Shown here: piece after piece, positions 1 through 49,014 of the stretch
How the letters are laid out: every line of letters begins with the position of its first letter
Numbering within the stretch: the stretch's first letter is position 1
UHGV virus genome: UHGV-1369627
Reading direction: 5' to 3' (one strand)
Origin: a virus
DNA: 49,014 bases
Made by a program: the position numbers and the translations under genes
Notes under the pieces: generated by a model
Seen by the model: only the letters and a program-made list of their open reading frames with translations
The model's database searches: none
Told to the model about the DNA's origin: nothing

Positions 1-782
1 GCAACGCCTTTTGACGCCGTCATTTGAAGTTTAGAGCGCCAGTGCTCAAACTCTTCGTCTACCTTGACTCCTGAATCCACCCATTTAATTAAACCTCGCC
101 CATGAGCCTCGCCTAAATATCCTTCGTGTACACTATCACGGCCTGAATCAAAGAAAATTGGGCGCAACTCTTCTGGTAGCTTGGTAAATTCCTGAATTTT
201 TCCATTATCATACATCATCATGCTTGCTGTCATTTCAAACATAAAATCTTTTTCGCATACAGCATGCAATCCGAGGGATTCAGGTTTCTTGGGGTTTTTA
301 AAGCTAGTTTTCTCTCTGGCGCGTAAACATACAATGATATGCATATTGCTCTGCAAAAGAGCGCTCATGAATTTTTTATGCTCAGACTTGGCTCGCTTCC
401 AGTCTGCCATTGCCTTACCCTGCAATAGTGGTTGCTCTGCAATATCATTGCATCCGCCTTCACCTTCCCATTCGTGAGATCCTGAATCAATAACCAGAAC
501 CTTAACGCCTGCCTCCTGAAATTCCTCGATAGCCTGGCGGTAACGGGCAGGGCTAAATGGCGCATACAGATCAGCGTGCATAAATGGACCATCAAGCTCT
601 CCAGAATAAAGCCTGCCGCGACCATTTTCAGAGTCAAGAAATCCAATTTCTTCTGGTTTATTAACCATGCCTCGAGCCATCTTTAGTGCCGTAAGTGTCT
701 TACCGCTACCAGACTGCCCAGAGATGCCAATCACTACGCGAGAACCAGAACGCTCTGCTGACTTAATGTTTAAAATGCCCAT
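1..782 (-). CDS. RecA-fold AAA ATPase, Sak4-like recombination protein (N-terminal ~260 aa; the ORF continues off the left edge and is in frame with 49014..48759)
   Basis: ATG at 782 preceded by RBS GAGGTGA. Walker A GISGQSGSGKT. Open to position 1. Adjacent to an exonuclease and SSB, as in Sak4 modules. Confidence 0.7.
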   Translation of the reverse strand, partial: MGILNIKSAERSGSRVVIGISGQSGSGKTLTALKMARGMVNKPEEIGFLDSENGRGRLYSGELDGPFMHADLYAPFSPARYRQAIEEFQEAGVKVLVIDSGSHEWEGEGGCNDIAEQPLLQGKAMADWKRAKSEHKKFMSALLQSNMHIIVCLRAREKTSFKNPKKPESLGLHAVCEKDFMFEMTASMMMYDNGKIQEFTKLPEELRPIFFDSGRDSVHEGYLGEAHGRGLIKWVDSGVKVDEEFEHWRSKLQMTASKGV

Positions 783-805
783 CACTTCACCTCATTTACT
801 ATAAA

Positions 806-1744
806 TTACAGGTTAAATTGCTTTTTGAACCATTCTGGCGTTTCCATTTCGATGACCGGATTACCCATTGAGTAGCCAGGCCATGAATTGGCTTTTTTGC
901 ATGCCTTATAGATTTCCATCGCGCTTCGCAGCTGAATGCGACCAATGCGTAACTGCTCATCCGTCAGACGAATCAATGCAGGGATGAATGGAGATTTTTT
1001 CTCCTGCACTAGAAGGTTTACCGAGCGAGGTGCATGCCCATAAGCCTCGACAAACATATCGTGCTGCATTGTCATTTTCATGAAGTAGCCGAGTCGTGCT
1101 GCATGGCGAAAAAACTCATCAGGCTTGGCGCTCACCGCTGTTTTGTAGTCGATGATGTCGCCACCTCGAGTAAGGCAGTCAAAGCGTACCTTTGATGGTT
1201 CTCCAAGCAACTGACCGAGAATTGACACCTCGGAATAAGCACCAGAAAGCAGGCTGCTGTAATAGCTGTTTGCATGGATTACGGCGCGCATCTGCATGAT
1301 TGCGTCATAATCATCGCCTTCCAGCAAAATTCTGCCTTTCGCATTGAGTTCAGCAAATAGGCGCTCTTCATCATAGATTCTAACTGGCTCTCCAGTTGAA
1401 CGGATGATTTTAATCACCTCAGCCTTTGTCTTGCCAGAAAGACCTTTGATGCCGCGCTCTTTTGCCCATGAGTTCATATCGCTCACAGTAACAAGAAGTT
1501 CCGCGCCGAAATCCTCTTTCGTCGGCATGCGTGCATATTCTGCTTCGAAGCGCTCAGGCTCAAGCAGTGCGGTATGGCTACCGGTGCCGAAGACAAGAGC
1601 CTTTGATTGCTCATCTTCTTCGTCTTTGTAGCGCCACGCTGCTGGGCATCTGTCATACAGATTCCACAGGCCAGAGCCGTTGATGTGCTCTGTGTCAGCA
1701 TGATATTGGTCATTACTGAGTTCGTTGTTCAGGTAGACTTTCAT
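806..1744 (-). CDS. PD-(D/E)XK family exonuclease (phage recombination exonuclease, Cas4/RecB-like fold)
   Basis: 312-aa ORF. Motif D-IIDYKT is a D...(D/E)XK signature. Located immediately downstream of the ATPase. Confidence 0.7.
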   Translation of the reverse strand: MKVYLNNELSNDQYHADTEHINGSGLWNLYDRCPAAWRYKDEEDEQSKALVFGTGSHTALLEPERFEAEYARMPTKEDFGAELLVTVSDMNSWAKERGIKGLSGKTKAEVIKIIRSTGEPVRIYDEERLFAELNAKGRILLEGDDYDAIMQMRAVIHANSYYSSLLSGAYSEVSILGQLLGEPSKVRFDCLTRGGDIIDYKTAVSAKPDEFFRHAARLGYFMKMTMQHDMFVEAYGHAPRSVNLLVQEKKSPFIPALIRLTDEQLRIGRIQLRSAMEIYKACKKANSWPGYSMGNPVIEMETPEWFKKQFNL

Positions 1745-2169
1745 TGCATCTCCTCAACATCTCGCCAGTCCATGTTAGAGTTATTTTGTCCGTAAACACC
1801 ACCGTAAAAATAATTATCTCCAGGCCAAACGATATTTCCGCCATAGTAACCGTTAGAATCATTGCGGTAGTCGATTATCATTTCGCCTTTATCGGTGATG
1901 ATTTTAGCCCCGTAGTATTGGACAAAATCGCAACCAGGCATATCACCAAGGTCAGGCATATCTAAATCCTGGCACTCAATTATTGTAAATGGCAGACCAA
2001 GCGCTGGCATCTCTACAGACTCAATCCACGTGTATGAGCAGCAATCAGCGTCAACCATAACAACTAATTGCTCTCCATCATCAGAGACAAAAAGCATCGC
2101 CTCTTTGTCTTCTGCAATTTTCACTTCAATAATTTTCTTACCAATAAGTAAGTTTTCCATCTTCATCAC
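1741..2169 (-). CDS. hypothetical protein
   Basis: 142-aa ORF with RBS GGTGAGGTGA. Has its own TTGATG-N17-TAGATT promoter in the gap at 2191..2219. Confidence 0.5.
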   Translation of the reverse strand: MMKMENLLIGKKIIEVKIAEDKEAMLFVSDDGEQLVVMVDADCCSYTWIESVEMPALGLPFTIIECQDLDMPDLGDMPGCDFVQYYGAKIITDKGEMIIDYRNDSNGYYGGNIVWPGDNYFYGGVYGQNNSNMDWRDVEEMQ

Positions 2170-2190
2170 CTCACCATTTATCGTTAAATC

Positions 2191-2219
2191 AATCTACATC
2201 AAACCACGTCATTCATCAA
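2191..2219 (-). promoter_or_regulatory. promoter TTGATG-N17-TAGATT (minus strand)
   Basis: The -10 is the reverse complement of 2191..2196. The -35 is the reverse complement of 2214..2219. Confidence 0.45.
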
Positions 2220-2625
2220 GCCCAAAATAGAATAACGTCGCTCTTTTTAGCTCCTCAAGGCCATAAGCAATAGCGCCAAAGTGACCCTCTGCAATGGCGC
2301 ACTCCAGAACCTCAATCTGCGATGGCGATACTTTTGATTTTGTCTTATCACGCCTCTTCAGTTCAATCAGGCCGCATTTATGATTAACACCGTGGGTTAG
2401 TATCACGTTGTCGCTTACACCGCTCCTGACCCCCATTTTACGGCGTTTTTCGATGAACTGCGGCCCACTCTTTGTTCCAGTCTCGTTAGGCACATGAAAC
2501 CACAGGACTTCAGGGAATCGGTATTGCATCCAAATACCATAGGCCATCTGGTCAGTTTCCTCCCTTGGACACTCCCCGCGATAACCGCTATCAAATACCC
2601 ATATTCCACTATCAAGCTGCTTCAA
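2209..2625 (-). CDS. VRR-NUC domain nuclease
   Basis: 138-aa ORF with VRR-NUC-like blocks (GVSDNVILTHG...GLIELKR). Immediately follows the SF2 helicase, a common phage pairing. Confidence 0.65.
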   Translation of the reverse strand: MKQLDSGIWVFDSGYRGECPREETDQMAYGIWMQYRFPEVLWFHVPNETGTKSGPQFIEKRRKMGVRSGVSDNVILTHGVNHKCGLIELKRRDKTKSKVSPSQIEVLECAIAEGHFGAIAYGLEELKRATLFYFGLDE

Positions 2626-2635
2626 TTTTTTCTCC

Positions 2636-4546
2636 TTAAAATTCTTTTCTGTGGATTATGTCGCGGCCTTTATCGTTAAAACGATGCGTTATGCGCTTTG
2701 GCGCGCGGATAAGACCAGTGAACGCCATGAATGCTTTTGCGTTGTGGCAATTCATGAGGTTATCAATCATATTCCTGTCTGATACGTGGTTTAGTAATCC
2801 TTTAATCTTAAACTGATTTTTAAGGTACTTCTCCTGCCTGCCAAATGGATAGAACACCTCACCGGCCCAGCCATCTTTGCCGTTTTCTTTCGTGATGAAG
2901 TAACGATAGACAACGCCCTTCTCATCTTTCGTTAGCTCAATCTTGAAATCCTTGACTTCAGTCCATTCATTATCCGTATAAGCACGCTCATTAAGCGCCG
3001 CATTTGGGTCGCGTAAAACGTGATCGCATTGACGGCAATAACGAGCTGTCGGGTCGTTCTTTGTGCCGCAACCATCATCAAAAATACGGATGCCGTGCTT
3101 GTCGAAACCACAGCGAATGAAGCTGAAAAACTCTTCGCATCGTCCATCTGGCGATGTTGCATCTTTACCAATGCATCGCCGTGCGTATGGGCTGTTCATC
3201 GTCTGGCATTTAGGGCATGGAACCTGCTCTCCGCTGCGCTTGGCGCGTTGTGCTTCTGCTTCCTCAAGAATAGGGTCTTCATACAGGCCACCAAGTTCGA
3301 ACATGGTTCCGGTAAAGTCAAGGCAAAGATGGTTTTCTTTCACCAGGCCTGCGGCAATCTGGTCTGGCTTCAACAGGCGCATCGGTCTGCCTAGCAACTG
3401 CGTCAGAAGCGTCAGGGACATTATTTTTCTCAGAATGACAGACGTATCCCAATATGGGATGTTGACACCAGTCGTCAGGCAACCGATTTGCAGCGTGTAT
3501 TTTTTGCGCCCGGTTGCCGCATCTTTCAGAGCTTTCCGTCTGGCTTTCTGCCCCATATCCTCGGTAACAATGGAATAACTGCCTTCTGGTAAATATTTTG
3601 CAGCCTCCTTGCAATGTTTTTTACCTGCGCAGGTAATGAGTACACCAAGTCTGTCGCGCGTAAGCTCCATGACTTTGAGCATTATTTTTTGCGTCAATGT
3701 ACCCTGCTTGAGGATTTCTTCCTGCATCTCTTTTAGCTGGCTATCAGTAAAGTCCTGCACGCCGTCAACTTCACTACTGGCAAACTCATGCAGATCGTAT
3801 TGCAAGTCCTCGATATCCTGGCCGCCGAAAATTGTCGGAACCAGAAATCCAAGATCGACAAGGTATTTTGTGCTGATGTTGACAATTTCATGTTTCCAGT
3901 AAGCCCCTTTTATCGACTCAACGCCGCGAAATGGGCTGCCGGTGTAGCCGATGACAATCACCTCATGCCCATACTTCGCTTTACAGCGCCGGTTAAGTTC
4001 ATTCATAATGACACCGTACTGCGTCTCTGGCTGCTCTGATATTATGTCCTGCCAGTTAACCTGATGGCATTCATCGACAAGGATGTAGCGAGGGGAAAAG
4101 TCTGATAGCAGTGATTTCGTCACGGTGCCATCATCGGCTGTCTTATCAAAAAGACCATTTATTATTGTGCCCTCCGTTCCCGCTATAAGCGGATAGGCAT
4201 ATGCTTTACGCCCAAGTGAAGCGCTAAACAGAGAGTTTTTTACGCTCAGGTTCCAAAGCTCCTCAGCATCCTGCTCAATAATTTCGCCTTGCCTTGCGAT
4301 GACAAGCCCCTCCCACCCCATATCCTGAAACCGACGGGCAATCATGGCTATCATGATGGTCTTGCCAGCGCCAACCGACGCGGTAACATAACTTGGCTTG
4401 GGCTGCTTACCAAACTTGCGGATAACTTCCGCTGTCTTTTCATATACCAGCCACTGATAGGGGCGCGGTTCAATTTCCCCGGTATGGATGCTGGCTCGCA
4501 GCTTATCCATATCCAGCTCAGCAATCATTGCATCAATTTTTTGCAT
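2636..4546 (-). CDS. SF2 DEAD/DEAH-box DNA helicase with C-terminal Cys4 zinc ribbons
   Basis: 636 aa. Walker A GAGKT. DECH box LVDECHQ. C-terminal CPKCQ...CRQCDH zinc fingers. Confidence 0.8.
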   Translation of the reverse strand: MQKIDAMIAELDMDKLRASIHTGEIEPRPYQWLVYEKTAEVIRKFGKQPKPSYVTASVGAGKTIMIAMIARRFQDMGWEGLVIARQGEIIEQDAEELWNLSVKNSLFSASLGRKAYAYPLIAGTEGTIINGLFDKTADDGTVTKSLLSDFSPRYILVDECHQVNWQDIISEQPETQYGVIMNELNRRCKAKYGHEVIVIGYTGSPFRGVESIKGAYWKHEIVNISTKYLVDLGFLVPTIFGGQDIEDLQYDLHEFASSEVDGVQDFTDSQLKEMQEEILKQGTLTQKIMLKVMELTRDRLGVLITCAGKKHCKEAAKYLPEGSYSIVTEDMGQKARRKALKDAATGRKKYTLQIGCLTTGVNIPYWDTSVILRKIMSLTLLTQLLGRPMRLLKPDQIAAGLVKENHLCLDFTGTMFELGGLYEDPILEEAEAQRAKRSGEQVPCPKCQTMNSPYARRCIGKDATSPDGRCEEFFSFIRCGFDKHGIRIFDDGCGTKNDPTARYCRQCDHVLRDPNAALNERAYTDNEWTEVKDFKIELTKDEKGVVYRYFITKENGKDGWAGEVFYPFGRQEKYLKNQFKIKGLLNHVSDRNMIDNLMNCHNAKAFMAFTGLIRAPKRITHRFNDKGRDIIHRKEF

Positions 4547-4560
4547 TTTGAATCACCAAA

Positions 4561-5082
4561 TTATTTCAATCGACCAAAATCTTTGTGGTATTTTTTAGAT
4601 GCTATTGCATACGCCCTTGCGGCTGCTTCTTTTGTGGCATGCCTTCCAAGCCATATTTTTTTATTATTAACCCATATCCAGCAAGTCCATCTACCTGTCT
4701 GCTTGCAAAAACCTACACCTTTCACTCCTGATGTGTTGTGTTTTGGGGTTCTCATGTTTCTAACATTTTCGTTAAAGTTTGCCTCTCTAAGGTTTTCTAT
4801 TTTGTTGTTTAAAGGATTCCCATCGATATGGTCTATTATTAACTCAGGCCAATGACCATGCACTAACGCCCATATTATTCTATGAACCTTTATATCAAAG
4901 CCTAAAAAACCAACCTGAAGATATCCACTTACAGTCTTTGAGCCTGCAATGGCACCACGTTTCACCCTGTTTGTTGTTGTTCTTTTCCATATGAGATTTA
5001 TTCCGTCATATGAAAAATACTCACGTAGCATGGATAATGGTATTGACCTCTCTTTTGACTTCATCAATTCGAAATCATTCAC
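4561..5082 (-). CDS. HNH homing endonuclease with AP2 DNA-binding domain
   Basis: Contains IDHIDGNPLNNKIENLR and SGVKGV...W. Paralogous to the ORFs at 16722, 24056 and 37857. Confidence 0.75.
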   Translation of the reverse strand: MNDFELMKSKERSIPLSMLREYFSYDGINLIWKRTTTNRVKRGAIAGSKTVSGYLQVGFLGFDIKVHRIIWALVHGHWPELIIDHIDGNPLNNKIENLREANFNENVRNMRTPKHNTSGVKGVGFCKQTGRWTCWIWVNNKKIWLGRHATKEAAARAYAIASKKYHKDFGRLK

Positions 5083-5114
5083 TTTACGTTACCCTCATTC
5101 AGTGTTACGCTTAA

Positions 5115-5143
5115 AGCATACAAACAGTAACAGATGGAGTCAA
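5115..5143 (-). promoter_or_regulatory. sigma70-like promoter TTGACT-N17-TATGCT for the leftward helicase operon
   Basis: -35 is the reverse complement of 5138..5143. -10 is the reverse complement of 5115..5120. Confidence 0.35.
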
Positions 5144-5144
5144 C

Positions 5145-6035
5145 ATGTTTTATTGGGAAGATATACGACAAAGGATGATTGGCAACTGGGAGGCCGCGCT
5201 ACTCTCAATAGTGAATATTGACAGGAATGTTTTTACTGGGAAGCATCAGCCATGCCCTCATTGCATGGGTAAGGATAGGTTTAGGTGGGATAACAACTTC
5301 GAAACAAAAGGTGACGGCGGCGCCATCTGCAACCAGTGCGGAAACGGGAGCGGCATCACCTGGTTAATGAAGCTGTCAGGAATGACTTTCCCAGAGTCAA
5401 TGGAGGCACTGGCCGGATTTCTCAACATGCACCCACGCGAAAAACTTGAGGCTATTAAAAAGCAACTGCCGAAGGTCAATCATGCTTCTGACTATCTGAC
5501 AGAGGCAGAAGTGGCGGCCATCATGGAAAAAGCAGGCGGCGACACCATAACCGGCAAAACCGGTGAACTGGTGGCGATACCGCTCTATATGGCTGGAACC
5601 ATGACGCCATGCAATGTAGCTTTTCTGGCAGACGATGAAAGCGTGTCATTTCGCGCGGGTTTTAGCCATGAGTACACTCGCGGAAGACTTACGCGAGGCG
5701 CGGTGACACTGATTGGTGAAAAAACAGAGTGGACATACCTAGTTGCGGATTACTTCGATGCCTGGCGAGCACACAGGCTTACCGGCGCACATGTCTGGTG
5801 TTGCTGGTCTCCTGAGAATATGTGGGAAGTTGTGCGCAATGTGAGCGATGAGCAGCGAGCCAAACTACGCTGCATCATTAATAATAATTTCGATGAGGTA
5901 TGCGCCGCCGAGAATGCAGGTCTTCCGATACTGATTACTGATGATGGTCATGATATCCGTTATAGCAGTGCCATCAGGAAAAGGCTGTATAAACCAGAAG
6001 AACTATTTGAAGCACTAAAAAACAAACCCTCCTGA
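5145..6035 (+). CDS. putative DNA primase (N-terminal zinc ribbon, Toprim-like C-terminal region)
   Basis: CPHCMGKDRFRW...CNQCGNG resembles primase zinc-binding domains. ILITDDGHD is a possible Toprim DxD. Confidence 0.5.
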   Translation: MFYWEDIRQRMIGNWEAALLSIVNIDRNVFTGKHQPCPHCMGKDRFRWDNNFETKGDGGAICNQCGNGSGITWLMKLSGMTFPESMEALAGFLNMHPREKLEAIKKQLPKVNHASDYLTEAEVAAIMEKAGGDTITGKTGELVAIPLYMAGTMTPCNVAFLADDESVSFRAGFSHEYTRGRLTRGAVTLIGEKTEWTYLVADYFDAWRAHRLTGAHVWCCWSPENMWEVVRNVSDEQRAKLRCIINNNFDEVCAAENAGLPILITDDGHDIRYSSAIRKRLYKPEELFEALKNKPS

Positions 6036-6052
6036 TGGAGGGATTTTGTTTA
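6025..6052. terminator. bidirectional rho-independent terminator
   Basis: CCCTCC-TGAT-GGAGGG followed by ATTTTGTTT. Confidence 0.65.
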
Positions 6053-6271
6053 TGGTTTTTCTGGTACTGGCATCCAGTGAGTAACATCAATTGTTACCAT
6101 GTTGTCAAGAACTCCATCAGAGTCGATGCTGCACCAAGATACATCCTGAAACCAGTGTCCTTGAAGATAAACTCCATGTAGTGGCTCATCATATTTTGGA
6201 TAAAAAATTACTTTTGTATTTTCCTCTGGTAATTTTTCACTACATTTAATCCATTTATTTTTCATCTCCAA
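6050..6271 (-). CDS. DUF551-like small protein
   Basis: 73 aa. Contains W.KCSEKLPE...VTHWMPVPEKP. Same family as the C-terminal domain of the 10285..10938 product. Confidence 0.55.
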   Translation of the reverse strand: MEMKNKWIKCSEKLPEENTKVIFYPKYDEPLHGVYLQGHWFQDVSWCSIDSDGVLDNMVTIDVTHWMPVPEKP

Positions 6272-7752
6272 CCTCTCTGTGCCGCCATATTCATGCCGAT
6301 ACCCTCAACAATCTGAGAGAATTTAATGCTCATTTTTGTCGACTCAAACTTGCTCGCATCGTTAATCCAGTAACCGCAACCGACAGCATCAATAGCTCTT
6401 GACTCCATCAATGCCTGCATTACTGGCGTGATAAGTGTTTTTGCGCCGAAATTAAAATCCTCTCCATTGGTACGAGCAATAGCTTCTGCCAGTCCTTTTA
6501 GCGACTTGGTTTTAACTACACGCTGAATTATGCTTGACTGAGGCATTGAATCATCGCGTGTTCTACCAGACAGCACGTTTTCAATGCGGTTTTTAATCTC
6601 GTTCCATCGCGCCATAGTACCAAGTTCCTCCTGGCTCTCATTCACTTTAAGCATGCTCATCACGTCAGTAAGGCTTTCGCATACAAAGCAAAAAGCCCAC
6701 ATGAGCATGGATTCTGTAATGACTCCTTTATTACCAGCAGAAAGCGCTGTTGCAACCTTTTCCACTTGCTCAAATGAACGTGATATTACAGCTCCTAGCG
6801 CAACATCATTCCGCAACTCCTCAAAACGATCGTCAAGAGATTCAGCAAGTTGCTCAACCATTGTATCTTCGTACCTCGCCACGGTTGGCGCTGATTTCTC
6901 TATCTGTTTCATCTTCTCGATAAGCGATGGCGGCGTCTTGTGACCGAATCTTTTTGCTTTCCTTGCTCGGCCATCTTTTCCTTTTATGAATATCGCACGA
7001 CCAATAAGGCCGGTGCCAATGTTTTCAGAGCAGATGATGCTTGCCAGCTTTTCAGGCGTTGAGAAGCACATCATTGAAAATATAGGGTCTTCTATCCCGT
7101 TCTGGATGGGCCATAAAATCTCTCTTTCGAGTTGCATTTCACGGCGACGATACTCGGTCTCAACAATGCCTTTATCCTTAACTTCTGCTCGCAGTTTTTT
7201 TAACTCCTTCTCCAGCAACTCCTTCGCATTAATGGCATCAAGGTCAGAGAATTTTTTCAGGCGGTCTGAATAGATTGAGAGAATTTCAGAGCCAAGCTCT
7301 GCCATATAGGTGGCGCCATTCTTTTGTGACATCACGCCAAAAAGGCCATGGCATTCATCAATAATAAATGTTGCCACTCCTTCGTGGTTTATCAGTGTGC
7401 GCCCGATATCTTTTGATGATGCTATGCGGCCAAAAACGTGCTGACCTTTGTCGATATCGCGGGCGATCATCTTGAAGTGACTTTGAGAACGGTCTTTGCC
7501 GCCGGCAGAATCAGCAATGCAGATGGTCAGCAAGTTTCCTTTCATGCCGCTCGGAGTTTTAATTTTACCTTTGCTGGCAATGACCAGTTCATGCAGTGCT
7601 GCCACAGCGCGCAACCTTGGCTGTTCTCGCACCTCACCAGCGGCGATGTCTTCAGCTATCTCACCAGCAAGCCCTGGCGGCTTGGTGATGTCGTACCAGG
7701 AATCTTTTTTGATGTCTGCTGTAAGGTCGTAAATGGTCTTTATTGCCATCAT
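6262..7752 (-). CDS. large hypothetical protein of the replication module (degenerate P-loop SAGGKD plus a DECH-like box; not a canonical helicase)
   Basis: 496-aa ORF with no overlap conflicts, in an operon with the 71-aa and DUF551 genes. Confidence 0.5.
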   Translation of the reverse strand: MMAIKTIYDLTADIKKDSWYDITKPPGLAGEIAEDIAAGEVREQPRLRAVAALHELVIASKGKIKTPSGMKGNLLTICIADSAGGKDRSQSHFKMIARDIDKGQHVFGRIASSKDIGRTLINHEGVATFIIDECHGLFGVMSQKNGATYMAELGSEILSIYSDRLKKFSDLDAINAKELLEKELKKLRAEVKDKGIVETEYRRREMQLEREILWPIQNGIEDPIFSMMCFSTPEKLASIICSENIGTGLIGRAIFIKGKDGRARKAKRFGHKTPPSLIEKMKQIEKSAPTVARYEDTMVEQLAESLDDRFEELRNDVALGAVISRSFEQVEKVATALSAGNKGVITESMLMWAFCFVCESLTDVMSMLKVNESQEELGTMARWNEIKNRIENVLSGRTRDDSMPQSSIIQRVVKTKSLKGLAEAIARTNGEDFNFGAKTLITPVMQALMESRAIDAVGCGYWINDASKFESTKMSIKFSQIVEGIGMNMAAQRGWR

Positions 7753-7964
7753 TGGATCCTTCTGATGGTGAGGATTTCTTTATGGTTGTCAAAACGTGTG
7801 ATGAACATCATGCCAGCATCCTTTGAAACTTTGGAAAGGTTCATCCTGAATCTTGCTATGTCCATGCCAACTATCTCGCTTGACGGCAAGAGCTTAACTT
7901 CATTGACATTAATGCCAGATACGTGATGGTAAACGTGAGCCAAATCGCTGCCAGTTCTGTACAT
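7749..7964 (-). CDS. hypothetical protein
   Basis: 71 aa. Strong RBS AAGGAGGAG. First gene leftward of the AT-rich control region. Confidence 0.45.
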   Translation of the reverse strand: MYRTGSDLAHVYHHVSGINVNEVKLLPSSEIVGMDIARFRMNLSKVSKDAGMMFITRFDNHKEILTIRRIQ

Positions 7965-7985
7965 AACTCCTCCTTATTTTTGGTG

Positions 7986-8014
7986 ATTATAATATATTAA
8001 ATAAATCGGCGCAA
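7986..8014 (-). promoter_or_regulatory. sigma70-like promoter TTGCGC-N17-TATAAT for the leftward early operon
   Basis: Read on the minus strand. -10 corresponds to plus 7986..7991, -35 to plus 8009..8014. Confidence 0.4.
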
Positions 8015-8406
8015 CAGTGTTTCTTCCTGTGCTCGCATCCAATTTTTGGTTGAAATAGATAAAGATGGATAAGTGTTTGGATAAGTTTTTTTACATACTA
8101 TGTATATGTATTTACTACTATTATTATCAATAGATAGTAGTATTTATCCAATTCAACCCATTTTTTGCTTTGCGCAAATTTTAGCGAAAAAAAATGCATC
8201 AAAAATTTTCTACTTTTCTCTCATGGTGAAGGTTTAAGTGATAAATGGTTGAACATTGCATAAGTTAATGAAATTACATGGTTATTTATGGTTAAACCAA
8301 AAAAAATCTTGGGTTAAATGGGTTGAGCATGGTCTATATATATCAACAACTTGCAAAATTGATAACCGTAAGTGATTACTAACTAAATTTTATTTTCACC
8401 ATCATA

Positions 8407-8435
8407 TTGACGTAGATTTAGCGCAGTCGTATAGT
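8407..8435 (+). promoter_or_regulatory. early promoter TTGACGTAGATT-N11-TATAGT
   Basis: -35 TTGACG at 8407..8412, conserved TAGATT at 8413..8418, -10 TATAGT at 8430..8435. Lies 22 nt before the 8457 gene. Confidence 0.55.
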
Positions 8436-8456
8436 TACCACACCAACAACAAAGAG

Positions 8457-8651
8457 GTGATGAAAATGACCAAAGCAATCTACACGCGCACTCAACTTGA
8501 ACCAGAAATGGGCGCAGTGAAGGCGCAGAATTTTATGATGGCGCAGGCAATGCATGCATACAGCAACGGTAAGCGCGTATGTCGCGTTTTTAGTGGCGAA
8601 GGCAAGCACAGAACACTTGAGCAGGTTATCGTGTCATCTGGTGGAAAATAA
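8457..8651 (+). CDS. hypothetical early protein
   Basis: 64 aa, RBS AAGAGGTGA. Confidence 0.45.
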   Translation: MMKMTKAIYTRTQLEPEMGAVKAQNFMMAQAMHAYSNGKRVCRVFSGEGKHRTLEQVIVSSGGK

Positions 8652-8666
8652 ACCGGTTTAGCAACG

Positions 8667-8945
8667 ATGAATAAATTACTGGCAGTGGTTTTACTGGTTA
8701 TCGCTAACGCGGCAAGCGCTGAGACTATATGGGTCACAAAGTATGCACTGACCCGTGGCATTCAGAAGTACGAAAGCGCACAGCTATTTGCAGATGGTCA
8801 GGTTGCCGTAGTTGGCGATGTTTACTTTAAACGTGGTGAATACTGGCTTGATGAGCAACAGGCAAAAGAGCATGCAGAAACTTTGCGGCAACGTCGTGTA
8901 TCTGCATTGATGCGTGAGCTTGAGCGTTTACAGGCGGTTAAGTAA
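8667..8945 (+). CDS. small secreted (signal peptide) protein
   Basis: 92 aa. N-terminal MNKLLAVVLLVIANAASA-E matches an SPI signal peptide. Confidence 0.5.
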   Translation: MNKLLAVVLLVIANAASAETIWVTKYALTRGIQKYESAQLFADGQVAVVGDVYFKRGEYWLDEQQAKEHAETLRQRRVSALMRELERLQAVK

Positions 8946-8966
8946 AGAATACTTGTGAGGTGTGTG

Positions 8967-9167
8967 ATGACAAGCAAAAAGAAGGTAGCAGACAAGAAAT
9001 TTCAGGATGCAATGCAGGCAGTGCATGCTGCTGGCGAGGACAGGGTGAACTATTGCCTTAGTTTTATTCTAGGGTATCTTGAAAGCACCGGCAAAACAGA
9101 AATGCTTCACGAATGGGATGATGCTTGTATGCGAATCAAGTTATCTTCTGGCGAGCAAATTCATTAA
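8967..9167 (+). CDS. hypothetical protein
   Basis: ORF 8955..9167; likely start at MTSKKK. Confidence 0.35.
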   Translation: MTSKKKVADKKFQDAMQAVHAAGEDRVNYCLSFILGYLESTGKTEMLHEWDDACMRIKLSSGEQIH

Positions 9168-9181
9168 CAGAGAGCATAAAA

Positions 9182-9652
9182 ATGACTATAAATATTAACG
9201 AAGTTCAGGAAATTATTAAAAACCTTGAGAGCAGTGGTGAACTCTCAATTAAAGAGGAAAAATACCTCAAGGTTGCAAAGCTGTGCGTTCAGCTGGCTGC
9301 GGAGAATGTAGGCATGGATGGATTCGTCGAAGAGATGCTCGCTATCGCATGGCAGGGAGGTTTCACTGATGGCTCCGATATTCAGGAGTTAGCCCTGAAG
9401 CATGGCCTTATTAGGCAAGAAGTATATTGCGCTGATAAGCACGAAAACTGCGTGTACGACCCAGGCAATTTCGATGATGGTGATGCGGTTTACTTCCGCA
9501 TGGAACCCTCTACCACCGATCGCATCGTAGCCGGGATTAAGGCTGATGGGGTAGAGGAGTTCGCTTCGTATATTTCGCTCTACAATAGCAACGCGGAGCG
9601 CCATGCCATTGATTTTGCCAAGCAACTGCGCGAGGGAGTCAATCATGACTGA
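9182..9652 (+). CDS. hypothetical protein
   Basis: ORF 9125..9652; likely start at MTININ with RBS. Confidence 0.45.
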   Translation: MTININEVQEIIKNLESSGELSIKEEKYLKVAKLCVQLAAENVGMDGFVEEMLAIAWQGGFTDGSDIQELALKHGLIRQEVYCADKHENCVYDPGNFDDGDAVYFRMEPSTTDRIVAGIKADGVEEFASYISLYNSNAERHAIDFAKQLREGVNHD

Positions 9653-10112
9653 TATCACCGAACTGGCGCTGAACCTGAAAGCGGCAGCAGAGAAAGCAAA
9701 ACATGCAGGGGAGGCTCCGATAATGTCTTTCGATGCTCGAATCTCAGCGCTTAGCGAATACCAGATTACGGCATGCCCAGATAATGTTCTCGCGCTGGTA
9801 GAGGCGCTGGAGAAGGCGAAGGGGATGGAAACCTACTGGAAAACTCAATGCCGTGGGATAACAGACCACTGCGAGGAGTTGCAGGCGCGCATCGCCCAGC
9901 TGGAGTCCCGCACCGTGAAGCTTCCGAAGCCACACGCCCACTTAATCTGGATTCAGGCAGGTCATGCGCCAGATGATTACTGGGATGATGTAGCGGTATC
10001 TCATAGCGAGAAAGACCGTTGCTGTGATGGCTCAGAGCGCTATCCGGTTTATGCACGCTGGGAAATTGAAGAGATGCTTACCGCCGCTGCCATCAAGGTG
10101 GAGGCTGAGTGA
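9645..10112 (+). CDS. hypothetical coiled-coil protein
   Basis: ORF 9603..10112; likely start at MTDITELA, overlapping the upstream stop. Confidence 0.45.
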   Translation: MTDITELALNLKAAAEKAKHAGEAPIMSFDARISALSEYQITACPDNVLALVEALEKAKGMETYWKTQCRGITDHCEELQARIAQLESRTVKLPKPHAHLIWIQAGHAPDDYWDDVAVSHSEKDRCCDGSERYPVYARWEIEEMLTAAAIKVEAE

Positions 10113-10284
10113 TGCGTAAATCACCAATGGCAATTGAGATCGCTATGGCTTGTTTATCCATTTTCCGCGCAGTTGATGCTTTACATATCAAAGCGCCCTG
10201 GCATCAGGGTCGCGCGGTTTCAAATCGCCATACCGGTAAAGCAGCAGAACGCCGTAATGCCAAACGTCGCAGGAGAGCAAAGAA

Positions 10285-10938
10285 ATGAATAATTCAATAA
10301 CCAGAGAGCGCCTGGAAGAAATTGTCAGCGACCCAATGATTAATCAGGGGGGCGAGTTTGCGATGATGGCCCGCATGGCGCTGGCCGCAATGTACAGCGA
10401 GCCGGTGGCTGATGATTACTTTGCTTCTCTTGTTACTCAAGCGCGTGCGCGAGCTGACAAAGCGATGCGTAAATTCCCCCAACCTAATTACGTGTTGAAT
10501 AAAGTAGCGGAAGAAAGTGGGGAAGTCATTAAAGCTGTCATTCACTACACCGAGGGGCGTGAAGAGTGGCGAAACGTTGAAGGTGAAATTATCGATAACC
10601 TGGCGATGCTTATTCGATTAGTGCAGGAAGGCGATCAGGTTATTGGTTTTACTCCGCCTACAGACTGCCGCGCCGCCATGCTCGCAGCCGCCCCGCAGTC
10701 TCCCGGCAGTGACCCTGCCACCGTGCCGGGCAAATGGATTCCGGTAATCGAGCGGTTGCCTGAATCAGATACTAGAGTGCTTCTTTATTTTTCTGATTAC
10801 GATGGTCATATTGAGGACGGGTTTATTGGCGATAACGGTGATGGCCTATCCCACTACCTTTTTGATGGGGACTGTTTTGGGATAAACCCAACACACTGGC
10901 AACCTCTTCCAGCCGCCACGCGGGAGGCTAAGCCATGA
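10285..10938 (+). CDS. MazG-like all-alpha NTP pyrophosphohydrolase fused to a DUF551 domain
   Basis: N-terminal VLNKVAEESGEVIKAV...EGEIIDNLAMLIRLV is MazG/HisE-like. C-terminal WIPVIERLPE...THWQPLP is DUF551-like. Confidence 0.55.
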   Translation: MNNSITRERLEEIVSDPMINQGGEFAMMARMALAAMYSEPVADDYFASLVTQARARADKAMRKFPQPNYVLNKVAEESGEVIKAVIHYTEGREEWRNVEGEIIDNLAMLIRLVQEGDQVIGFTPPTDCRAAMLAAAPQSPGSDPATVPGKWIPVIERLPESDTRVLLYFSDYDGHIEDGFIGDNGDGLSHYLFDGDCFGINPTHWQPLPAATREAKP

Positions 10939-11188
10939 AACCCTACATCATCCGCAGGCTTGTTGCCGCATCGCTGATGGCATTCTGGATTGCTGCTGCA
11001 TTAGCCGTCTACTTTATCGTGAGGTGATTTATGCTGTGGAGCGATATTCAGGCGGCATGCGAAGAGGCTGACTTCCTGTATGAGGAGACAGGGAAGCATC
11101 ATGCCGTCATTCAGGTTGGCAGCATGATGATGGTTGTTGAGCATAACAGCATGCTTCGGCATATGTACTCAACGACTAGGTATCAGTA

Positions 11189-11383
11189 ATGCCACAAAAA
11201 TCAAAGCAGGAGGTATGGCAGGAGGCGCAAATTGAAGGCGTCGACCACTTCATAGCAGCAATCTCCAAAGCTTTTCCTGATGCGATTGAGGTGGTTCACG
11301 TTCAAAGCAATAACTGTAATGTTTGGTGTTATGCGAAAACTGATGTACAATCATCTCATCAATCATCACCCACCACCCTTTAA
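11189..11383 (+). CDS. hypothetical protein
   Basis: 64 aa, followed by the terminator at 11383..11407. Confidence 0.4.
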   Translation: MPQKSKQEVWQEAQIEGVDHFIAAISKAFPDAIEVVHVQSNNCNVWCYAKTDVQSSHQSSPTTL

Positions 11384-11407
11384 CCCGCTTCGGCGGGTTC
11401 TTTTTTA
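11383..11407 (+). terminator. rho-independent terminator
   Basis: Stem ACCCGC, loop TTCG, stem GCGGGT, then TTCTTTTTT. Confidence 0.7.
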
Positions 11408-11433
11408 TGGCTCATGCGACATGGTGTAGAATC

Positions 11434-11442
11434 TGATACAAT
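11434..11442 (+). promoter_or_regulatory. late promoter, extended -10 TGaTACAAT
   Basis: Same 9-mer as upstream of the tail fiber gene. Lies 43 nt before terS. Confidence 0.45.
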
Positions 11443-11485
11443 ATTCAATAACGGAAAAATAGCGGAATATTGATAGGTTTTATCT

Positions 11486-11905
11486 ATGGCTAAAAAACTA
11501 TTCAGTAGCGAAAATCAACCACAGAACAAGCGCGGGAAGGACAAGCGAAAGCTGCTTGTAGAGGCTCTTGAGCGTAAGGGATTCAGCGAGGAAAAGCTGT
11601 ACGATACCATTATTGAAATGGCAATGATTGAGCGCGATACCGCAATGATGAAAGAGCTTATCGTGCGGTTCAACCCCCTACCCAAGCCTGTAGCCCCTGT
11701 GTTTGAGGTTGACTTCCCGGATGATGGCACACCGGTAGAAAAGATTGATGCAGTCATTCGTGGCATTGCATCTGGCATTATCCCAGCAGACATCGGTAAA
11801 ATGTTTGCCGAAGTTATTAAGACAGGCCTTGACGTCGCCGAAGTAACAGAGCTTGCGGCACGCCTTGAACGACTGGAGAAGTTACTGGAGCAGCAGAATG
11901 TTTAA
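11486..11905 (+). CDS. terminase small subunit (putative)
   Basis: 139 aa, basic N-terminus, immediately upstream of terL. Confidence 0.5.
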   Translation: MAKKLFSSENQPQNKRGKDKRKLLVEALERKGFSEEKLYDTIIEMAMIERDTAMMKELIVRFNPLPKPVAPVFEVDFPDDGTPVEKIDAVIRGIASGIIPADIGKMFAEVIKTGLDVAEVTELAARLERLEKLLEQQNV

Positions 11906-12042
11906 ACTATCATTGTCACTAATGGTCTGCGCCATGTTCATGTTCCCCATGGGCGATAAGTCAACTGAGATTGCATTTGATATATGGGGCATCATGTTCA
12001 TGATGACGGCAACAATAATTACTATTGTTGGAACTTCGCGAC

Positions 12043-13467
12043 ATGGCTCGTAAACGCCTTTCTGCACTGGCAATCGAAAAGCTGGAAGAAGCAGTTGGTA
12101 ACTCCATGGAGAAGCCAGACTCTGCTGTTTTCGGCATTGTCGATAAGCTGCTTGAAGATGGAACGCCAAATGTTATCAAGCGACTTAAAATGACTCAGAA
12201 TGGCGTGTCAGAGACAACTGAAGAGCCAACAATATTAATCCCTGAACGCATGGAGCTTTTGCTTTACCCGCGCCGGTTTAAGGTCTTCTATGGCGGAAGA
12301 GGAAGCGGCAAAACGGCTAACGTCGTTTCCTATCTTATCGAAAAGGCAAGATTCAGAAATTGCAGGGTTGGCTGCTTCCGGGAAATTCAGAACTCAATCA
12401 AGGAGTCCAGCTACGCCGAACTGGTCGATGAAATTAACAGGAAGGGACACGCTCAGGAATACCGGTGCGTCGATGGCGAGATAACCCACCACGGCACACG
12501 ATCAAAGTTCGTGTTCAGGGGTATGTGGCGCAACATCACGGCCATTAAAGGGATGGCTGGGCTTACCGATGTGTTCTGCGAGGAGTCGGAGAACATTAGT
12601 CAGGTGTCATGGGATACACTCATCCCTACAGTTCGCGCCTCTGGCTCTGAAATTATTATTGTTTTTAACCCCAATCGGGAAACCGATCCCACGTGGACAA
12701 ACTTTGTTGAGCCGTATGTGGATAAGATGGTTGATGGGATATATCAGGATGATGATATTGTCGTTGTGAACGTTAACTACATCCATAACCCCTGGTTTAC
12801 CGAGGAACTTAAACAGCACATGAACCAGATGAAGGCGGTTGATTATGACCGCTATCTGTGGGTTTATGAGGGGTTATTCAACCGGCGTTCAGATGAAGCT
12901 GTGCTTGGGGGTAAATGGCAGACTCTTGATTTTGAGCCGTCGCCAGATTGGGGCGGGCCTTACTATGGTATTGACTTTGGTTTCTCGCAGGATGCTACGG
13001 CAGCAACTGAATCTTATGTCGAGGATTTGGGCGGCGGAAGAAGAAACCTGTATATCTACCGCGACTTTGCAAAGGTTGGGCTTGAGATAACCGACACGCC
13101 AGAGGCTATGCGACTGGCATTCCCGGGTTCAGAAAAATACAGATGGTATGGTGACTGCGCAAGACCAGAAACAATAAGCCATATAAAGCGCTCAGGTTTT
13201 GATATCCACCCGTGCGCAAAGTGGCCGGGAAGCATTGAGGACGGAATTACATGGCTCAGGGGTTGTGACAGGATTTTCGTTCACGAAAGATGTAAGACCG
13301 TTATTGAGGAGTTCACGCTTTACAGCTATAAGGTGGATAAGCTCACGGGAAATATACTTCCTGATATCATCGACAAGCACAACCACGCCACAGATAGTTT
13401 GCGCTATGGCCTTGGCGATCACATCGTGCAGCGCGGCTCTGGATGGATTAGGAGGAGCAGGAGATAA
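12043..13467 (+). CDS. terminase large subunit
   Basis: Walker A GGRGSGKT. C-terminal nuclease-like region. The ORF opens at a TTG at 12025; the ATG at 12043 is preferred. Confidence 0.85.
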   Translation: MARKRLSALAIEKLEEAVGNSMEKPDSAVFGIVDKLLEDGTPNVIKRLKMTQNGVSETTEEPTILIPERMELLLYPRRFKVFYGGRGSGKTANVVSYLIEKARFRNCRVGCFREIQNSIKESSYAELVDEINRKGHAQEYRCVDGEITHHGTRSKFVFRGMWRNITAIKGMAGLTDVFCEESENISQVSWDTLIPTVRASGSEIIIVFNPNRETDPTWTNFVEPYVDKMVDGIYQDDDIVVVNVNYIHNPWFTEELKQHMNQMKAVDYDRYLWVYEGLFNRRSDEAVLGGKWQTLDFEPSPDWGGPYYGIDFGFSQDATAATESYVEDLGGGRRNLYIYRDFAKVGLEITDTPEAMRLAFPGSEKYRWYGDCARPETISHIKRSGFDIHPCAKWPGSIEDGITWLRGCDRIFVHERCKTVIEEFTLYSYKVDKLTGNILPDIIDKHNHATDSLRYGLGDHIVQRGSGWIRRSRR

Positions 13468-13471
13468 GAAA

Positions 13472-13497
13472 AGCCCTCATTAGAGGGCTGTTTTTAT
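13472..13497. terminator. bidirectional rho-independent terminator
   Basis: AGCCCTC-ATTA-GAGGGCT followed by GTTTTTA. Confidence 0.65.
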
Positions 13498-14028
13498 CCA
13501 TTCCATTGGCTCTGTAAGAATCATTTTGTTTCTTTTGCTAAGATTCATAACAGCAGGAATAACCTGTATATTATTGGCGCAATGCAATCCGCTTACATAT
13601 TTTGCTCTTAGTGGAATCATGTGGTCAACATGCCAATCGAAACCTATCTCCTTTGTTCTCGCTTGAGATAAAAGGTACGCCTCAGAAATAACAAATTCGT
13701 CCCATTCTGTTAATGATATTTGAGATGCCTGCCTGGACTGTGTTTTGTATTTCTTGTTTTGGTAGTTCCTTTTGCTTCTGTTTTTTTCTCTATAACTTTT
13801 GTTTAACTCTGCAATCTTTGTTGCATTATTTTTCTTATAGTTGGAGTTCTTTTTTTGTATTTTATCTTGATTTCTTCTTCTGTAATCCTGTTGAATTAAC
13901 CTCAAGCAATCTACGCAACCATAACCAATGTGTCTGTCACATTGATGACCGTTCTTGCATGTCCTGCCGGTGTTGTAGAATTTAACGCCAAGGCATATAG
14001 CGTCTTTTCTTGTTTTTGGAATCTGCAT
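13480..14028 (-). CDS. HNH endonuclease (HNHc type) adjacent to the terminase
   Basis: WHVDHMIPL...GLHCANNIQV HNH motif. Cys-rich N-terminus. Confidence 0.65.
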   Translation of the reverse strand: MQIPKTRKDAICLGVKFYNTGRTCKNGHQCDRHIGYGCVDCLRLIQQDYRRRNQDKIQKKNSNYKKNNATKIAELNKSYREKNRSKRNYQNKKYKTQSRQASQISLTEWDEFVISEAYLLSQARTKEIGFDWHVDHMIPLRAKYVSGLHCANNIQVIPAVMNLSKRNKMILTEPMEWIKTAL

Positions 14029-14062
14029 CTTTCCACCCCAACAAAATCATTGCACTTTAATA

Positions 14063-14091
14063 AATCTACACCACCACATAATCCACGTCAA
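14063..14091 (-). promoter_or_regulatory. promoter TTGACG-N17-TAGATT (minus strand)
   Basis: -35 is the reverse complement of 14086..14091. -10 TAGATT is the reverse complement of 14063..14068. Confidence 0.5.
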
Positions 14092-14104
14092 CATTTATAA
14101 TAAA

Positions 14105-14395
14105 TTATTTGTAAAGCCAGCAATGAATCCCCGCATTGCGCATGGCAACATAAATCACGTCATCATTCACGACCGCCATCGCCACCCTGTCAGCGTCAAT
14201 CTTCTGGTGCGATGCCATAATGTCATCATAGAAAATATCGTTAGCATGCAGCCACTCATACGCATGCTTTGCCCTCATGATAAGCACATCATGCCCGGCA
14301 GAGTAGAGTGACTTAGCCAGTGCCGCGTTACCAGCAATAGCATTTCCTTCCGCATCGCGCAGCACACCATCAAGCTCAAAAATGACACATTTCAT
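14105..14395 (-). CDS. HAD-superfamily-like fragment
   Basis: 96 aa. MKCVIFELDGVL resembles HAD motif I but has Glu in place of the first Asp. Too short for a complete HAD fold. Confidence 0.45.
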   Translation of the reverse strand: MKCVIFELDGVLRDAEGNAIAGNAALAKSLYSAGHDVLIMRAKHAYEWLHANDIFYDDIMASHQKIDADRVAMAVVNDDVIYVAMRNAGIHCWLYK

Positions 14396-14421
14396 AAGAT
14401 TTCTCCGAGAGGTTTCATTTT

Positions 14422-14450
14422 AATCTACGCCATGCTAGAATCTACGTCAA
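14422..14450 (-). promoter_or_regulatory. promoter TTGACGTAGATT-N11-TAGATT (minus strand)
   Basis: The 12-mer is the reverse complement of 14439..14450. A second TAGATT is the reverse complement of 14422..14427. Confidence 0.5.
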
Positions 14451-14483
14451 GGCGCGTTGACATAACTACATCACCGGGGCATC

Positions 14484-14777
14484 ATGAAGGCGTACTCATC
14501 TTTTTCGTGGGAGCAGAAGGAGAAAATATACTCACTCGCAAGAGCTGGTGTGTCCGATGAAGCCCTGTGCGAAAGGTACGATGTGGACGAGGCCATACTC
14601 CTGCGCATGTATGATGAAGTGCTGTGTGAACTACAGCGGCGCCGTGGTTACAGTGGGCTGAAGACGATTAATGATTTCTTTCGGAATGTTGATTTAATTG
14701 GTGATGGTGATGATAAAGAAAAAGCTGCAAATGAAGATGCGCAAAGCCGCAATGGAGAAGTACACGAAAAAAATTGA
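14484..14777 (+). CDS. hypothetical protein
   Basis: 97-aa ORF. Confidence 0.4.
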   Translation: MKAYSSFSWEQKEKIYSLARAGVSDEALCERYDVDEAILLRMYDEVLCELQRRRGYSGLKTINDFFRNVDLIGDGDDKEKAANEDAQSRNGEVHEKN

Positions 14778-15117
14778 TATTAGCTTCATTGATGGCGTTG
14801 GCATGTACAATCACGCCTGCCATCTGAATGCTGTAAATCGCGCAAGAGCAGGAAACAGCGCAGCCGTGGTTGAAGTGGTTATGATTAATGATGACTCCGT
14901 GACGGCGCATTACATCAACATGCAGGCAGATGGTAAATATGTTGATTACACCCTTGGATGGCACTGGTCAGGGGCTGATTACCGATTTGTGCGATACGTT
15001 CCATTTACTGAGTGGGGAGACATAACCAGCTCACTTGAGCGCCTAAAGGCAGAACTTTGTAATCCAGTCAGCAAATGGATGCGCGCCTTTATGTTAACTA
15101 ATAACGAAATGTGTTGA
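14698..15117 (+). CDS. hypothetical protein (start uncertain; overlaps the previous ORF)
   Basis: 139-aa ORF. Internal Met codons offer alternative starts. Confidence 0.35.
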   Translation: MVMVMIKKKLQMKMRKAAMEKYTKKIDISFIDGVGMYNHACHLNAVNRARAGNSAAVVEVVMINDDSVTAHYINMQADGKYVDYTLGWHWSGADYRFVRYVPFTEWGDITSSLERLKAELCNPVSKWMRAFMLTNNEMC

Positions 15118-15125
15118 GGTGATTC

Positions 15126-15332
15126 ATGCGTGATGAAATAAAAGACCTGAGTACAAGGCTGCGTGAGCTTGAGTTCATGCAGATAATAAGAAAACTTGGG
15201 TATGAGACAACTACCGTCCCAACATGGGGGAAGGATGAAGATGGCAGGCCATTTGTATGGCATAAGCCATTTATTGATGATAGAGAGGCTATAGAAGCCT
15301 TAACCAAATTCCGCAGAGGTGGTGATTTATGA
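15126..15332 (+). CDS. hypothetical protein
   Basis: 68 aa. Confidence 0.4.
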   Translation: MRDEIKDLSTRLRELEFMQIIRKLGYETTTVPTWGKDEDGRPFVWHKPFIDDREAIEALTKFRRGGDL

Positions 15333-15492
15333 TTATTGAAGGTAAAATTTTTACTGATTTGTCGGCCAGAGAGATAAAAGAAAAATTTTCAATGAACATC
15401 AACCAGGAAGGCGATGCAATTATCATCGACAAACACCAGGCCGCGCAGCTTATCGAAGTCCTGCAACGCTGGATTGATGGCGAGGAGATTGA

Positions 15493-15792
15493 GTGATGAG
15501 CGAATACCTCTGGTGGTGTGGACTGGTTGCCAATATTGCTGTGGCGATGTTTGTCCTGCTTGTTGTTTGGGTGTGGTTTATTTTTCCGGGAGTAGAAGCT
15601 ATAAGCATGGTCAGGTGGTACAAGGCAATTGCCAGGGAGTATCCTGATGTTAAGCTGAAGGGGTTTTTTCGCATGTTTGTCGGTTGTTATGAGGTTTTTG
15701 GTCGCACATTTGAATGCACCAGATGTAGATATGGCAGTTGGTATGGCGTCGGAAAGTGGCGCGTTTATAATAACGAGGGTGGTGACAAATGA
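15493..15792 (+). CDS. small membrane protein
   Basis: 99 aa with a hydrophobic N-terminal TM segment. Confidence 0.4.
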   Translation: MMSEYLWWCGLVANIAVAMFVLLVVWVWFIFPGVEAISMVRWYKAIAREYPDVKLKGFFRMFVGCYEVFGRTFECTRCRYGSWYGVGKWRVYNNEGGDK

Positions 15793-15973
15793 GCATTTAC
15801 TTTATTCACGCGGAAGCCATTCTCAGCAATGGCTGCATTGCCGAGAAGGTCGGAAAATTGGTAATTGCCACTAATGCGGTTGTTGCGCTTACTTAGTTTT
15901 GGTCAGATGATAGCGTGGCAGCGTTAACCGACCAAGGTATCAAAGTCGTAATCGACAAATTCGAAAAGGTGGA

Positions 15974-16192
15974 ATGATGTCTAAACATATTATTAAATAT
16001 GAATACCGTAACGGTGCAAAACTTGCAAAGCATGAAATAGAAACATGGTGCGGACATAGCCCAAAGTTTGCTGAATGGTTGTTTCAGGATGCCCAGCACG
16101 CCATATTGAGTATTGAGCAAGGATCGCTTAATCAGCCATGCAAGAGATGCATCAAGGCAATCATAAAAATAGCAGAGGATGGTTTGAAATGA
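15974..16192 (+). CDS. hypothetical protein
   Basis: 72 aa. Confidence 0.4.
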   Translation: MMSKHIIKYEYRNGAKLAKHEIETWCGHSPKFAEWLFQDAQHAILSIEQGSLNQPCKRCIKAIIKIAEDGLK

Positions 16193-16413
16193 TGAAAGCT
16201 ATCAAAACAATCCTGTTCTGCATCATCAACCCGCACCTGATTGTGATGCTGATATTCGCTGCCATCCTTATTGGCGCAAGAAAGTCGCTTTATTATCTCT
16301 CCGACAAGCTGGATGATGCAGCGCGTTACATTCAGAACATTGACCATAAACTCGGCGCGAAGTCATACCCAGCATGGTTCAGATCGCTTGTTGATGATGA
16401 GGTGAGAAAATGA
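16189..16413 (+). CDS. small membrane protein
   Basis: Start at MMKAIKT within ORF 16138..16413. Confidence 0.35.
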   Translation: MMKAIKTILFCIINPHLIVMLIFAAILIGARKSLYYLSDKLDDAARYIQNIDHKLGAKSYPAWFRSLVDDEVRK

Positions 16414-16613
16414 AACGATTCCTCTTGGCATGGCTATACCTGTTCGCGGTGTACATGGCATGCCTCGCACTGGCCTTCCCGGTATGCTGGTTCATCAAGT
16501 GGGAGCCACCAATGCTGAGCGATATCATGAATGTCGGAGTGCTGCGTATTGCGGTGTTCATGCTGGTTGCGTCTATGGTTGGCGCGTTGTTTCTTAGTAG
16601 AATTGAGGAATAG
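16410..16613 (+). CDS. small membrane protein
   Basis: 67 aa with two hydrophobic segments. Confidence 0.4.
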   Translation: MKRFLLAWLYLFAVYMACLALAFPVCWFIKWEPPMLSDIMNVGVLRIAVFMLVASMVGALFLSRIEE

Positions 16614-16721
16614 CAGCCAAGCTATTTATAATAAATTGCGGATAGGAAGGCCATCCGACAAGTGTGTTAGTCAGCGCACTTCCGCAATCCCCTACTGACT
16701 CCAAATGACAAGGGTTAAATC

Positions 16722-17213
16722 ATGCTTACTCAAGAAGAACTGAAACGTGTGCTCAGATACAACCATGAAACTGGTGTTTTCATTTGGATTAAATCAGTTG
16801 CGAAGCGAATAGCAGTAGGTGATGTGGCTGGAAACTTAGACCCAGCTGGATACATAAGAATAAGATACAAAGGATGCCTGTATCGGGCACACACCCTGGC
16901 ATGGCTTTACCATTATGGTGAATTCCCTTGTATGGATGTTGATCATATTGATTGCAATAAAACAAACAACTCAATAGCAAACTTAAGACTTGCCACCAAG
17001 CATGAGAATGCAACAAATAGACCGTTGCAGAAAAATAACACATCAGGAGTGAAGGGTGTTAGGTGGAACAATAGAGATAAAGTCTGGACTGCATCTTTTG
17101 TTTTTATGGGTAGGTACATTCACGTTGGAAGCTTTAAAGATAAAAATAGAGCAGCAAGTGCGATAAAAGCCGCCAGGGAGCTAACACAGAGTAACTTCAT
17201 CAACAACGGCTAA
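16722..17213 (+). CDS. HNH homing endonuclease with AP2 domain
   Basis: VDHIDCNKTNNSIANLR and SGVKGVRW motifs. Confidence 0.75.
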   Translation: MLTQEELKRVLRYNHETGVFIWIKSVAKRIAVGDVAGNLDPAGYIRIRYKGCLYRAHTLAWLYHYGEFPCMDVDHIDCNKTNNSIANLRLATKHENATNRPLQKNNTSGVKGVRWNNRDKVWTASFVFMGRYIHVGSFKDKNRAASAIKAARELTQSNFINNG

Positions 17214-17217
17214 CATA

Positions 17218-17226
17218 TGATAAAAT
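17218..17226 (+). promoter_or_regulatory. late promoter, extended -10 TGaTAAAAT
   Basis: Lies 35 nt upstream of the portal start. Confidence 0.45.
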
Positions 17227-17260
17227 CTCTCCATCGTGAGGGATTTTTTATGGTGACGAA

Positions 17261-18709
17261 ATGTCAAAGTTAGAGGCGGTAAACGCCTATATTCAGCAGC
17301 GAGTGGCGAACAATAACAGGCTCATCGAGCGGCAGCGCCGGGAGTTTGGCGGGAAGAACATCGACCACAAACACGACAGGCTGTGGTTGGAATGTGGCTA
17401 TCCTGAAGAAATCACCGCTGAGATGTTCCGCTATGCCTATGAGCGATACGCACCGGCAACAGCTGGCGTAAATCGCGTGCTCGATAAGTGCTGGCAGACT
17501 CCGCCGCAAATCCTTCAGGAAGGCGCTGATGATAAAGCAAGCACCCCATGGGAGAAGGCCGCCAACAAGCTGTTTAAGCGCGCTGCGCCATTCATCAAGG
17601 ATGCGGACCGCCGCAACCTCATCAACCGCTACTCCGGCCTCATCCTGCAAATCCGTGACGGAAAGCAGTGGAATGAGCCGGTAGACACCACGAAAACAAA
17701 ACGCATCAAGGATGCTGCCATTGTCCGCTACATTCCGGCGTGGGAAGAGCAATTAACCGTTAGTGATTGGGATAATGACGAAGCCAGTGAGGACTATGGG
17801 CAGCCGAAGATGTACCTGTATCAGGAGTCGGTAATAGGCGCCTGCAATAACGACGGCAAACCAACGCGCTCCCTGAGTATTCACCCTGACCGCGTAATCG
17901 TATTTGCCGAGGGTGCGATGGATGGTTCCATTTATTCTGGCGTTCCGCTTCTGCGTGCCGGGTATAACCATCTTATCGACATGGCGAAAGTCACCGGTTC
18001 AAGCGCCGAGGGCTTCCTGAAGAATGCAAGCCGACAGCTCAACGTTAATTATAATAAAGATAGCGTTTCCGCTCAGTCTCTGGCGCAGCAAATGGGCGTG
18101 CCGCTGGAAGAGCTGGCGGATGTGCTCAATGAGGATGTGGCGCGCCTGAATGAGGCTATTGACGCGGCGATGTTCACGATGGGTGCCGATGTTAAAGTGC
18201 TCTCAGTGACGCCAGCCGACCCAGGGCCGACGTGGACTATTGCAGCTAACCAGTTTGCGGCATCCATTAAGAAGCCATTCACCATCCTGTTTGGTCAGCA
18301 GACTGGCCGCCTTGCATCCGATGAGGATAAAACCGACGAAGCCATGAGCGCCAAACAGCGTCGTGAGGACTGGCTGGATTACATCATCTCGGTGTTTATC
18401 GACCGGATGATTTCCTTTGGCATTCTGGATAAGGCGCCAGAGAGCGGTTATTACTGCAAATGGGATGACCTGCTTGCACCTTCCGAGCTGAACAAGGCTG
18501 ACCTGCTGGTTAAACTTGCCACCGCAAATAAATCTGTATTCGATGCAGGGCAGATGGCCCTGATGACCGCAGATGAGATGCGTGGCATTGTTGGCATGGA
18601 GCCTCTGGAAGAGCAGCTTCCTGAAGGATTACAGGAAGGTCAGCAGCAAGACCAGCAATCGCAGCAAGACCAACAGCAGGGCCAGACCGATGCGCCTCCT
18701 CAAAATTAA
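17261..18709 (+). CDS. portal protein
   Basis: 482 aa. Sits between terL and the head morphogenesis gene. Gln-rich C-terminus. Confidence 0.7.
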
Positions 18710-19634
18710 TGCCCGGCTTCCGCAGCCAAAATTAAGCATGAGCCTGACAGACCCGCTCGGTGCAGTGGGTCGCGTCAACAAGATGGTGCGCGATGTTGAC
18801 GCCAGATACGTGACGCTAAAATCGCAGGTTGCCGAGCTGTTCAGCACGATTCCTGTGGCGACCGGCAATGCTGAGGCCGGAAATTATTATTATGATTTCT
18901 CTGCCTACCGCGCATCGACATTCTTTGATGAGCTTCAGCGCATTCTTGATGGTCAGCTGCTGGAAGGTGATGATTTCACGCATGGCAGGATGTGGGCATC
19001 ATCCTATGTCAGCGACGCCATGTACGCCGGTACGCAGAAGGCTAACTCAGACCTGAGCGACCTGTCGTCGGCATACAAAGACAGCAGGCCGCTTGCTGAA
19101 ATCCTGTACTCTCAGCCGTATCTCGACAGACTTCAGTTAGCGTACACGCGCACGTATAACGACTGGGGCGGGCTTTCAGATTACACGCGGCAGCAGGTGG
19201 CGGAAGTCATCACTGCTGGCATTGCAAATGGCGACGCGCCCGGAGTGGTTGAGCAAAACATCGTTAACCGCATGGACGTATCAAGAAGCTACGCGCGGTC
19301 AATTGCTCAGACTGAAATCACCAACACTCTGCGTGAGGCTAACAGGCGTGAAGTGAAAGAGGCGCAGGTTACGCTGGGTATGGATACCATCATGCTCTGG
19401 CAGTCGGCGCTGATGAAAACCACCCGCGTCACTCATGCCGCGCGTCATGGAAGGCATTACACCCCGGAAGAGATTGATGAGTTCTACAGCGAGGGCGCAA
19501 ACCGCCGTAACTGCCATTGCGCACAGACTCCAGCGCTGGTGATGGATGGCAAGCCGGTTATACTTGAGAAAACGCAGGAAAGACTCGATAAGCAGCGCGA
19601 AGCATGGCAGGATACACACAAGAAAGCCGCCTGA
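18690..19634 (+). CDS. head morphogenesis protein (Mu F / SPP1 gp7-like minor capsid protein)
   Basis: Conserved ...[12 protein letters not shown]... block. Start chosen at the ATG overlapping the portal stop; ORF 18573..19634. Confidence 0.7.
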
Positions 19635-19768
19635 TGGCGGCCTCTGTTAACGTTTTTTAATGAACCCCCCGCAACCGCACTTTGGGCACATCGTATATCG
19701 AATGCCTGGCTTTTCAATCCTATCTCGGTTGTGATGTTCGTGCTTGCACGCTACGCAGATGATAATCA

Positions 19769-20569
19769 TTAATCCTCCAGTTTTACGCCTGGTATTTCAC
19801 CGGCTGCTATGGAGTTGTAGATTGAATTAAATGCCAAATCCAAGCCAAGAGATTTAGTAGTATACATTGTTGCTATCTTAATCATTTCCTCAATGGCCTC
19901 TTCACGCTTCCGTCCTGCTTCGGTGCGGAGTGGGCGGAACTCCCGAAGGTTTACCTCACTGGTGTACTCATCGCCATCCTCATGGCATAACCAGAAAATT
20001 CTATTCTTCCCTACACAAAGAACGGTTCCGATACCCCAACTACCGTCATCGGCCTCAAACTCACACTCACAACCAACTGGCGGCAGTCCTTCGCCATTCC
20101 AAACCGGAGCAGCATCCTGACCTATGCACTCATTCAGGTCGGTTTCGTCATCAGTTTTGGCCTGCTCTGCTTCCTGTGGCTTGTGCAGGCGGTAGGCGAT
20201 GATATTGCAGTCTTGCCAAACGTGCTCCCATGAATACTCACCAGCGGGGTAGCCTGATTGCGCATTTCCATTCTTAAATTTGACATCCACAACTGTGTTT
20301 GTGCTAACCGGTGGATGTTTCCCGCCACCCCACTCAATCCATCCTTCATTTTTGGCGGCCAGCGCAGCTTCGTACTGTTCTCGGGTTACCTCAACCCATC
20401 TGTCTTCAACATCGTATTTCATACTGATGCGCCATTCTGATGGGCAATCTCCATCTTTATTGACAAAACATAATGTATCATTACTACAAAGAAACCCCGC
20501 CTCTACAGCGCCGTCAGGAAACCCGCCAAGCGCTGGAAGTTCCTGAACCAACAAATCAATCGTTTTCAT
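19769..20569 (-). CDS. hypothetical protein
   Basis: 266-aa ORF with Cys-containing motifs and good coding signal. Confidence 0.5.
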   Translation of the reverse strand: MKTIDLLVQELPALGGFPDGAVEAGFLCSNDTLCFVNKDGDCPSEWRISMKYDVEDRWVEVTREQYEAALAAKNEGWIEWGGGKHPPVSTNTVVDVKFKNGNAQSGYPAGEYSWEHVWQDCNIIAYRLHKPQEAEQAKTDDETDLNECIGQDAAPVWNGEGLPPVGCECEFEADDGSWGIGTVLCVGKNRIFWLCHEDGDEYTSEVNLREFRPLRTEAGRKREEAIEEMIKIATMYTTKSLGLDLAFNSIYNSIAAGEIPGVKLED

Positions 20570-20696
20570 TTCTTCTCTCCGTTATAAATGCTTTTCAGCT
20601 CACCCATCACATTCAGCCATGCTGCATGCTCATCCATGCCGCGCATCACCAATTTAACGTAGCGATTGCGGGCCTTAAACATCAGGCGCGGGCACA

Positions 20697-20987
20697 TTAC
20701 AAGTCACCCATGCTTGATACGCAAAGCGCAATTGTGATTGCCTTTATTTCTTTTGGTGTCTTGTTCGGCATTGAGTAGGCCATATTCACTGTTGCACCAA
20801 GCACCTTGTTGGCATCCACGCCGTACTCAGGGCTTTGCGCTACCGCCATTGCTATGCTCTGAGGTACTCCGGAATCACGAGCATCTGCCGCGGCGAACCC
20901 AACATCACCAACTTTGTTGCACACTTCGCCAGCCGATGCGCCAAATGAAGCCATTGCGATAATTGCTACTGCGATTAATTTTTCCAT
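20697..20987 (-). CDS. small secreted protein (signal peptide)
   Basis: 96 aa. MEKLIAVAIIAMASFGASA-GE. Confidence 0.5.
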   Translation of the reverse strand: MEKLIAVAIIAMASFGASAGEVCNKVGDVGFAAADARDSGVPQSIAMAVAQSPEYGVDANKVLGATVNMAYSMPNKTPKEIKAITIALCVSSMGDL

Positions 20988-21032
20988 CTTGAATCCCCTG
21001 TGTTTGTGTAACTACATCATCGCCTACGATTC

Positions 21033-21044
21033 AATCTACGTCAA
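21033..21044 (-). promoter_or_regulatory. conserved 12-mer TTGACGTAGATT (minus strand) in a divergent control region
   Basis: Exact copy of the early-promoter 12-mer; the -10 is unclear. Confidence 0.4.
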
Positions 21045-21052
21045 GGTTATTG

Positions 21053-21061
21053 TGATAAAAT
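21053..21061 (+). promoter_or_regulatory. late promoter, extended -10 TGaTAAAAT
   Basis: Lies 25 nt before the endolysin start. Confidence 0.45.
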
Positions 21062-21085
21062 AATCTGCATCACCGGAGGTAATAA

Positions 21086-21523
21086 ATGAAACTATCAACG
21101 CGCGGAAAGAATTTAATTAAATCTCATGAAGGGCTGGTGCTTGCAGTCTACCCTGACCCGGCAACCGGAGGCGCTCCGTACACCGCTGGATACGGTCATA
21201 CCGGAAGCGACGTTAAGCCGGGAATGAAGGTCACGCAGGCAATGGCTGACGCATGGTTTGATAAAGACGTAGCGAAATTTGAAAGCGGCGTCTCGTCACT
21301 TATCACATCCCCGACAACTCAGGGGCAGTTTGATGCAATGGTGTCGCTGGCCTACAACATTGGCCTTGGTAACTTTGGCAAATCAACTCTGCTGAAAAAG
21401 CATAACGCCCGCTGCTACACCTGTGCTGCCGACCAGTTCCGGGTATGGAATCGCGCTAATGGCAAGGTCATGAACGGACTGACCAAGCGTAGAGCGGCAG
21501 AACGTCAGGTCTACATGTCATGA
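21086..21523 (+). CDS. endolysin, GH24 lysozyme (lambda R / T4 e-like)
   Basis: SHEGLVLAVYPD...TAGYGHT catalytic region typical of phage lysozymes. Confidence 0.85.
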   Translation: MKLSTRGKNLIKSHEGLVLAVYPDPATGGAPYTAGYGHTGSDVKPGMKVTQAMADAWFDKDVAKFESGVSSLITSPTTQGQFDAMVSLAYNIGLGNFGKSTLLKKHNARCYTCAADQFRVWNRANGKVMNGLTKRRAAERQVYMS

Positions 21524-21765
21524 AGCGCCTCAGTAACTGGCTTATCGGCATTTGGGCGTCATTCTGCTCGCTGATTCAGCTCTGGCCTGACGCCATGGTT
21601 CACGTATGGGCTTTCATGCCTGAAGACTTAAAGTCTGCCATTCCGCCGATTGCGGTCAAGGCGATCAGCTACAGCATCCTTCTTGCCTCGCTATTTGGAA
21701 AAATGCACGGCATGAAGAAAGAGATTAAGGCGCTGAAAAATGATTCTGCAAATCCTCAAGGCTAA
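21520..21765 (+). CDS. putative holin (two transmembrane segments)
   Basis: 81 aa. Overlaps the endolysin stop by ATGA. Charged C-terminus. Confidence 0.5.
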   Translation: MKRLSNWLIGIWASFCSLIQLWPDAMVHVWAFMPEDLKSAIPPIAVKAISYSILLASLFGKMHGMKKEIKALKNDSANPQG

Positions 21766-22234
21766 CTGGAAAGTTGTTGCGGCCATTATCGGCGTCGCAC
21801 TTCTAGCGCTGATTATCTACGGAAAGTGGGTCAATTACGGGAAAGAGAAGTATAACTCTGGATATCTGGCCGCCGTAGAGGCGCAGAAGGTCAAAGACAA
21901 AGAGGCAAGCGAACAACATGAGCAAGACAAAAAGACCATCGAGCAGGAAGCGCAAGGCCGCATTGATGCCGCGCGTGCTGATGCTTCCGCTGCTGCTGCT
22001 AAGTCTGGCAGGTTGCAGCAACAGCTCACCACAATCAGAAAGCAGCTCCTCGATTATTCCCGCTCTGAGTCCATTGGCAATCCAGCCGCCAGTACCGGAG
22101 TTTTGCTCTCCCAGCTGCTCAGCGAATCTGTCGAAAGAAATCGACAACTGGCAGAATACGCTGACTCAGCAAGGGAAGCAGGACTGACATGCCAAGCGCA
22201 ATACACCTCTTTGCGCAATAAAAAAGCCCCGTAA
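21740..22234 (+). CDS. i-spanin (Rz-like)
   Basis: N-terminal TM followed by a coiled-coil periplasmic domain. Confidence 0.7.
   Translation: MILQILKANWKVVAAIIGVALLALIIYGKWVNYGKEKYNSGYLAAVEAQKVKDKEASEQHEQDKKTIEQEAQGRIDAARADASAAAAKSGRLQQQLTTIRKQLLDYSRSESIGNPAASTGVLLSQLLSESVERNRQLAEYADSAREAGLTCQAQYTSLRNKKAP
21918..22187 (+). CDS. o-spanin (Rz1-like lipoprotein) embedded in the +1 frame of the i-spanin gene
   Basis: Lipobox LSLAGC. Pro-rich mature region. Confidence 0.7.
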   Translation: MSKTKRPSSRKRKAALMPRVLMLPLLLLSLAGCSNSSPQSESSSSIIPALSPLAIQPPVPEFCSPSCSANLSKEIDNWQNTLTQQGKQD

Positions 22235-22249
22235 AGGGGCTTTGTTTTA
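22224..22249 (+). terminator. rho-independent terminator
   Basis: AGCCCC-GTAAA-GGGGCT followed by TTGTTTT. Confidence 0.7.
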
Positions 22250-22393
22250 GAAAATACCAAGGTCAATCTCACGCATAAAGCGCCTCCATCTTGTACCCAA
22301 ACATGATTGCGTTTTGATGCTCAACACTACCAGCAAACGCCAGATAGCGGCGACCACGATTGCTGGTGATGATGTAGGCTGCTGGTTCTCGCT

Positions 22394-22630
22394 TCATAAC
22401 TTCACCATAGACGCTTTGCTGACACTTTTGTTGATGTGCTGGATGCACTTGATAATCACCCCAACCTCATCGTGAGTAAACAGGCTGCAATCATATGCAG
22501 CATTGACTTTGTCGCCAGTCACTTCAATAGTCAGGTGCTTGCCTTTTAACCACGCAGCAAACCCATTGCACTCAAAGTGTCCTGATTCTTGCGCTGCATT
22601 ATCCGCGCATGCATTGGTAACTTTCATCAC
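22394..22630 (-). CDS. hypothetical protein
   Basis: 78 aa. Last large gene of the leftward accessory operon. Confidence 0.4.
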   Translation of the reverse strand: MMKVTNACADNAAQESGHFECNGFAAWLKGKHLTIEVTGDKVNAAYDCSLFTHDEVGVIIKCIQHINKSVSKASMVKL

Positions 22631-23106
22631 TTTATCTCCCCATTCAGTTCATTAACAATTAATGTTGCATAGCCAGCAATGTCTTTCCAGCTATCGTCGT
22701 ATGTCGGGTCGCCATTCAAGATGCGGCCAATTTTATGCTGAATCATGTCGAGCGCCTCCTTCTGGCTCGCCGTCAGGTTGTTCCAGCCGTCAACGTCGCG
22801 CATGGTGTCTTTCAGTGACTGCATGATTTCTGCGCCGTCTTTGAATTTGCCATAGCGGCTGCCGCGCTCGGTGATGAGGGCTTCTGTTGGGGATGCAAAC
22901 CACATTTCCGCGCCGATCTCCGTAACATTCACTGGCTCACGATGGGCGATAACAATATCGCCATACTTTTCGATATCCTTGGCTCGGCCTGCGTAATCCA
23001 AGCCAAGATGGTATACCCTGCCACTGATCGCTGACTTCACAACAAGAATGGCTCCAGGATGGCCGTAAAAATCAGCTTCACTTCCTTTATGGTATTTGTA
23101 TTTCAT
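22627..23106 (-). CDS. hypothetical protein (C-terminal region possibly all-alpha NTP-PPase-like)
   Basis: 159-aa ORF. The family assignment is not secure. Confidence 0.45.
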   Translation of the reverse strand: MKYKYHKGSEADFYGHPGAILVVKSAISGRVYHLGLDYAGRAKDIEKYGDIVIAHREPVNVTEIGAEMWFASPTEALITERGSRYGKFKDGAEIMQSLKDTMRDVDGWNNLTASQKEALDMIQHKIGRILNGDPTYDDSWKDIAGYATLIVNELNGEIK

Positions 23107-23288
23107 CTAACCACCTCAAATTTAATTTTCACCACCTCATCACTTGATGCGCCATTCTCAACGACCCATTTATAGGCATCAAACCGGTCTTCAAAGACAA
23201 TCATTCTTGGCGGGGTGTTATCACTATCCCCATTAACATAAGAAACCGGGGTGCCACTGTCGTTTATTACCGTCCACCTTTCCATCAC
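23103..23288 (-). CDS. hypothetical protein
   Basis: 61 aa; its end overlaps the neighbour by 4 nt. Confidence 0.4.
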   Translation of the reverse strand: MMERWTVINDSGTPVSYVNGDSDNTPPRMIVFEDRFDAYKWVVENGASSDEVVKIKFEVVR

Positions 23289-23485
23289 TCCACCCTCAAT
23301 GTAACCTTGTTTTTCTCATCCACACTGAAGTGTTTACGCACAAACGCATACATTTCTTCAGCGCTCCATTCCCGCATTGCTACATAGCAGTGCGCGTAAT
23401 ATCTGACATCTCGCAGGCTTAACGGCTGGCGCTTAGCGATAATCTCAGTCAGTACTTCCAGTGGTTCTTTGCGTTGTCTCGCCAT
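23285..23485 (-). CDS. hypothetical protein
   Basis: 66 aa. First gene after the 23515..23526 promoter. Confidence 0.45.
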   Translation of the reverse strand: MARQRKEPLEVLTEIIAKRQPLSLRDVRYYAHCYVAMREWSAEEMYAFVRKHFSVDEKNKVTLRVE

Positions 23486-23514
23486 TGTCGCTCTCCTGTG
23501 AAATCATCTTGACT

Positions 23515-23526
23515 AATCTACGTCAA
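23515..23526 (-). promoter_or_regulatory. conserved 12-mer TTGACGTAGATT (minus strand)
   Basis: Lies 30 nt upstream of the 23485 start. A plus-strand GGTGTAGATT at 23543..23552 probably serves the rightward operon. Confidence 0.4.
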
Positions 23527-23580
23527 TTAGTCAATACTTGCTGGTGTAGATTGTAACATAAATAGATAAGGTGGTGTGGA

Positions 23581-23796
23581 ATGAAGAAGTGGCAGGAGGT
23601 GACAGAGGTTCATAAGCGCGATTGCCGGGAGACTCTGCAAATGCTTAATGTTCCAGAGTCAATCATTAAATCTATCGAGCAGCGCATTGACCTGGCTGCT
23701 ATGGAGGCCGCCCATGAAGCCGAGGAAGCGCAAATGTTGTCATGGATGGACAGAACTCTACCGGGCGTTTTACATCGTGGTAAGACTACCGATTGA
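23581..23796 (+). CDS. hypothetical protein
   Basis: 71 aa, RBS AAGGTGGTG. Confidence 0.45.
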   Translation: MKKWQEVTEVHKRDCRETLQMLNVPESIIKSIEQRIDLAAMEAAHEAEEAQMLSWMDRTLPGVLHRGKTTD

Positions 23797-23879
23797 AGAT
23801 GATGATGGGTATCTGCACAACCACAGTCAGGTGCTCAAATATTATGGCGTTCACTATAAAGTGCTGATGGAGAGAAAAA

Positions 23880-24071
23880 ATGACTACTGATCAGGTGTAC
23901 GAAAAAGAATTGCTGAACAAGCTGGAAGAACTTGACCGTACTCGCGCTTGGGTTGAAAGCGAATTGCGCGAGGTTCGCAACCGTATGCAACGGCAGGTTA
24001 ACCGCGAAATTATCGAGTGGCGCGAAGGGCGCCCGCATTTCAGCAATATTGGTGAATGGGTGGCGAAATGA
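23880..24071 (+). CDS. hypothetical protein
   Basis: 63 aa. Confidence 0.4.
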   Translation: MTTDQVYEKELLNKLEELDRTRAWVESELREVRNRMQRQVNREIIEWREGRPHFSNIGEWVAK

Positions 24072-24553
24072 ACTTTTCAGACGCCTTCAGTTACATTGAT
24101 GGAATCCTAATCAGGAAGACAAGAACCAGCAACAGGGTTAATGTCGGTGATTCGGCTGGAACTATTCGTCCTGATGGTTATTTGCAGGTTAGATTTCTAG
24201 GCAAGCTGCATCTTGTTCACAGGATTGTATGGGAGATGCACAATGGGCCAATACCAGAGGGGATGGAAATTGACCATATAAACCACATAAAAACAGATAA
24301 CAGAATAGAGAATTTAAGGGTGGTTGACAGGGCCAAAAACCAAATGAACAGGCCAATGCAGAATAACAATGGGAGTGGGGTTAATGGGGTTGATTGGAGT
24401 AAAAGCAATCGCTCATGGAGGGCGCGAATCAGAATTGGTGGTCGAGAGATTCATCTTGGTTACTTCAACAAACTTGATGACGCAATCGAAGCCAGAGGGA
24501 TGGCTAATTTGAAATATAGATTTCACAGCAATCATGGGGTGGCAAAATGTTAA
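24056..24553 (+). CDS. HNH homing endonuclease with AP2 domain
   Basis: IDHINHIKTDNRIENLR and SGVNGVDW motifs. Confidence 0.75.
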   Translation: MGGEMNFSDAFSYIDGILIRKTRTSNRVNVGDSAGTIRPDGYLQVRFLGKLHLVHRIVWEMHNGPIPEGMEIDHINHIKTDNRIENLRVVDRAKNQMNRPMQNNNGSGVNGVDWSKSNRSWRARIRIGGREIHLGYFNKLDDAIEARGMANLKYRFHSNHGVAKC

Positions 24554-24783
24554 TGAATGATGAGGGCCTTCTGGAATGCCCGCTTTGTGGTGGTAATGAT
24601 GCATATAGTGATTTTTGTCATCGCAGAAAAAAGCATTTTGTCGTCTGCTGGGTATGCAGTTGCAATACCGGAGAGCAGCTAAGCATGTCGTCAGCAATCA
24701 GAAAGTGGAACACCAGAAATGGCCACCTCTACACCGCTGACGACTACAAACAGGATGCAATGGAGCGCGCAAATGGACTTTAA
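24547..24783 (+). CDS. lar: Lar-family restriction alleviation protein
   Basis: 78 aa. CPLCGG...C..C zinc ribbon and ...IRKWNTR, like Rac prophage Lar. Confidence 0.55.
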   Translation: MLMNDEGLLECPLCGGNDAYSDFCHRRKKHFVVCWVCSCNTGEQLSMSSAIRKWNTRNGHLYTADDYKQDAMERANGL

Positions 24784-25243
24784 AACGCAAATACTCACGG
24801 TGATAGAGCGCTGCGGCGGTGCAACCAATGCCATGATACGCAAGCAGACTGGCATGACAAACCGAGCAAGTGTTACTGGCTATCTGATTGAGCTTGAGGG
24901 TATGGGATTTATTATTAAAGAGGAAAGCGTCAGCTATGGCAGGCGCTGCTTTAAGTATTTCCTCAATCCCGATAATACCGCGCTTGACCTGGCAATTCAG
25001 ACCTATCTTGAGGCGAATCCAGGGCGCAAGAGCAAGCAGATAGCAGAGGCTATCGGCGTCAAGTACACCATCCTCAAGGCACGCATGCGCTATCTGGCAA
25101 GCATTGGTCAGGTTGACCGCGAAATGCTCCCAGGTGGAGCATGGAAATATTACTGGCAGGAAATCATCCCGTTTGGCATGAGCCGTGACAGGATGATGTT
25201 TGAGAAGTTGCTTGCCGGGGCCCGCCAGTCATGTGGGCAGTAA
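24773..25243 (+). CDS. winged-helix DNA-binding protein (two wHTH-like repeats)
   Basis: Start at MDFKTQ within ORF 24719..25243. Confidence 0.45.
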   Translation: MDFKTQILTVIERCGGATNAMIRKQTGMTNRASVTGYLIELEGMGFIIKEESVSYGRRCFKYFLNPDNTALDLAIQTYLEANPGRKSKQIAEAIGVKYTILKARMRYLASIGQVDREMLPGGAWKYYWQEIIPFGMSRDRMMFEKLLAGARQSCGQ

Positions 25244-25431
25244 AGCATAAATCAGGAACCGTGCTGTTTGTCACCAATTGTGAACGCACGGCCAATAATC
25301 GCAGAGAAATGGGGTGGATAGTGAAAGAAACTGAGTGCCAACACGAATGGGTTAGCAAGGGAAGCTATCCGGATATTTATTATGTATGCATGTGGTGCGG
25401 AGAATGTGCCGATGACGAAAATGACGAGTAG
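25231..25431 (+). CDS. small Cys-containing protein
   Basis: 66 aa with C..C...CMWCGEC. Confidence 0.35.
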   Translation: MWAVKHKSGTVLFVTNCERTANNRREMGWIVKETECQHEWVSKGSYPDIYYVCMWCGECADDENDE

Positions 25432-26044
25432 AGAGCAGTTTGAAAAGTGGTTCAATGAGCGCGCAAGGTGGAAAATAGTTGCAAGCATGCGCGGTAAAAC
25501 AAGCTATATAAATAACCCATCAGCAAAAGAAAAGTGGGAGGTGTGGCAAGCCTCGCGCGAAGCTATTGAGATTACGTTGCCTGAAGTTTATGGCGAAAAA
25601 TACACACCATCATCATGTGCTATGGATGGTTTTGATTTTGAGCAGTGCCTACAGGACTTATATGCAGCAATCGAGCTGGCTGATGTGAAGGTGAAAAAAA
25701 TGAAACTACAACTTAACGAAATTATGGAAGCAACAGTCAGCGAGCTTGACGACCTCGATATGACGCTTGCCTTTGAGATTGAGGCTATCGAGCGCCAGCT
25801 TGCGGGAAATCAGGATGGAAATAAAGTATGGAGAGAGAAGGCCATGAAGGCGCGTGACCATATGAAGCGCACCCGCGCACTGGTTCGCACTCGCCTTGAT
25901 AAGCTCTACTACGGTGAAGAAAGAATGTTGCATGGCGCCATTCTGGCCGAAATCCGCAAAACGATGCCCATCGGGAAATTCATGGATGCCGTAAACCGCG
26001 CAAAAATTAACTGCGGAATGTTAAATAAGAATAGTCCTCAATAA
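25412..26044 (+). CDS. hypothetical coiled-coil protein
   Basis: Start at MTKMTS within ORF 25382..26044. Confidence 0.45.
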   Translation: MTKMTSREQFEKWFNERARWKIVASMRGKTSYINNPSAKEKWEVWQASREAIEITLPEVYGEKYTPSSCAMDGFDFEQCLQDLYAAIELADVKVKKMKLQLNEIMEATVSELDDLDMTLAFEIEAIERQLAGNQDGNKVWREKAMKARDHMKRTRALVRTRLDKLYYGEERMLHGAILAEIRKTMPIGKFMDAVNRAKINCGMLNKNSPQ

Positions 26045-26187
26045 ATTCTCTTCCGCGGCTGTTACCTTGCATTCAGGAGGTAGCAGCCATGCCAATCATA
26101 CTGATATCATTCTTTGCTACTCTTTTCGCTTTTACCGCATCTCCGCTTTACCTTCTCGCGTCCGTTTCGTGGTGCATATTCATGGTG

Positions 26188-26196
26188 TGTTATAAT
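26188..26196 (+). promoter_or_regulatory. late promoter, extended -10 TGtTATAAT
   Basis: Lies 30 nt before the scaffold/protease gene, which has RBS GGAGAAAGG. Confidence 0.5.
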
Positions 26197-26226
26197 CCGG
26201 GCATAAAGTAAGCGCGGAGAAAGGTC

Positions 26227-27627
26227 ATGATTGTCAAAATTGGCGACAAGTGGGTCGTTAAATCTAAGGATGGCTCGCACCAGTTTGGCGAGTACGACAC
26301 CGAAGAGGCGGCGAAAAAGCGCCTTGCTGAGGTGGAGGCATTCAAGCACATGAATAATAAATTACAGGTTAACATCCTGTATACCATCAACTCAGCCAGC
26401 AACATCAGTGAAAAAATCATTGATGGCGACCCGCACTATGTCATCAAGAATGTTGTGCCGGTGGTGGATGATATTGTCATGAATGGCGGCCTGTACCCTG
26501 GCGATGAGATTAAAAAATCATTTCATGGCCTTGACGGGAAACCAGCGCCCTATGACCACCCGAAGATTGACGGGAAATACGTGTCGGCCAACATGACGCG
26601 AGCCGCCAATCAGTTCAGCGTTGGCGCATGGATTGAGAACTCATCCCATGACGGCAGCAAGGCGCTGGTAGACCTTTATATTAATAAGGTGGTGGCTGAG
26701 CGCTCTGATAAAGGCAAAGAATTGCTGTCGCGTATTGATGGTCTCAAGGCCAACAGCGCCGATGCTGAACCTGTTCAGGTGTCTACCGGCCTGTTGCTCA
26801 ACCGCGAGCAGGCATCAGGAACCTCTAAGGGTAAAAAATATTCATGGATTGCCCGAAATATGGAGTGGGATCACCTCGCCATTCTTCCGCCTGGCATTCC
26901 AGGTGCTGGCGGTCCTGCTGATGGTGTCGGTATCTTTGCTGCTAACGGCGAAGACATTGAGCGCGTTGTAGTCAACCTTGAGGAATCGGCAATGACCGAC
27001 GAAAGTGCAAACAAAATCAAATGGTGGAAGCGCGCCATCAATCGCCTGACTGGCAATCAACTGTCATTCACCGATATTACCGAGCAGCTCCGCAATATCA
27101 TCAAGGCCGAGATGCCAGCCGACTCGTGGCCTTATATCGTCGCCGTTTATGATAATTACTTCGGCGTTGAGATTGACGGCACCATTTATATGCAGTCCTA
27201 CATCGTCCGTGAGGATATGGTAGAATTAGTCGGTGAACGGGTTAAGGCTGTTTATAAGACAGAGCTTGAACCGGTAAAAACAACTCAAGGGGAAATCTCA
27301 ATGACTAACGAGGAATTACAGGCTGTATTAGCCGATGCCCTCAAACCGGTTCAGGAATCGTTGACCGCAGTCAACCAGAAACTGGCCGATGTGGAGGCGC
27401 AAAACAAAACCCTGCGCGACCAGCTGCAAGCCAATGCCGCACAGGAAGAAACCGCAATGCGCGCCGCCATTATGGCTGAGCTGAAGTTGCCGGAATCTGC
27501 TGTTAATGCGCTGACTGGCGAAGCACTGCGCGAAACCTATGCACTCACCAGTAAAGCGGCTCCGATTTCTGGCGGGTTCCAGCCGAACCGTGCCGAAGAA
27601 GATTTTGATATGGAGGCACCTGAATAA
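26227..27627 (+). CDS. putative prohead scaffold/protease protein (DUF2213-like)
   Basis: 466 aa. Position is immediately upstream of the decoration-like and major capsid genes. The C-terminal half is a coiled coil. Confidence 0.5.
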
Positions 27628-28091
27628 TGGCTACTATCCGTTATGGCACCATCATCGGCGGCCCGGCCCGCAAAAACGACCCGCAGTTGCGCGAAGGGCT
27701 GATGAACGTCGCTCTGCAACCGGGCTCGCTGGTCGATTTCAACTCCTCTGACAAAATCATCGCGCATGCGACTGCTGGCGGCCAGGGTTTCCCTTACGTT
27801 CTGCAACACAACTATGTTGGCGGCGGCGACGTGAGCGAAGCTGTACCGGCAAATGCTACCGGCATGGCAGTACAGTGCGAATTTGGCGTAACGTATCACG
27901 CTCTGGTTGCGGCATCCTCCGCGCTGGTAAAAGGTACTCCGCTGGCAAGCAATGGCTCCGGCGCGTTAAAGGTTGCAGAAGCAGGAGAAAATATCCTGTT
28001 TTATGCGTATGAAGCCTACACCGTAGCATCTGATGGCGCTGAACTCGTTGCAGTTCGTCGTGCTGGCAATGCTGCAATGCCTGCGGCGTAA
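27627..28091 (+). CDS. putative capsid accessory/decoration protein
   Basis: 154 aa. Translationally coupled upstream of the major capsid gene. Confidence 0.4.
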
Positions 28092-28102
28092 GGAGCCGAA
28101 CA

Positions 28103-29191
28103 ATGGAAAAGATTATCTTTACGAAAGGCCTGATCACCAACTCGCAGGTGGTTAAAGAGCAATGGCGCCATCTGACCGTTGACCGCAAGGTTTTCATCAA
28201 TGGTGAAAACGCTCTGGCGAAAGAATACGGCGTGAACGCCACCGCGCTAGTAACGAAAGACTACTGGCGCGAAGTGGATGACGTGACCACCCGTGTATTC
28301 CGCAACGAATCCGGCATGGACATGATGGCCGACCTGATGACGCTGGCGACCAACATCAATATCGGTAAGACCGTGGCAGTTAGCCGCATGGCTTCCGATG
28401 CTGGTAAGGTTGTGCGCACCATCTCCGGGCAGGAGCCTGAAGACCTGGATAAAACCCGCTATTCCTACAGTGGCGATGTAATCCCGATCTTCAAAACCGG
28501 CTATGGCCGTGAGTGGCGTGAGCTGCTGGGTATGCAGTCTGAAGGTTTCGACCCGCTGATTGATGACCAGGAAAACACCACCTTCAACCTGCGCGCAGAC
28601 ATGGCGGATTATCTGCTGGTCGGCGATGCAAGCCTGAACGTGAACGGCGTTTATACTGCTTACGGCATCACCAACCACCCGAACACCGTGCAGCTTAACC
28701 TGAGCGCTTCCGGCACTGGTGCGCTGAACATCGACCTGCAAACTGCAACCCCTGATGAAATCGTTGAGTTCTTCAACCAGGATTTCCAGGCGGTTCTGGA
28801 TGCACAGAACGTGTTTGAGCCGGTTACTCTGTGGGTATCTCCGTCTGTGCGTCGCTCCTTCAGCCGTCCGTACTCCAACGCGGCAGGCTTCAAAGGCGGC
28901 ACCATTGAGGATTACATCCTCGCATTCGGCAAAACCGGCAACGTTGGCCGCATCGCGTCTATCGGCACCAACTTCAAGCTGACCGGGAACCATTTCGTCG
29001 GCTATGTGAAGAATGCGCTGTATATCCGCCCTCGCGTCGCTCAGCCGGTATCCACCTATGCAGAGCCGCGTACCACGCCGCACGCTAATTTTAACTTTTT
29101 AACGTGGGCTGCTATGGGTTTGCAAATACGGCGCGATTATTCAGGAAAATCAAAGGTTTTCAACGCATACGGTACACAGACAGCACTGTAA
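28103..29191 (+). CDS. major capsid protein (HK97-fold)
   Basis: 362 aa. High-GC, highly biased codon usage. Position is scaffold, then capsid, then terminator. Confidence 0.8.
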   Translation: MEKIIFTKGLITNSQVVKEQWRHLTVDRKVFINGENALAKEYGVNATALVTKDYWREVDDVTTRVFRNESGMDMMADLMTLATNINIGKTVAVSRMASDAGKVVRTISGQEPEDLDKTRYSYSGDVIPIFKTGYGREWRELLGMQSEGFDPLIDDQENTTFNLRADMADYLLVGDASLNVNGVYTAYGITNHPNTVQLNLSASGTGALNIDLQTATPDEIVEFFNQDFQAVLDAQNVFEPVTLWVSPSVRRSFSRPYSNAAGFKGGTIEDYILAFGKTGNVGRIASIGTNFKLTGNHFVGYVKNALYIRPRVAQPVSTYAEPRTTPHANFNFLTWAAMGLQIRRDYSGKSKVFNAYGTQTAL

Positions 29192-29196
29192 TTGAT

Positions 29197-29224
29197 AAAG
29201 GGGGCGTTAGCCCCCTTCTTTATA
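29197..29224. terminator. bidirectional rho-independent terminator
   Basis: GGGGGC-GTTA-GCCCCC followed by TTCTTTATA. Confidence 0.7.
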
Positions 29225-30004
29225 CCTTATCTCGCCATAAACCATCCATTGAAGCATATAGCACCACTCCCACTCTGTAATATCATTCCTTAGCCATCGG
29301 CTATTCTTTTTGAAATTGTACTCTGCGGGTTCAGCTTTAAGGTTGTACAGGCAGTTAACCAGTTCTGGATGTATAAGCCCATTCTTAACAAACCAGTTCA
29401 CAGGAAGAATATGGTCAATATGCCATGAACTTCTATCATCAAAGCTCATCCATGCCTCCATTGTTGACTCTATATGGTTAACAAATTCATCTTTTGAGTA
29501 ACCAAGAACTTCATCAATGCTTGAATCAGAAAGAACAGTGCCGATCTTGATATCCATTCTTTCCAGAGTCTTCCTCAGCAACCTATGGTGTGGATTGTCT
29601 ATCGCCCATTGCTTTACGTTTTGCAGTGCCTTTGCGTTACCATTTTTTGAGTAATACCATTTACGATAAATCTTCCTTTTCTTCTCCAAAAACTCCTCGC
29701 GCCTCAAGGGGTCTTCTCTCATCCTTTTGCTATATTTGGAGCCATTAAGCGACCTCCTTCTCCTGTTTTCTTCCTTTGAGTAATATTTATCATATGATTT
29801 TTTTCGGCTAATACGCTCCTTTTCCTGCCCCTCGCTTGTTGCGCGCTTGGCTCTGGTGAACTCATACAAACAATCCTTACATCTCCCTCCGCCAGCAGTA
29901 AAAAAGGTAATGCACCCGCATTTTGCGCAAGGGAGTTCAGTGCAGACAAACTGCTTTAATCCCTGCTCCCTGGCTTTAATGGCCAGCTCTTTTCTTGTAG
30001 CCAT
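29207..30004 (-). CDS. HNH endonuclease (Zn-ribbon N-terminus, HNHc C-terminus)
   Basis: WHIDHILPV motif. True start taken at MATRKEL (30004), not at the 366-aa ORF start. Confidence 0.6.
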   Translation of the reverse strand: MATRKELAIKAREQGLKQFVCTELPCAKCGCITFFTAGGGRCKDCLYEFTRAKRATSEGQEKERISRKKSYDKYYSKEENRRRRSLNGSKYSKRMREDPLRREEFLEKKRKIYRKWYYSKNGNAKALQNVKQWAIDNPHHRLLRKTLERMDIKIGTVLSDSSIDEVLGYSKDEFVNHIESTMEAWMSFDDRSSWHIDHILPVNWFVKNGLIHPELVNCLYNLKAEPAEYNFKKNSRWLRNDITEWEWCYMLQWMVYGEIRYKEGG

Positions 30005-30057
30005 AGTGTAATCCTTGCTGATTTGGTTTTGCCATCTTATCACATCAACGCGCCATG

Positions 30058-30066
30058 TGTTATAAT
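30058..30066 (+). promoter_or_regulatory. late promoter, extended -10 TGtTATAAT
   Basis: Lies 29 nt upstream of the 30096 gene. Confidence 0.45.
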
Positions 30067-30095
30067 TAATCAACATCAAAATAGAGGAATTTATC

Positions 30096-30290
30096 ATGGC
30101 TAAATACGAAGTTATCGCCAGCGGAATCTTCGTCAAGGATAAAGACGGTCGCCTGCGTGAGCTTACTATTGGCGATATCATTGACGAATCAAGCCCACAC
30201 ATTGAGTCAAAACTTCGCCCGGTTAGTGAGAAAGTTCTGGAAGTTGCAACTCCGCAAGAATCGCAGCCAAAGGCGAAGAAAACCAAGTAA
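30096..30290 (+). CDS. small Lys-rich protein (64 aa)
   Basis: RBS AGAGGAA. Has its own extended -10 promoter and its own terminator. Confidence 0.55.
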   Translation: MAKYEVIASGIFVKDKDGRLRELTIGDIIDESSPHIESKLRPVSEKVLEVATPQESQPKAKKTK

Positions 30291-30293
30291 AAT

Positions 30294-30320
30294 AAACCCG
30301 CAAACAAGCGGGTTTTTTAT
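30294..30320 (+). terminator. rho-independent terminator
   Basis: CCCGC-AAACAA-GCGGG followed by TTTTTTAT. Confidence 0.7.
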
Positions 30321-30331
30321 TGGGGGTTATC

Positions 30332-31150
30332 ATGGCTGTCAGGTATGAAATAAACACAACTCCAGCTGACGGAGAGGTTTTGCTTAGTGAAACCATGTCA
30401 GCAGACTGGACTGCATTGCAGGTGCAGATTGTGCCATTAAACTCTTCCGGCGGTCATGCACCATTAACAAGCGGCTCTGTTTCCGTAATGGTATCGCCGT
30501 TTGCATCTGGTGACTTCTGGATTGACGTTAACAATAATAATTATTATGGCGTAGCACTGCGACTGAAGGTGATTAAGTCGCAGCTCCCTGCTGGCGTTGC
30601 ATCTCTGAAAGTCCTGGTGTGGCGAGCTGATACCTCAGTGCCATCAAGTCAGGTTGTCGCGCAGTCCTACTCGGAGCTTGCCAATAAGCAGGGAAAGCTA
30701 TTCACCGCATCTCGTCGCGTGACCGATGTCGCTGGCGGTGCCAATCTTGACAGCATTTTTATTACCGGCTCAAAACAGGTTGTGTTTAACCAGCGCATAA
30801 TCGGATACACCGGTAAAGGTGTCGTAGCGTCAATCTACCGTGGAGCTGTAGCCACTGGTGGAACTTCTGCCGAGATTAACAACCCAAACGATGTCATCCC
30901 GCAAGCTGTGACTACGCAGTTGCTGACTGGCTCTACTGTGACAAGTGTGGGGCAACTAACGGTGGCCGCGACGTATAGTGAAGGGAACGCATCGAACCAG
31001 GGGCAGGGTAATTCACAGGCAAAACTTGGTGAGCAGGTCATCATGGCGCCTAATACTACCTATCTGTTACGCATCACGTCCCTGGATACTGCGGCGCAAA
31101 ATATCAATGCTTACGTTTCGTGGTTTGAGGATGACGCTTATCTTCCGTGA
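30332..31150 (+). CDS. virion structural protein (beta-rich, Thr/Ser/Val-rich)
   Basis: Start at MAVRYE with RBS GGGGGT; ORF 30320..31150. Confidence 0.45.
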   Translation: MAVRYEINTTPADGEVLLSETMSADWTALQVQIVPLNSSGGHAPLTSGSVSVMVSPFASGDFWIDVNNNNYYGVALRLKVIKSQLPAGVASLKVLVWRADTSVPSSQVVAQSYSELANKQGKLFTASRRVTDVAGGANLDSIFITGSKQVVFNQRIIGYTGKGVVASIYRGAVATGGTSAEINNPNDVIPQAVTTQLLTGSTVTSVGQLTVAATYSEGNASNQGQGNSQAKLGEQVIMAPNTTYLLRITSLDTAAQNINAYVSWFEDDAYLP

Positions 31151-31155
31151 TAAAA

Positions 31156-31190
31156 GAAAAGCCCCGAAAGGGGCTTTGTTTATTGTTTGT
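31156..31190. terminator. bidirectional rho-independent terminator
   Basis: AAGCCCC-GAAA-GGGGCTT with T-runs on both strands. Confidence 0.7.
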
Positions 31191-31365
31191 CCGGGTCTGC
31201 GTAGAAATTCAGTAGCTTTATGAAATCTCTTTTCCCTGAATGATTAAGATAAAATCCGGCAATTTCATTAAATACTTCATTTGATGCTTTTACAGAGAAG
31301 CCCATGTTGAGTGCGTCACGGGCTGCAATGGCCGCTTTTTTTGTTGTTTCTTTAATGCTCATCAC
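31180..31365 (-). CDS. hypothetical protein
   Basis: 61 aa; last gene of the ParB-like operon. Confidence 0.4.
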   Translation of the reverse strand: MMSIKETTKKAAIAARDALNMGFSVKASNEVFNEIAGFYLNHSGKRDFIKLLNFYADPDKQ

Positions 31366-31901
31366 TAAATCCTCATCGGCATAACGATAACTTTGGCAGT
31401 CTCGCCAGTTGGCGCACTGATGTTTGCGACGGCCGCGCTGGTGTTTCCGTTCAGTTCAAAGAGCACCGCTTCAAATTTCGGGTTAAACAGCCTCGCCAGC
31501 TTCTCAACATCTGCCAGATATTTGGCATTAAAGCCAATCTGTTCTGCTGGCGCAGTCTGCTTTGGAGTAACACGATCAATGTAAGGGAATCGGCCATTAA
31601 TCTCAGAGCAGATACCTGCGCCTACCATGATTTCATGCTCGTCATGGTAAGTAACAATACCTGTTTTGGTGTCCAGTAGCGCATGCGCATAGCGCTTGGT
31701 TGGCGACTTGCTGACAGAAACGATAACGTTATCTTTCAACTTATTTTCATGCTTACTGGCAATCATGGCGCGATGACCGTCAGTAGCGGCAACTCGACCA
31801 TCAGGCATAAAGCAAATGCCATTCAGGTAGTAACGCACATCATGTTTGGCCTGAAATATCAAAGCACCTTCAAGGAGCAACTTGCTAACTTTTAATTTCA
31901 T
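31365..31901 (-). CDS. truncated DNA polymerase III beta sliding-clamp (DnaN) homolog, about 178 aa
   Basis: Shares blocks with E. coli DnaN: KHDVRYYLNGICF...ATDGHRAMIA, GRFPYIDRVTPK, IGFNAKYLADV and C-terminal VIVMPMRI. RBS GGTGAAGGTGAAG. Start at MKLKVS within ORF 31365..31943. Confidence 0.65.
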   Translation of the reverse strand: MKLKVSKLLLEGALIFQAKHDVRYYLNGICFMPDGRVAATDGHRAMIASKHENKLKDNVIVSVSKSPTKRYAHALLDTKTGIVTYHDEHEIMVGAGICSEINGRFPYIDRVTPKQTAPAEQIGFNAKYLADVEKLARLFNPKFEAVLFELNGNTSAAVANISAPTGETAKVIVMPMRI

Positions 31902-32101
31902 TTCTTCACCTTCACCATGTGTTGTTTTGCAACCTTCAGGCATTCATCGAAAATCTTGCCCTTCTTTTCACTCTGGTTGAGCCTGTAGTGGGTAATGGCG
32001 GCCTCTATGGCCGCGTTGTCGATGCCTGGCAGTTTTTCGCGCAGGTTTTTCTCTATGAATTGTTCGGGGTTCATTACCAACTCTCCACCACGTTTGCGCA
32101 T
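31898..32101 (-). CDS. hypothetical protein
   Basis: 67 aa. Confidence 0.4.
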   Translation of the reverse strand: MRKRGGELVMNPEQFIEKNLREKLPGIDNAAIEAAITHYRLNQSEKKGKIFDECLKVAKQHMVKVKK

Positions 32102-32271
32102 TCATCATAAAATAAGAAATGCCTTGTTTTTTCTTCGTAACGCTTCATTTCAAATGCGATTATGTCCTCCTGATAGTGAATTTTATCCACCTGGCGAACC
32201 ACGCCGTCTCGCATTAGGATATGATCGCCTTCTTTTATGTTTTTTGCAGCAGTGCCAATTGTAATCATCAC
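32074..32271 (-). CDS. hypothetical protein
   Basis: 65 aa. Confidence 0.4.
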   Translation of the reverse strand: MMITIGTAAKNIKEGDHILMRDGVVRQVDKIHYQEDIIAFEMKRYEEKTRHFLFYDECANVVESW

Positions 32272-33119
32272 AGCTTCTCCAGAATCGCCAGCACTTCATT
32301 CAACTCCGCAGAAGGAAGGCGCAAAAATTCTTCTGTCTCCTGTGCCACATGGCCCTCAGCTACAACCATGTGATCTGCTTCTTTCAGCAACTGAATCAGG
32401 CGGTCAATCGGCTTAACTTTTTTGGCCTTGAGCGTTTTCGCCGTCACCTTATCTTTGCCCTGCGCTTTCGCTTCCTCAACGGCAGCATCAATAACGTTAA
32501 CGGCATCATCGCCATGCTCACGCGCCACTGCAACGGCGTTGGCATAGCTGATTTGTCCTGCGTTGATTCGCTGCTTGATGGCATCAGGCACATCACCAAG
32601 TGACAGGTGCATCTGCACATCAGAAACTGAGCGGCCTACTTTTTTGGCGATTTCTTCATTCGTCCATCCGAACCCTTTCAGGCGCACATAAGCCTTTGCA
32701 CGCTCAAGCGGGTCGAGTTGCTTGCCCTGACTGGAAGACACCATGAAGGCGATTTTATCCGCTTCATCACCGGTGAAGTCTTTGCACTCAATGCGCGCAA
32801 TTGGCACGCCGCGATCAATGGCACGCAATGCACCAAGATAACGATGCTGACCGTCAAGAATCTTAATGCGCTTTCCGTCAGTATCAGGAATAACAGTTAA
32901 CGCCGGGATTGGCTGGCCTGATTCCCAGCACTGCGCGAAGTATTCAACGTGCTGCTCATCTGCTTCGCGGATGTTGTACCCCGGCTCAAGGTAAAGCTGA
33001 TCGACAGGAACCTGATAACCTTTGTTGACCACGATTCCGCCGCGAGTTTCTTTGTCTGAGTAAATTTTTCCGAGAGATGTCATCTTTTCCTCACTTTGAT
33101 AAACAGATTGCACTGGCAA
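32268..33119 (-). CDS. ParB-like nuclease domain protein (ParB/Srx fold)
   Basis: ILDGQHR motif. HTH-like central region. Lys-rich C-terminus. Confidence 0.65.
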   Translation of the reverse strand: MPVQSVYQSEEKMTSLGKIYSDKETRGGIVVNKGYQVPVDQLYLEPGYNIREADEQHVEYFAQCWESGQPIPALTVIPDTDGKRIKILDGQHRYLGALRAIDRGVPIARIECKDFTGDEADKIAFMVSSSQGKQLDPLERAKAYVRLKGFGWTNEEIAKKVGRSVSDVQMHLSLGDVPDAIKQRINAGQISYANAVAVAREHGDDAVNVIDAAVEEAKAQGKDKVTAKTLKAKKVKPIDRLIQLLKEADHMVVAEGHVAQETEEFLRLPSAELNEVLAILEKL

Positions 33120-33203
33120 TGGCGAATCCGATAACGATTAACGCCAGCTTAATCTTGAAAATGCGCCATGCTTTCAGGTCTTCTTTGCGGATTTCGTGGC
33201 GGA

Positions 33204-33521
33204 TCATTTGGATTCTCCGAGTGCTTTGGTGATGGCAGAAACCAACTTCTCTCTAAGGTCTGGTTTCTGCTGCGACATCCAGAATCCAATCTCATCAAGT
33301 GTCGAGGTTAACGCTTCCAGCAACTCCGGCGCAGCGGCCATTATTCGTTGGTTAGCAACTTGAACCTCAACTTCAGGGTCAAACTCAACCCAACCGACAG
33401 GAATAATCATTCCATAAGACTGGTCGTCCTCTGTTGATTTTGGCCCTATTGCCCTGTCGTTATCGATAAACCACGGCCCAGGCGTACCTTTGAATTCATT
33501 CATCTTCATCACCTCTAACAT
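33204..33521 (-). CDS. hypothetical protein (Ead/Ea22-like motif ...ANQRIMAAAPELLEAL...)
   Basis: 105 aa. First gene of the leftward operon. Confidence 0.45.
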   Translation of the reverse strand: MLEVMKMNEFKGTPGPWFIDNDRAIGPKSTEDDQSYGMIIPVGWVEFDPEVEVQVANQRIMAAAPELLEALTSTLDEIGFWMSQQKPDLREKLVSAITKALGESK

Positions 33522-33531
33522 TTATTGTTGT

Positions 33532-33572
33532 TTCTACGTCATCACTATAGCGACACCCTCAATCTACGTCAA
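33532..33572 (-). promoter_or_regulatory. early promoter TTGACGTAGATT-N11-TATAGT (minus strand) with a downstream TGACGTAGA half-repeat
   Basis: The 12-mer is the reverse complement of 33561..33572. The -10 is the reverse complement of 33544..33549. A second TGACGTAGA copy is the reverse complement of 33534..33542. Confidence 0.55.
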
Positions 33573-33579
33573 CACTTTA

Positions 33580-33588
33580 TGATAAAAT
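33580..33588 (+). promoter_or_regulatory. late promoter, extended -10 TGaTAAAAT
   Basis: Upstream of the head-tail connector operon. Confidence 0.4.
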
Positions 33589-33733
33589 TAAACCAACAAC
33601 ACTCACCCCGCGCTGTTCCGTCCTGAAAAACGTAAGGCGGCGAAATTGGATATAGCAATCGGCGTTATCGTCATGGCGTTTTCGCTGGTTCAGGTGTACA
33701 GATGCTGGAAGTTCATCATTCGGAGAATAATTA

Positions 33734-34021
33734 ATGAGAGACGCGCTTCAGCACGCCGCAAACCAGATAATTAGTGGCACTGTCGGCCAGGTAATCGACA
33801 AAGCCGGTTATACATCCATCGGCACGGGTCTTGGCCTGAAGGTGGCAGAGCAGACGCCGGTCGCACAATCATACATTGCCTCAATGATCCCCCATTCGAT
33901 TACCGAGTGGGCAGCGGTAGCCTCTATACTTGGCGCGCTGTCACTGGTGGCAAAAAACCTTTTTGAGATGTGGTGGAAGATTCGGGAGAGCAAAAAGAAT
34001 GGCAGCACCGACAGCAAGTGA
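33734..34021 (+). CDS. small membrane protein (one C-terminal TM; holin-like?)
   Basis: 95 aa. Confidence 0.4.
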   Translation: MRDALQHAANQIISGTVGQVIDKAGYTSIGTGLGLKVAEQTPVAQSYIASMIPHSITEWAAVASILGALSLVAKNLFEMWWKIRESKKNGSTDSK

Positions 34022-34391
34022 ACTCGTCGCCGCCATGGCGTCAAGAGGCGTAACTATCACCACGGCAGACGCAACGGGCATCCTGTGTCTGGTGGCAAGC
34101 ATCACAGAGTGCCTTGAGCTTAATTACCCCGAGGACACATGCAGGCAGGATGCAATTCTGCTATGGGCCTCTATCCTGGTCGCCTCAAATACAGCCGGGA
34201 GATACATCACCAGCCACCGGGCGCCATCTGGTGCATCGCAGTCATTTGGTTATGGCAGCAAGCCGTGGATGGCCCTTTACAATCAGATGAAACTACTCGA
34301 TACGGCAGACTGCACAGGCGACCTTGTGGAAGAGCCTGATGGAAGTGCAAAGCCGTGGTTTCGAGTTGTCACCGGGAGTAAGTGCAGATGA
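33999..34391 (+). CDS. putative head-tail connector (gp6-like)
   Basis: Start at MAAPTAS within ORF 33930..34391. Positional and compositional call. Confidence 0.4.
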   Translation: MAAPTASELVAAMASRGVTITTADATGILCLVASITECLELNYPEDTCRQDAILLWASILVASNTAGRYITSHRAPSGASQSFGYGSKPWMALYNQMKLLDTADCTGDLVEEPDGSAKPWFRVVTGSKCR

Positions 34392-34509
34392 AAACGTCAA
34401 CATTAACTGTAAATATCGCAATCCGTAAGTGGTGCATACCGTTGCTGGTTATTCTGGTATTGCTGCGCCTTCCTGTTCCGCGCTGGATTTATACTCTTGA
34501 GGCCACACC

Positions 34510-34854
34510 ATGTCAGCAATAGCGAGATGGACCTACACGCAGCCATGCACCATCTGGCGGCTTACTGGCAAGGATAAGTATGGCAAGCCGACCTTCGCCG
34601 CGCCAGAGGCCATCATGTGCGATTATGGATTCGATAAGAATCTGACCACTGGCACAGCTGGCAATGAGATTGCACAGAAAAACACATTCTGGACGGAATA
34701 TCAGAATGCGTCTGTTGGCGACTTCATCATGCTTGGCACCGTCACAAGTGCTGACCCGCTGGCCGCCGGAGCTGACCAGATTAGAAACGTCGTGAATTAC
34801 GGCAATACGCTGGACCGCAATGACCTGCCTGATTTTGCGCTGGTGACGGGGTAA
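34510..34854 (+). CDS. head-tail joining/adaptor protein (putative)
   Basis: 114 aa, located in the connector block. Confidence 0.45.
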   Translation: MSAIARWTYTQPCTIWRLTGKDKYGKPTFAAPEAIMCDYGFDKNLTTGTAGNEIAQKNTFWTEYQNASVGDFIMLGTVTSADPLAAGADQIRNVVNYGNTLDRNDLPDFALVTG

Positions 34855-34857
34855 TGT

Positions 34858-35325
34858 ATGGCCGCCAAAATGCGAGGTATCCAGCAGGCGATTAAGCGCA
34901 CCCAGCAGATAGTCGGCGAGATTACTGGCGAAAAGGCTGTGCGGGCTATAAAAAGCGCCAACTTTATTATCCGTACTGAAGCAGCCAGCATGACACCTGT
35001 TGACACATCCAACCTCATAAACAGTCAATATGACACTGTTGAGGTGAATGGCACCCGTATAACCGGGAAGATAGGGTATACAGCAAAATACGCCCTGTAC
35101 GTACACAATGCGCCAGGCACGCTAAAGGGGCAGCCTCGCGCCCACTTTGGCAAGACAAGTAACCGCTCTGAGTTTGGGCCGCAGCAGGTCAGGGAGTTTG
35201 GTGGGGGTTCGTTGCAGGGAAACTATTGGGACCCGAGCGGCGAGCCTAAATTCCTCCTCAAGGCTGGCGAAAACACACGCGAGCTTGTCGAACAGGTAAT
35301 CAAAAAAGAGATGACGCTAAAATGA
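34858..35325 (+). CDS. HK97 gp10-like tail component
   Basis: DTSNLINSQ...YALYVHNAPG resembles the gp10 family. Confidence 0.5.
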   Translation: MAAKMRGIQQAIKRTQQIVGEITGEKAVRAIKSANFIIRTEAASMTPVDTSNLINSQYDTVEVNGTRITGKIGYTAKYALYVHNAPGTLKGQPRAHFGKTSNRSEFGPQQVREFGGGSLQGNYWDPSGEPKFLLKAGENTRELVEQVIKKEMTLK

Positions 35326-35705
35326 GAGATATGCTTGAGCTTGTTGACCAGTACCTTAGCGATGCCGGTCTTTATGATGGGTGGACTTCTCAGCTTGAGT
35401 TCTGGAACGATACCGAAGTTGGCACCGACCGGTTTATGGTGCTGCAATCCAATGGCGGTACGAACGTAAGCAAAGACCTCAGCAATGATTATTATTTTTC
35501 GCTCTATGTTGTCGGTCAGCAAGGTCAGTACAACATCGAAGAGACAAAAGAAAAAGCGCTTGATGTCATCGCATACATCAAAGAACATCCAGTTGATAGT
35601 TGCATTGGCATGATTCAGTTACAGGCGCCGCTTGGTCGCCCTACGCTTACGACAGAGAAAAGGCCTGTTTATGAGTTATTGCTGAGGGTTGTTTTTGGTG
35701 AGTAA
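35322..35705 (+). CDS. tail terminator/completion protein (putative)
   Basis: 127 aa, followed by a strong terminator. Confidence 0.45.
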   Translation: MRDMLELVDQYLSDAGLYDGWTSQLEFWNDTEVGTDRFMVLQSNGGTNVSKDLSNDYYFSLYVVGQQGQYNIEETKEKALDVIAYIKEHPVDSCIGMIQLQAPLGRPTLTTEKRPVYELLLRVVFGE

Positions 35706-35740
35706 AAAATGCCGCTAATAAGCGGCATGTTTGTTTCTGC
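35703..35740. terminator. bidirectional rho-independent terminator
   Basis: ATGCCGCT-AATA-AGCGGCAT with T-runs on both strands. Confidence 0.75.
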
Positions 35741-35918
35741 TTCTTAAATAATCCAATGCTTCGTCAAAGGATTCGAAGCTGGTATCATATCGCCCATTAG
35801 CATTTGCAACAACATACCACTTACCTACCTTTGATATGCCAGCAATCCTGCTGTTATTTTTGTCAGCTATGCGCCAGTAATCATCGTGGATTTTTTGGAT
35901 TTGTATCATTGCGCTCAC
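35715..35918 (-). CDS. hypothetical protein distal in the tRNA transcript
   Basis: 67 aa. Confidence 0.4.
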   Translation of the reverse strand: MSAMIQIQKIHDDYWRIADKNNSRIAGISKVGKWYVVANANGRYDTSFESFDEALDYLRSRNKHAAY

Positions 35919-35924
35919 CGAAGA

Positions 35925-36001
35925 TGGTTCCCGCGACAGGATTCGAACCTGTAATCATCCGATTATGAGTCGGGCGCTTTAACCAGTTAAGCTAAACGGG
36001 A
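35925..36001 (-). tRNA. tRNA anticodon CAT (Met, or Ile2 if lysidine-modified)
   Basis: Cloverleaf folded by hand. T-loop GGTTCGAATCC. Anticodon loop CTCATAA. CCA end encoded. Confidence 0.75.
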
Positions 36002-36004
36002 ATT

Positions 36005-36081
36005 TGGTGCACCATACTGGATTCGAACCAGTTACCGATTGCTTAGAAGGCAATTGCTCTATCCTGATGAGCTAATGGTGC
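36005..36081 (-). tRNA. tRNA-Arg (TCT)
   Basis: Acceptor GCACCAT/ATGGTGC. Anticodon loop CTTCTAA. T-loop TTCGAAT. CCA end. Confidence 0.75.
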
Positions 36082-36089
36082 GCTGAATA

Positions 36090-36177
36090 TGGCGGATAGT
36101 ACAGGATTCGAACCTGTGAACCGTTTCCGGTTTATCGGTTAGCAACCGACTGCTTTCGGCCTCTCAGCCAACTATCC
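36090..36177 (-). tRNA. tRNA-Ser (GCT), class II with long variable arm
   Basis: Acceptor GGATAGT/ACTATCC. Anticodon loop TTGCTAA. Variable stem ACCG-GAAA-CGGT. Confidence 0.75.
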
Positions 36178-36564
36178 GTGTTGTTGTGGTGGCCGGTGCT
36201 GATCTCCGGCTTTCTCTGGCATTACGCGTACCCAAGACTATTCTCCAGAGATAGCGCTGTCCTCATCAAGGGGTGCCGTCTCTAACGTATCAGCCTACGC
36301 ATTCACCACAACGATAATGGCACTCGCCAGAGTGGAATATTTTTCAACCGACTGTGAATATCAGGGAGTCCAAGTGCCATTACCTGTTGTGTGCCCATTA
36401 TTAATCACACCGGGCCAGTGCGCCGAATTCATTGACAAGGAGTCGGAAGACCTTGCTGGTGTTTAGCCGTTAGGCTACTGCCAGATACATTTCTTCGTTT
36501 GCATTTATCTTTGTGGTCAGTTTCTAAAAACCCGCAAAGTCGCACCGAAAACTATCTGCCATTT

Positions 36565-36593
36565 AATCTACACCACCAATCAAAACCTGTCAA
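36565..36593 (-). promoter_or_regulatory. promoter TTGACA-N17-TAGATT (minus strand) driving a ~380-nt leader plus the tRNA cluster
   Basis: -35 is the reverse complement of 36588..36593. -10 is the reverse complement of 36565..36570. Confidence 0.5.
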
Positions 36594-36595
36594 CA

Positions 36596-36604
36596 TGATA
36601 TAAT
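36596..36604 (+). promoter_or_regulatory. late promoter, extended -10 TGaTATAAT
   Basis: Lies 34 nt upstream of the major tail gene. Confidence 0.5.
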
Positions 36605-36638
36605 GCGATTGTTTAGCTAAACACAGAGGATTCTAAAC

Positions 36639-37394
36639 ATGGCTATTTGTGCAAATGATAACGGCATCATCACAGGCCGCCAGTCGCTCATTGAGCTGGC
36701 TGATGGCTGCTGGGATGCTGTGCCAGCAGAGGAAGACTGGAAGTTTTTTGCTCCCATGACCTCAAAAGGCGTCGACTTCAGCCCAAGCACCACCACCTCA
36801 GAGGCTGATGATGGCGATGGCTTTGTCGCCACGCTGGTCACTACCGCAGACCTCACCATTTCTGGTGATTTCGAAGTTCGCAAGGCCGACAAGGCTGATG
36901 AGTATGGCGTGCATAATCTCATCAAATACTTTGTCACAGAAGTTAAAGCGCGTCGCCAGCCGTCGCTGTGGGTTCGTCAAACGACTGGTAACACCGTCGT
37001 GGTAGCTTACTGCAACATCACCGCGCTGAGCTACGATGGCGGCACCAACGACATCATCACCGGATCGGTTGAATTCAAGCCTTATGATGGCTCTACCGTT
37101 GATGTGTCCAGCATCGAAGATTTGACGCTGACTACTGATATCAGCGCAACCAAAAGCGTTGCTACTGGCGCCACTCTGACGCTTGGCCCTGTTGCAGCTT
37201 CTGGCGGTGTAGAGCCTTATACCTATCAGTGGTATAAAGGAACCACGCCGATCAGCGGTGCTACTACCGACACGTTCACCAAGGCCACTGCTGCCGCAGG
37301 TGATGCTGGTACGTACTTCTGCCGCGTGATGGACTCGGCAACAAGTCCTGATTACGTTGACTCCACCAAGTGTGTTGTTACCGTTACGGCATAA
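36639..37394 (+). CDS. major tail protein with C-terminal Ig-like (Big_2-type) domain
   Basis: 251 aa. C-terminal ...PYTYQWYKG...GTYFCRV... Ig fold. Followed by a strong terminator. Confidence 0.7.
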   Translation: MAICANDNGIITGRQSLIELADGCWDAVPAEEDWKFFAPMTSKGVDFSPSTTTSEADDGDGFVATLVTTADLTISGDFEVRKADKADEYGVHNLIKYFVTEVKARRQPSLWVRQTTGNTVVVAYCNITALSYDGGTNDIITGSVEFKPYDGSTVDVSSIEDLTLTTDISATKSVATGATLTLGPVAASGGVEPYTYQWYKGTTPISGATTDTFTKATAAAGDAGTYFCRVMDSATSPDYVDSTKCVVTVTA

Positions 37395-37425
37395 AGAAAA
37401 CCCCCGAAAGGGGGTTTATTTTCTC
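37395..37425. terminator. bidirectional rho-independent terminator
   Basis: AAACCCCC-GAAA-GGGGGTTT followed by ATTTTCT. Confidence 0.75.
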
Positions 37426-37584
37426 AGCAGTGAAGACACGCGGATTCTCCACAATGACAAGTTAGCGAGCGATACCGCTAAATCCATGTGAATCAATCTA
37501 AGCTTTTCAATATCAACAAAGACCGGGCCGTTGTATTGTTGATTGCTTCTTATGTACTTTGAAATAGTATCAGCATCATTATTA

Positions 37585-37860
37585 TCAAGGTTCATCATCA
37601 TCCTCCTCACTAATCGCAGTATCGAGTTGTCGGCGCAGCATACACAGCGCACCATGCGGCATAAACTGATTAGCCATCCCATCGAATATCTTCCGGTTTA
37701 ATTTATTATCAATGCGTGGTCTGATTGCAGACCAGCATGACCTGATTGCGCGATTTACCGGCCTGCGGTCCAGCATTGCGAGTCGCGCAGCTAACTCAAT
37801 GGTAATGAGCGCGTCAAGATACTGCTCGCAGGCGTAGCGATTTTCGTTATCCATAATCAT
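37585..37860 (-). CDS. hypothetical protein
   Basis: 91 aa. Downstream of the HNH with a 4-nt overlap. A competing ORF lies at 37416..37682. Confidence 0.35.
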   Translation of the reverse strand: MIMDNENRYACEQYLDALITIELAARLAMLDRRPVNRAIRSCWSAIRPRIDNKLNRKIFDGMANQFMPHGALCMLRRQLDTAISEEDDDEP

Positions 37861-38342
37861 TTACCATGGTTCTCATGAAAATTATACTTAACCTCCGCCT
37901 TTCTCCTTGCTTCAGCGGCCATATTTAAGTCAGAAAACAATCCAAGATGAATCTTTACGCCATCAACTTTTATGTTTGAGGCCCATTTTTTATGTTGCTT
38001 ATCCCATGAAACACCAGTAACACCTGATTTGTTTGTCACCCTGAACTTCATGTTGTGATTATTCTCTTTTGGAGTGACAAGCCTGAGGTTATCTATCTTA
38101 TTGTTTGTTTTATTGTGGTCTATATGATCAATCTGCATTCCGTCAGGAATTTTCCCATTATGCATTTCCCAGATGATGCGATGAACAAGATACTTGACGC
38201 CATAGATTCCAACAATCTTATATCCATTACCTCCTACCGCCTTCACCTCGCTTCCGATTTTCACTCTGTTTGAGGCTCTTATCTTCCAGTAAATAGCCCC
38301 ATCACAATAATAAAAAATATCTGACCAATCAGTTATTTTCAT
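37857..38342 (-). CDS. HNH homing endonuclease with AP2 domain
   Basis: IDHIDHNKTNNKIDNLR and SGVTGVSW motifs. Closest paralog of the 24056 gene. Confidence 0.75.
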   Translation of the reverse strand: MKITDWSDIFYYCDGAIYWKIRASNRVKIGSEVKAVGGNGYKIVGIYGVKYLVHRIIWEMHNGKIPDGMQIDHIDHNKTNNKIDNLRLVTPKENNHNMKFRVTNKSGVTGVSWDKQHKKWASNIKVDGVKIHLGLFSDLNMAAEARRKAEVKYNFHENHGK

Positions 38343-38469
38343 CGAATGTCACCCCTACCATTGCAAGTAATTTTTTCGCCATCAACTCGGCCTCATCATA
38401 GGTAAACCCGCAATCAACGTACAGGTCGATGTAAAATCTCAAATCAGCATCTGTTTCGCTCATCTTATG

Positions 38470-38504
38470 CACTCCTTATAGCTTACCAAATCAATCTACG
38501 TCAA
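38470..38504 (-). promoter_or_regulatory. early promoter TTGACGTAGATT-N12-TATAAG (minus strand)
   Basis: The 12-mer is the reverse complement of 38493..38504. The -10 is the reverse complement of 38475..38480. Drives an unlisted 42-aa ORF at 38339..38467 and the HNH. Confidence 0.5.
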
Positions 38505-38522
38505 CTTGCGGCACACTGTCAA

Positions 38523-38531
38523 TGGTATAAT
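38523..38531 (+). promoter_or_regulatory. late promoter, extended -10 TGgTATAAT
   Basis: Lies 29 nt before the tail assembly chaperone gene. Confidence 0.5.
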
Positions 38532-38559
38532 TACGTCATTGTGAAAACAGGATTCCATC

Positions 38560-39267
38560 ATGAGACAACGCACACCGCTAACAGAAATCGGAGAGATGCG
38601 CATCTCCCTGGCTGACAAGTCTTTTTTCTTCAAACCATCATTTGCGGCGATGAATGAGCTTGGCTCACCGAAAGAGATTGTCGAGCTGTACGCCACGCTT
38701 AATGGCTATGAATACGCAGCCATACTCGGTGCCATTCAGTCAATGCCATATGGCGCGCAGATTCAGGTGGCAAAAATCCTGTCACGTCCTGCCTATGGTA
38801 AGAAAGTGCTCAGCGCCGCCTGTCTCATCATGCAGTCCTGTTGCGATGATGATATCTCGGTGCTCATTGGGTCATGGAAGCCAACTCCGCGCGGTGTGAA
38901 GTACGTCACCGGAAGAATGCCGGTAAATGACATTATTATTATTGCTCGCAACCTGATGGAACATGGCATTATCGGCAAGTCTCCGCTCAAGGTTCCTCAG
39001 CGCTCGGAAAACCAAAAGCGCACAACCAGTGAATTGAGAATGTCTGATTACATCATTTCAGCTCGCACTCACTTTGGCATCACCCGCGAGGAAGCGGAAG
39101 ACCTGACCATGACCGAGTATCAGCAGATGATAAAATCAAAATACCCGGAACCGGAAGGCATGACGCGCGAGCAGTATGATGCGTCTTATGAACGGGCCAA
39201 ACTGAATAAACAGAAACTGAAAGAGAAAGCCGCCAGAAAGGCCGCTAAAAGCAAAGGAGCAAAATAA
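38560..39267 (+). CDS. tail assembly chaperone (putative)
   Basis: 235 aa, immediately upstream of and abutting the tape measure gene. Confidence 0.5.
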   Translation: MRQRTPLTEIGEMRISLADKSFFFKPSFAAMNELGSPKEIVELYATLNGYEYAAILGAIQSMPYGAQIQVAKILSRPAYGKKVLSAACLIMQSCCDDDISVLIGSWKPTPRGVKYVTGRMPVNDIIIIARNLMEHGIIGKSPLKVPQRSENQKRTTSELRMSDYIISARTHFGITREEAEDLTMTEYQQMIKSKYPEPEGMTREQYDASYERAKLNKQKLKEKAARKAAKSKGAK

Positions 39268-42188
39268 TGGCAGAAGAAGTTGGCGGCATTGTCTATGAGG
39301 TTGGCATGGAGGTATCAGGCCTCACTGCTGGTGCTAAACAGGCAGAGGATGCACTTGACAGCATCGACAAGTCAGCGCAGAACTCATCAAAAAGCATGGA
39401 TAAGCTCGATGGCGCGGCATCATCATCTGGCAAAGAGCTTTCAGCCCTGGCAAAAATTGTAAGCTCCATTGATGCAACGCTGAAGGATATGGCTTCATCG
39501 TCTAAGACTGCCGCCAGCTCAGTAGAAGCGACAACCTCAAGCGTCACTGGTGCGGAGCAGGTTATTGCAGCCCTAAACCAACAGCTCGCACAGATGCAGC
39601 AAGCGCAGGTATCCGCGAACGCAACCGGCCTTGCACTTCAAAACTCAGTCAATCAGGTAACTCAGGCAATTCGTGCGCTTGGCACTCAGTCAACTGAAAC
39701 GGGTGGCTCAATATCTGGTATTGACAGGATGATTGAGAGTCTTGGAAACCAGATCGCAATCCTCGACGAACAAGCGGAAAAGGGCGCAAGAAGTGCGGCG
39801 ATACTGGCTGCGCAGCTTCGTGCAGGAGATAGCGCCACTGACGCACAGAAAGCAAAAATAGCTGAGCTTACTGGCCGCCTGTACGACATGAAAAATGGCA
39901 CAGAAGCCGCCGGGAAGTCCACCGGTAACTTTAAAAATATAATGCAGCAGGGTGGCTATCAGATACAGGACTTTATCGTTCAGGTTCAGGGAGGGCAGTC
40001 TGCGCTTGTGGCATTTAGTCAGCAAGGTTCGCAGCTGGCTTCTGTGTTTAGCCCCGTAGCAGGCGCCGTACTGACCATCGCAACGGTTATTGCTGGCTCA
40101 CTGATAGCGTCACTCGGAAACGGAAAAAACGCCGTTGATTCACTGAAAGAAGCCATAGCAACCATGGATAGCGTCGTGTCGGTTTCATCTTCTGGTGTCG
40201 CTGTCTATACCGACAAATTCGCCCAGCTTGCAAAAGCCAATTCAGCAGTAGCTACCCTGATGCGCCAACAGGCACAGCTTGAGTTGCAGGCAGCCCTGTC
40301 TAAGGTCTCAGCGGAAGTAACGAAGGCATCAAGTGACTTTATCGGATTTGGCGATTCGCTTGTTTCATCGCTTGGTGGTGGCTATGCCAGCGTGAAGCTT
40401 TTCAATGACTACATGTCACAGCTTAATATCACAACGAATAGCTGGACGGAAGCCATTAAACAAGCGTCAGCAGCAGGTCAGGCCGGTCAGACGTCAATGA
40501 ATGGCATGATTGCCACGGTAGGCGCATTGGCTGGTAAATTCCAGCTCTCAGACCAGCAGGCTTTCGAATTTGCAAAACAGCTTTCTGATATCGCCAAAAA
40601 CCCATCAGATGAAAAATTGCAGGCTCTGGTTGTCACCCTGCAACGAGTCGGCGAAGGAACATCCAGCGGTGCGGCAACGGCGCGGGAGTACGCAAAAAGA
40701 CTGCTTGAGATTGCAACCAGCAGCGCTGATGCAACACAGCGCCTTCGACTGCTGAAGCAAATGACTGATGAGTTAACTGACTCTCAGGATAAAGCGTTGC
40801 AGCAAGCTAAGCAGACCCTTTTCATTGAACGACAGACTGGCGTAGAGAAACAGAAGGCTCTCGCATGGCGTGATGCTGAGAATCAGGGGCTAAAGGCCGG
40901 GACTCAGGCATTTCGTGATTATTATAATGTTCGCCTGCAAACCTATCAGCAGCAGGAGAAAAACGCACAGGCTCTGAAAGATGAGCGTAGCGCGCAAAGT
41001 GCGGCAAACTCAGAGGCAAAAAAAGCAGCCACAGAGCAGGAGAATATCGCCAATAAACTTGAGCAACTCCGCCAGAAGTCACTGCTTACCGCTGAAAGCA
41101 CAAGAGAGCTTAGCCGCGAACAGTCAATACTGGCTGCTCAGCAATCCCTTGGCAAGGGCGCCACTCAGGAGCAAATTAACCTTGCCGGGCAATATGCGGC
41201 TAAAGCATGGGATAACGCCAACGCACTCAAGGCTCAGGCAGAGGCGGAGAAAAAAAGAGCCGAAGCTGTCAAGGGATTCGCTGCATTGAAATCGCAGACA
41301 TCACCAATGTTTGCCGTTGAAACAAATTATCAGAAAGATTTAGCAGCGCTCAATGCTTACGCAGTAGCTTACCCGCAAAAGATAGCGGAGGTTGAACAGG
41401 CCAGATCCGCTATTGAGGAGCAATACCGCCAGCAGCGCCTTGATGCCATGTGGCAGGAGTGGAGCCAGCAGAATGCGGCTACGCAGGCGGCTGCTGCTGC
41501 ATTTGATGCTTTTGGGCAAACCGCAAGCAACGCCTTAACTGGCGTTCTGACTGGCTCAATGTCTGTTAGCGAGGCGCTACAGTCAATAGGGAGCAATGTG
41601 TTAAATGCGGTTATTAACTCTTTCGTTCAGATGGGCGTGGAGTGGCTTAAATCGGTAATTATGGGGCAGGCAGGAATGGCAGCAGCATCTGCCGCAACCG
41701 CCGCTCAGGCAGCAGGAATAGCAGCAGCTATGGCGCCAGCAGCAGCGATGACATCACTTGCTACGGGCGGCGCTAACGCAGTTCCTGCGCAGGCTGGAAT
41801 TGTTTCCACCGTTGGCGTAGCTAAAGCAATGTCTGTTGCCGGGGCATTAAAGAATGGTGGACCTGCGCAGGCTGGCTCAATGTATCAGGTCGGCGAGAAC
41901 AACCTCCCTGAAATCTTCCAGGCCAGCGATGGTAAGCAGTATATGATCCCAGGAAATTCAGGAAGGGTTATCAGCAACAAAGACCTCACCGGCAGCGGAG
42001 GAAGTGGCGTTGTGGTTTATAATAGCGTCGTCAATAACAGCAGTCAGGCTACCGCCACGACAACGGCAACCGATAACGGCGATGGATCTGTTACAATTGA
42101 GACGATTGTGGCAGATATAAACGAGGGCGGCCCGATATCACAGGCTATTACCAGCAACACCACTGCAACCAGAAGGGCAACAGAATAA
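39267..42188 (+). CDS. tail tape measure protein
   Basis: 973 aa. Ala/Gln-rich coiled coils with a hydrophobic central segment. Confidence 0.85.
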   Translation: MAEEVGGIVYEVGMEVSGLTAGAKQAEDALDSIDKSAQNSSKSMDKLDGAASSSGKELSALAKIVSSIDATLKDMASSSKTAASSVEATTSSVTGAEQVIAALNQQLAQMQQAQVSANATGLALQNSVNQVTQAIRALGTQSTETGGSISGIDRMIESLGNQIAILDEQAEKGARSAAILAAQLRAGDSATDAQKAKIAELTGRLYDMKNGTEAAGKSTGNFKNIMQQGGYQIQDFIVQVQGGQSALVAFSQQGSQLASVFSPVAGAVLTIATVIAGSLIASLGNGKNAVDSLKEAIATMDSVVSVSSSGVAVYTDKFAQLAKANSAVATLMRQQAQLELQAALSKVSAEVTKASSDFIGFGDSLVSSLGGGYASVKLFNDYMSQLNITTNSWTEAIKQASAAGQAGQTSMNGMIATVGALAGKFQLSDQQAFEFAKQLSDIAKNPSDEKLQALVVTLQRVGEGTSSGAATAREYAKRLLEIATSSADATQRLRLLKQMTDELTDSQDKALQQAKQTLFIERQTGVEKQKALAWRDAENQGLKAGTQAFRDYYNVRLQTYQQQEKNAQALKDERSAQSAANSEAKKAATEQENIANKLEQLRQKSLLTAESTRELSREQSILAAQQSLGKGATQEQINLAGQYAAKAWDNANALKAQAEAEKKRAEAVKGFAALKSQTSPMFAVETNYQKDLAALNAYAVAYPQKIAEVEQARSAIEEQYRQQRLDAMWQEWSQQNAATQAAAAAFDAFGQTASNALTGVLTGSMSVSEALQSIGSNVLNAVINSFVQMGVEWLKSVIMGQAGMAAASAATAAQAAGIAAAMAPAAAMTSLATGGANAVPAQAGIVSTVGVAKAMSVAGALKNGGPAQAGSMYQVGENNLPEIFQASDGKQYMIPGNSGRVISNKDLTGSGGSGVVVYNSVVNNSSQATATTTATDNGDGSVTIETIVADINEGGPISQAITSNTTATRRATE

Positions 42189-42658
42189 TGGCTATAGCTT
42201 ATCCATCATGGCTACCGCTTGCTCAGCGTGCCAGCAAGAATATGACGACTCAAACCCCATTCCGTAGCGATCAGCCTGCGGTTGGGGCGCCGATTTTTCA
42301 AAAATTAACTACCGACGTTGCGGTAACATGGAGCCTTACGTGGGTTTTCACGCTCAGGCAGGAACGGGCATTTATGCAGTGGTTGAGAAGCCCAAATTAT
42401 CTCAACAAGTGCAATGAATGGTTTACGATGGATATCGATCTTGGTGGTAGCGGATTACAGAATCAGACTTTACACTTTACTGATTACCCCGTACAGACAA
42501 GCATCAATGGCGGAATAGTCACATGGACTGGAAATGTTATCTGTAAAACCCTCAATAACTCCATGGATGAATTTGATGATGTGCTTGTTGAACTTGATGA
42601 GAGATGGTTTTCATGGCTCGATGAAGTCGTTAACAGGGATTTGCCGGAGTATCCATAA
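42188..42658 (+). CDS. minor tail protein (lambda gpM-like position)
   Basis: Gene order follows tape measure, then M, L, K and I/J. Confidence 0.5.
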
Positions 42659-43128
42659 TGCCAACATTGCGTGAATACCAGTCAAAAAGACCAAACTGGA
42701 AGCTGTATGACACAATAACCTTTTATCATTCCTCATTTGGTTATGTCCGGCTAGTTGGCAATGAGTTTTCTGATGTTGTGCTTGGTGGTCAGACTTACCA
42801 GCCAGTGCGTATGGATGTAACCAGAAGCCAGCAATCAAACACTCCGGTAATCAACGCCACGCTGAAGTTTGCAAGACTGGCTAATGACTTTAAGCAATAT
42901 TTAAAGTTATGGTCAGGGTCTGGACGCATTGAGCCTATCACTGCGTTATACCAGCGTTTTGACGAGACCGACAAAGACACACCATTAAAACCATATACGC
43001 TTTATGTGAACGATGTGACGCTTGATCAGTCTGATGTAACTGTCTCCATCTCCATAAAGAACCCAATCAATGGCAACGTGGCAAAACTTTATGACATCAC
43101 AGAATTCCCCGGACTGCGTACCGTTTGA
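42658..43128 (+). CDS. minor tail protein (lambda gpL-like position)
   Basis: 156 aa with translational coupling. Confidence 0.5.
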
Positions 43129-43141
43129 CGATTTTGAAGAA

Positions 43142-43549
43142 ATGATGACTGGTAAGCCATACGTCGACAGATGTTGTCACGTTGATGCAGTGGACTGCTG
43201 GGGGCTGGTAGTGCTGTTCTATCGCCTGTGCATGAATGTTAATGTACATCATGATGATTCATATTCAAGTGGCGGAGATTTTGTTACTTGTTTCAATGGG
43301 GAAGTTTCATTCTGGAAAGACACCGATCATCCAAAAATTGGTGATGTGGTGGTCGCCTATCGAGGGAGTCATCCGGTACATGTCGCGCTATGGTGGGGTC
43401 GTGATAAAATACTGCATGCGCGAGAGAAAACGGCAGTCAAGACAGACCGCCTTAAAACACTCGAAAAATTATCAACAAAATTAAGGTTCCTGACTTATGC
43501 CGGTTATTCACATTCAGAAGATGCCAGGGGTTCCAAAAGAGACGGGTAA
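43142..43549 (+). CDS. NlpC/P60-family tail tip protein (gpK-like)
   Basis: Cys-His core CWGLV...H...H. ORF 43070..43549; alternative start at 43091. Confidence 0.55.
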
Positions 43550-45977
43550 TGTTCCTGCTGGCACTAATCTGTGGAGATGGCTGGAGAATTCCGGACTTCC
43601 ATCTGATATCAGGATTGCGCTGAATGGCCGCATTTTTGGCCCTGATGATGAATTGTCGATATCGTTAAAGCAAAACGATATTGTTAACATTTACTGTCAG
43701 CCTCGCGGCGCGATTGGCGACCTTATCAGCACGATACTCAAGCCTGTAACTAAGGTTCTTTCTTTCCTGCTGCCAAAAGCATCAACGCCATCAACCAGCA
43801 CTGGCACGACGGTTGAATCACCCAATAACAGCCTGAAGTCGCAAACCAATATTGCGCGAAACGGAGAGGCAAGACCTGACAACTTCGGACAGATAAGGGC
43901 ATTCCCTGACCTGATTCAGGAATCGCTTTTTGAATACATTGACGATCTGAAGTACGTCACTGAGTTCATGAACTTTGGCCTTGGGAAATACACCATTTCT
44001 TCAGTTCGCTACGCGGAAACCAACCTCGGCTCTCTGCCAGGGGCGACGCACGTTATCTACAATCCAGGTGACGTGATTGGACAAATCATTGAGCCTTACC
44101 AGTTCGACGGTCTTGATGGTCAGGAGGTTCCAGGGTTAAACGAGTCAGAAGATACCCCGATAGAGACAGCGACCACAACATCTGTTACCAGTGGCGATTA
44201 TGCTGGCGGTCAGTTATTAATAGTCATACCAAAAAACACTGATTTCGATTACTTTATGGGGTTGTCTTTACCGCACTCCGTGTCATTAACAATAAATATT
44301 ACCTACAACTCGACATCCGGGCCAGTTACTGAAAACATTCAGCTTAGTGGCAACATCATTTCAGCTGAGGAAACTGAGACAGGCGTCATTCCTGATATTC
44401 AGTATTTCTATAATTTCACCTTCAATAACCTGACAGGCGCAAATCTTGGCAACCTGACAGGCGCAACCATCAACAACACTTATTTTCAGATTGTGGATAA
44501 TGAGGCGCTCGTTGTTGGCCCATATGTTGGGGCTGTGGAATCAACGCAGGTTTGGGTTCACGTTCAGTCTGAGCTTGGGCCTACCAGTGGTACGGCAGAT
44601 TATCTGATCAAGGTATGGGCGGTTGATGATAATGGGGATGCCATTCCAGGAACTGAGGAGCAACTCGCAGACAGCATTGATAACCCATTTAATCAGACAA
44701 CAAAAACCTATTATCGCACGTATAAGTTAACTCCCGCTTATGGGATGGCTAAGTATGCCATCAGCATTGAAAGGACAAACAACTCAAACTCTGGCAACCG
44801 CGTAACGTTGCAGGCGGCTCACGCCATCAACATCCGCGAGAATGTGGTTTATCATGATGATACCATTGTTAAAGTGACGGTGAAGGCTACGCTTCAGCCC
44901 ACATCGGTATCTGAGCGCAAATATAACGCGCTGATCACCCGCTGGACTATCGGATATAACAGAACAACCGGGACAGTCGACTATACGTTAACGCCATCAA
45001 GAAGTTTTGCAGATTCAGTGCTGCATAACTGGCTTATTACCGCTGGTCAGCCTGAAAGCACCATTGACATAGGCAGGCTTTATGAAATAGCTGATGCGCT
45101 GCCTGATGAGCGTCTTGGGTATTTTGATTACACATTTGACGATGAGGATAAGTCAATTGGTGAGAGAATCCAGACCATCTGTGATGCAGCGCGTGTAACC
45201 GTATTTTGGGATGATGGTGTTTTATCTTTTTCAAGAGATGAGCAAAAATCAACGCCTGAAACCGTGTTCAACACCAGAAACACACAGGCTGATGGTTATA
45301 AGATGTCTTATGACATGACTTTACCTGGTTCATATGATGGCGTAAGCGTTCAGTACCGCGACCCAAACACCAATAAACAGGCTTACGTTTATTATAAAGT
45401 TGGCATTTCTGGTATCGAACCTGGAGAGCCAACTAAGCCAAAAAAATTCGACATGCTATATGTTAGAAACCTGTATCAGGCAACAGATCGGGCCATGCTT
45501 GAGTGTAATCGTCTGATGTACTCACGCCGAGGAATGGAGATAAAGGCGCTTGCTGATGGCGAGTGGGTGAACGTTGGCGATATGATTTCCGTTGTCGACA
45601 TTTATGATTCAGTGCAGCAGACTGGCGTTATCCGCTCAAGGTCTGGAAACGTATTTACTACCAGTGAACAGCTCACGGCGGGAAGCGGTCTATTTGTGGT
45701 CATTACCGGCGCCAATGGGAATGTGTCAGAACGTATGGCTTGTACCGTTACTGGATTGAATACATTCGAGTGCGCATTACAATCTGATTTCGAGTTAAAC
45801 ATTTTTGACGGTGTTAATGTTCAGTCAGAGTCAAGATATGCCATCTCCACAGAGGTTGAGCTTGATTCAACGTTATGGACAGTTAGCCAGAAAACTCCAG
45901 GTACAGATGGCACAGTGTCGCTCACAGTAACTGAGTACAATGACGCCATGTTCGCCTACACCAACCCTGTTGCGTGA
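43497..45977 (+). CDS. tail tip/host specificity protein (gpI-like N-terminal domain fused to a gpJ-like region)
   Basis: N-terminal ubiquitin-like segment and LLPKASTPS (cf. lambda gpI LAPKARTPR). Size is 826 aa. Confidence 0.6.
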
Positions 45978-45983
45978 TACAAT
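45975..45983 (+). promoter_or_regulatory. late promoter, extended -10 TGaTACAAT
   Basis: Lies 32 nt before the tail fiber start. Confidence 0.4.
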
Positions 45984-46015
45984 AGGGCAATTAATGATTA
46001 CGGAGATTGCAGCCA

Positions 46016-48010
46016 ATGGCTACCACCCCAACTAACAAGCCAATCCCTTCTGAAGACCCGCGCGACCTGAAGTTTAACGCTGGGAAGATTGATGAAGAAG
46101 TCAACGGAAGTGCTGATTACTACGCCGACCGATTCGGCGTGCAGAGGCTGACAAATACCGGCAGGAATAACCAGTTTCAGGACGCACAGAATCAGAGAGA
46201 GTCTGATTTTAATGAGCAAATAACCCAGCAGGCTGATGACTGGCTCAATCAATTCAATCAACAAAATGAAGATTTTCAGCAATTCCTCTTAAACTCTGGT
46301 TATCAGTTTTTAGGGGATTATGAAAATGGACCGTATACAATTACAGTTCGCAATCAGATTATTCGTTACCAGAATGAGTTCTGGCGCTTGAATGCGGCTA
46401 CCAATCCACCATACACAACCACGGGTGTTAATAGTACGTCGTGGGCAGTTGATGTCACCCATTTGGTGAGCGTTGGCGACGCAACACTAAGGCAGGATAT
46501 ATATTCAAATTTAATTTTCAGACGTACAATTCTTCAGTACATGACCAGTGCTGATAAAATATTAATCCAGTCAAGCGTTGGTCAGGAGGTCATTGTAGAT
46601 TATGCCCTACAAGCTGCTATCAATGATGGTGTTACTTTTCTTGAGTGCCCCCCTGTTCCCGGTATTTATGTTTTTGGGGAAAGCCTGGTTACACTGCCTG
46701 TTGGGTTTTCACTCGAAGGCAAATCAAGAAAAATGACCACAACAAATTCAGACGCATCGTTTTATAACGTAGGTACTGTATTTCGTTTATTTAAGGGAGC
46801 TCCAACTCTTTTCAAATTAACCGCCCGACATACGTTCAGGCAGATTGTTTTTGATGGTCGGGATAAATCCGTGAGGTTAACGCAAGGTGACGACCAGACT
46901 CAATATTGCCGCTTTATTGATTGCGGAATACATCGCTGGAGTGTTGGTATTGGTCAATCGAGTCCTAATGGCTACACAGCCACGTTACTCGTTTCTGGTG
47001 GTACAATCTCCAGTAACTATATTGGTGTGAAAAACGTTATTGATTCCGCGTTTTTAGGAGTAGCAATTGGCTCCAATGATAGTCATGGCGTTCAGCTCTT
47101 GACTGGTTCGAATAATAACTCATTTGTTGGCGGTAGAAACGAATGGAATGGTGATTGTGCCTATTACGGTTATGGGTGTAAGAGGATACTGATTCAGGGT
47201 GATTTGCTGGACCGGTCTGGCAAAAATGCTGTAGCTGCTGTGGCCGGAGCGCAGTTTATCCTTTCTGATGTAGCGGTGCAGCGCTCAGGAAGGTTAGCAA
47301 CTGAGGGTAGTGTCGATGATGCTCACTATTATATCGAAGGCGATGGCTCTTCTATAATACAAGCCGCAGTTTATACCACCGCAGGTGCAAACGATGATGG
47401 CTCAGGGAGAGTCTCCCCAACCTATTTATTAGCCACTGGCGGTGGTGCTTCTAATAGTAAAAGTTTCATCGCTTCAGCATCTAACCTTTCAGGTTACTCT
47501 GGAACTTCGTGGCTGCGTTCAGGAGCGGTTAAAACTTTATCAGTAATTGGCTGCGATGGTGTGGAAGATGTGAAGAATTTTGGTCTTCTCCGCATTAGTA
47601 ATGGGGTGCAATACCTTGGTGAAACGTCATCGCTGTCGTTATCCGGGGCAGGCAACACTGCAACGCTAACTTTCAACACAACGGCACAGGCTTTTCCTCG
47701 GTATTCAACTGAGTTGCTTGTTCGTACTCTGGAAATTAGAGCACGTAACAACACATCTACAGGCTCTGTTGCATACTACTCTGTTAACCTGGTTATTTCT
47801 CGGGAACAGGCGGCAGCTGATATAGCAGTAGATACAGCTTCTGTTAGAACTTTTGCCACTCGTAGTGGCGGAACGTGGGGGATCGCTTCTGCTTCTCCGA
47901 CCGGTGTTTCTCTGGCTTTTGCTATCTCTGAGGATGGTGCTACACTAACCGTCACATTAACGGCTATTGACTCTGCAAGCCGAAATATTAGCGCAAGATT
48001 AAGGGCATAA
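46016..48010 (+). CDS. tail fiber/tailspike with right-handed beta-helix (pectate-lyase-like, probable polysaccharide depolymerase)
   Basis: Conserved N-terminal anchor ...PIPSEDPRDLKFNAGKIDEEVNG.... Repetitive G/N/S-rich beta-helix rungs. RBS GGAG. Confidence 0.6.
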   Translation: MATTPTNKPIPSEDPRDLKFNAGKIDEEVNGSADYYADRFGVQRLTNTGRNNQFQDAQNQRESDFNEQITQQADDWLNQFNQQNEDFQQFLLNSGYQFLGDYENGPYTITVRNQIIRYQNEFWRLNAATNPPYTTTGVNSTSWAVDVTHLVSVGDATLRQDIYSNLIFRRTILQYMTSADKILIQSSVGQEVIVDYALQAAINDGVTFLECPPVPGIYVFGESLVTLPVGFSLEGKSRKMTTTNSDASFYNVGTVFRLFKGAPTLFKLTARHTFRQIVFDGRDKSVRLTQGDDQTQYCRFIDCGIHRWSVGIGQSSPNGYTATLLVSGGTISSNYIGVKNVIDSAFLGVAIGSNDSHGVQLLTGSNNNSFVGGRNEWNGDCAYYGYGCKRILIQGDLLDRSGKNAVAAVAGAQFILSDVAVQRSGRLATEGSVDDAHYYIEGDGSSIIQAAVYTTAGANDDGSGRVSPTYLLATGGGASNSKSFIASASNLSGYSGTSWLRSGAVKTLSVIGCDGVEDVKNFGLLRISNGVQYLGETSSLSLSGAGNTATLTFNTTAQAFPRYSTELLVRTLEIRARNNTSTGSVAYYSVNLVISREQAAADIAVDTASVRTFATRSGGTWGIASASPTGVSLAFAISEDGATLTVTLTAIDSASRNISARLRA

Positions 48011-48206
48011 TATGGAAAATGAAACTAACGGTGCGTTTGATATCTGGTACAAGGAAGTATGTACACTGGTGGCACAAGATGGAAAGTGTGCTCCATATAA
48101 AATGGCGTGGTATGAATTTTATGAGCGTGGGTTGACACCAATACAAGCAACAGAAGATGAATTTGCACCAACTGAATACGTTGAATAATTAAATATCGTC
48201 ATGGTA

Positions 48207-48242
48207 GTAACGTGCATCAATTAGGATGCACGTTATTTTTAA
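48207..48242 (+). terminator. rho-independent terminator
   Basis: AACGTGCAT-CAATTAGG-ATGCACGTT followed by ATTTTTAA. Confidence 0.65.
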
Positions 48243-48251
48243 TTAAACAAC

Positions 48252-48749
48252 TCAAAACGGAATATCATCATCCATCGGCGGCTCGTTTGCCGGTGGTTTT
48301 GACGTGTTTGATGTTTGCTGAGGTTTACCCCATCCTGATTGCTGATTACTTCCTGACTGTTGCCGCTGCTGTGATTGTTGGTTTCCATTATCACTTGATT
48401 TGCCACCAATCATTTGCATAACGCCGTTCATAGGCTGCAAGACGATTTCAGTAGTGTATTTTTCAACACCGCTTTGATCTGTCCATTTGCGAGTGCGTAA
48501 TTTACCTTCTACATACACCTGAGAGCCTTTGCGCAGGTATTCGCCAGCTACCTCTGCCAGCTTTCCGAAGATAACCACGCGATGCCATTCTGTCTGCTCT
48601 TTCTTTTCACCTGTGGCCTTGTCATTCCACTGTTCTGATGTTGCCAGAGACAGATTGCACACAGCGCCGCCAGATGGCATATATTTAACTTCCGGGTCTT
48701 GGCCGAGTGTGCCCAAAATGATTACTTTGTTGATTCCGCGAGATGCCAT
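48252..48749 (-). CDS. ssb: single-stranded DNA-binding protein
   Basis: OB-fold N-terminus. Gly/Gln-rich linker. Acidic tail DDDIPF. Confidence 0.9.
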
Positions 48750-48758
48750 AATTTACCC

Positions 48759-49014
48759 TTAAAAGTTTTCGATGTTCTGCTGAGATGTTGATGGCTTCTC
48801 TTCGGTTGCAGCTGGCGCAGGCGCTTCTGCTTTCTGGAGTTTGGCCGGGTTGAAATCGTCCTGCGGCGTGATAGTTACAGCTGCTGGAGATTCATCATTA
48901 ATGAATGATTCAATGCGCTCATATTCTTCTGCTGATGCCTTCAATGTAGGCCAGATTGCACGAATTTTTGCTTTCACTGAATCAGGCAAGTTAACTGCCT
49001 CGGCAGTTAACGCA
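48759..49014 (-). CDS. C-terminal part of the Sak4-like ATPase gene that begins at 782
   Basis: No stop upstream to the window end. Reading phase matches the 782..1 ORF. Pro/Ala/Glu-rich tail. Translationally coupled to ssb. Confidence 0.55.
   Translation of the reverse strand, partial: ALTAEAVNLPDSVKAKIRAIWPTLKASAEEYERIESFINDESPAAVTITPQDDFNPAKLQKAEAPAPAATEEKPSTSQQNIENF

Follow-up and report, generated by a model that had tools for sequence, protein, structure and literature searches.

The ParB-family protein KorB of the IncP plasmid RK2 is a global repressor, whose operator OB is the 13-bp palindrome TTTAGCSGCTAAA, and ParB-family proteins normally read 16-bp palindromes. The C1 operators of phage P1 are asymmetric 17-bp sites, ATTGCTCTAATAAATTT, which are present in many scattered copies and serve lysogeny. 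In phage T4, the early promoters have an extended consensus, the middle promoters carry the MotA box (a/t)(a/t)(a/t)TGCTTtA, centred at -30, in addition to a sigma70 -10, and the T4-type PeSL cassettes consist of an early promoter and a conserved stem-loop flanking variable genes.

The DNA analysed here (the window, i.e. the whole 49,014-nt stretch of the virus genome UHGV-1369627) is that of a Roufvirus-like Klebsiella siphovirus built of alternating gene cassettes. A sequence-only reading had proposed in it a family of early promoters defined by the 12-mer TTGACGTAGATT, either the binding site of a regulator or just a promoter signature. No published description of the word or of the promoter family was found in the literature. 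The sequence comparisons favour the binding site over the plain signature, and we lean towards regarding the sites as sigma70-type promoters that carry the binding site of a regulator, most likely the phage's own ParB/KorB-family HTH protein (32268-33083). From these comparisons we infer the protein binding, the identity of the binder and its repressive effect alike.

The repeated word and its promoters

Each cassette begins at one word site and closes at a strong bidirectional terminator, and about 9% of the window is intergenic. According to the gene map (our own codon-usage gene caller, checked visually against the annotation of relatives) and the terminator scan, the cassette promoters lie correctly oriented upstream of a gene, and the transcription units are terminator-closed; the leader from the -10 (or the nearest word copy) to the ATG measures 21-33 nt. 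The view of the sites as a promoter family was borne out by promoter scan, gene map and terminators for the non-structural cassettes, the label "early" being drawn from gene content only. The second promoter class, with an extended -10 TGnTAnAAT ("late", 11 of 17 matches intergenic), stands upstream of the terminase, portal, head, tail and lysis genes of the window. The terminators are as follows:

11382-11399: terminator closing the plus-strand cassette 8466-11383
13472-13489: terminator
22223: terminator
31158: terminator
35709-35728: terminator
37398: terminator

Six exact copies of TTGACGTAGATT are present in the window, at 8407 on the plus strand and at 14439, 21033, 23515, 33561 and 38493 on the minus strand, while 100 dinucleotide-preserving shuffles gave none; the earlier coordinates and strands proved right, and all six copies lie, as had been claimed, in gaps of the gene map. 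Pieces of the word are the top intergenic-enriched 7-mers of the window. GTAGATT is intergenic in 11 of 16 occurrences (P 1e-8), and in 1.68 Mb of relatives 545 of the 623 degenerate word matches are intergenic, against 11.8% of intergenic DNA. However, the conserved unit is not the 12-mer that had been taken for it but the 11-mer TGRYGTAGATT (core GTAGA), and relatives carry CTGACG-, GTGACG- or GATG- versions at orthologous sites. A position-weight matrix scan gave 19 intergenic TGRYGTAGATT matches in the window versus 1.65 expected, and a T immediately 5' of the searched pattern was found in 65 of 67 families, though not required by the search. The sites of the window are the following:

2191..2219, minus strand: internal promoter TTGATG-N17-TAGATT with TGATGTAGATT as the -10 and a decayed copy TGACGTGGTTT (2201-2211) before it; in relatives the tandem is perfect, GACGTAGATTGATGTAGATT
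8407..8435, plus strand: promoter TTGACGTAGATT-N11-TATAGT, word fused to the -35, heading the cassette 8466-11383; conserved in KP591P1, VLCpiS13f and pIS4-A
11422..11442, plus strand: copy TGGTGTAGAAT directly upstream of the terminase-operon extended -10 TGATACAAT; relatives have an inverted copy there
14063..14091, minus strand: promoter TTGACGTGGATT-N5-TGGTGTAGATT between two minus-strand genes, driving 13480-14028, with the terminator 13472-13489
14422..14450, minus strand: promoter TTGACGTAGATT-N5-GGCGTAGATT, driving 14105-14395; two copies 17 nt apart, the first fused to the -35, the second being the -10
14463..14473, minus strand: degenerate copy TGATGTAGTTA, lying upstream of the promoter at 14439 and, on the plus strand, directly after a TTGACA; kept in L001-L003
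21009..21072, minus strand: three co-oriented copies, TGATGCAGATT at 21062 (over the start region of the plus-strand endolysin promoter), TTGACGTAGATT at 21033 (the -35) and TGATGTAGTTA at 21009 (spanning the -10/+1 region)
23515..23552: inverted pair, TTGACGTAGATT at 23515-23526 (minus) and TGGTGTAGATT at 23542-23552 (plus), a good -35 being absent for both; the reverse complement of the plus copy is fused to a minus-strand extended -10 TGTTACAAT (23550-23558)
33531..33572, minus strand: promoter of the ParB-like operon, TTGACGTAGATT-N11-TATAGT-GA-TGACGTAGAAA, with a second copy at about +1; footprint of 61 distinct sequences
36565..36593, minus strand: promoter TTGACA-N17-TAGATT with TGGTGTAGATT as the -10, serving the tRNA-Ser/Arg/Met cluster and 35715-35909; terminator 35709-35728
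38475..38522, minus strand: two staggered promoters, TTGACA-N18-TAGATT and TTGACG-N18-TATAAG, with the 12-mer common to both; orthologues read CTGACGTAGATT, without the downstream -10

The word is used in four ways: fused to the -35 (TTGACG-TAGATT, with the -10 placed 17-18 nt after TTGACG), as the -10 itself (TTGACR-N17/18-TAGATT), around +1, and inverted beside the extended -10 "late" promoters. It is tied to neither one position nor one orientation, with inverted and palindromic copies also occurring, and the proposed double role of TAGATT, as neighbour of the -35 or as the -10, was seen in both arrangements. The combination of TTGAC[GA], a 17-18 nt spacer and TATAGT, TATAAG or TAGATT gave the top matches of an independent promoter scan, and a sigma70-type layout (a -35-like element, a 16-18 nt spacer and a -10 with A2 and T6) is found at 8407, 14439, 14080, 33561, 36588, 38517, 38499 and 2214, is weak at 21033 and is lacking at 23515 and 23545.

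The -10 that had been placed 11-12 nt after the 12-mer was recovered at 8407 and 33561 (11 nt, TATAGT in both), at 14439 (11 nt, TAGATT) and at 38493 (12 nt, TATAAG), but not at 21033, with only GATGAT at 17 nt, or at 23515, where no convincing -10 was seen. Similarly, the spaced variant TTGAC[GA]-N17-GGTGTAGATT holds at 14063 and 36565, whereas 14422 reads GGCGTAGATT and 2191 has a TTGATG -35 and TGATGTAGATT. At 38493 the 12-mer is probably the -10 instead of, or besides, the -35, with TTGACA 18 nt upstream of TAGATT.

Constraint on the word among relatives

The footprint of the ParB-like operon promoter draws on 76 related loci, which gave 61 distinct sequences; the leader, rather than the motif, served as the anchor. 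Conservation in it is at least 90% for the 12-mer, TATAGT, TGAYGTAGAA and the leader, in contrast to the upstream flank and the remaining approximately 10 spacer nucleotides; the claim of a conservation beyond sigma70 needs is upheld in that GTAGATT is near-invariant after the -35 while the remaining spacer drifts. The copies serving as the -10 are exactly TAGATT in 23/23 site families, whereas those fused to the -35 or placed elsewhere relax to TGGATT, TAGATA, TAGAAT or TAGAAA; in the clade L088, the -35-fused copies read TTGACGCAGATA, which is not -10-like, and those serving as the -10 remain TAGATT. This points to two superimposed constraints on the word, that of a promoter element and that of a second signal.

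Some of the word conservation is ordinary promoter selection, because TTGAC and TAGATT are genuine sigma70 elements. Taken as a plain signature, i.e. a clade-specific strong sigma70 early consensus read by the host RNA polymerase alone, like the T4 and T5 early promoters, the TAGATT beside the -35 would be a second, overlapping -10. No copy lies away from a promoter, TTGAC and TAGATT can properly serve as -35 and -10 (the -10 of lambda PRM is TAGATT), and the two staggered promoters at 38493 share the 12-mer, as such a signature would have it. However, it is unlikely in view of near-invariant copies that are useless to sigma70. Thus, the second copy TGACGTAGA, noticed earlier just downstream of the -10, was confirmed at 33533-33541 and is kept in 76/76 loci with the same leader, with TAGAAA at +1; the forms TAGAAA, TGGATT and GCAGATA found among relatives are unreadable by sigma70 as a -10, and TAGTTA is equally useless to it. 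The TGs of TGRYG-TAGATT stand at -17/-16 and -14/-13, off the extended -10 position -15/-14, where the word promoters have none. One inverted copy immediately follows a terminator, where there is no gene for it to drive.

The orientation of the copies also speaks against the plain signature. Where one relative has direct copies, others have inverted ones at the orthologous place, and tandem copies with a 10-nt period occur among relatives. Palindromes GTAGAT-N4/5-ATCTAC (16-bp form GTAGAT-N4-ATCTAC) cover the -10 of the ParB-like gene promoter in L074/L076/L077 and L089, and an inverted pair is found at the same promoter in L087. In the window itself, the word copies are single, direct or widely spaced only, with no 13-16 bp palindromic site. 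The spacings between copies (10, 17, 24 and 30/31 nt) follow no single helical phase, which counts against the regulator reading.

Among relatives, one and the same promoter and leader are followed by at least eight different first genes, and the genome is a mosaic of exchanged cassettes, as would be expected if the promoter-plus-leader blocks persisted as recombination linkers mediating homologous cassette exchange, like the T4-type PeSL. This is improbable, as homologous recombination needs a longer substrate than a word of 11-12 nt, the sites have no conserved stem-loop accompanying them (the sole hairpin, 23509-23534, has z = -1.7), and the spacer copies, the palindromes and the strict TAGATT at -10 positions would be left unexplained. 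A host transcription factor conserved across Enterobacteriaceae would agree with the identity of the word across phages of Klebsiella, Salmonella and Escherichia, and with the phage MarR-like protein being only 36% identical between clades. Nevertheless, the word variants follow phage clades and not hosts, and we know of no enterobacterial factor whose site matches the word; a host reader of it is considered highly improbable.

Candidate readers of the word

Two encoded proteins were considered as candidates:

32268..33083, minus strand: ParB/KorB-family HTH protein with Pfam and PDB matches, the leading candidate reader of the word
24773..25243, plus strand: two-domain winged-helix (MarR-like) protein, the second candidate

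The first matches the Pfam families HTH_ParB (4e-11) and KorB (2e-6) and the PDB structures of Spo0J (3e-11), ParB, Noc and KorB, and is by these matches a true ParB/Spo0J/KorB homologue. The CTP-binding box II, however, aligns as DGQHRYLGA with GERRYRAA of Spo0J, with GQHR instead of GERR, which counts against the ParB reading. The recognition helix RSVSDVQMHLSL (or its V-to-I version) accompanies the GTAGATT word, the helix QQ accompanies GGTAGATT and the helix HT GCAGATA, and more diverged helices are found with no motif; since the related loci are not phylogenetically independent, the correlation has about five clades behind it, with relatedness as a confounder. The two word copies at the promoter of the ParB-like operon are conserved in 76 loci. 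The gene is kept in approximately 70 of 72 near-identical (>=99%) records, mostly seszw genome-reduction mutants, though the genome-reduction study (PMC9825161) may just not have aimed at it.

Another reading is positive control, in which a phage protein on the word would recruit or re-target the host polymerase, as MotA does, and the promoters would be middle rather than early. In its favour, the -35-fused word covers about -34 to -24. Some copies serve as the -10 without any -35, and at both 21033 and 33561 a divergent extended -10 promoter has the reverse complement of the word's TAGATT 16-18 nt before its -10, exactly where its -35 hexamer would be expected. But activation is impossible from copies that cover the -10 or +1, a correctly spaced near-consensus -35 is already there in most promoters, and no MotA or AsiA family was found by Pfam in approximately 40 proteins scanned. 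The phage seszw can do without the MarR-like protein (seszw_290S is viable although it has lost the homologue), yet the essential helicase and exonuclease operons use word promoters. Positive control is accordingly given little credence.

In the preferred reading, with the ParB/KorB-family protein as the regulator, sigma70-type promoters would head the non-structural cassettes with the operator word superimposed. Almost every cassette promoter has the word over its -35, -10 or start, so that an occupied site would exclude RNA polymerase, and one protein could lower the cassettes together, its own operon included, through a dispersed operator network. The copies beside the extended -10 promoters of the structural and lysis genes may link these into the same circuit. 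A bolder version is possible but doubtful: the protein would be a genome-wide transcription regulator acting via about 20 half-parS-like GTAGATT sites, which have become part of the -35, -10 or start in nearly all cassette promoters, with helix and site co-evolving between clades. It would time the whole programme, and possibly silence the genome in a carrier state, in the virulent enterobacterial siphoviruses Roufvirus, Skatevirus, Macdonaldcampvirus, Segzyvirus and further relatives.

These siphoviruses of Klebsiella, Salmonella and E. coli are widespread and their gene regulation is unstudied, although therapeutic use has been proposed for many of them. Should the word be an operator, it would provide a complete transcription-unit map, a candidate master regulator and a case of global transcription control by a ParB-family protein in a lytic phage. 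This is testable, as relatives infect E. coli K-12 (BASEL Skatevirus isolates) and the genome-reduced Salmonella phage seszw exists. For engineering phages of the group, the conserved promoter-plus-leader blocks offer ready-made places for insertion and expression.

Comparison with known systems

As in the T4 early promoters and PeSL cassettes, the conservation extends beyond the -35 and -10, and conserved regulatory blocks flank variable small genes; here, however, the extra word takes several positions and both orientations, with no conserved stem-loop. As in the T4 middle promoters, a word peculiar to the phage stands in for the -35 region, or overlaps it, above an ordinary -10, but it is unrelated to the MotA box, a good -35 is usual, and the word also serves as the -10 and stands at +1. 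The extended -10 class (TGnTATAAT) precedes the structural and lysis genes of the window, whereas the TGRYGTAGATT promoters are without TG at -15/-14. Like the P1 C1 operators, which are read by one repressor, the scattered asymmetric copies overlap promoters of separate operons, although the word is unrelated in sequence to ATTGCTCTAATAAATTT and the phage group has no known lysogeny.

From the RK2 KorB-OB system the present one differs in its word, mostly single or directly repeated, with palindromes in sister clades only, in the GQHR of box II, and in that the element is a virulent-type siphovirus and not a plasmid. What they have in common is an encoded ParB/KorB-family HTH protein, some 12-20 dispersed copies of one short site and the position of many of these right at promoters, including that of the protein's own operon.

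Intergenic placement of the repeated word

All six exact copies of the 12-mer TTGACGTAGATT named by the sequence-only reading were recovered, at 8407, 14439, 21033, 23515, 33561 and 38493 (0 in 100 shuffles), and every copy lies, as had been claimed, in a gap between genes of the window map, which was drawn with our own heuristic gene caller. The further claim, that TATAGT, TATAAG or TAGATT follows the 12-mer after 11-12 nt, was borne out at four of the six sites but not at 21033, where only GATGAT stands, nor at 23515, where nothing convincing was seen. The most intergenic-enriched 7-mers of the window are pieces of an 11-base word, TGRYGTAGATT (core GTAGA), which, judged by the comparison of sites, is the real conserved unit; orthologous sites of relatives read CTGACGTAGATT, GTGACGTAGATT, GATGTAGATT or the tandem GACGTAGATTGATGTAGATT, and a T stands directly 5' of the searched pattern in 65 of 67 independent intergenic site families, though the search did not require it. 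A position weight matrix of the 11-mer gave 34 matches in the window; the gaps between genes, 4.5 kb in all, hold 19 of them where 1.65 would be expected. Relatives were scanned over 1.68 Mb, of which 11.8% is intergenic, and 87% of the degenerate matches fell in that part. The ribosome-binding site and start GGTGGTGTGGAATG (window 23572-23584 and relatives) resembles the word (GGTGTGGAAT) and yields false matches in degenerate searches.

The closest relatives, with 85-93% identity over 40-76% of the window, are the Klebsiella phages KP591P1, KP591P3 and VLCpiS13a-f and the Aeromonas phage pIS4-A, type species of Roufvirus; the more distant ones are Salmonella and Escherichia siphoviruses of Skatevirus, Macdonaldcampvirus (phage E1) and Segzyvirus, with capsid identity of about 80%. 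No account of these promoters was found in the literature on the four genera and on the sequence. A role at the RNA level was considered and rejected, as Rfam gives three tRNAs only and no significance attaches to the fold of the 23509-23534 hairpin.

Promoter anatomy and the cassettes served

The sites of the 12-mer and of the word are, by their predicted anatomy, promoters, and an independent consensus promoter scan lists them first or among its best matches.

Predicted promoters of the window from the consensus promoter scan
8407 and 33572: TTGACG-17-TATAGT
36593 and 38522: TTGACA-17/18-TAGATT
14450 and 14091: TTGACG-17-TAGATT

A start codon follows 21-33 nt from the -10 element (or the nearest copy) at all sites, and the cassettes all end in strong bidirectional terminators, which lie at 11382, 13472, 22223, 31158, 35709 and 37398. 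The genes served are non-structural: small ORFs of unknown function, HNH endonucleases, a polynucleotide-kinase-like protein, the genes of the ParB-like and MarR-like proteins, three tRNAs and an operon with exonuclease VIII. The structural and lysis modules have extended -10 promoters, TGnTAnAAT, instead (11 of 17 matches intergenic, 10 of these 11 on the + strand), so that from gene content we infer the word promoters to be early. The extended -10 class without a good -35, on the + strand at 11434, 17218, 21053, 26188, 30058, 33580, 36596, 38523 and 45975, precedes terminase, portal, endolysin, head, tail-tube and tail genes.

Other features at or near the cassettes
2162-2172, 8454-8464 and 33505-33515: identical ribosome-binding/start block GAGGTGATGAA(R)ATG, behind three promoters
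7965-8400: a non-coding, AT-rich stretch of about 440 bp that separates the primase/helicase cassette from the 8407 promoter; it contains A-runs, a tandem TGGATAAGTGTT/TGGATAAGTTTT and TTATCCA-type words in inverted orientation, and is a possible origin of replication
36178-36564 (-): about 390 nt between the promoter 36565-36593 and tRNA-Ser, with no ORF in the gene map and no Rfam match; the equivalents in relatives carry different sequences directly after TAGATT
23509-23534 (-): TTGACTAAT-TGACGTAG-ATTAGTCAA, a possible 9-10 bp hairpin around the 12-mer (z = -1.7), its potential retained in relatives by different sequences
24068-24553: HNH endonuclease gene (Pfam)
37857-38342: HNH endonuclease gene (Pfam)
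16932-17213: a third ORF, where relatives have an annotated HNH gene

The two genes recognized by Pfam lie within cassettes or at their edges, and the presence of these HNH genes differs among relatives.

Constraints on the word and its orientation

In the promoter of the operon of the ParB-like gene, 76 loci (61 distinct sequences, related loci not being independent of each other) were aligned on the leader, the motif not being used, and the two clades share no similarity upstream. Here conservation of TTGACGTAGATTG is 90% or higher; the ~10 nt of spacer behind it vary, with 2-4 alleles in each column, and TATAGT is invariant. Beyond 2-3 variable bases TGA(C/T)GTAGAA and the entire leader (at 33505 in the window) are fixed again, with at least 8 different genes behind them. 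The gene map and the annotation of relatives give a mosaic layout of short cassettes on alternating strands, and the word might on this ground be a recombination linker; we regard such a role as improbable.

Among 78 classified site families, the word used as -10, with a -35 element 16-18 nt upstream, is exactly TAGATT in 23 of 23, while copies fused to the -35 or standing elsewhere loosen to TGGATT, TAGATA, TAGAAT and TAGAAA, forms that sigma70 could not use as a -10. Similarly, in the sister clade L088 every -35-fused copy is TTGACGCAGATA and the copies serving as -10 remain TGATGTAGATT. Thus, the word answers to the -10 rule and, over and above it, to a separate constraint that acts on TGRYGTAGA. 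The constraint on the word exceeds what sigma70 needs; to a pure sigma70 signature, in which the word is promoter sequence and nothing else, we give a minor share of the likelihood.

The orientation of the word varies. After the -10 of the 21033-type promoter it is direct (GATGTAGATA) in Klebsiella phages and inverted (ATCTACATCA) in Segz_1 and the related locus L059; upstream of the terminase operon it is direct (TGGTGTAGAAT) in the window and inverted, ATCTACG(C/T)C, in KP591P1, VLCpiS13f, pIS4-A and Segz_1, where it lies between a terminator and an extended -10, with no gene that it can drive. The reverse complement is fused to an opposite-strand extended -10 (TGnTAnAAT|CTACRYC) in six site families of two genomic regions, at a chance expectation of about 0.4%. 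Direct pairs are spaced by 10, 17, 24 and 30/31 nt. Such variable orientation is typical of a protein-binding site and not of a polymerase recognition element. A loss of 19 nt from the 21033-type promoter of the Salmonella phage seszw (43534-43575) has brought TTGACG directly against TATAGT, and this promoter is predicted to be inactive; the adjoining inverted copy is kept.

At the ParB-like gene's own promoter, clades L074/76/77 and L089 carry a 16-bp palindrome, GTAGAT-N4-ATCTAC, over the -10, and L087 carries AATCTAC-N5-GTAGATT; none of the isolates in the phage collection is closely related to clade L074. Taken as a raw count, GTAGA-N0-8-TCTAC pairs are about as frequent as chance would give, and of these we regard just the 12-base versions that lie in promoters as meaningful. 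A search for the parS-type palindrome ATCTAC-N0-2-GTAGAT found none. On balance we lean, with a modest preference, towards host-polymerase promoters with a built-in putative operator.

Candidate readers of the word

Of some 40 cassette proteins scanned with Pfam, just two are recognized as DNA-binding.

Genes considered in this section
24773-25243 (+): MarR-like protein
32268-33083 (-): ParB-like protein
31365-31901 (-): 178-aa protein of the ParB-like operon, with weak, below-threshold matches to DNA polymerase III beta-clamp domains

Position and length (178 aa) make seszw_16 the apparent counterpart of the last in seszw; seszw_16 bears a beta-clamp annotation and is among the genes deleted in seszw_290S, and a same-length gene at this position of pIS4-A is annotated as RusA-like.

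A host factor as reader is the least probable of the explanations weighed; to our knowledge the DnaA, IHF, FNR, CRP and alternative-sigma consensus sequences do not fit the word. The MarR-like protein was downgraded as reader, having two winged-helix domains of a generic fold and just 36% identity between clades with an identical word. Its homologues do not extend beyond this one group of phages, hence a presence/absence profile is unable to tell the two candidates apart. Phage seszw_290S, viable with a reduced genome, is without the MarR-like gene (PMC9825161) and keeps all promoters with the motif, among them the ones that serve essential replication operons; therefore, the MarR-like protein is not a required activator. 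An activator element, the word then serving to switch its promoters on, seems to us hardly more than a slight prospect.

The operator reading would place a repressor on the word: occupied at -35, -10 or +1, it would shut the cassettes, the regulator's own operon included. The ParB-like protein is a tentative candidate for this reader overall, with the odds somewhat against it. Its gene (seszw_18 in seszw) is kept in ~70 of 72 near-identical (>= 99%) records, mostly seszw mutants, the protein is 81% identical between clades, and in all the clades that were examined its operon promoter bears either a palindrome or two copies. Where the ParB-like protein of a phage is a distant one (L080-L084, L090, L091), an analogous dispersed word was sought and nothing convincing was found; in the phages and prophages L080-L084 and L090 Chi (GCTGGTGG) is among the commonest 8- and 9-mers. 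The protein is a true homologue of Spo0J, ParB, Noc and KorB, and the form of its recognition helix that goes with GTAGATT is RSVSDVQMHLSL, or this with V changed to I, also in L089, whose replication genes are lambdoid; a helix with QQ goes with GGTAGATT, one with HT goes with GCAGATA, and no such word accompanies the homologues of lambdoid prophages, whose helices are different, a correlation that is suggestive of the ParB-like protein as reader, in few clades and confounded by relatedness.

Follow-up and report, generated by a model that had tools for sequence, protein, structure and literature searches.

In a Roufvirus-like Klebsiella siphophage, a block of leftward genes separates the head genes from those for head-tail joining; we asked what the block encodes and whether its ParB-like protein is a nuclease, as the initial annotation had proposed. 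We analyzed the whole 49,014-nt stretch of DNA, hereafter the window. The neighbors on one side are head genes, encoding the protease, the decoration protein, the major capsid protein and a 276-aa protein, and those on the other side are head-tail joining genes; these identities confirmed that the block is wedged between the capsid and connector blocks and is transcribed antisense to both. Seven minus-strand ORFs, all confirmed to be present, are tightly packed as one operon at positions 31180-33521. Their junctions are ATGA, TAATG or GTGATG overlaps, the single exception being a 7-nt spacer containing GAGGA, and such overlapping or near-overlapping junctions are the pattern expected of a single translationally coupled operon. 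Furthermore, dN/dS values across relatives favored genuine genes for these ORFs. With ORFs, coupled junctions, promoter and terminator all seen, the proposal of a leftward seven-gene operon holds.

The operon is preceded by a sigma-70-like promoter, TTGACG-17-TATAGT (33572..33544, minus strand), whose -35 hexamer falls within a recurrent 12-mer, TTGACGTAGATT (33561-33572); another copy, GATGACGTAGAAAC, lies immediately downstream of the promoter. Six exact occurrences of TTGACGTAGATT were found in the window, and when up to two mismatches were allowed there were 12 matches against 3.7 expected, a count reached in none of 100 shuffles. The 12-mer also precedes the equivalent module in Roufvirus VLCpiS13c and in Skatevirus LPST10, the latter sharing approximately 70 almost identical nucleotides upstream of the module, and the suggestion of a conserved promoter was thereby borne out. 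At the opposite end, a bidirectional intrinsic terminator, AAAGCCCCGAAAGGGGCTTT (31158-31177, both strands), forms a G+C-rich hairpin with T-runs on both strands; it begins 4 nt past the last stop codon of the operon and is shared with the convergent 276-aa gene, which ends at 31150. The operon had been described as flanked by this terminator; the element is real and delimits the 3′ end only. Collectively, these features support an accessory operon placed antisense under a recurrent sigma-70-type promoter. Since such a promoter would be read by host RNA polymerase, expression is probably early, as judged only by promoter type.

The gene at 32268..33083 (minus strand) had been listed as a 283-aa ParB/Srx-fold nuclease, of which the fold was upheld and the length and activity were not. 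Because the ATG at 33083 has a ribosome-binding site and agrees with the N-termini of homologues, the protein is 271 aa long. It comprises an N-terminal ParB/Srx nucleotide-binding fold, a ParB/KorB helix-turn-helix (HTH) and a small C-terminal alpha/beta domain. Pfam searches returned HTH_ParB (4e-11, above cut-off) and KorB PF08535 (2.6e-6; 27.7 bits vs a cut-off of 22.3), and among PDB sequences Spo0J was the best match (3e-11), with ParB, Noc and KorB also matched. A Foldseek search with the AF2 model (pLDDT 84.5) placed Caulobacter ParB-parS on top (TM 0.76 over 200 columns) and also recovered Noc and KorB. Box I reads YNIRE, Box II DGQHR and Box III is replaced by SSSQGK; in the alignment with Spo0J, Box II (DGQHRYLGA) keeps GxxR alone and ENLQR of Box III has become SSSQG, the canonical CTPase motifs (GERRxRA in Box II, ENxxR in Box III) being absent. 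N37/R39, D77-G78-x-H80-R81 and S117-S118-Q119-G120 are invariant across the family, and dN/dS across relatives is 0.055. The pocket is remodeled, yet strongly conserved.

We found no ParA-type Walker A motif (KGGxGK[ST]) in any of the six frames and no ParA among the 80 annotated genes of a close relative. A regular-expression search of the protein for the ParA-binding motif, (L/F/I)G(K/R)G(L/F/I) or LG[KR]GL, was likewise negative, and its N-terminus, MTSLGKIYSDK, is not conserved as such a motif in the family. Its full ParB build, the lack of a ParA partner and ParA-binding motif, the retained GxxR and the replaced Box III place the protein in the orphan ParB class; indeed, orphan ParB-CTPase-fold proteins are defined by a ParB fold with GxxR, a location outside a parAB operon and no ParA motif, all of which were found here. 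Known examples are KorB (RK2), Noc, BisD and HerB/YfjB (F plasmid). A recent survey of orphan ParB proteins reports that Box III is often divergent in those on mobile elements, that ATP, GTP or CTP are possible ligands and that sequence does not predict nucleotide binding in ParB-fold proteins (Kaljevic et al. 2025, PMC12704722). The phage protein resembles these orphans in its three-domain build, its divergent Box III, its structural neighbors (ParB, Noc and KorB) and its residence on a mobile element with probably early expression. Unlike them, it has a family-specific pocket set (YNIRE / DGQHR / SSQGK), is small and comes from a lytic siphophage; no operator, target site or partner of the KorA or TrbA type was recognized for it. 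Consistent with an early role, homologues at 45% identity occupy early replication modules of other phages: they lie between a cII-like gene and Rep_O+DnaB in lambdoid prophages, beside RusA and Q, or, in FoX5 and Mano, with a helicase gene on one side and a primase gene on the other. HerB/YfjB is itself a mobile-element ParB-like protein that is expressed early and acts on host DNA (PMC13370423).

To look for a binding site of the ParB protein, we listed every perfect inverted repeat whose arms span 6 nt or more and compared the set with Skatevirus LPST10. Beyond terminators and coding-sequence coincidences, this yielded no recurrent or cross-genus palindrome, and neither a parS-like nor a KorB-type repeated operator. 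A single parS/O_B-like palindrome, TGTTTAGCTAAACA at 36610, is conserved in Roufvirus loci. It was rejected as the site on two grounds: it is also present in VLCpiS13d, a phage without this ParB, and Skatevirus has GTTAGCAGCTAAC instead, with another half-site spacing, despite an 81%-identical ParB. TGTTTAGCTAAACA may instead form a hairpin at the 5′ end of an mRNA or serve a different factor as operator. The promoter-associated 12-mer was also discarded as a candidate, being non-palindromic and reading as a -35 element with its neighboring bases.

The second protein with an assignable fold is a beta-clamp fragment (31365..31901, minus strand). The mini-DnaN of 192 aa in the initial annotation is indeed a clamp fragment, and its start at M15 (31901) shortens it to 178 aa. 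It consists of DnaN domain II, the linker and one half-domain, lacks domain I and has the clamp's VMPMR(I/L) tail at its C-terminus. A profile built from 46 diverse members matched the E. coli beta clamp with E=1.8e-24 over residues 136-304 and 315-366 only, and the dnaN equivalog TIGR00663 scored 33.4 bits vs a cut-off of 137.65. The fragment is clearly homologous to E. coli DnaN (PDB 1MMI/2POL) across domain II, the linker and the C-terminal portion of domain III, but has 178 vs 366 aa, and the I272/L273 dimer-interface segment is absent or unrecognizable. Without domain I and with domain III halved, the fragment, as judged from its predicted domain content, cannot form the canonical head-to-tail ring dimer of DnaN. 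The AF2 model is not a reliable structure (pLDDT 32.5; shallow alignment, 82-95% identity), and we therefore infer clamp fold, oligomeric state and pocket integrity from sequence alone.

Conservation is concentrated at the protein-binding pocket. Among the 18 pocket residues of subsites I and II (list from PMC11139829), 15, among them those of the C-terminal MPMR tail, show identity to E. coli beta, vs 37/148 (25%) elsewhere (Fisher p=2e-6). Family-wide, identity to E. coli beta was 0.70 at pocket positions and 0.19 elsewhere. When a slightly wider list of 20 residues was used, adding Y154 and S346 to the 18, pocket positions accounted for 10 of the 14 alignment columns with the highest conservation in the family. 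The family of 1.5-domain fragments is large, with 1214 clusters at 50% identity, almost all of 170-210 aa, and dN/dS of the fragment across relatives is 0.11. It corresponds to phrog_3007 (4e-55), mislabeled 'RusA-like Holliday junction resolvase'; this RefSeq/PHROG label was rejected, as PF05866 gave no match at E<=1 and the significant matches were all DnaN. By tblastn, the same family includes Bcep781 gp15, Dhillonvirus bas14_0007 and the Skatevirus 'beta clamp domain protein'. Such 'DNA Pol III beta subunit fragment' genes are often leftward and in or beside head genes, and in Bcep781 and a Dhillonvirus the fragment stands without ParB, antisense inside the head-gene cluster. Unlike these, the fragment studied here sits in a seven-gene operon with ParB.

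The five remaining ORFs are small, and the neighbors of the ParB gene matched no function-giving family in Pfam, PHROG or NCBIfam. The first gene (105 aa; 33204..33521, minus strand; start possibly the ATG at 33509 or 33503) had been called Ead-like, a label that could not be sustained: the protein has no Pfam or NCBIfam match at E<=1, belongs to phrog_1273, a family without assigned function, and among 30 listed of 101 tblastn matches the annotated homologues were all 'hypothetical protein' and no P22 or lambdoid phage appeared. It diverges fast, with 33-70% identity among phages whose ParB is approximately 99% identical and a dN/dS of 0.40 across relatives. The previously unlisted membrane ORF of approximately 38 aa exists, at 33091..33207 (minus strand) rather than 33100-33217; its start codon and the stop codon of the 105-aa gene share an ATGA, its C-terminal part holds the hydrophobic segment IKLALIVIGFAIASAICL, and it was found in 31 related loci (dN/dS 0.14) and is annotated as a CDS in RefSeq relatives. 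The 65-aa ORF (32074..32271, minus strand; dN/dS 0.13 from few pairs) occupies a variable cassette slot; in relatives, this place is taken by DNA methyltransferases of the C5 or N6/N4 type, by a protein with an endonuclease VII domain or by other small ORFs. The next gene, of phrog_4439, had been listed as a 67-aa ORF reaching 32101; the gene stands, and its most likely start at 32074 gives 58 aa (31898..32074, minus strand). In relatives it usually lies immediately 5′ of the clamp-fragment gene, the two overlapping at an ATGA, and the 58-aa-like cluster has a dN/dS of 0.14 across relatives. The last gene (61 aa; 31180..31365, minus strand) has an annotated homologue in VLCpiS13c and a dN/dS of 0.11 from four pairs only.

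Subsequently, we compared gene content across related loci. ParB and the clamp fragment occurred together in 21/34 Roufvirus-like and 23/24 Skatevirus-like loci and in 0/15 distant ParB loci; thus 44 of 58 Roufvirus-like and Skatevirus-like loci carry both in the same operon. In 13 of the 34 Roufvirus-like loci, a 97-99%-identical ParB is retained without the clamp fragment. Where both are present, the cargo between them is variable, with methyltransferases and a protein bearing an endonuclease VII domain among the genes found. Phage VLCpiS13d is without the whole segment from ParB to the 61-aa gene, showing that this part of the operon is dispensable. Among distant phages, ParB and the clamp fragment lie within 1.5 kb of each other in Pseudomonas phage zjk6, and no clamp fragment was found in the 15 kb examined of Pseudomonas phage LPPA33, which has a ParB homologue at roughly the same distance as the zjk6 one. 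The counts and LPPA33 rule out an obligate coupling of the two genes, and the zjk6 adjacency keeps a functional link conceivable. The accessory slot changes fast, and ParB and the clamp fragment are cassettes within it that can be separated. This turnover among close relatives, together with the loss in VLCpiS13d, upholds the accessory-module claim; the co-occurrence that had been called unusual is instead typical of Roufvirus and Skatevirus, optional, and made of genes that are each widespread alone.

These comparisons bear on what the operon might do. Were the 271-aa protein a ParB/Srx-fold nuclease for host DNA degradation or anti-defence, the operon would be a nuclease-centered module, and DGQHR is indeed of the ParB/Srx type, with a sub-threshold match to a DGQHR/DndB domain (17.6 bits vs a cut-off of 58.9); the methyltransferases in the variable slot, a gene annotated 'anti-restriction protein' there and the fast-evolving first gene are in keeping with this. 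However, the protein has the full HTH and C-terminal ParB architecture, closest to DNA-binding clamps and regulators, and Pfam gave no PF02195 match at E<=1 and no nuclease domain. PADLOC matched none of the seven operon proteins, and a defence or anti-defence assignment was rejected for all of them. The domain name 'ParB-like nuclease' is largely historical. Moreover, BASEL isolates of Skatevirus, the sister group, which may carry the operon, remain markedly sensitive to restriction-modification (PMC11990801). By its sequence the protein is an orphan ParB, for which nuclease activity is without any support, and we consider the nuclease-centered module quite unlikely. Still further from the evidence is a plasmid-type partition protein maintaining an extrachromosomal prophage, as implied by the Spo0J/ParB homology and by the RefSeq ('ParB-like partition protein') and PHROG product names. 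It is opposed by the absence of ParA gene, Walker A and ParA-binding motif, by a TIGR00180 score of 43.4 bits, below the cut-off of 58.45, by the failure of the inverted-repeat search to reveal a parS-like repeated site, by the loss or replacement of the ParB gene in VLCpiS13d and by a close relative in which integrase, partition ATPase and telomerase are all unannotated. We regard partition as highly improbable.

A joint function of the two main proteins was also weighed, in which ParB would load at a phage DNA site and, by way of the clamp fragment and the 58-aa protein, would recruit host Pol III or repair factors to the phage genomes. The frequent same-operon pairing, its reappearance in zjk6, the ParB homologues that adjoin replication genes in other phages and the lack of an annotated DNA polymerase in a close relative would all fit such a machine. 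Against it stand the 13 Roufvirus-like loci with ParB alone, the distant loci devoid of the clamp, LPPA33, the wide distribution of clamp fragments without ParB and the varying distance and gene content between the two genes; in addition, alignment inspection revealed no evident clamp-binding motif in ParB. A single machine therefore appears unlikely.

We favor, with a probability of roughly 0.5, a mosaic and probably early accessory operon, in which independent gene cassettes would swap in and out and which joins an orphan DNA-binding ParB to a non-ring, pocket-bearing clamp fragment, and which is neither a nuclease module nor a partition system. In this mosaic operon, ParB would be a dimeric, HTH-mediated DNA-binding protein of the KorB/Noc/HerB kind, its N-terminal nucleotide-binding fold may serve as a switch or clamp on DNA, and it would regulate or organize phage or host DNA in the early replication phase. 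The retained pocket of the clamp fragment would bind clamp-binding motifs of the QL[SD]LF type, candidate partners being Pol III alpha or delta, Pol II/IV/V, Hda and MutS/L, and the fragment may be either a decoy or an adaptor that redirects the motif-bearing proteins. According to the annotation of a close relative, the phage encodes a primase and helicases and has no annotated DNA polymerase; titrating Pol III-binding motifs could harm a phage dependent on host Pol III, which argues against the decoy. A bolder proposal, which we put forward tentatively, is that a family of soluble, non-ring half-clamps captures host proteins bearing clamp-binding motifs (Pol III alpha/delta, Hda, MutS/L and translesion polymerases), as a decoy or as an adaptor in the service of phage replication, and that ParB is a nucleotide switch of the KorB/HerB kind whose SSQG pocket is a new variant and which acts on DNA in early infection.

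The operon is already deposited and annotated in relatives and is functionally unstudied; we found no functional study of it, of the Roufvirus/Skatevirus ParB or of phage clamp fragments in the literature. Near-identical operons occur in the deposited Roufvirus isolates VLCpiS13c, ZCKp20p, 6991, ZCKP8, pIS4-A and pYD38-A, with 90-94% nucleotide identity over 83-89% of the region and equal position and gene order, and the isolates differ from one another in the 65-aa cassette and the first gene. Two misleading public names, 'RusA-like Holliday junction resolvase' and 'ParB-like partition protein', have spread through automatic annotation. The ParB protein is a lytic-phage example of the ParB switches without partners that mobile elements carry, a class still expanding, and its conserved alternative pocket, DGQHR/SSQG, could help explain nucleotide specificity. 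If the clamp inference is true, a minimal pocket module that could titrate or redirect the host clamp-interaction network is present in many siphophages and myophages; such a takeover would differ from that by known phage peptides, which plug the host clamp. Antibiotics already target the clamp pocket, for which the half-clamp, if this reading is true, would be a ready-made protein probe.

The operon comprises seven minus-strand genes (31180-33521), encoding in order of transcription a 105-aa protein, a 38-aa protein, a 271-aa ParB-type protein (ParB), proteins of 65 and 58 aa, a 178-aa fragment of a DnaN-like sliding clamp (clamp fragment) and a 61-aa protein. All seven ORFs named in the initial annotation are present, and its observation is real once the coordinates are corrected, the positions or lengths of four genes having needed revision. 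The 38-aa ORF lies at 33091-33207; ParB starts at the ATG at 33083 (32268..33083); the clamp fragment (31365..31901) starts at 31901, residue 15 of the ORF as first listed, a start used by every full-length homologue; and the gene previously assigned 67 aa probably starts at 32074, giving 58 aa. The gene junctions point to translational coupling: an ATGA overlap joins the 105-aa and 38-aa genes, GAGGA lies within the 7-nt spacer between the 38-aa gene and ParB, and the successive junctions are GTGATG (ParB/65 aa), TAATG (65 aa/58 aa), ATGA (58 aa/clamp fragment) and TAGTGATG (clamp fragment/61 aa). Four nucleotides beyond the last stop codon begins a terminator hairpin (31158-31177), which a consensus scan found to carry T-runs on both strands. 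Across related loci, dN/dS was 0.055 for ParB, 0.11 for the clamp fragment, and 0.14 for both the 38-aa gene and the 58-aa-like cluster, supporting these as coding genes; values from few pairs were 0.13 for the 65-aa gene and 0.11 for the 61-aa gene. The first gene, whose proposed "Ead-like" label found no support, gave 0.40, indicating relaxed or diversifying evolution.

The region at 31100-33700 shares 90-94% nucleotide identity with Roufvirus siphophages of Klebsiella, "Aeromonas" and "Vibrio" (VLCpiS13c, ZCKp20p, 6991, ZCKP8, pIS4-A and pYD38-A), with Skatevirus phages of Salmonella and Escherichia as more distant kin. Dozens of phage genomes in the databases already carry near-identical, annotated operons; we found no functional study of them in the searched literature, and they are not dealt with in the BASEL study of Skatevirus. 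The relatives encode a primase, helicases, SSB and recombination genes, and the annotation of the close relative VLCpiS13c contains no DNA polymerase, integrase or ParA. The operon runs antisense to its flanking genes, with head genes (protease, decoration protein, major capsid protein and a 276-aa protein) on one side and head-tail joining genes on the other. Directly after the major capsid gene lies another antisense gene, endonuclease VII-like (phrog_1035; 29207-30007, minus strand) and probably a homing endonuclease; in the relatives, HNH, endonuclease VII or TnpB insertions are scattered among the structural genes. Three antisense tRNA genes, Met-CAT, Arg-TCT and Ser-GCT (35925-36177, minus strand), are located between the head-tail joining and tail genes, and the adjoining ~420 nt (36180-36600) contain no ORF of at least 90 aa and no Rfam match.

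The ParB protein had been proposed to be a ParB/Srx-fold nuclease. In Pfam searches it matched HTH_ParB (4e-11) and KorB (2.6e-6), both over the cut-offs, and did not match ParBc (PF02195), while the NCBIfam matches to parB_part, Noc and DGQHR were all sub-threshold. The closest PDB sequences were Thermus Spo0J (3e-11), Caulobacter and Myxococcus ParB, Noc and KorB. A confident AF2 model (pLDDT 84.5, 26 homologues in the alignment) had a ParB-parS complex as its top structural match (TM 0.76, rmsd 3.2, 200 columns), alongside Noc, KorB and Spo0J, with sulfiredoxin and PadC appearing only far down the list. The domain, PDB and model matches therefore define an architecture of an N-terminal domain, an HTH and a small C-terminal alpha/beta domain, a layout resembling that of DNA-binding ParB clamps and regulators. 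Given this ParB/Noc/KorB-type fold, the lack of a PF02195 match and an empty PADLOC search, there is no indication of nuclease activity. Alignment showed that Box II reads DGQHRYLGA where Spo0J has GERRYRAA, and that Box III reads SSSQG where Spo0J has ENLQR. Invariant residues in a 26-member alignment spanning 42-93% identity (N37/R39, D77-G78-x-H80-R81 and S117-S118-Q119-G120) show a pocket that is remodelled yet under strong constraint.

Orphan ParB proteins on mobile elements form a published class in which Box III commonly diverges, the bound nucleotide may be ATP or GTP instead of CTP, and sequence does not reveal its identity (PMC12704722). ParB fits this class as a new member: none of the window's reading frames contains a ParA-type Walker A motif, and the protein has no ParA-binding motif. 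Homologues in lambdoid prophages (45% identity, same motifs) reside in the early-right operon, either between a cII-like/YdaT gene and Rep_O plus DnaB or adjoining RusA, DUF968 and antiterminator Q. In lambdoid prophage loci (L098, 7001-10161; L097, 7001-8667), homologues lie directly upstream of Rep_O/DnaB or of RusA, each beside a 40-42-aa ORF that recalls the 38-aa ORF adjoining ParB in the window. Elsewhere, helicase and primase genes flank the homologue (FoX5 of Xanthomonas, Mano of Achromobacter), or it comes after tail genes (Jilinvirus phages ECO1230-10 and Arya) or among small genes downstream of primase (Nonanavirus Bas82). The initial annotation had named orthologues with partition or structural roles as evidence that would count against it; examining neighbourhoods, we saw the opposite, ParA being absent from the lambdoid, FoX5, Mano, ECO1230-10, Arya and Bas82 loci. 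These neighbourhoods tie the family to early DNA transactions. A recent precedent for a mobile-element ParB-like protein acting on the host is HerB/YfjB of the F plasmid, which is expressed early and reprograms the host, whose DNA it binds (PMC13370423). A second ParB-like paralogue of 214-216 aa (profile E=4e-14), with no Pfam match, stands in for the 271-aa ParB in VLCpiS13d (gp38; L004, 2595-3245) and accompanies it in another compared locus, L036.

A search for a ParB target site revealed no recurrent palindrome in the window, and the only palindromes common to the window and Skatevirus were terminators and coding-sequence coincidences. The window has, at 36610-36623, the perfect palindrome TGTTTAGCTAAACA, which is similar to parS and KorB operators. 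An extended -10 element, TGATATAAT, stands before it (the two spanning 36599-36623), the ATG of the major tail gene (36639) comes 16 nt after it, and the palindrome is kept across Roufvirus loci. We rejected it as the ParB site because VLCpiS13d has it too despite lacking this ParB, and because Skatevirus LPST10 has GTTAGCAGCTAAC in its place, whose half-site spacing differs even though the ParB is 81% identical. GTTAGCAGCTAAC resembles the KorB operator, and TGTTTAGCTAAACA may serve as an operator or form a 5′ mRNA hairpin. Long perfect palindromes were also observed right at the window's end (GTTAACTGCCTCGGCAGTTAAC, 48990-49011, 10-nt arms) and at 3621-3636 (TTACCTGCGCAGGTAA, 16 bp).

The operon is preceded by a consensus-scan promoter, TTGACG-17-TATAGT (33572..33544, minus strand), associated with the 12-mer TTGACGTAGATT. 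Six exact copies occur in the window, at 8407(+), 14450(-), 21044(-), 23526(-), 33572(-) and 38504(-), with near-matches at 2202(-), 14091(-) and 30136(-); allowing up to two mismatches there were 12 matches against 3.7 expected, a number reached in 0/100 shuffles. A block of non-structural genes follows each copy, and the promoters of every such block are marked in this way. A related element, CGTAGATT / CGTATAGT, is frequently found at the -10 position or shortly after it, and TTGACGTAGATT also precedes the equivalent modules of VLCpiS13c and LPST10. The 12-mer may have a role beyond that of a -35 box, such as that of a regulator site. In promoter and leader (approximately 70 nt) and in the opening five codons (MLEVM), LPST10 (L092, 22656-22725) and the window (33505-33572) are near-identical; the rest of the first gene of LPST10, annotated as an "anti-restriction protein", is different, a pattern suggestive of a recombination boundary at which cassettes are exchanged.

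Whether ParB and the clamp fragment form an unusual functional pairing, as had been suggested, was assessed in 80 viral contigs gathered via the ParB alignment and searched with profiles of both proteins, counting only loci whose sequence extends 3 kb or more downstream of ParB. The clamp fragment accompanied ParB in 21/34 Roufvirus-like loci, in 23/24 Skatevirus-like loci and in none of 15 distant loci (44-68% ParB identity), at distances from ParB of about 170 to 1,600 nt. Cargo in this gap varied among the 65-aa gene, DNA methyltransferases (C5 or N6/N4), a protein with an endonuclease VII domain and other small ORFs, and genes upstream of ParB were also exchanged. VLCpiS13d has lost everything from ParB through the 61-aa gene, and its module is headed by the 216-aa ParB-like gene. 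Conversely, Burkholderia phage Bcep781 and a Dhillonvirus have the clamp fragment without a ParB, as a solitary gene running antisense within head-gene clusters. Pseudomonas phage zjk6 is the sole distant co-occurrence; the 15 kb examined in Pseudomonas phage LPPA33, whose ParB is about as distant, contain no clamp fragment. An unusual functional pairing is thus not supported: ParB and the clamp fragment act like cassettes that move independently of each other within an accessory slot prone to recombination, with a conserved promoter and leader in front.

The clamp-fragment family, annotated since the Bcep781 genome and with no functional study in the searched literature, comprises 1,214 clusters at 50% identity in a full library scan, nearly all of 170-210 aa. 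The name it bears in RefSeq and PHROG, "RusA-like Holliday junction resolvase" (phrog_3007), is unsupported. A profile of 46 diverse members matched the E. coli β clamp with E=1.8e-24, positions 7-171 aligning with β residues 136-304 and positions 120-178 aligning alternatively with 315-366, including the C-terminal MPMRL. This alignment indicates that the fragment consists of domain II, the linker and one half-domain mixing features of both halves of domain III, with domain I missing. An AF2 prediction from a shallow alignment failed (pLDDT 32.5), so fold and oligomeric state are inferred from sequence. Using the subsite I and II residue lists of a review (PMC11139829), the window protein is identical to E. 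coli β at 15/18 pocket residues and at 37/148 other aligned positions (Fisher p=2e-6). Family-wide, identity to β is 0.70 in the pocket and 0.19 elsewhere. On a slightly wider list of 20 residues, the 18 plus Y154 and S346, the pocket accounts for 10 of the 14 family columns with the strongest conservation. Pocket conservation together with the missing parts suggests selection to retain the clamp-binding-motif site while the requirements of the ring dimer were lost, and to judge from the searched literature this pocket-conservation result, drawn from sequence, is new. A protein that keeps the pocket and has lost the ring-dimer parts may act as a motif-binding decoy or adaptor, and it is in the clamp fragment that the main interest of the operon lies.

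Follow-up and report, generated by a model that had tools for sequence, protein, structure and literature searches.

The closest described counterpart of the phage protein presented here is the beta sliding clamp DnaN of Escherichia coli (P0A988; structures 1MMI, 2POL and 3BEP; TIGR00663; PF00712, PF02767 and PF02768). The two proteins share 15 of 18 residues of the clamp-binding-motif pocket, the 148–152 loop and a C-terminal MPMR. The phage protein, which we call the half-clamp, has however 178 amino acids instead of 366, lacks domain I and the N-terminal half of domain III, is basic rather than acidic, and is modelled without a helix at the position of the second helix of domain II.

The half-clamp's own family, phrog_3007, includes Bcep43 gp15, Eta gp10 ("putative beta-clamp protein"), Gp04c of the Kagunavirus fBC-Eco01 and copies in E. 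coli prophages. These relatives are 27–94% identical to it, fall into the same length class, have the same deletion boundaries and show no structural difference. They are described by annotations only, many of which mislabel the protein as RusA or call it an ordinary clamp, as does the genome paper that describes the Kagunavirus copy as an ordinary sliding/processivity clamp (PMC9825357).

Several clamp-fold proteins do not form rings. The monomeric beta mutant I272A/L273A in complex with delta (1JQL) presents its pocket and binds delta more tightly than the ring does (PMC11139829); it is, however, an engineered, full-length protein with three domains, whereas the half-clamp is a natural one with 1.5 domains. 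The herpesvirus factors UL42, UL44, PF-8 and BMRF1 also have a non-ring clamp fold, but they consist of two full domains without sequence similarity to the half-clamp, bind the polymerase of their own virus and have no pocket of the bacterial type. The two-domain and three-domain viral clamps, T4 gp45 and the full-length phage DnaN homologs, are closed rings that have loaders and serve phage polymerases. In contrast, the half-clamp comprises 1.5 domains, and its phage has neither a polymerase nor a loader.

Clamps of the host are also engaged by phages. Gp168 of the phage Twort (7EVP) binds the host beta clamp, whereas the half-clamp appears to imitate the binding site of the clamp. MuC of the phage Mu enlists the host clamp for late transcription (PMC12867686). 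What Gp168 and MuC have in common with the half-clamp is the clamp–partner interface as a target of phage manipulation.

The half-clamp gene and its cassette

The window that we analysed, a stretch of 49 kb, is essentially the whole genome of a small siphophage. Its identity is about 92% to the Klebsiella phages ZCKp20p, ZC2 and 6991, and pYD38-A and pIS4-A, both Roufvirus phages, reach about 90%. Phages of the ZCKp20p/Roufvirus type are related to the Skatevirus group (PMC11990801). In the ORFs of 150 amino acids or more, PHROGs and Pfam revealed replication-type genes (an SF2 helicase, SSB, a RecE-like exonuclease and two primase-related ORFs) as well as terminase, portal, capsid and tail genes and several HNH endonucleases. 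None of these ORFs of the 49-kb window matched a DNA polymerase, in agreement with the original prediction, made from the sequence alone, that the phage encodes none.

The half-length ORF on which that prediction centred was confirmed and lies on the minus strand (Table 1). Its start codon overlaps the stop codon of the upstream ORF in an ATGA (31898–31901). The ribosome-binding site had been called very good; its AAGGTG is good, though not perfect. An alternative in-frame ATG at 31943 gives a protein of 192 amino acids and is the start chosen in many database entries. The resulting N-terminal extension is missing in homologs of 178–179 amino acids (Serratia phage Eta; Symbiopectobacterium and Atlantibacter prophages), and the shorter version is therefore the better call.

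Table 1. Features of the leftward cassette carrying the half-clamp gene (positions in the window)
Feature	Position	Strand	Description
Sigma-70-like promoter	33572..33544	minus	TTGACG-17-TATAGT; 10/12 consensus positions; consensus match only
First cassette ORF, 105 aa	33204..33521	minus	phrog_1273, unknown function
ParB/KorB-like protein	32268..33119	minus	phrog_1033, E 1.6e-86; Pfam HTH_ParB, E 4e-11; KorB, E 3e-6
65-aa cassette ORF	32074..32271	minus	without family match
67-aa ORF upstream of the half-clamp	31898..32101	minus	phrog_4439, unknown function; translationally coupled; no Pfam match
Shine-Dalgarno-like AAGGTG	31907..31912	minus	within GAAGGTGAAGAA, six nt 5' of the ATG; read from the sequence
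Half-clamp gene	31365..31901	minus	178 aa + stop, MKLKVSKLL...VIVMPMRI; full-length phrog_3007 match; AlphaFold model
Last cassette ORF, 61 aa	31180..31365	minus	without family match
Bidirectional intrinsic terminator	31158..31177	both	AAAGCCCC-loop-GGGGCTTT, T runs on both strands

Six ORFs make up this minus-strand cassette (33521 to 31180), the half-clamp being the fifth. On either side of the cassette, which lies in the late region of the phage, are rightward head genes. The promoter is the only such site within 30900–34100, and the terminator closes both the cassette and the convergent rightward gene. As these two elements delimit the cassette amid the rightward head genes, its early expression by the host polymerase is plausible, and so is the early operon of the original prediction. 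The four small cassette ORFs gave no informative match in Pfam, PHROGs or PADLOC, and the PADLOC defence-system models matched neither the half-clamp nor its five cassette neighbours.

Homology to DnaN, pocket and dimer interface

The half-clamp has common ancestry and a common fold with the DnaN beta sliding clamp. It matched PDB clamps in phmmer (E 2.8e-10) and TIGR00663 (E 4e-8). The profile of its family matched PDB entries with E 4e-27, every one of them a full-length clamp, and hhalign aligned the family with E. coli DnaN at a probability of 99.5% (E 2.6e-22). Thus the homology originally proposed is far beyond chance in single-sequence and profile comparisons alike. All the motif matches quoted in its favour were present in the alignments: KHDVRYYLNG (HQDVRYYLNG in E. 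coli), ATDGHR in both proteins, GRFPYIDRVTPK (GRFPDYRRVLPK), IGFNAKYLADV (IGFNVSYVLDV) and VIVMPMRI (YVVMPMRL). The E. coli DnaN sequence used was checked against fragments 136–295 and 315–366 in the PDB alignments.

The half-clamp is not itself a standard DnaN. It scores 32.6 bits on TIGR00663, far under the DnaN equivalog cut-off of 137.65. In single-sequence Pfam searches beta_2 reached 17.8 bits and beta_3 16.5 bits, both under the gathering cut-off of 27; up to E 10 the Pfam scan returned these two clamp domains and a chance Cache match only, and PF00712, the N-terminal domain of the clamp, was absent from it. Neither the three tandem clamp domains of DnaN (about 360–390 amino acids) nor the two complete domains per protomer of PCNA and gp45 are found in the 178 residues of the half-clamp.

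In the hhalign alignment the half-clamp covers residues 137–253 of DnaN and then 313–366, skipping approximately 254–312, so that domain I and the N-terminal half of domain III have no equivalent. Read from these boundaries, which bear out the half-length architecture of the original prediction, the protein is composed of domain II, the II–III linker and the C-terminal half of domain III. For the C-terminal third the two programs differ: HMMER places it contiguously on the N-terminal half of domain III, hhalign after a gap on the C-terminal half. We accept the latter because of the IGFNxxY block and the terminal MPMR, both conserved in the family, and attribute the contiguous alignment to the internal pseudo-repeat of clamp domains.

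The AlphaFold2 model of the half-clamp, built from a 111-sequence alignment, has a pLDDT of 96.3 and a pTM of 0.90. Its elements follow in the order strand, helix, three strands; four strands; a short linker helix; and helix, three strands. There are only two long helices, and a loop (residues 64–72) replaces the second helix of domain II. A Kagunavirus-type member with 34% identity to the query was also modelled (pLDDT 97.3), and its elements follow in the identical order, which makes the compact two-helix topology a trait of the family. Fold searches with the half-clamp model, including Foldseek, returned only clamps, and predicted structures of many phage proteins of 178–215 amino acids match it at TM 0.75–0.89.

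The residues of the clamp-binding-motif pocket (subsites I and II) and of the dimer interface were taken as defined in a 2024 clamp review (PMC11139829). Between the half-clamp and E. coli DnaN, 15/18 pocket residues are identical compared with 28/96 other aligned positions (Fisher p 2e-5). In 105 members of the family that share less than 60% identity with the query, pocket positions match the E. coli residue with a mean identity of 0.71, and other positions with one of 0.24 (Mann-Whitney p 3e-7). Sixteen positions are conserved in at least 80% of members; ten belong to the pocket (R23, L26, T40, G42, H43, P106, Y128, M174, P175 and R177) and three more (D21, Y25 and G28) to the adjoining 148–157 loop. 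We take this loop to be a DNA contact of the clamp, as in the 3BEP structure and the work on loop mutants. The equivalent of the DNA-contacting 148–152 loop is conserved as well (K19, D21 and R23). The counterparts of R176, L177, V344, V360 and M364 of the pocket vary across the family. At the sequence level, the half-clamp thus possesses a clamp-binding-motif pocket.

The canonical dimer interface of the clamp is formed by I78 and F106 (also R103) in domain I and by I272/L273, E298 and E304 in the N-terminal half of domain III (PMC11139829). All of these residues fall in segments without a counterpart in the half-clamp, and since both segments are missing it has no dimer-interface residues at all. 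As far as can be read from the alignments, the family preserves the partner-binding surface and discards the parts that make the ring. With the pocket kept and the ring-closing parts gone, it is thus probable that the half-clamp captures proteins of host replication and does not encircle DNA. The loss of the interface, together with the missing helix, argues against a canonical ring.

Additionally, the family is basic, with a median pI of 8.4 against 5.8 for the equivalent E. coli segments, and 79 of 111 members end exactly at the MPxR motif, as DnaN does.

Family distribution and genomic neighbourhoods

Relatives of the phage do carry the ORF: tblastn revealed the half-clamp gene in 269 phage records, of which 266 cover at least 80% of the query. 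An exhaustive search of representatives gave matches in 1224 clusters at 50% identity (E <=1e-3), and nearly all of the best 150 of these 1224 representatives are 170–215 amino acids long and match the query end to end. A search with a seven-sequence profile gave mostly the same close relatives; the diversity came from the representative search. The phrog_3007 profile (190 positions) matches residues 1–178 of the half-clamp with E 3e-55. Compared with the nearest ortholog, that of ZCKp20p, dN/dS is 0.12, which shows that the gene is under purifying selection. The suggestion that it is a decaying moron is refuted by this value and by the conserved length of the family.

Members are found in Roufvirus, Skatevirus-type phages, Serratia phage Eta, Dhillonvirus, Kagunavirus, Naesvirus (Bcep43) and many Vibrio phages, as well as in prophages of many Proteobacteria, among them Escherichia, Citrobacter, Pseudomonas, Shewanella, Pandoraea, Achromobacter, Bordetella and Massilia. 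Of 5426 complete E. coli genomes, 60 (about 1%) carry a member in a prophage. In the genome scan with the family alignment, 56 of 80 loci were genuine dnaN genes and were split off by ORF length. Two longer matches considered as domain fusions (P0240 and P0262) turned out to be WD40-repeat false positives, and the longer matches of 214–292 amino acids that we checked contain at most the central clamp domain.

The family is already widely annotated in databases, of which the original prediction was unaware. The NCBI pipeline names the E. coli copies "beta clamp domain-containing protein"; other labels are "DNA polymerase III beta subunit", "DNA Pol III b subunit fragment" (Bcep43) and "RusA-like Holliday junction resolvase". 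The last of these, attached to phrog_3007 and to many RefSeq records, does not hold: no RusA Pfam match was obtained up to E 10, and all fold matches were clamps. Full-text literature searches found no functional study of the family, in line with the original statement that no phage function of this kind has been described.

Neighbour clustering took in 31 half-clamp loci. A ParB-like gene was a neighbour in 5 of them, an SF2 helicase and a C5 DNA methylase in 4 each, a primase and a DnaQ-like exonuclease in 3 each, and a CI/LexA-type repressor in about 10. Besides DnaQ-like exonucleases and methylases, SSB also occurs near half-clamp genes, and a metagenomic member precedes a lambda O-type replication gene. 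In Serratia phage Eta the half-clamp stands between a ParB-like gene and a helicase, and in an Atlantibacter prophage it is followed by an SF2 helicase and then a primase; in these two the half-clamp shares an operon with an SF2 helicase and a primase of the types found in the window.

In Dhillonvirus, Kagunavirus and Naesvirus the half-clamp is transcribed against the surrounding head-gene module. It is solitary in Kagunavirus and Naesvirus and stands beside an Nmad5 gene in Dhillonvirus EP23. The latter phage has a family-A polymerase of its own, as has Kagunavirus (PMC9825357). The copies in lambdoid E. coli prophages map to the early-left region, flanked by the repressor on one side and xis/int on the other. 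In two homologs, from Paucimonas and Colwellia, an FtsK-gamma DNA-binding domain follows at the C-terminus (E 3e-26 and 4.5e-25).

Possible roles of the half-clamp

Our main reading, to which we give a probability of roughly 40%, is that the half-clamp is a free-standing clamp pocket that would connect phage DNA, or the helicase–primase of the phage, with the host Pol III core or some other enzyme bearing the motif. The family derives from the bacterial beta clamp, cut down to the platform that forms the protein-binding pocket. The gene would be driven by the host-type promoter from its small leftward cassette, and the pocket of its product would bind QLxLF-type clamp-binding motifs of host replication or repair proteins. 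In a phage without a polymerase, such an adaptor could bring the host Pol III core or another enzyme with such a motif to the phage DNA or helicase–primase. The alpha and epsilon subunits of Pol III both carry clamp-binding motifs.

Points that count for recruitment are the conservation of the pocket, the deletion of all dimer-interface residues, the linkage to replication modules, the FtsK-gamma fusions, the basic charge, and the selection on and wide spread of the gene, together with a genome that encodes a helicase, primase, SSB and RecE-like exonuclease and no polymerase. Such fusions are what one would expect of a pocket module if it needs to be tethered to DNA. Peptide binding by the pocket, the identity of the partner and recruitment rather than inhibition are what we infer from these data. 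Of the three ideas in the original prediction (poisoned heterodimers, a decaying gene, and sequestration of clamp-binding proteins), sequestration fits best, because the pocket is what the family conserves.

Several observations speak against recruitment. Pocket conservation could partly reflect the folding of the shared sheet, because in true DnaN, too, no part is more conserved than the pocket residues. Pol III recruitment cannot be the universal role, as members occur in phages with a family-A polymerase. An abundant free pocket and the host clamp would be rivals for Pol III, an enzyme on which the phage depends. Finally, some pocket positions are variable, and a search of the phage's own proteins gave no convincing terminal clamp-binding motif; the terminal matches all lay in spurious overlapping ORFs.

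The same pocket could possibly, if with a lower chance, serve as a decoy that titrates host motif proteins off the host clamp and so shuts down replication control or repair; candidate targets are Hda, MutS/MutL, translesion polymerases and the delta subunit of the clamp loader. The pocket evidence is equal for the decoy and for the recruiter. In polymerase-bearing phages, inhibition of the host makes more sense than recruitment, and the early-left position in E. coli prophages is one where host-modulating genes sit. However, phages without a polymerase need the interaction between Pol III and the clamp, so an indiscriminate decoy would be harmful to them, and the operon linkage to helicase and primase and the FtsK-gamma fusions point to work on DNA. 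The loop of beta that delta contacts in the 1JQL complex would lie in the half of domain III that the half-clamp has lost. A point for the decoy is the roughly 50-fold tighter binding of delta to monomeric beta than to the dimer (PMC11139829).

It seems doubtful that the half-clamp is a ringless, UL42-like DNA-binding accessory factor, with a pocket kept for the structure or for a non-canonical partner such as the ParB-like protein. The basic pI of the family and the conserved equivalent of the 148–152 loop (K19, D21 and R23) would suit this role, and ParB-like genes are linked in 5/31 loci. The sole clamp-binding-motif match in a real gene of the window is an internal QMHLSL in the ParB-like protein, and the ParB-like protein of Eta has QLLAF one residue off this register. 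Yet these motifs lie inside the HTH domain and their register is not conserved; most family members have no ParB-like neighbour; and it is the surface-exposed pocket that is best conserved, which maintenance of the fold alone explains poorly.

A true clamp of new stoichiometry is improbable. Here the orphan half-domains would pair, for instance with four protomers giving six domain equivalents, or assemble with host beta. Clamp domains have an internal pseudo-two-fold symmetry, so that two identical half-domains might rebuild one domain, and the tightly conserved length of the family and the DnaN-like ending of 79/111 members at MPxR are in keeping with this. In both models, however, which are of proteins 34% identical to each other, there are two long helices only, so that a canonical 12-helix ring would have gaps in its inner helix layer; none of the known ring-closing residues is present, and some members need an added DNA-binding domain. 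Self-assembly through the orphan half-domain in a particular form, e.g., four 1.5-domain protomers in a two-faced ring with pockets on both faces that would load onto phage DNA without the host dimer interface, we regard as quite improbable.

A poison subunit forming dead heterodimers with host DnaN, as originally suggested, is very unlikely, because a canonical heterodimer needs the interface residues of domain I (I78, F106) in one protomer and those of the N-terminal half of domain III (I272, L273, E298, E304) in the other, and neither segment is present here, and the phage needs a working host clamp. That the gene is a non-functional dnaN remnant or a RusA-type resolvase, as its half dnaN length and its database label might suggest, can be dismissed given the dN/dS of 0.12, the 266/269 copies covering at least 80% of the query, the approximately 1224 clusters with the same boundaries, the lack of a RusA match and the clamp-only folds.

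The gene family as such is known from databases and is uncharacterised as far as our literature searches show. Apparently new are the nature of the family, a beta-clamp derivative of conserved length reduced to the pocket, and the loss of its ring interface, and both points are directly testable in tractable E. coli phages. The analysis also corrects the widespread RusA misannotation and the uncritical description of these proteins as ordinary processivity clamps.

Little is understood of how phages that lack a polymerase, be they virulent or temperate, capture the host replisome, and the half-clamp family offers a concrete handle on it. The family is present in hundreds of phages, including the genera Skatevirus, Dhillonvirus and Kagunavirus, which infect E. 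coli and have representatives in the BASEL collection. Should self-assembly prove true, it would be a fourth clamp architecture beside the three-domain dimer, the two-domain trimer and the herpesvirus C-clamps. If motif binding is true, the half-clamps would represent a new class of phage effectors that imitate the clamp instead of attacking it. They could then reveal host partners that are important in infection and provide a 20-kDa monomeric scaffold for the screening of pocket ligands.

Placement of the half-clamp gene in phage and prophage genomes

Four phage lineages that are unrelated to one another carry the half-clamp gene inside the head-morphogenesis module, in each case transcribed in the opposite direction to the surrounding genes. 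In Bcep43 and fBC-Eco01 it occurs by itself, in the window it belongs to a six-ORF cassette, and in Shigella phage EP23 it is paired with an adjoining gene (p07) whose product is a nucleotide-modification-associated domain 5 (Nmad5) protein (E = 2e-58).

Among bacteria, 60 out of 5426 complete E. coli genomes contain a homolog of 189 aa. Its gene is situated in the early-left part of a lambdoid prophage, with a LexA-family repressor on one side and xis/int on the other, and in the RMDEC332 chromosome it is immediately preceded by an ORF6N-domain gene.

Positions of the half-clamp genes and other features (L-numbers denote homolog loci with coordinates of their own)
Feature	Genome	Locus	Position (strand)
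Half-clamp gene	Shigella phage EP23	L002	5998-6510
Half-clamp gene	Bcep43	L005	4977-5558
Half-clamp gene	fBC-Eco01	L006	4965-5486
Half-clamp gene		Window	31365-31901
Six-ORF cassette		Window	31180-33521
Nmad5 gene p07	Shigella phage EP23	L002	6592-7356
Half-clamp/FtsK-gamma fusion	Paucimonas lemoignei	L014	5926-6834
Half-clamp/FtsK-gamma fusion	Colwellia MAG	L051	6001-6909
Half-clamp homolog	E. coli RMDEC332	L091	9001-9570
ParB/KorB-like protein		Window	32268-33119
ParB/KorB-like protein	Serratia phage Eta	L003	5167-5988
DnaQ-like exonuclease		L026	2573-3187
DnaQ-like exonuclease	Colwellia	L051	5380-5940
DnaQ-like exonuclease		L076	2193-3104
HNH endonuclease and endonuclease-VII-like genes		Window	4561-5082 (-), 16722-17213 (+), 37857-38342 (-), 13480-14028 (-), 29207-30010 (-)
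Primase-related ORFs		Window	5145-6035 (+), 6262-7752 (-)
tRNA cluster		Window	35925-36177 (-)
TnpB-family gene	Klebsiella phage ZCKp20p	L001	14165-15295

Additional domains, tails and neighbouring genes

In two homologs of 302 aa, the half-clamp is fused at its C-terminal end to a winged-helix DNA-binding domain of the FtsK-gamma type (E = 3e-26 and 4.5e-25 in Pfam). Many homologs from beta- and gamma-proteobacterial prophages extend 15-40 residues beyond the C-terminal MPxR motif (loci L020, L021, L026, L027, L028, L029, L032, L035, L042, L052 and L076). Within these tails a short motif recurs, P-x-W/F and then a hydrophobic residue (TPEWV, PPAWT, PPKWA, TPDWA, KPAWA, LPEFV, TPAWL, PPEFV and PPDWV). 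The half-clamp of the window has no such tail.

In three prophages, genes for DnaQ-like (RNase_T family) 3'-5' exonucleases are found near the half-clamp gene, directly upstream of it in Colwellia. The clamp pocket is known to bind the epsilon subunit of Pol III. In the window, the neighbouring ParB/KorB-like protein carries at residues 169-174 the hexamer QMHLSL, which resembles the clamp-binding motif of Hda or Pol IV; in its Eta ortholog, QLLAF occurs shifted by one residue. These resemblances to clamp-binding motifs may be due to chance, since both peptides sit inside the HTH domain.

Other features of the genome

Three HNH endonuclease paralogs (phrog_99) and two endonuclease-VII-like genes are dispersed in the genome, a sign that it may be heavily loaded with homing endonucleases. 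Primase-related functions are divided between two ORFs on opposite strands; one encodes a zinc-ribbon primase N-terminal part and the other a 496-aa 'DNA primase' (phrog_33132), for which no Pfam match was obtained. Three clustered tRNA genes (Met-CAT, Arg-TCT and Ser-GCT) are located inside the structural region. The structural region of ZCKp20p, a close relative, contains a gene for a TnpB-family RNA-guided endonuclease.

The RusA label of the family

Both phrog_3007, the PHROG family of the half-clamp, and many RefSeq phage records (NC_071151, NC_071156, NC_021534 and others) bear the label 'RusA-like Holliday junction resolvase'. For the product of the window gene, this identity is supported neither by the sequence nor by the fold. 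The RusA-like label looks like a propagated misannotation.
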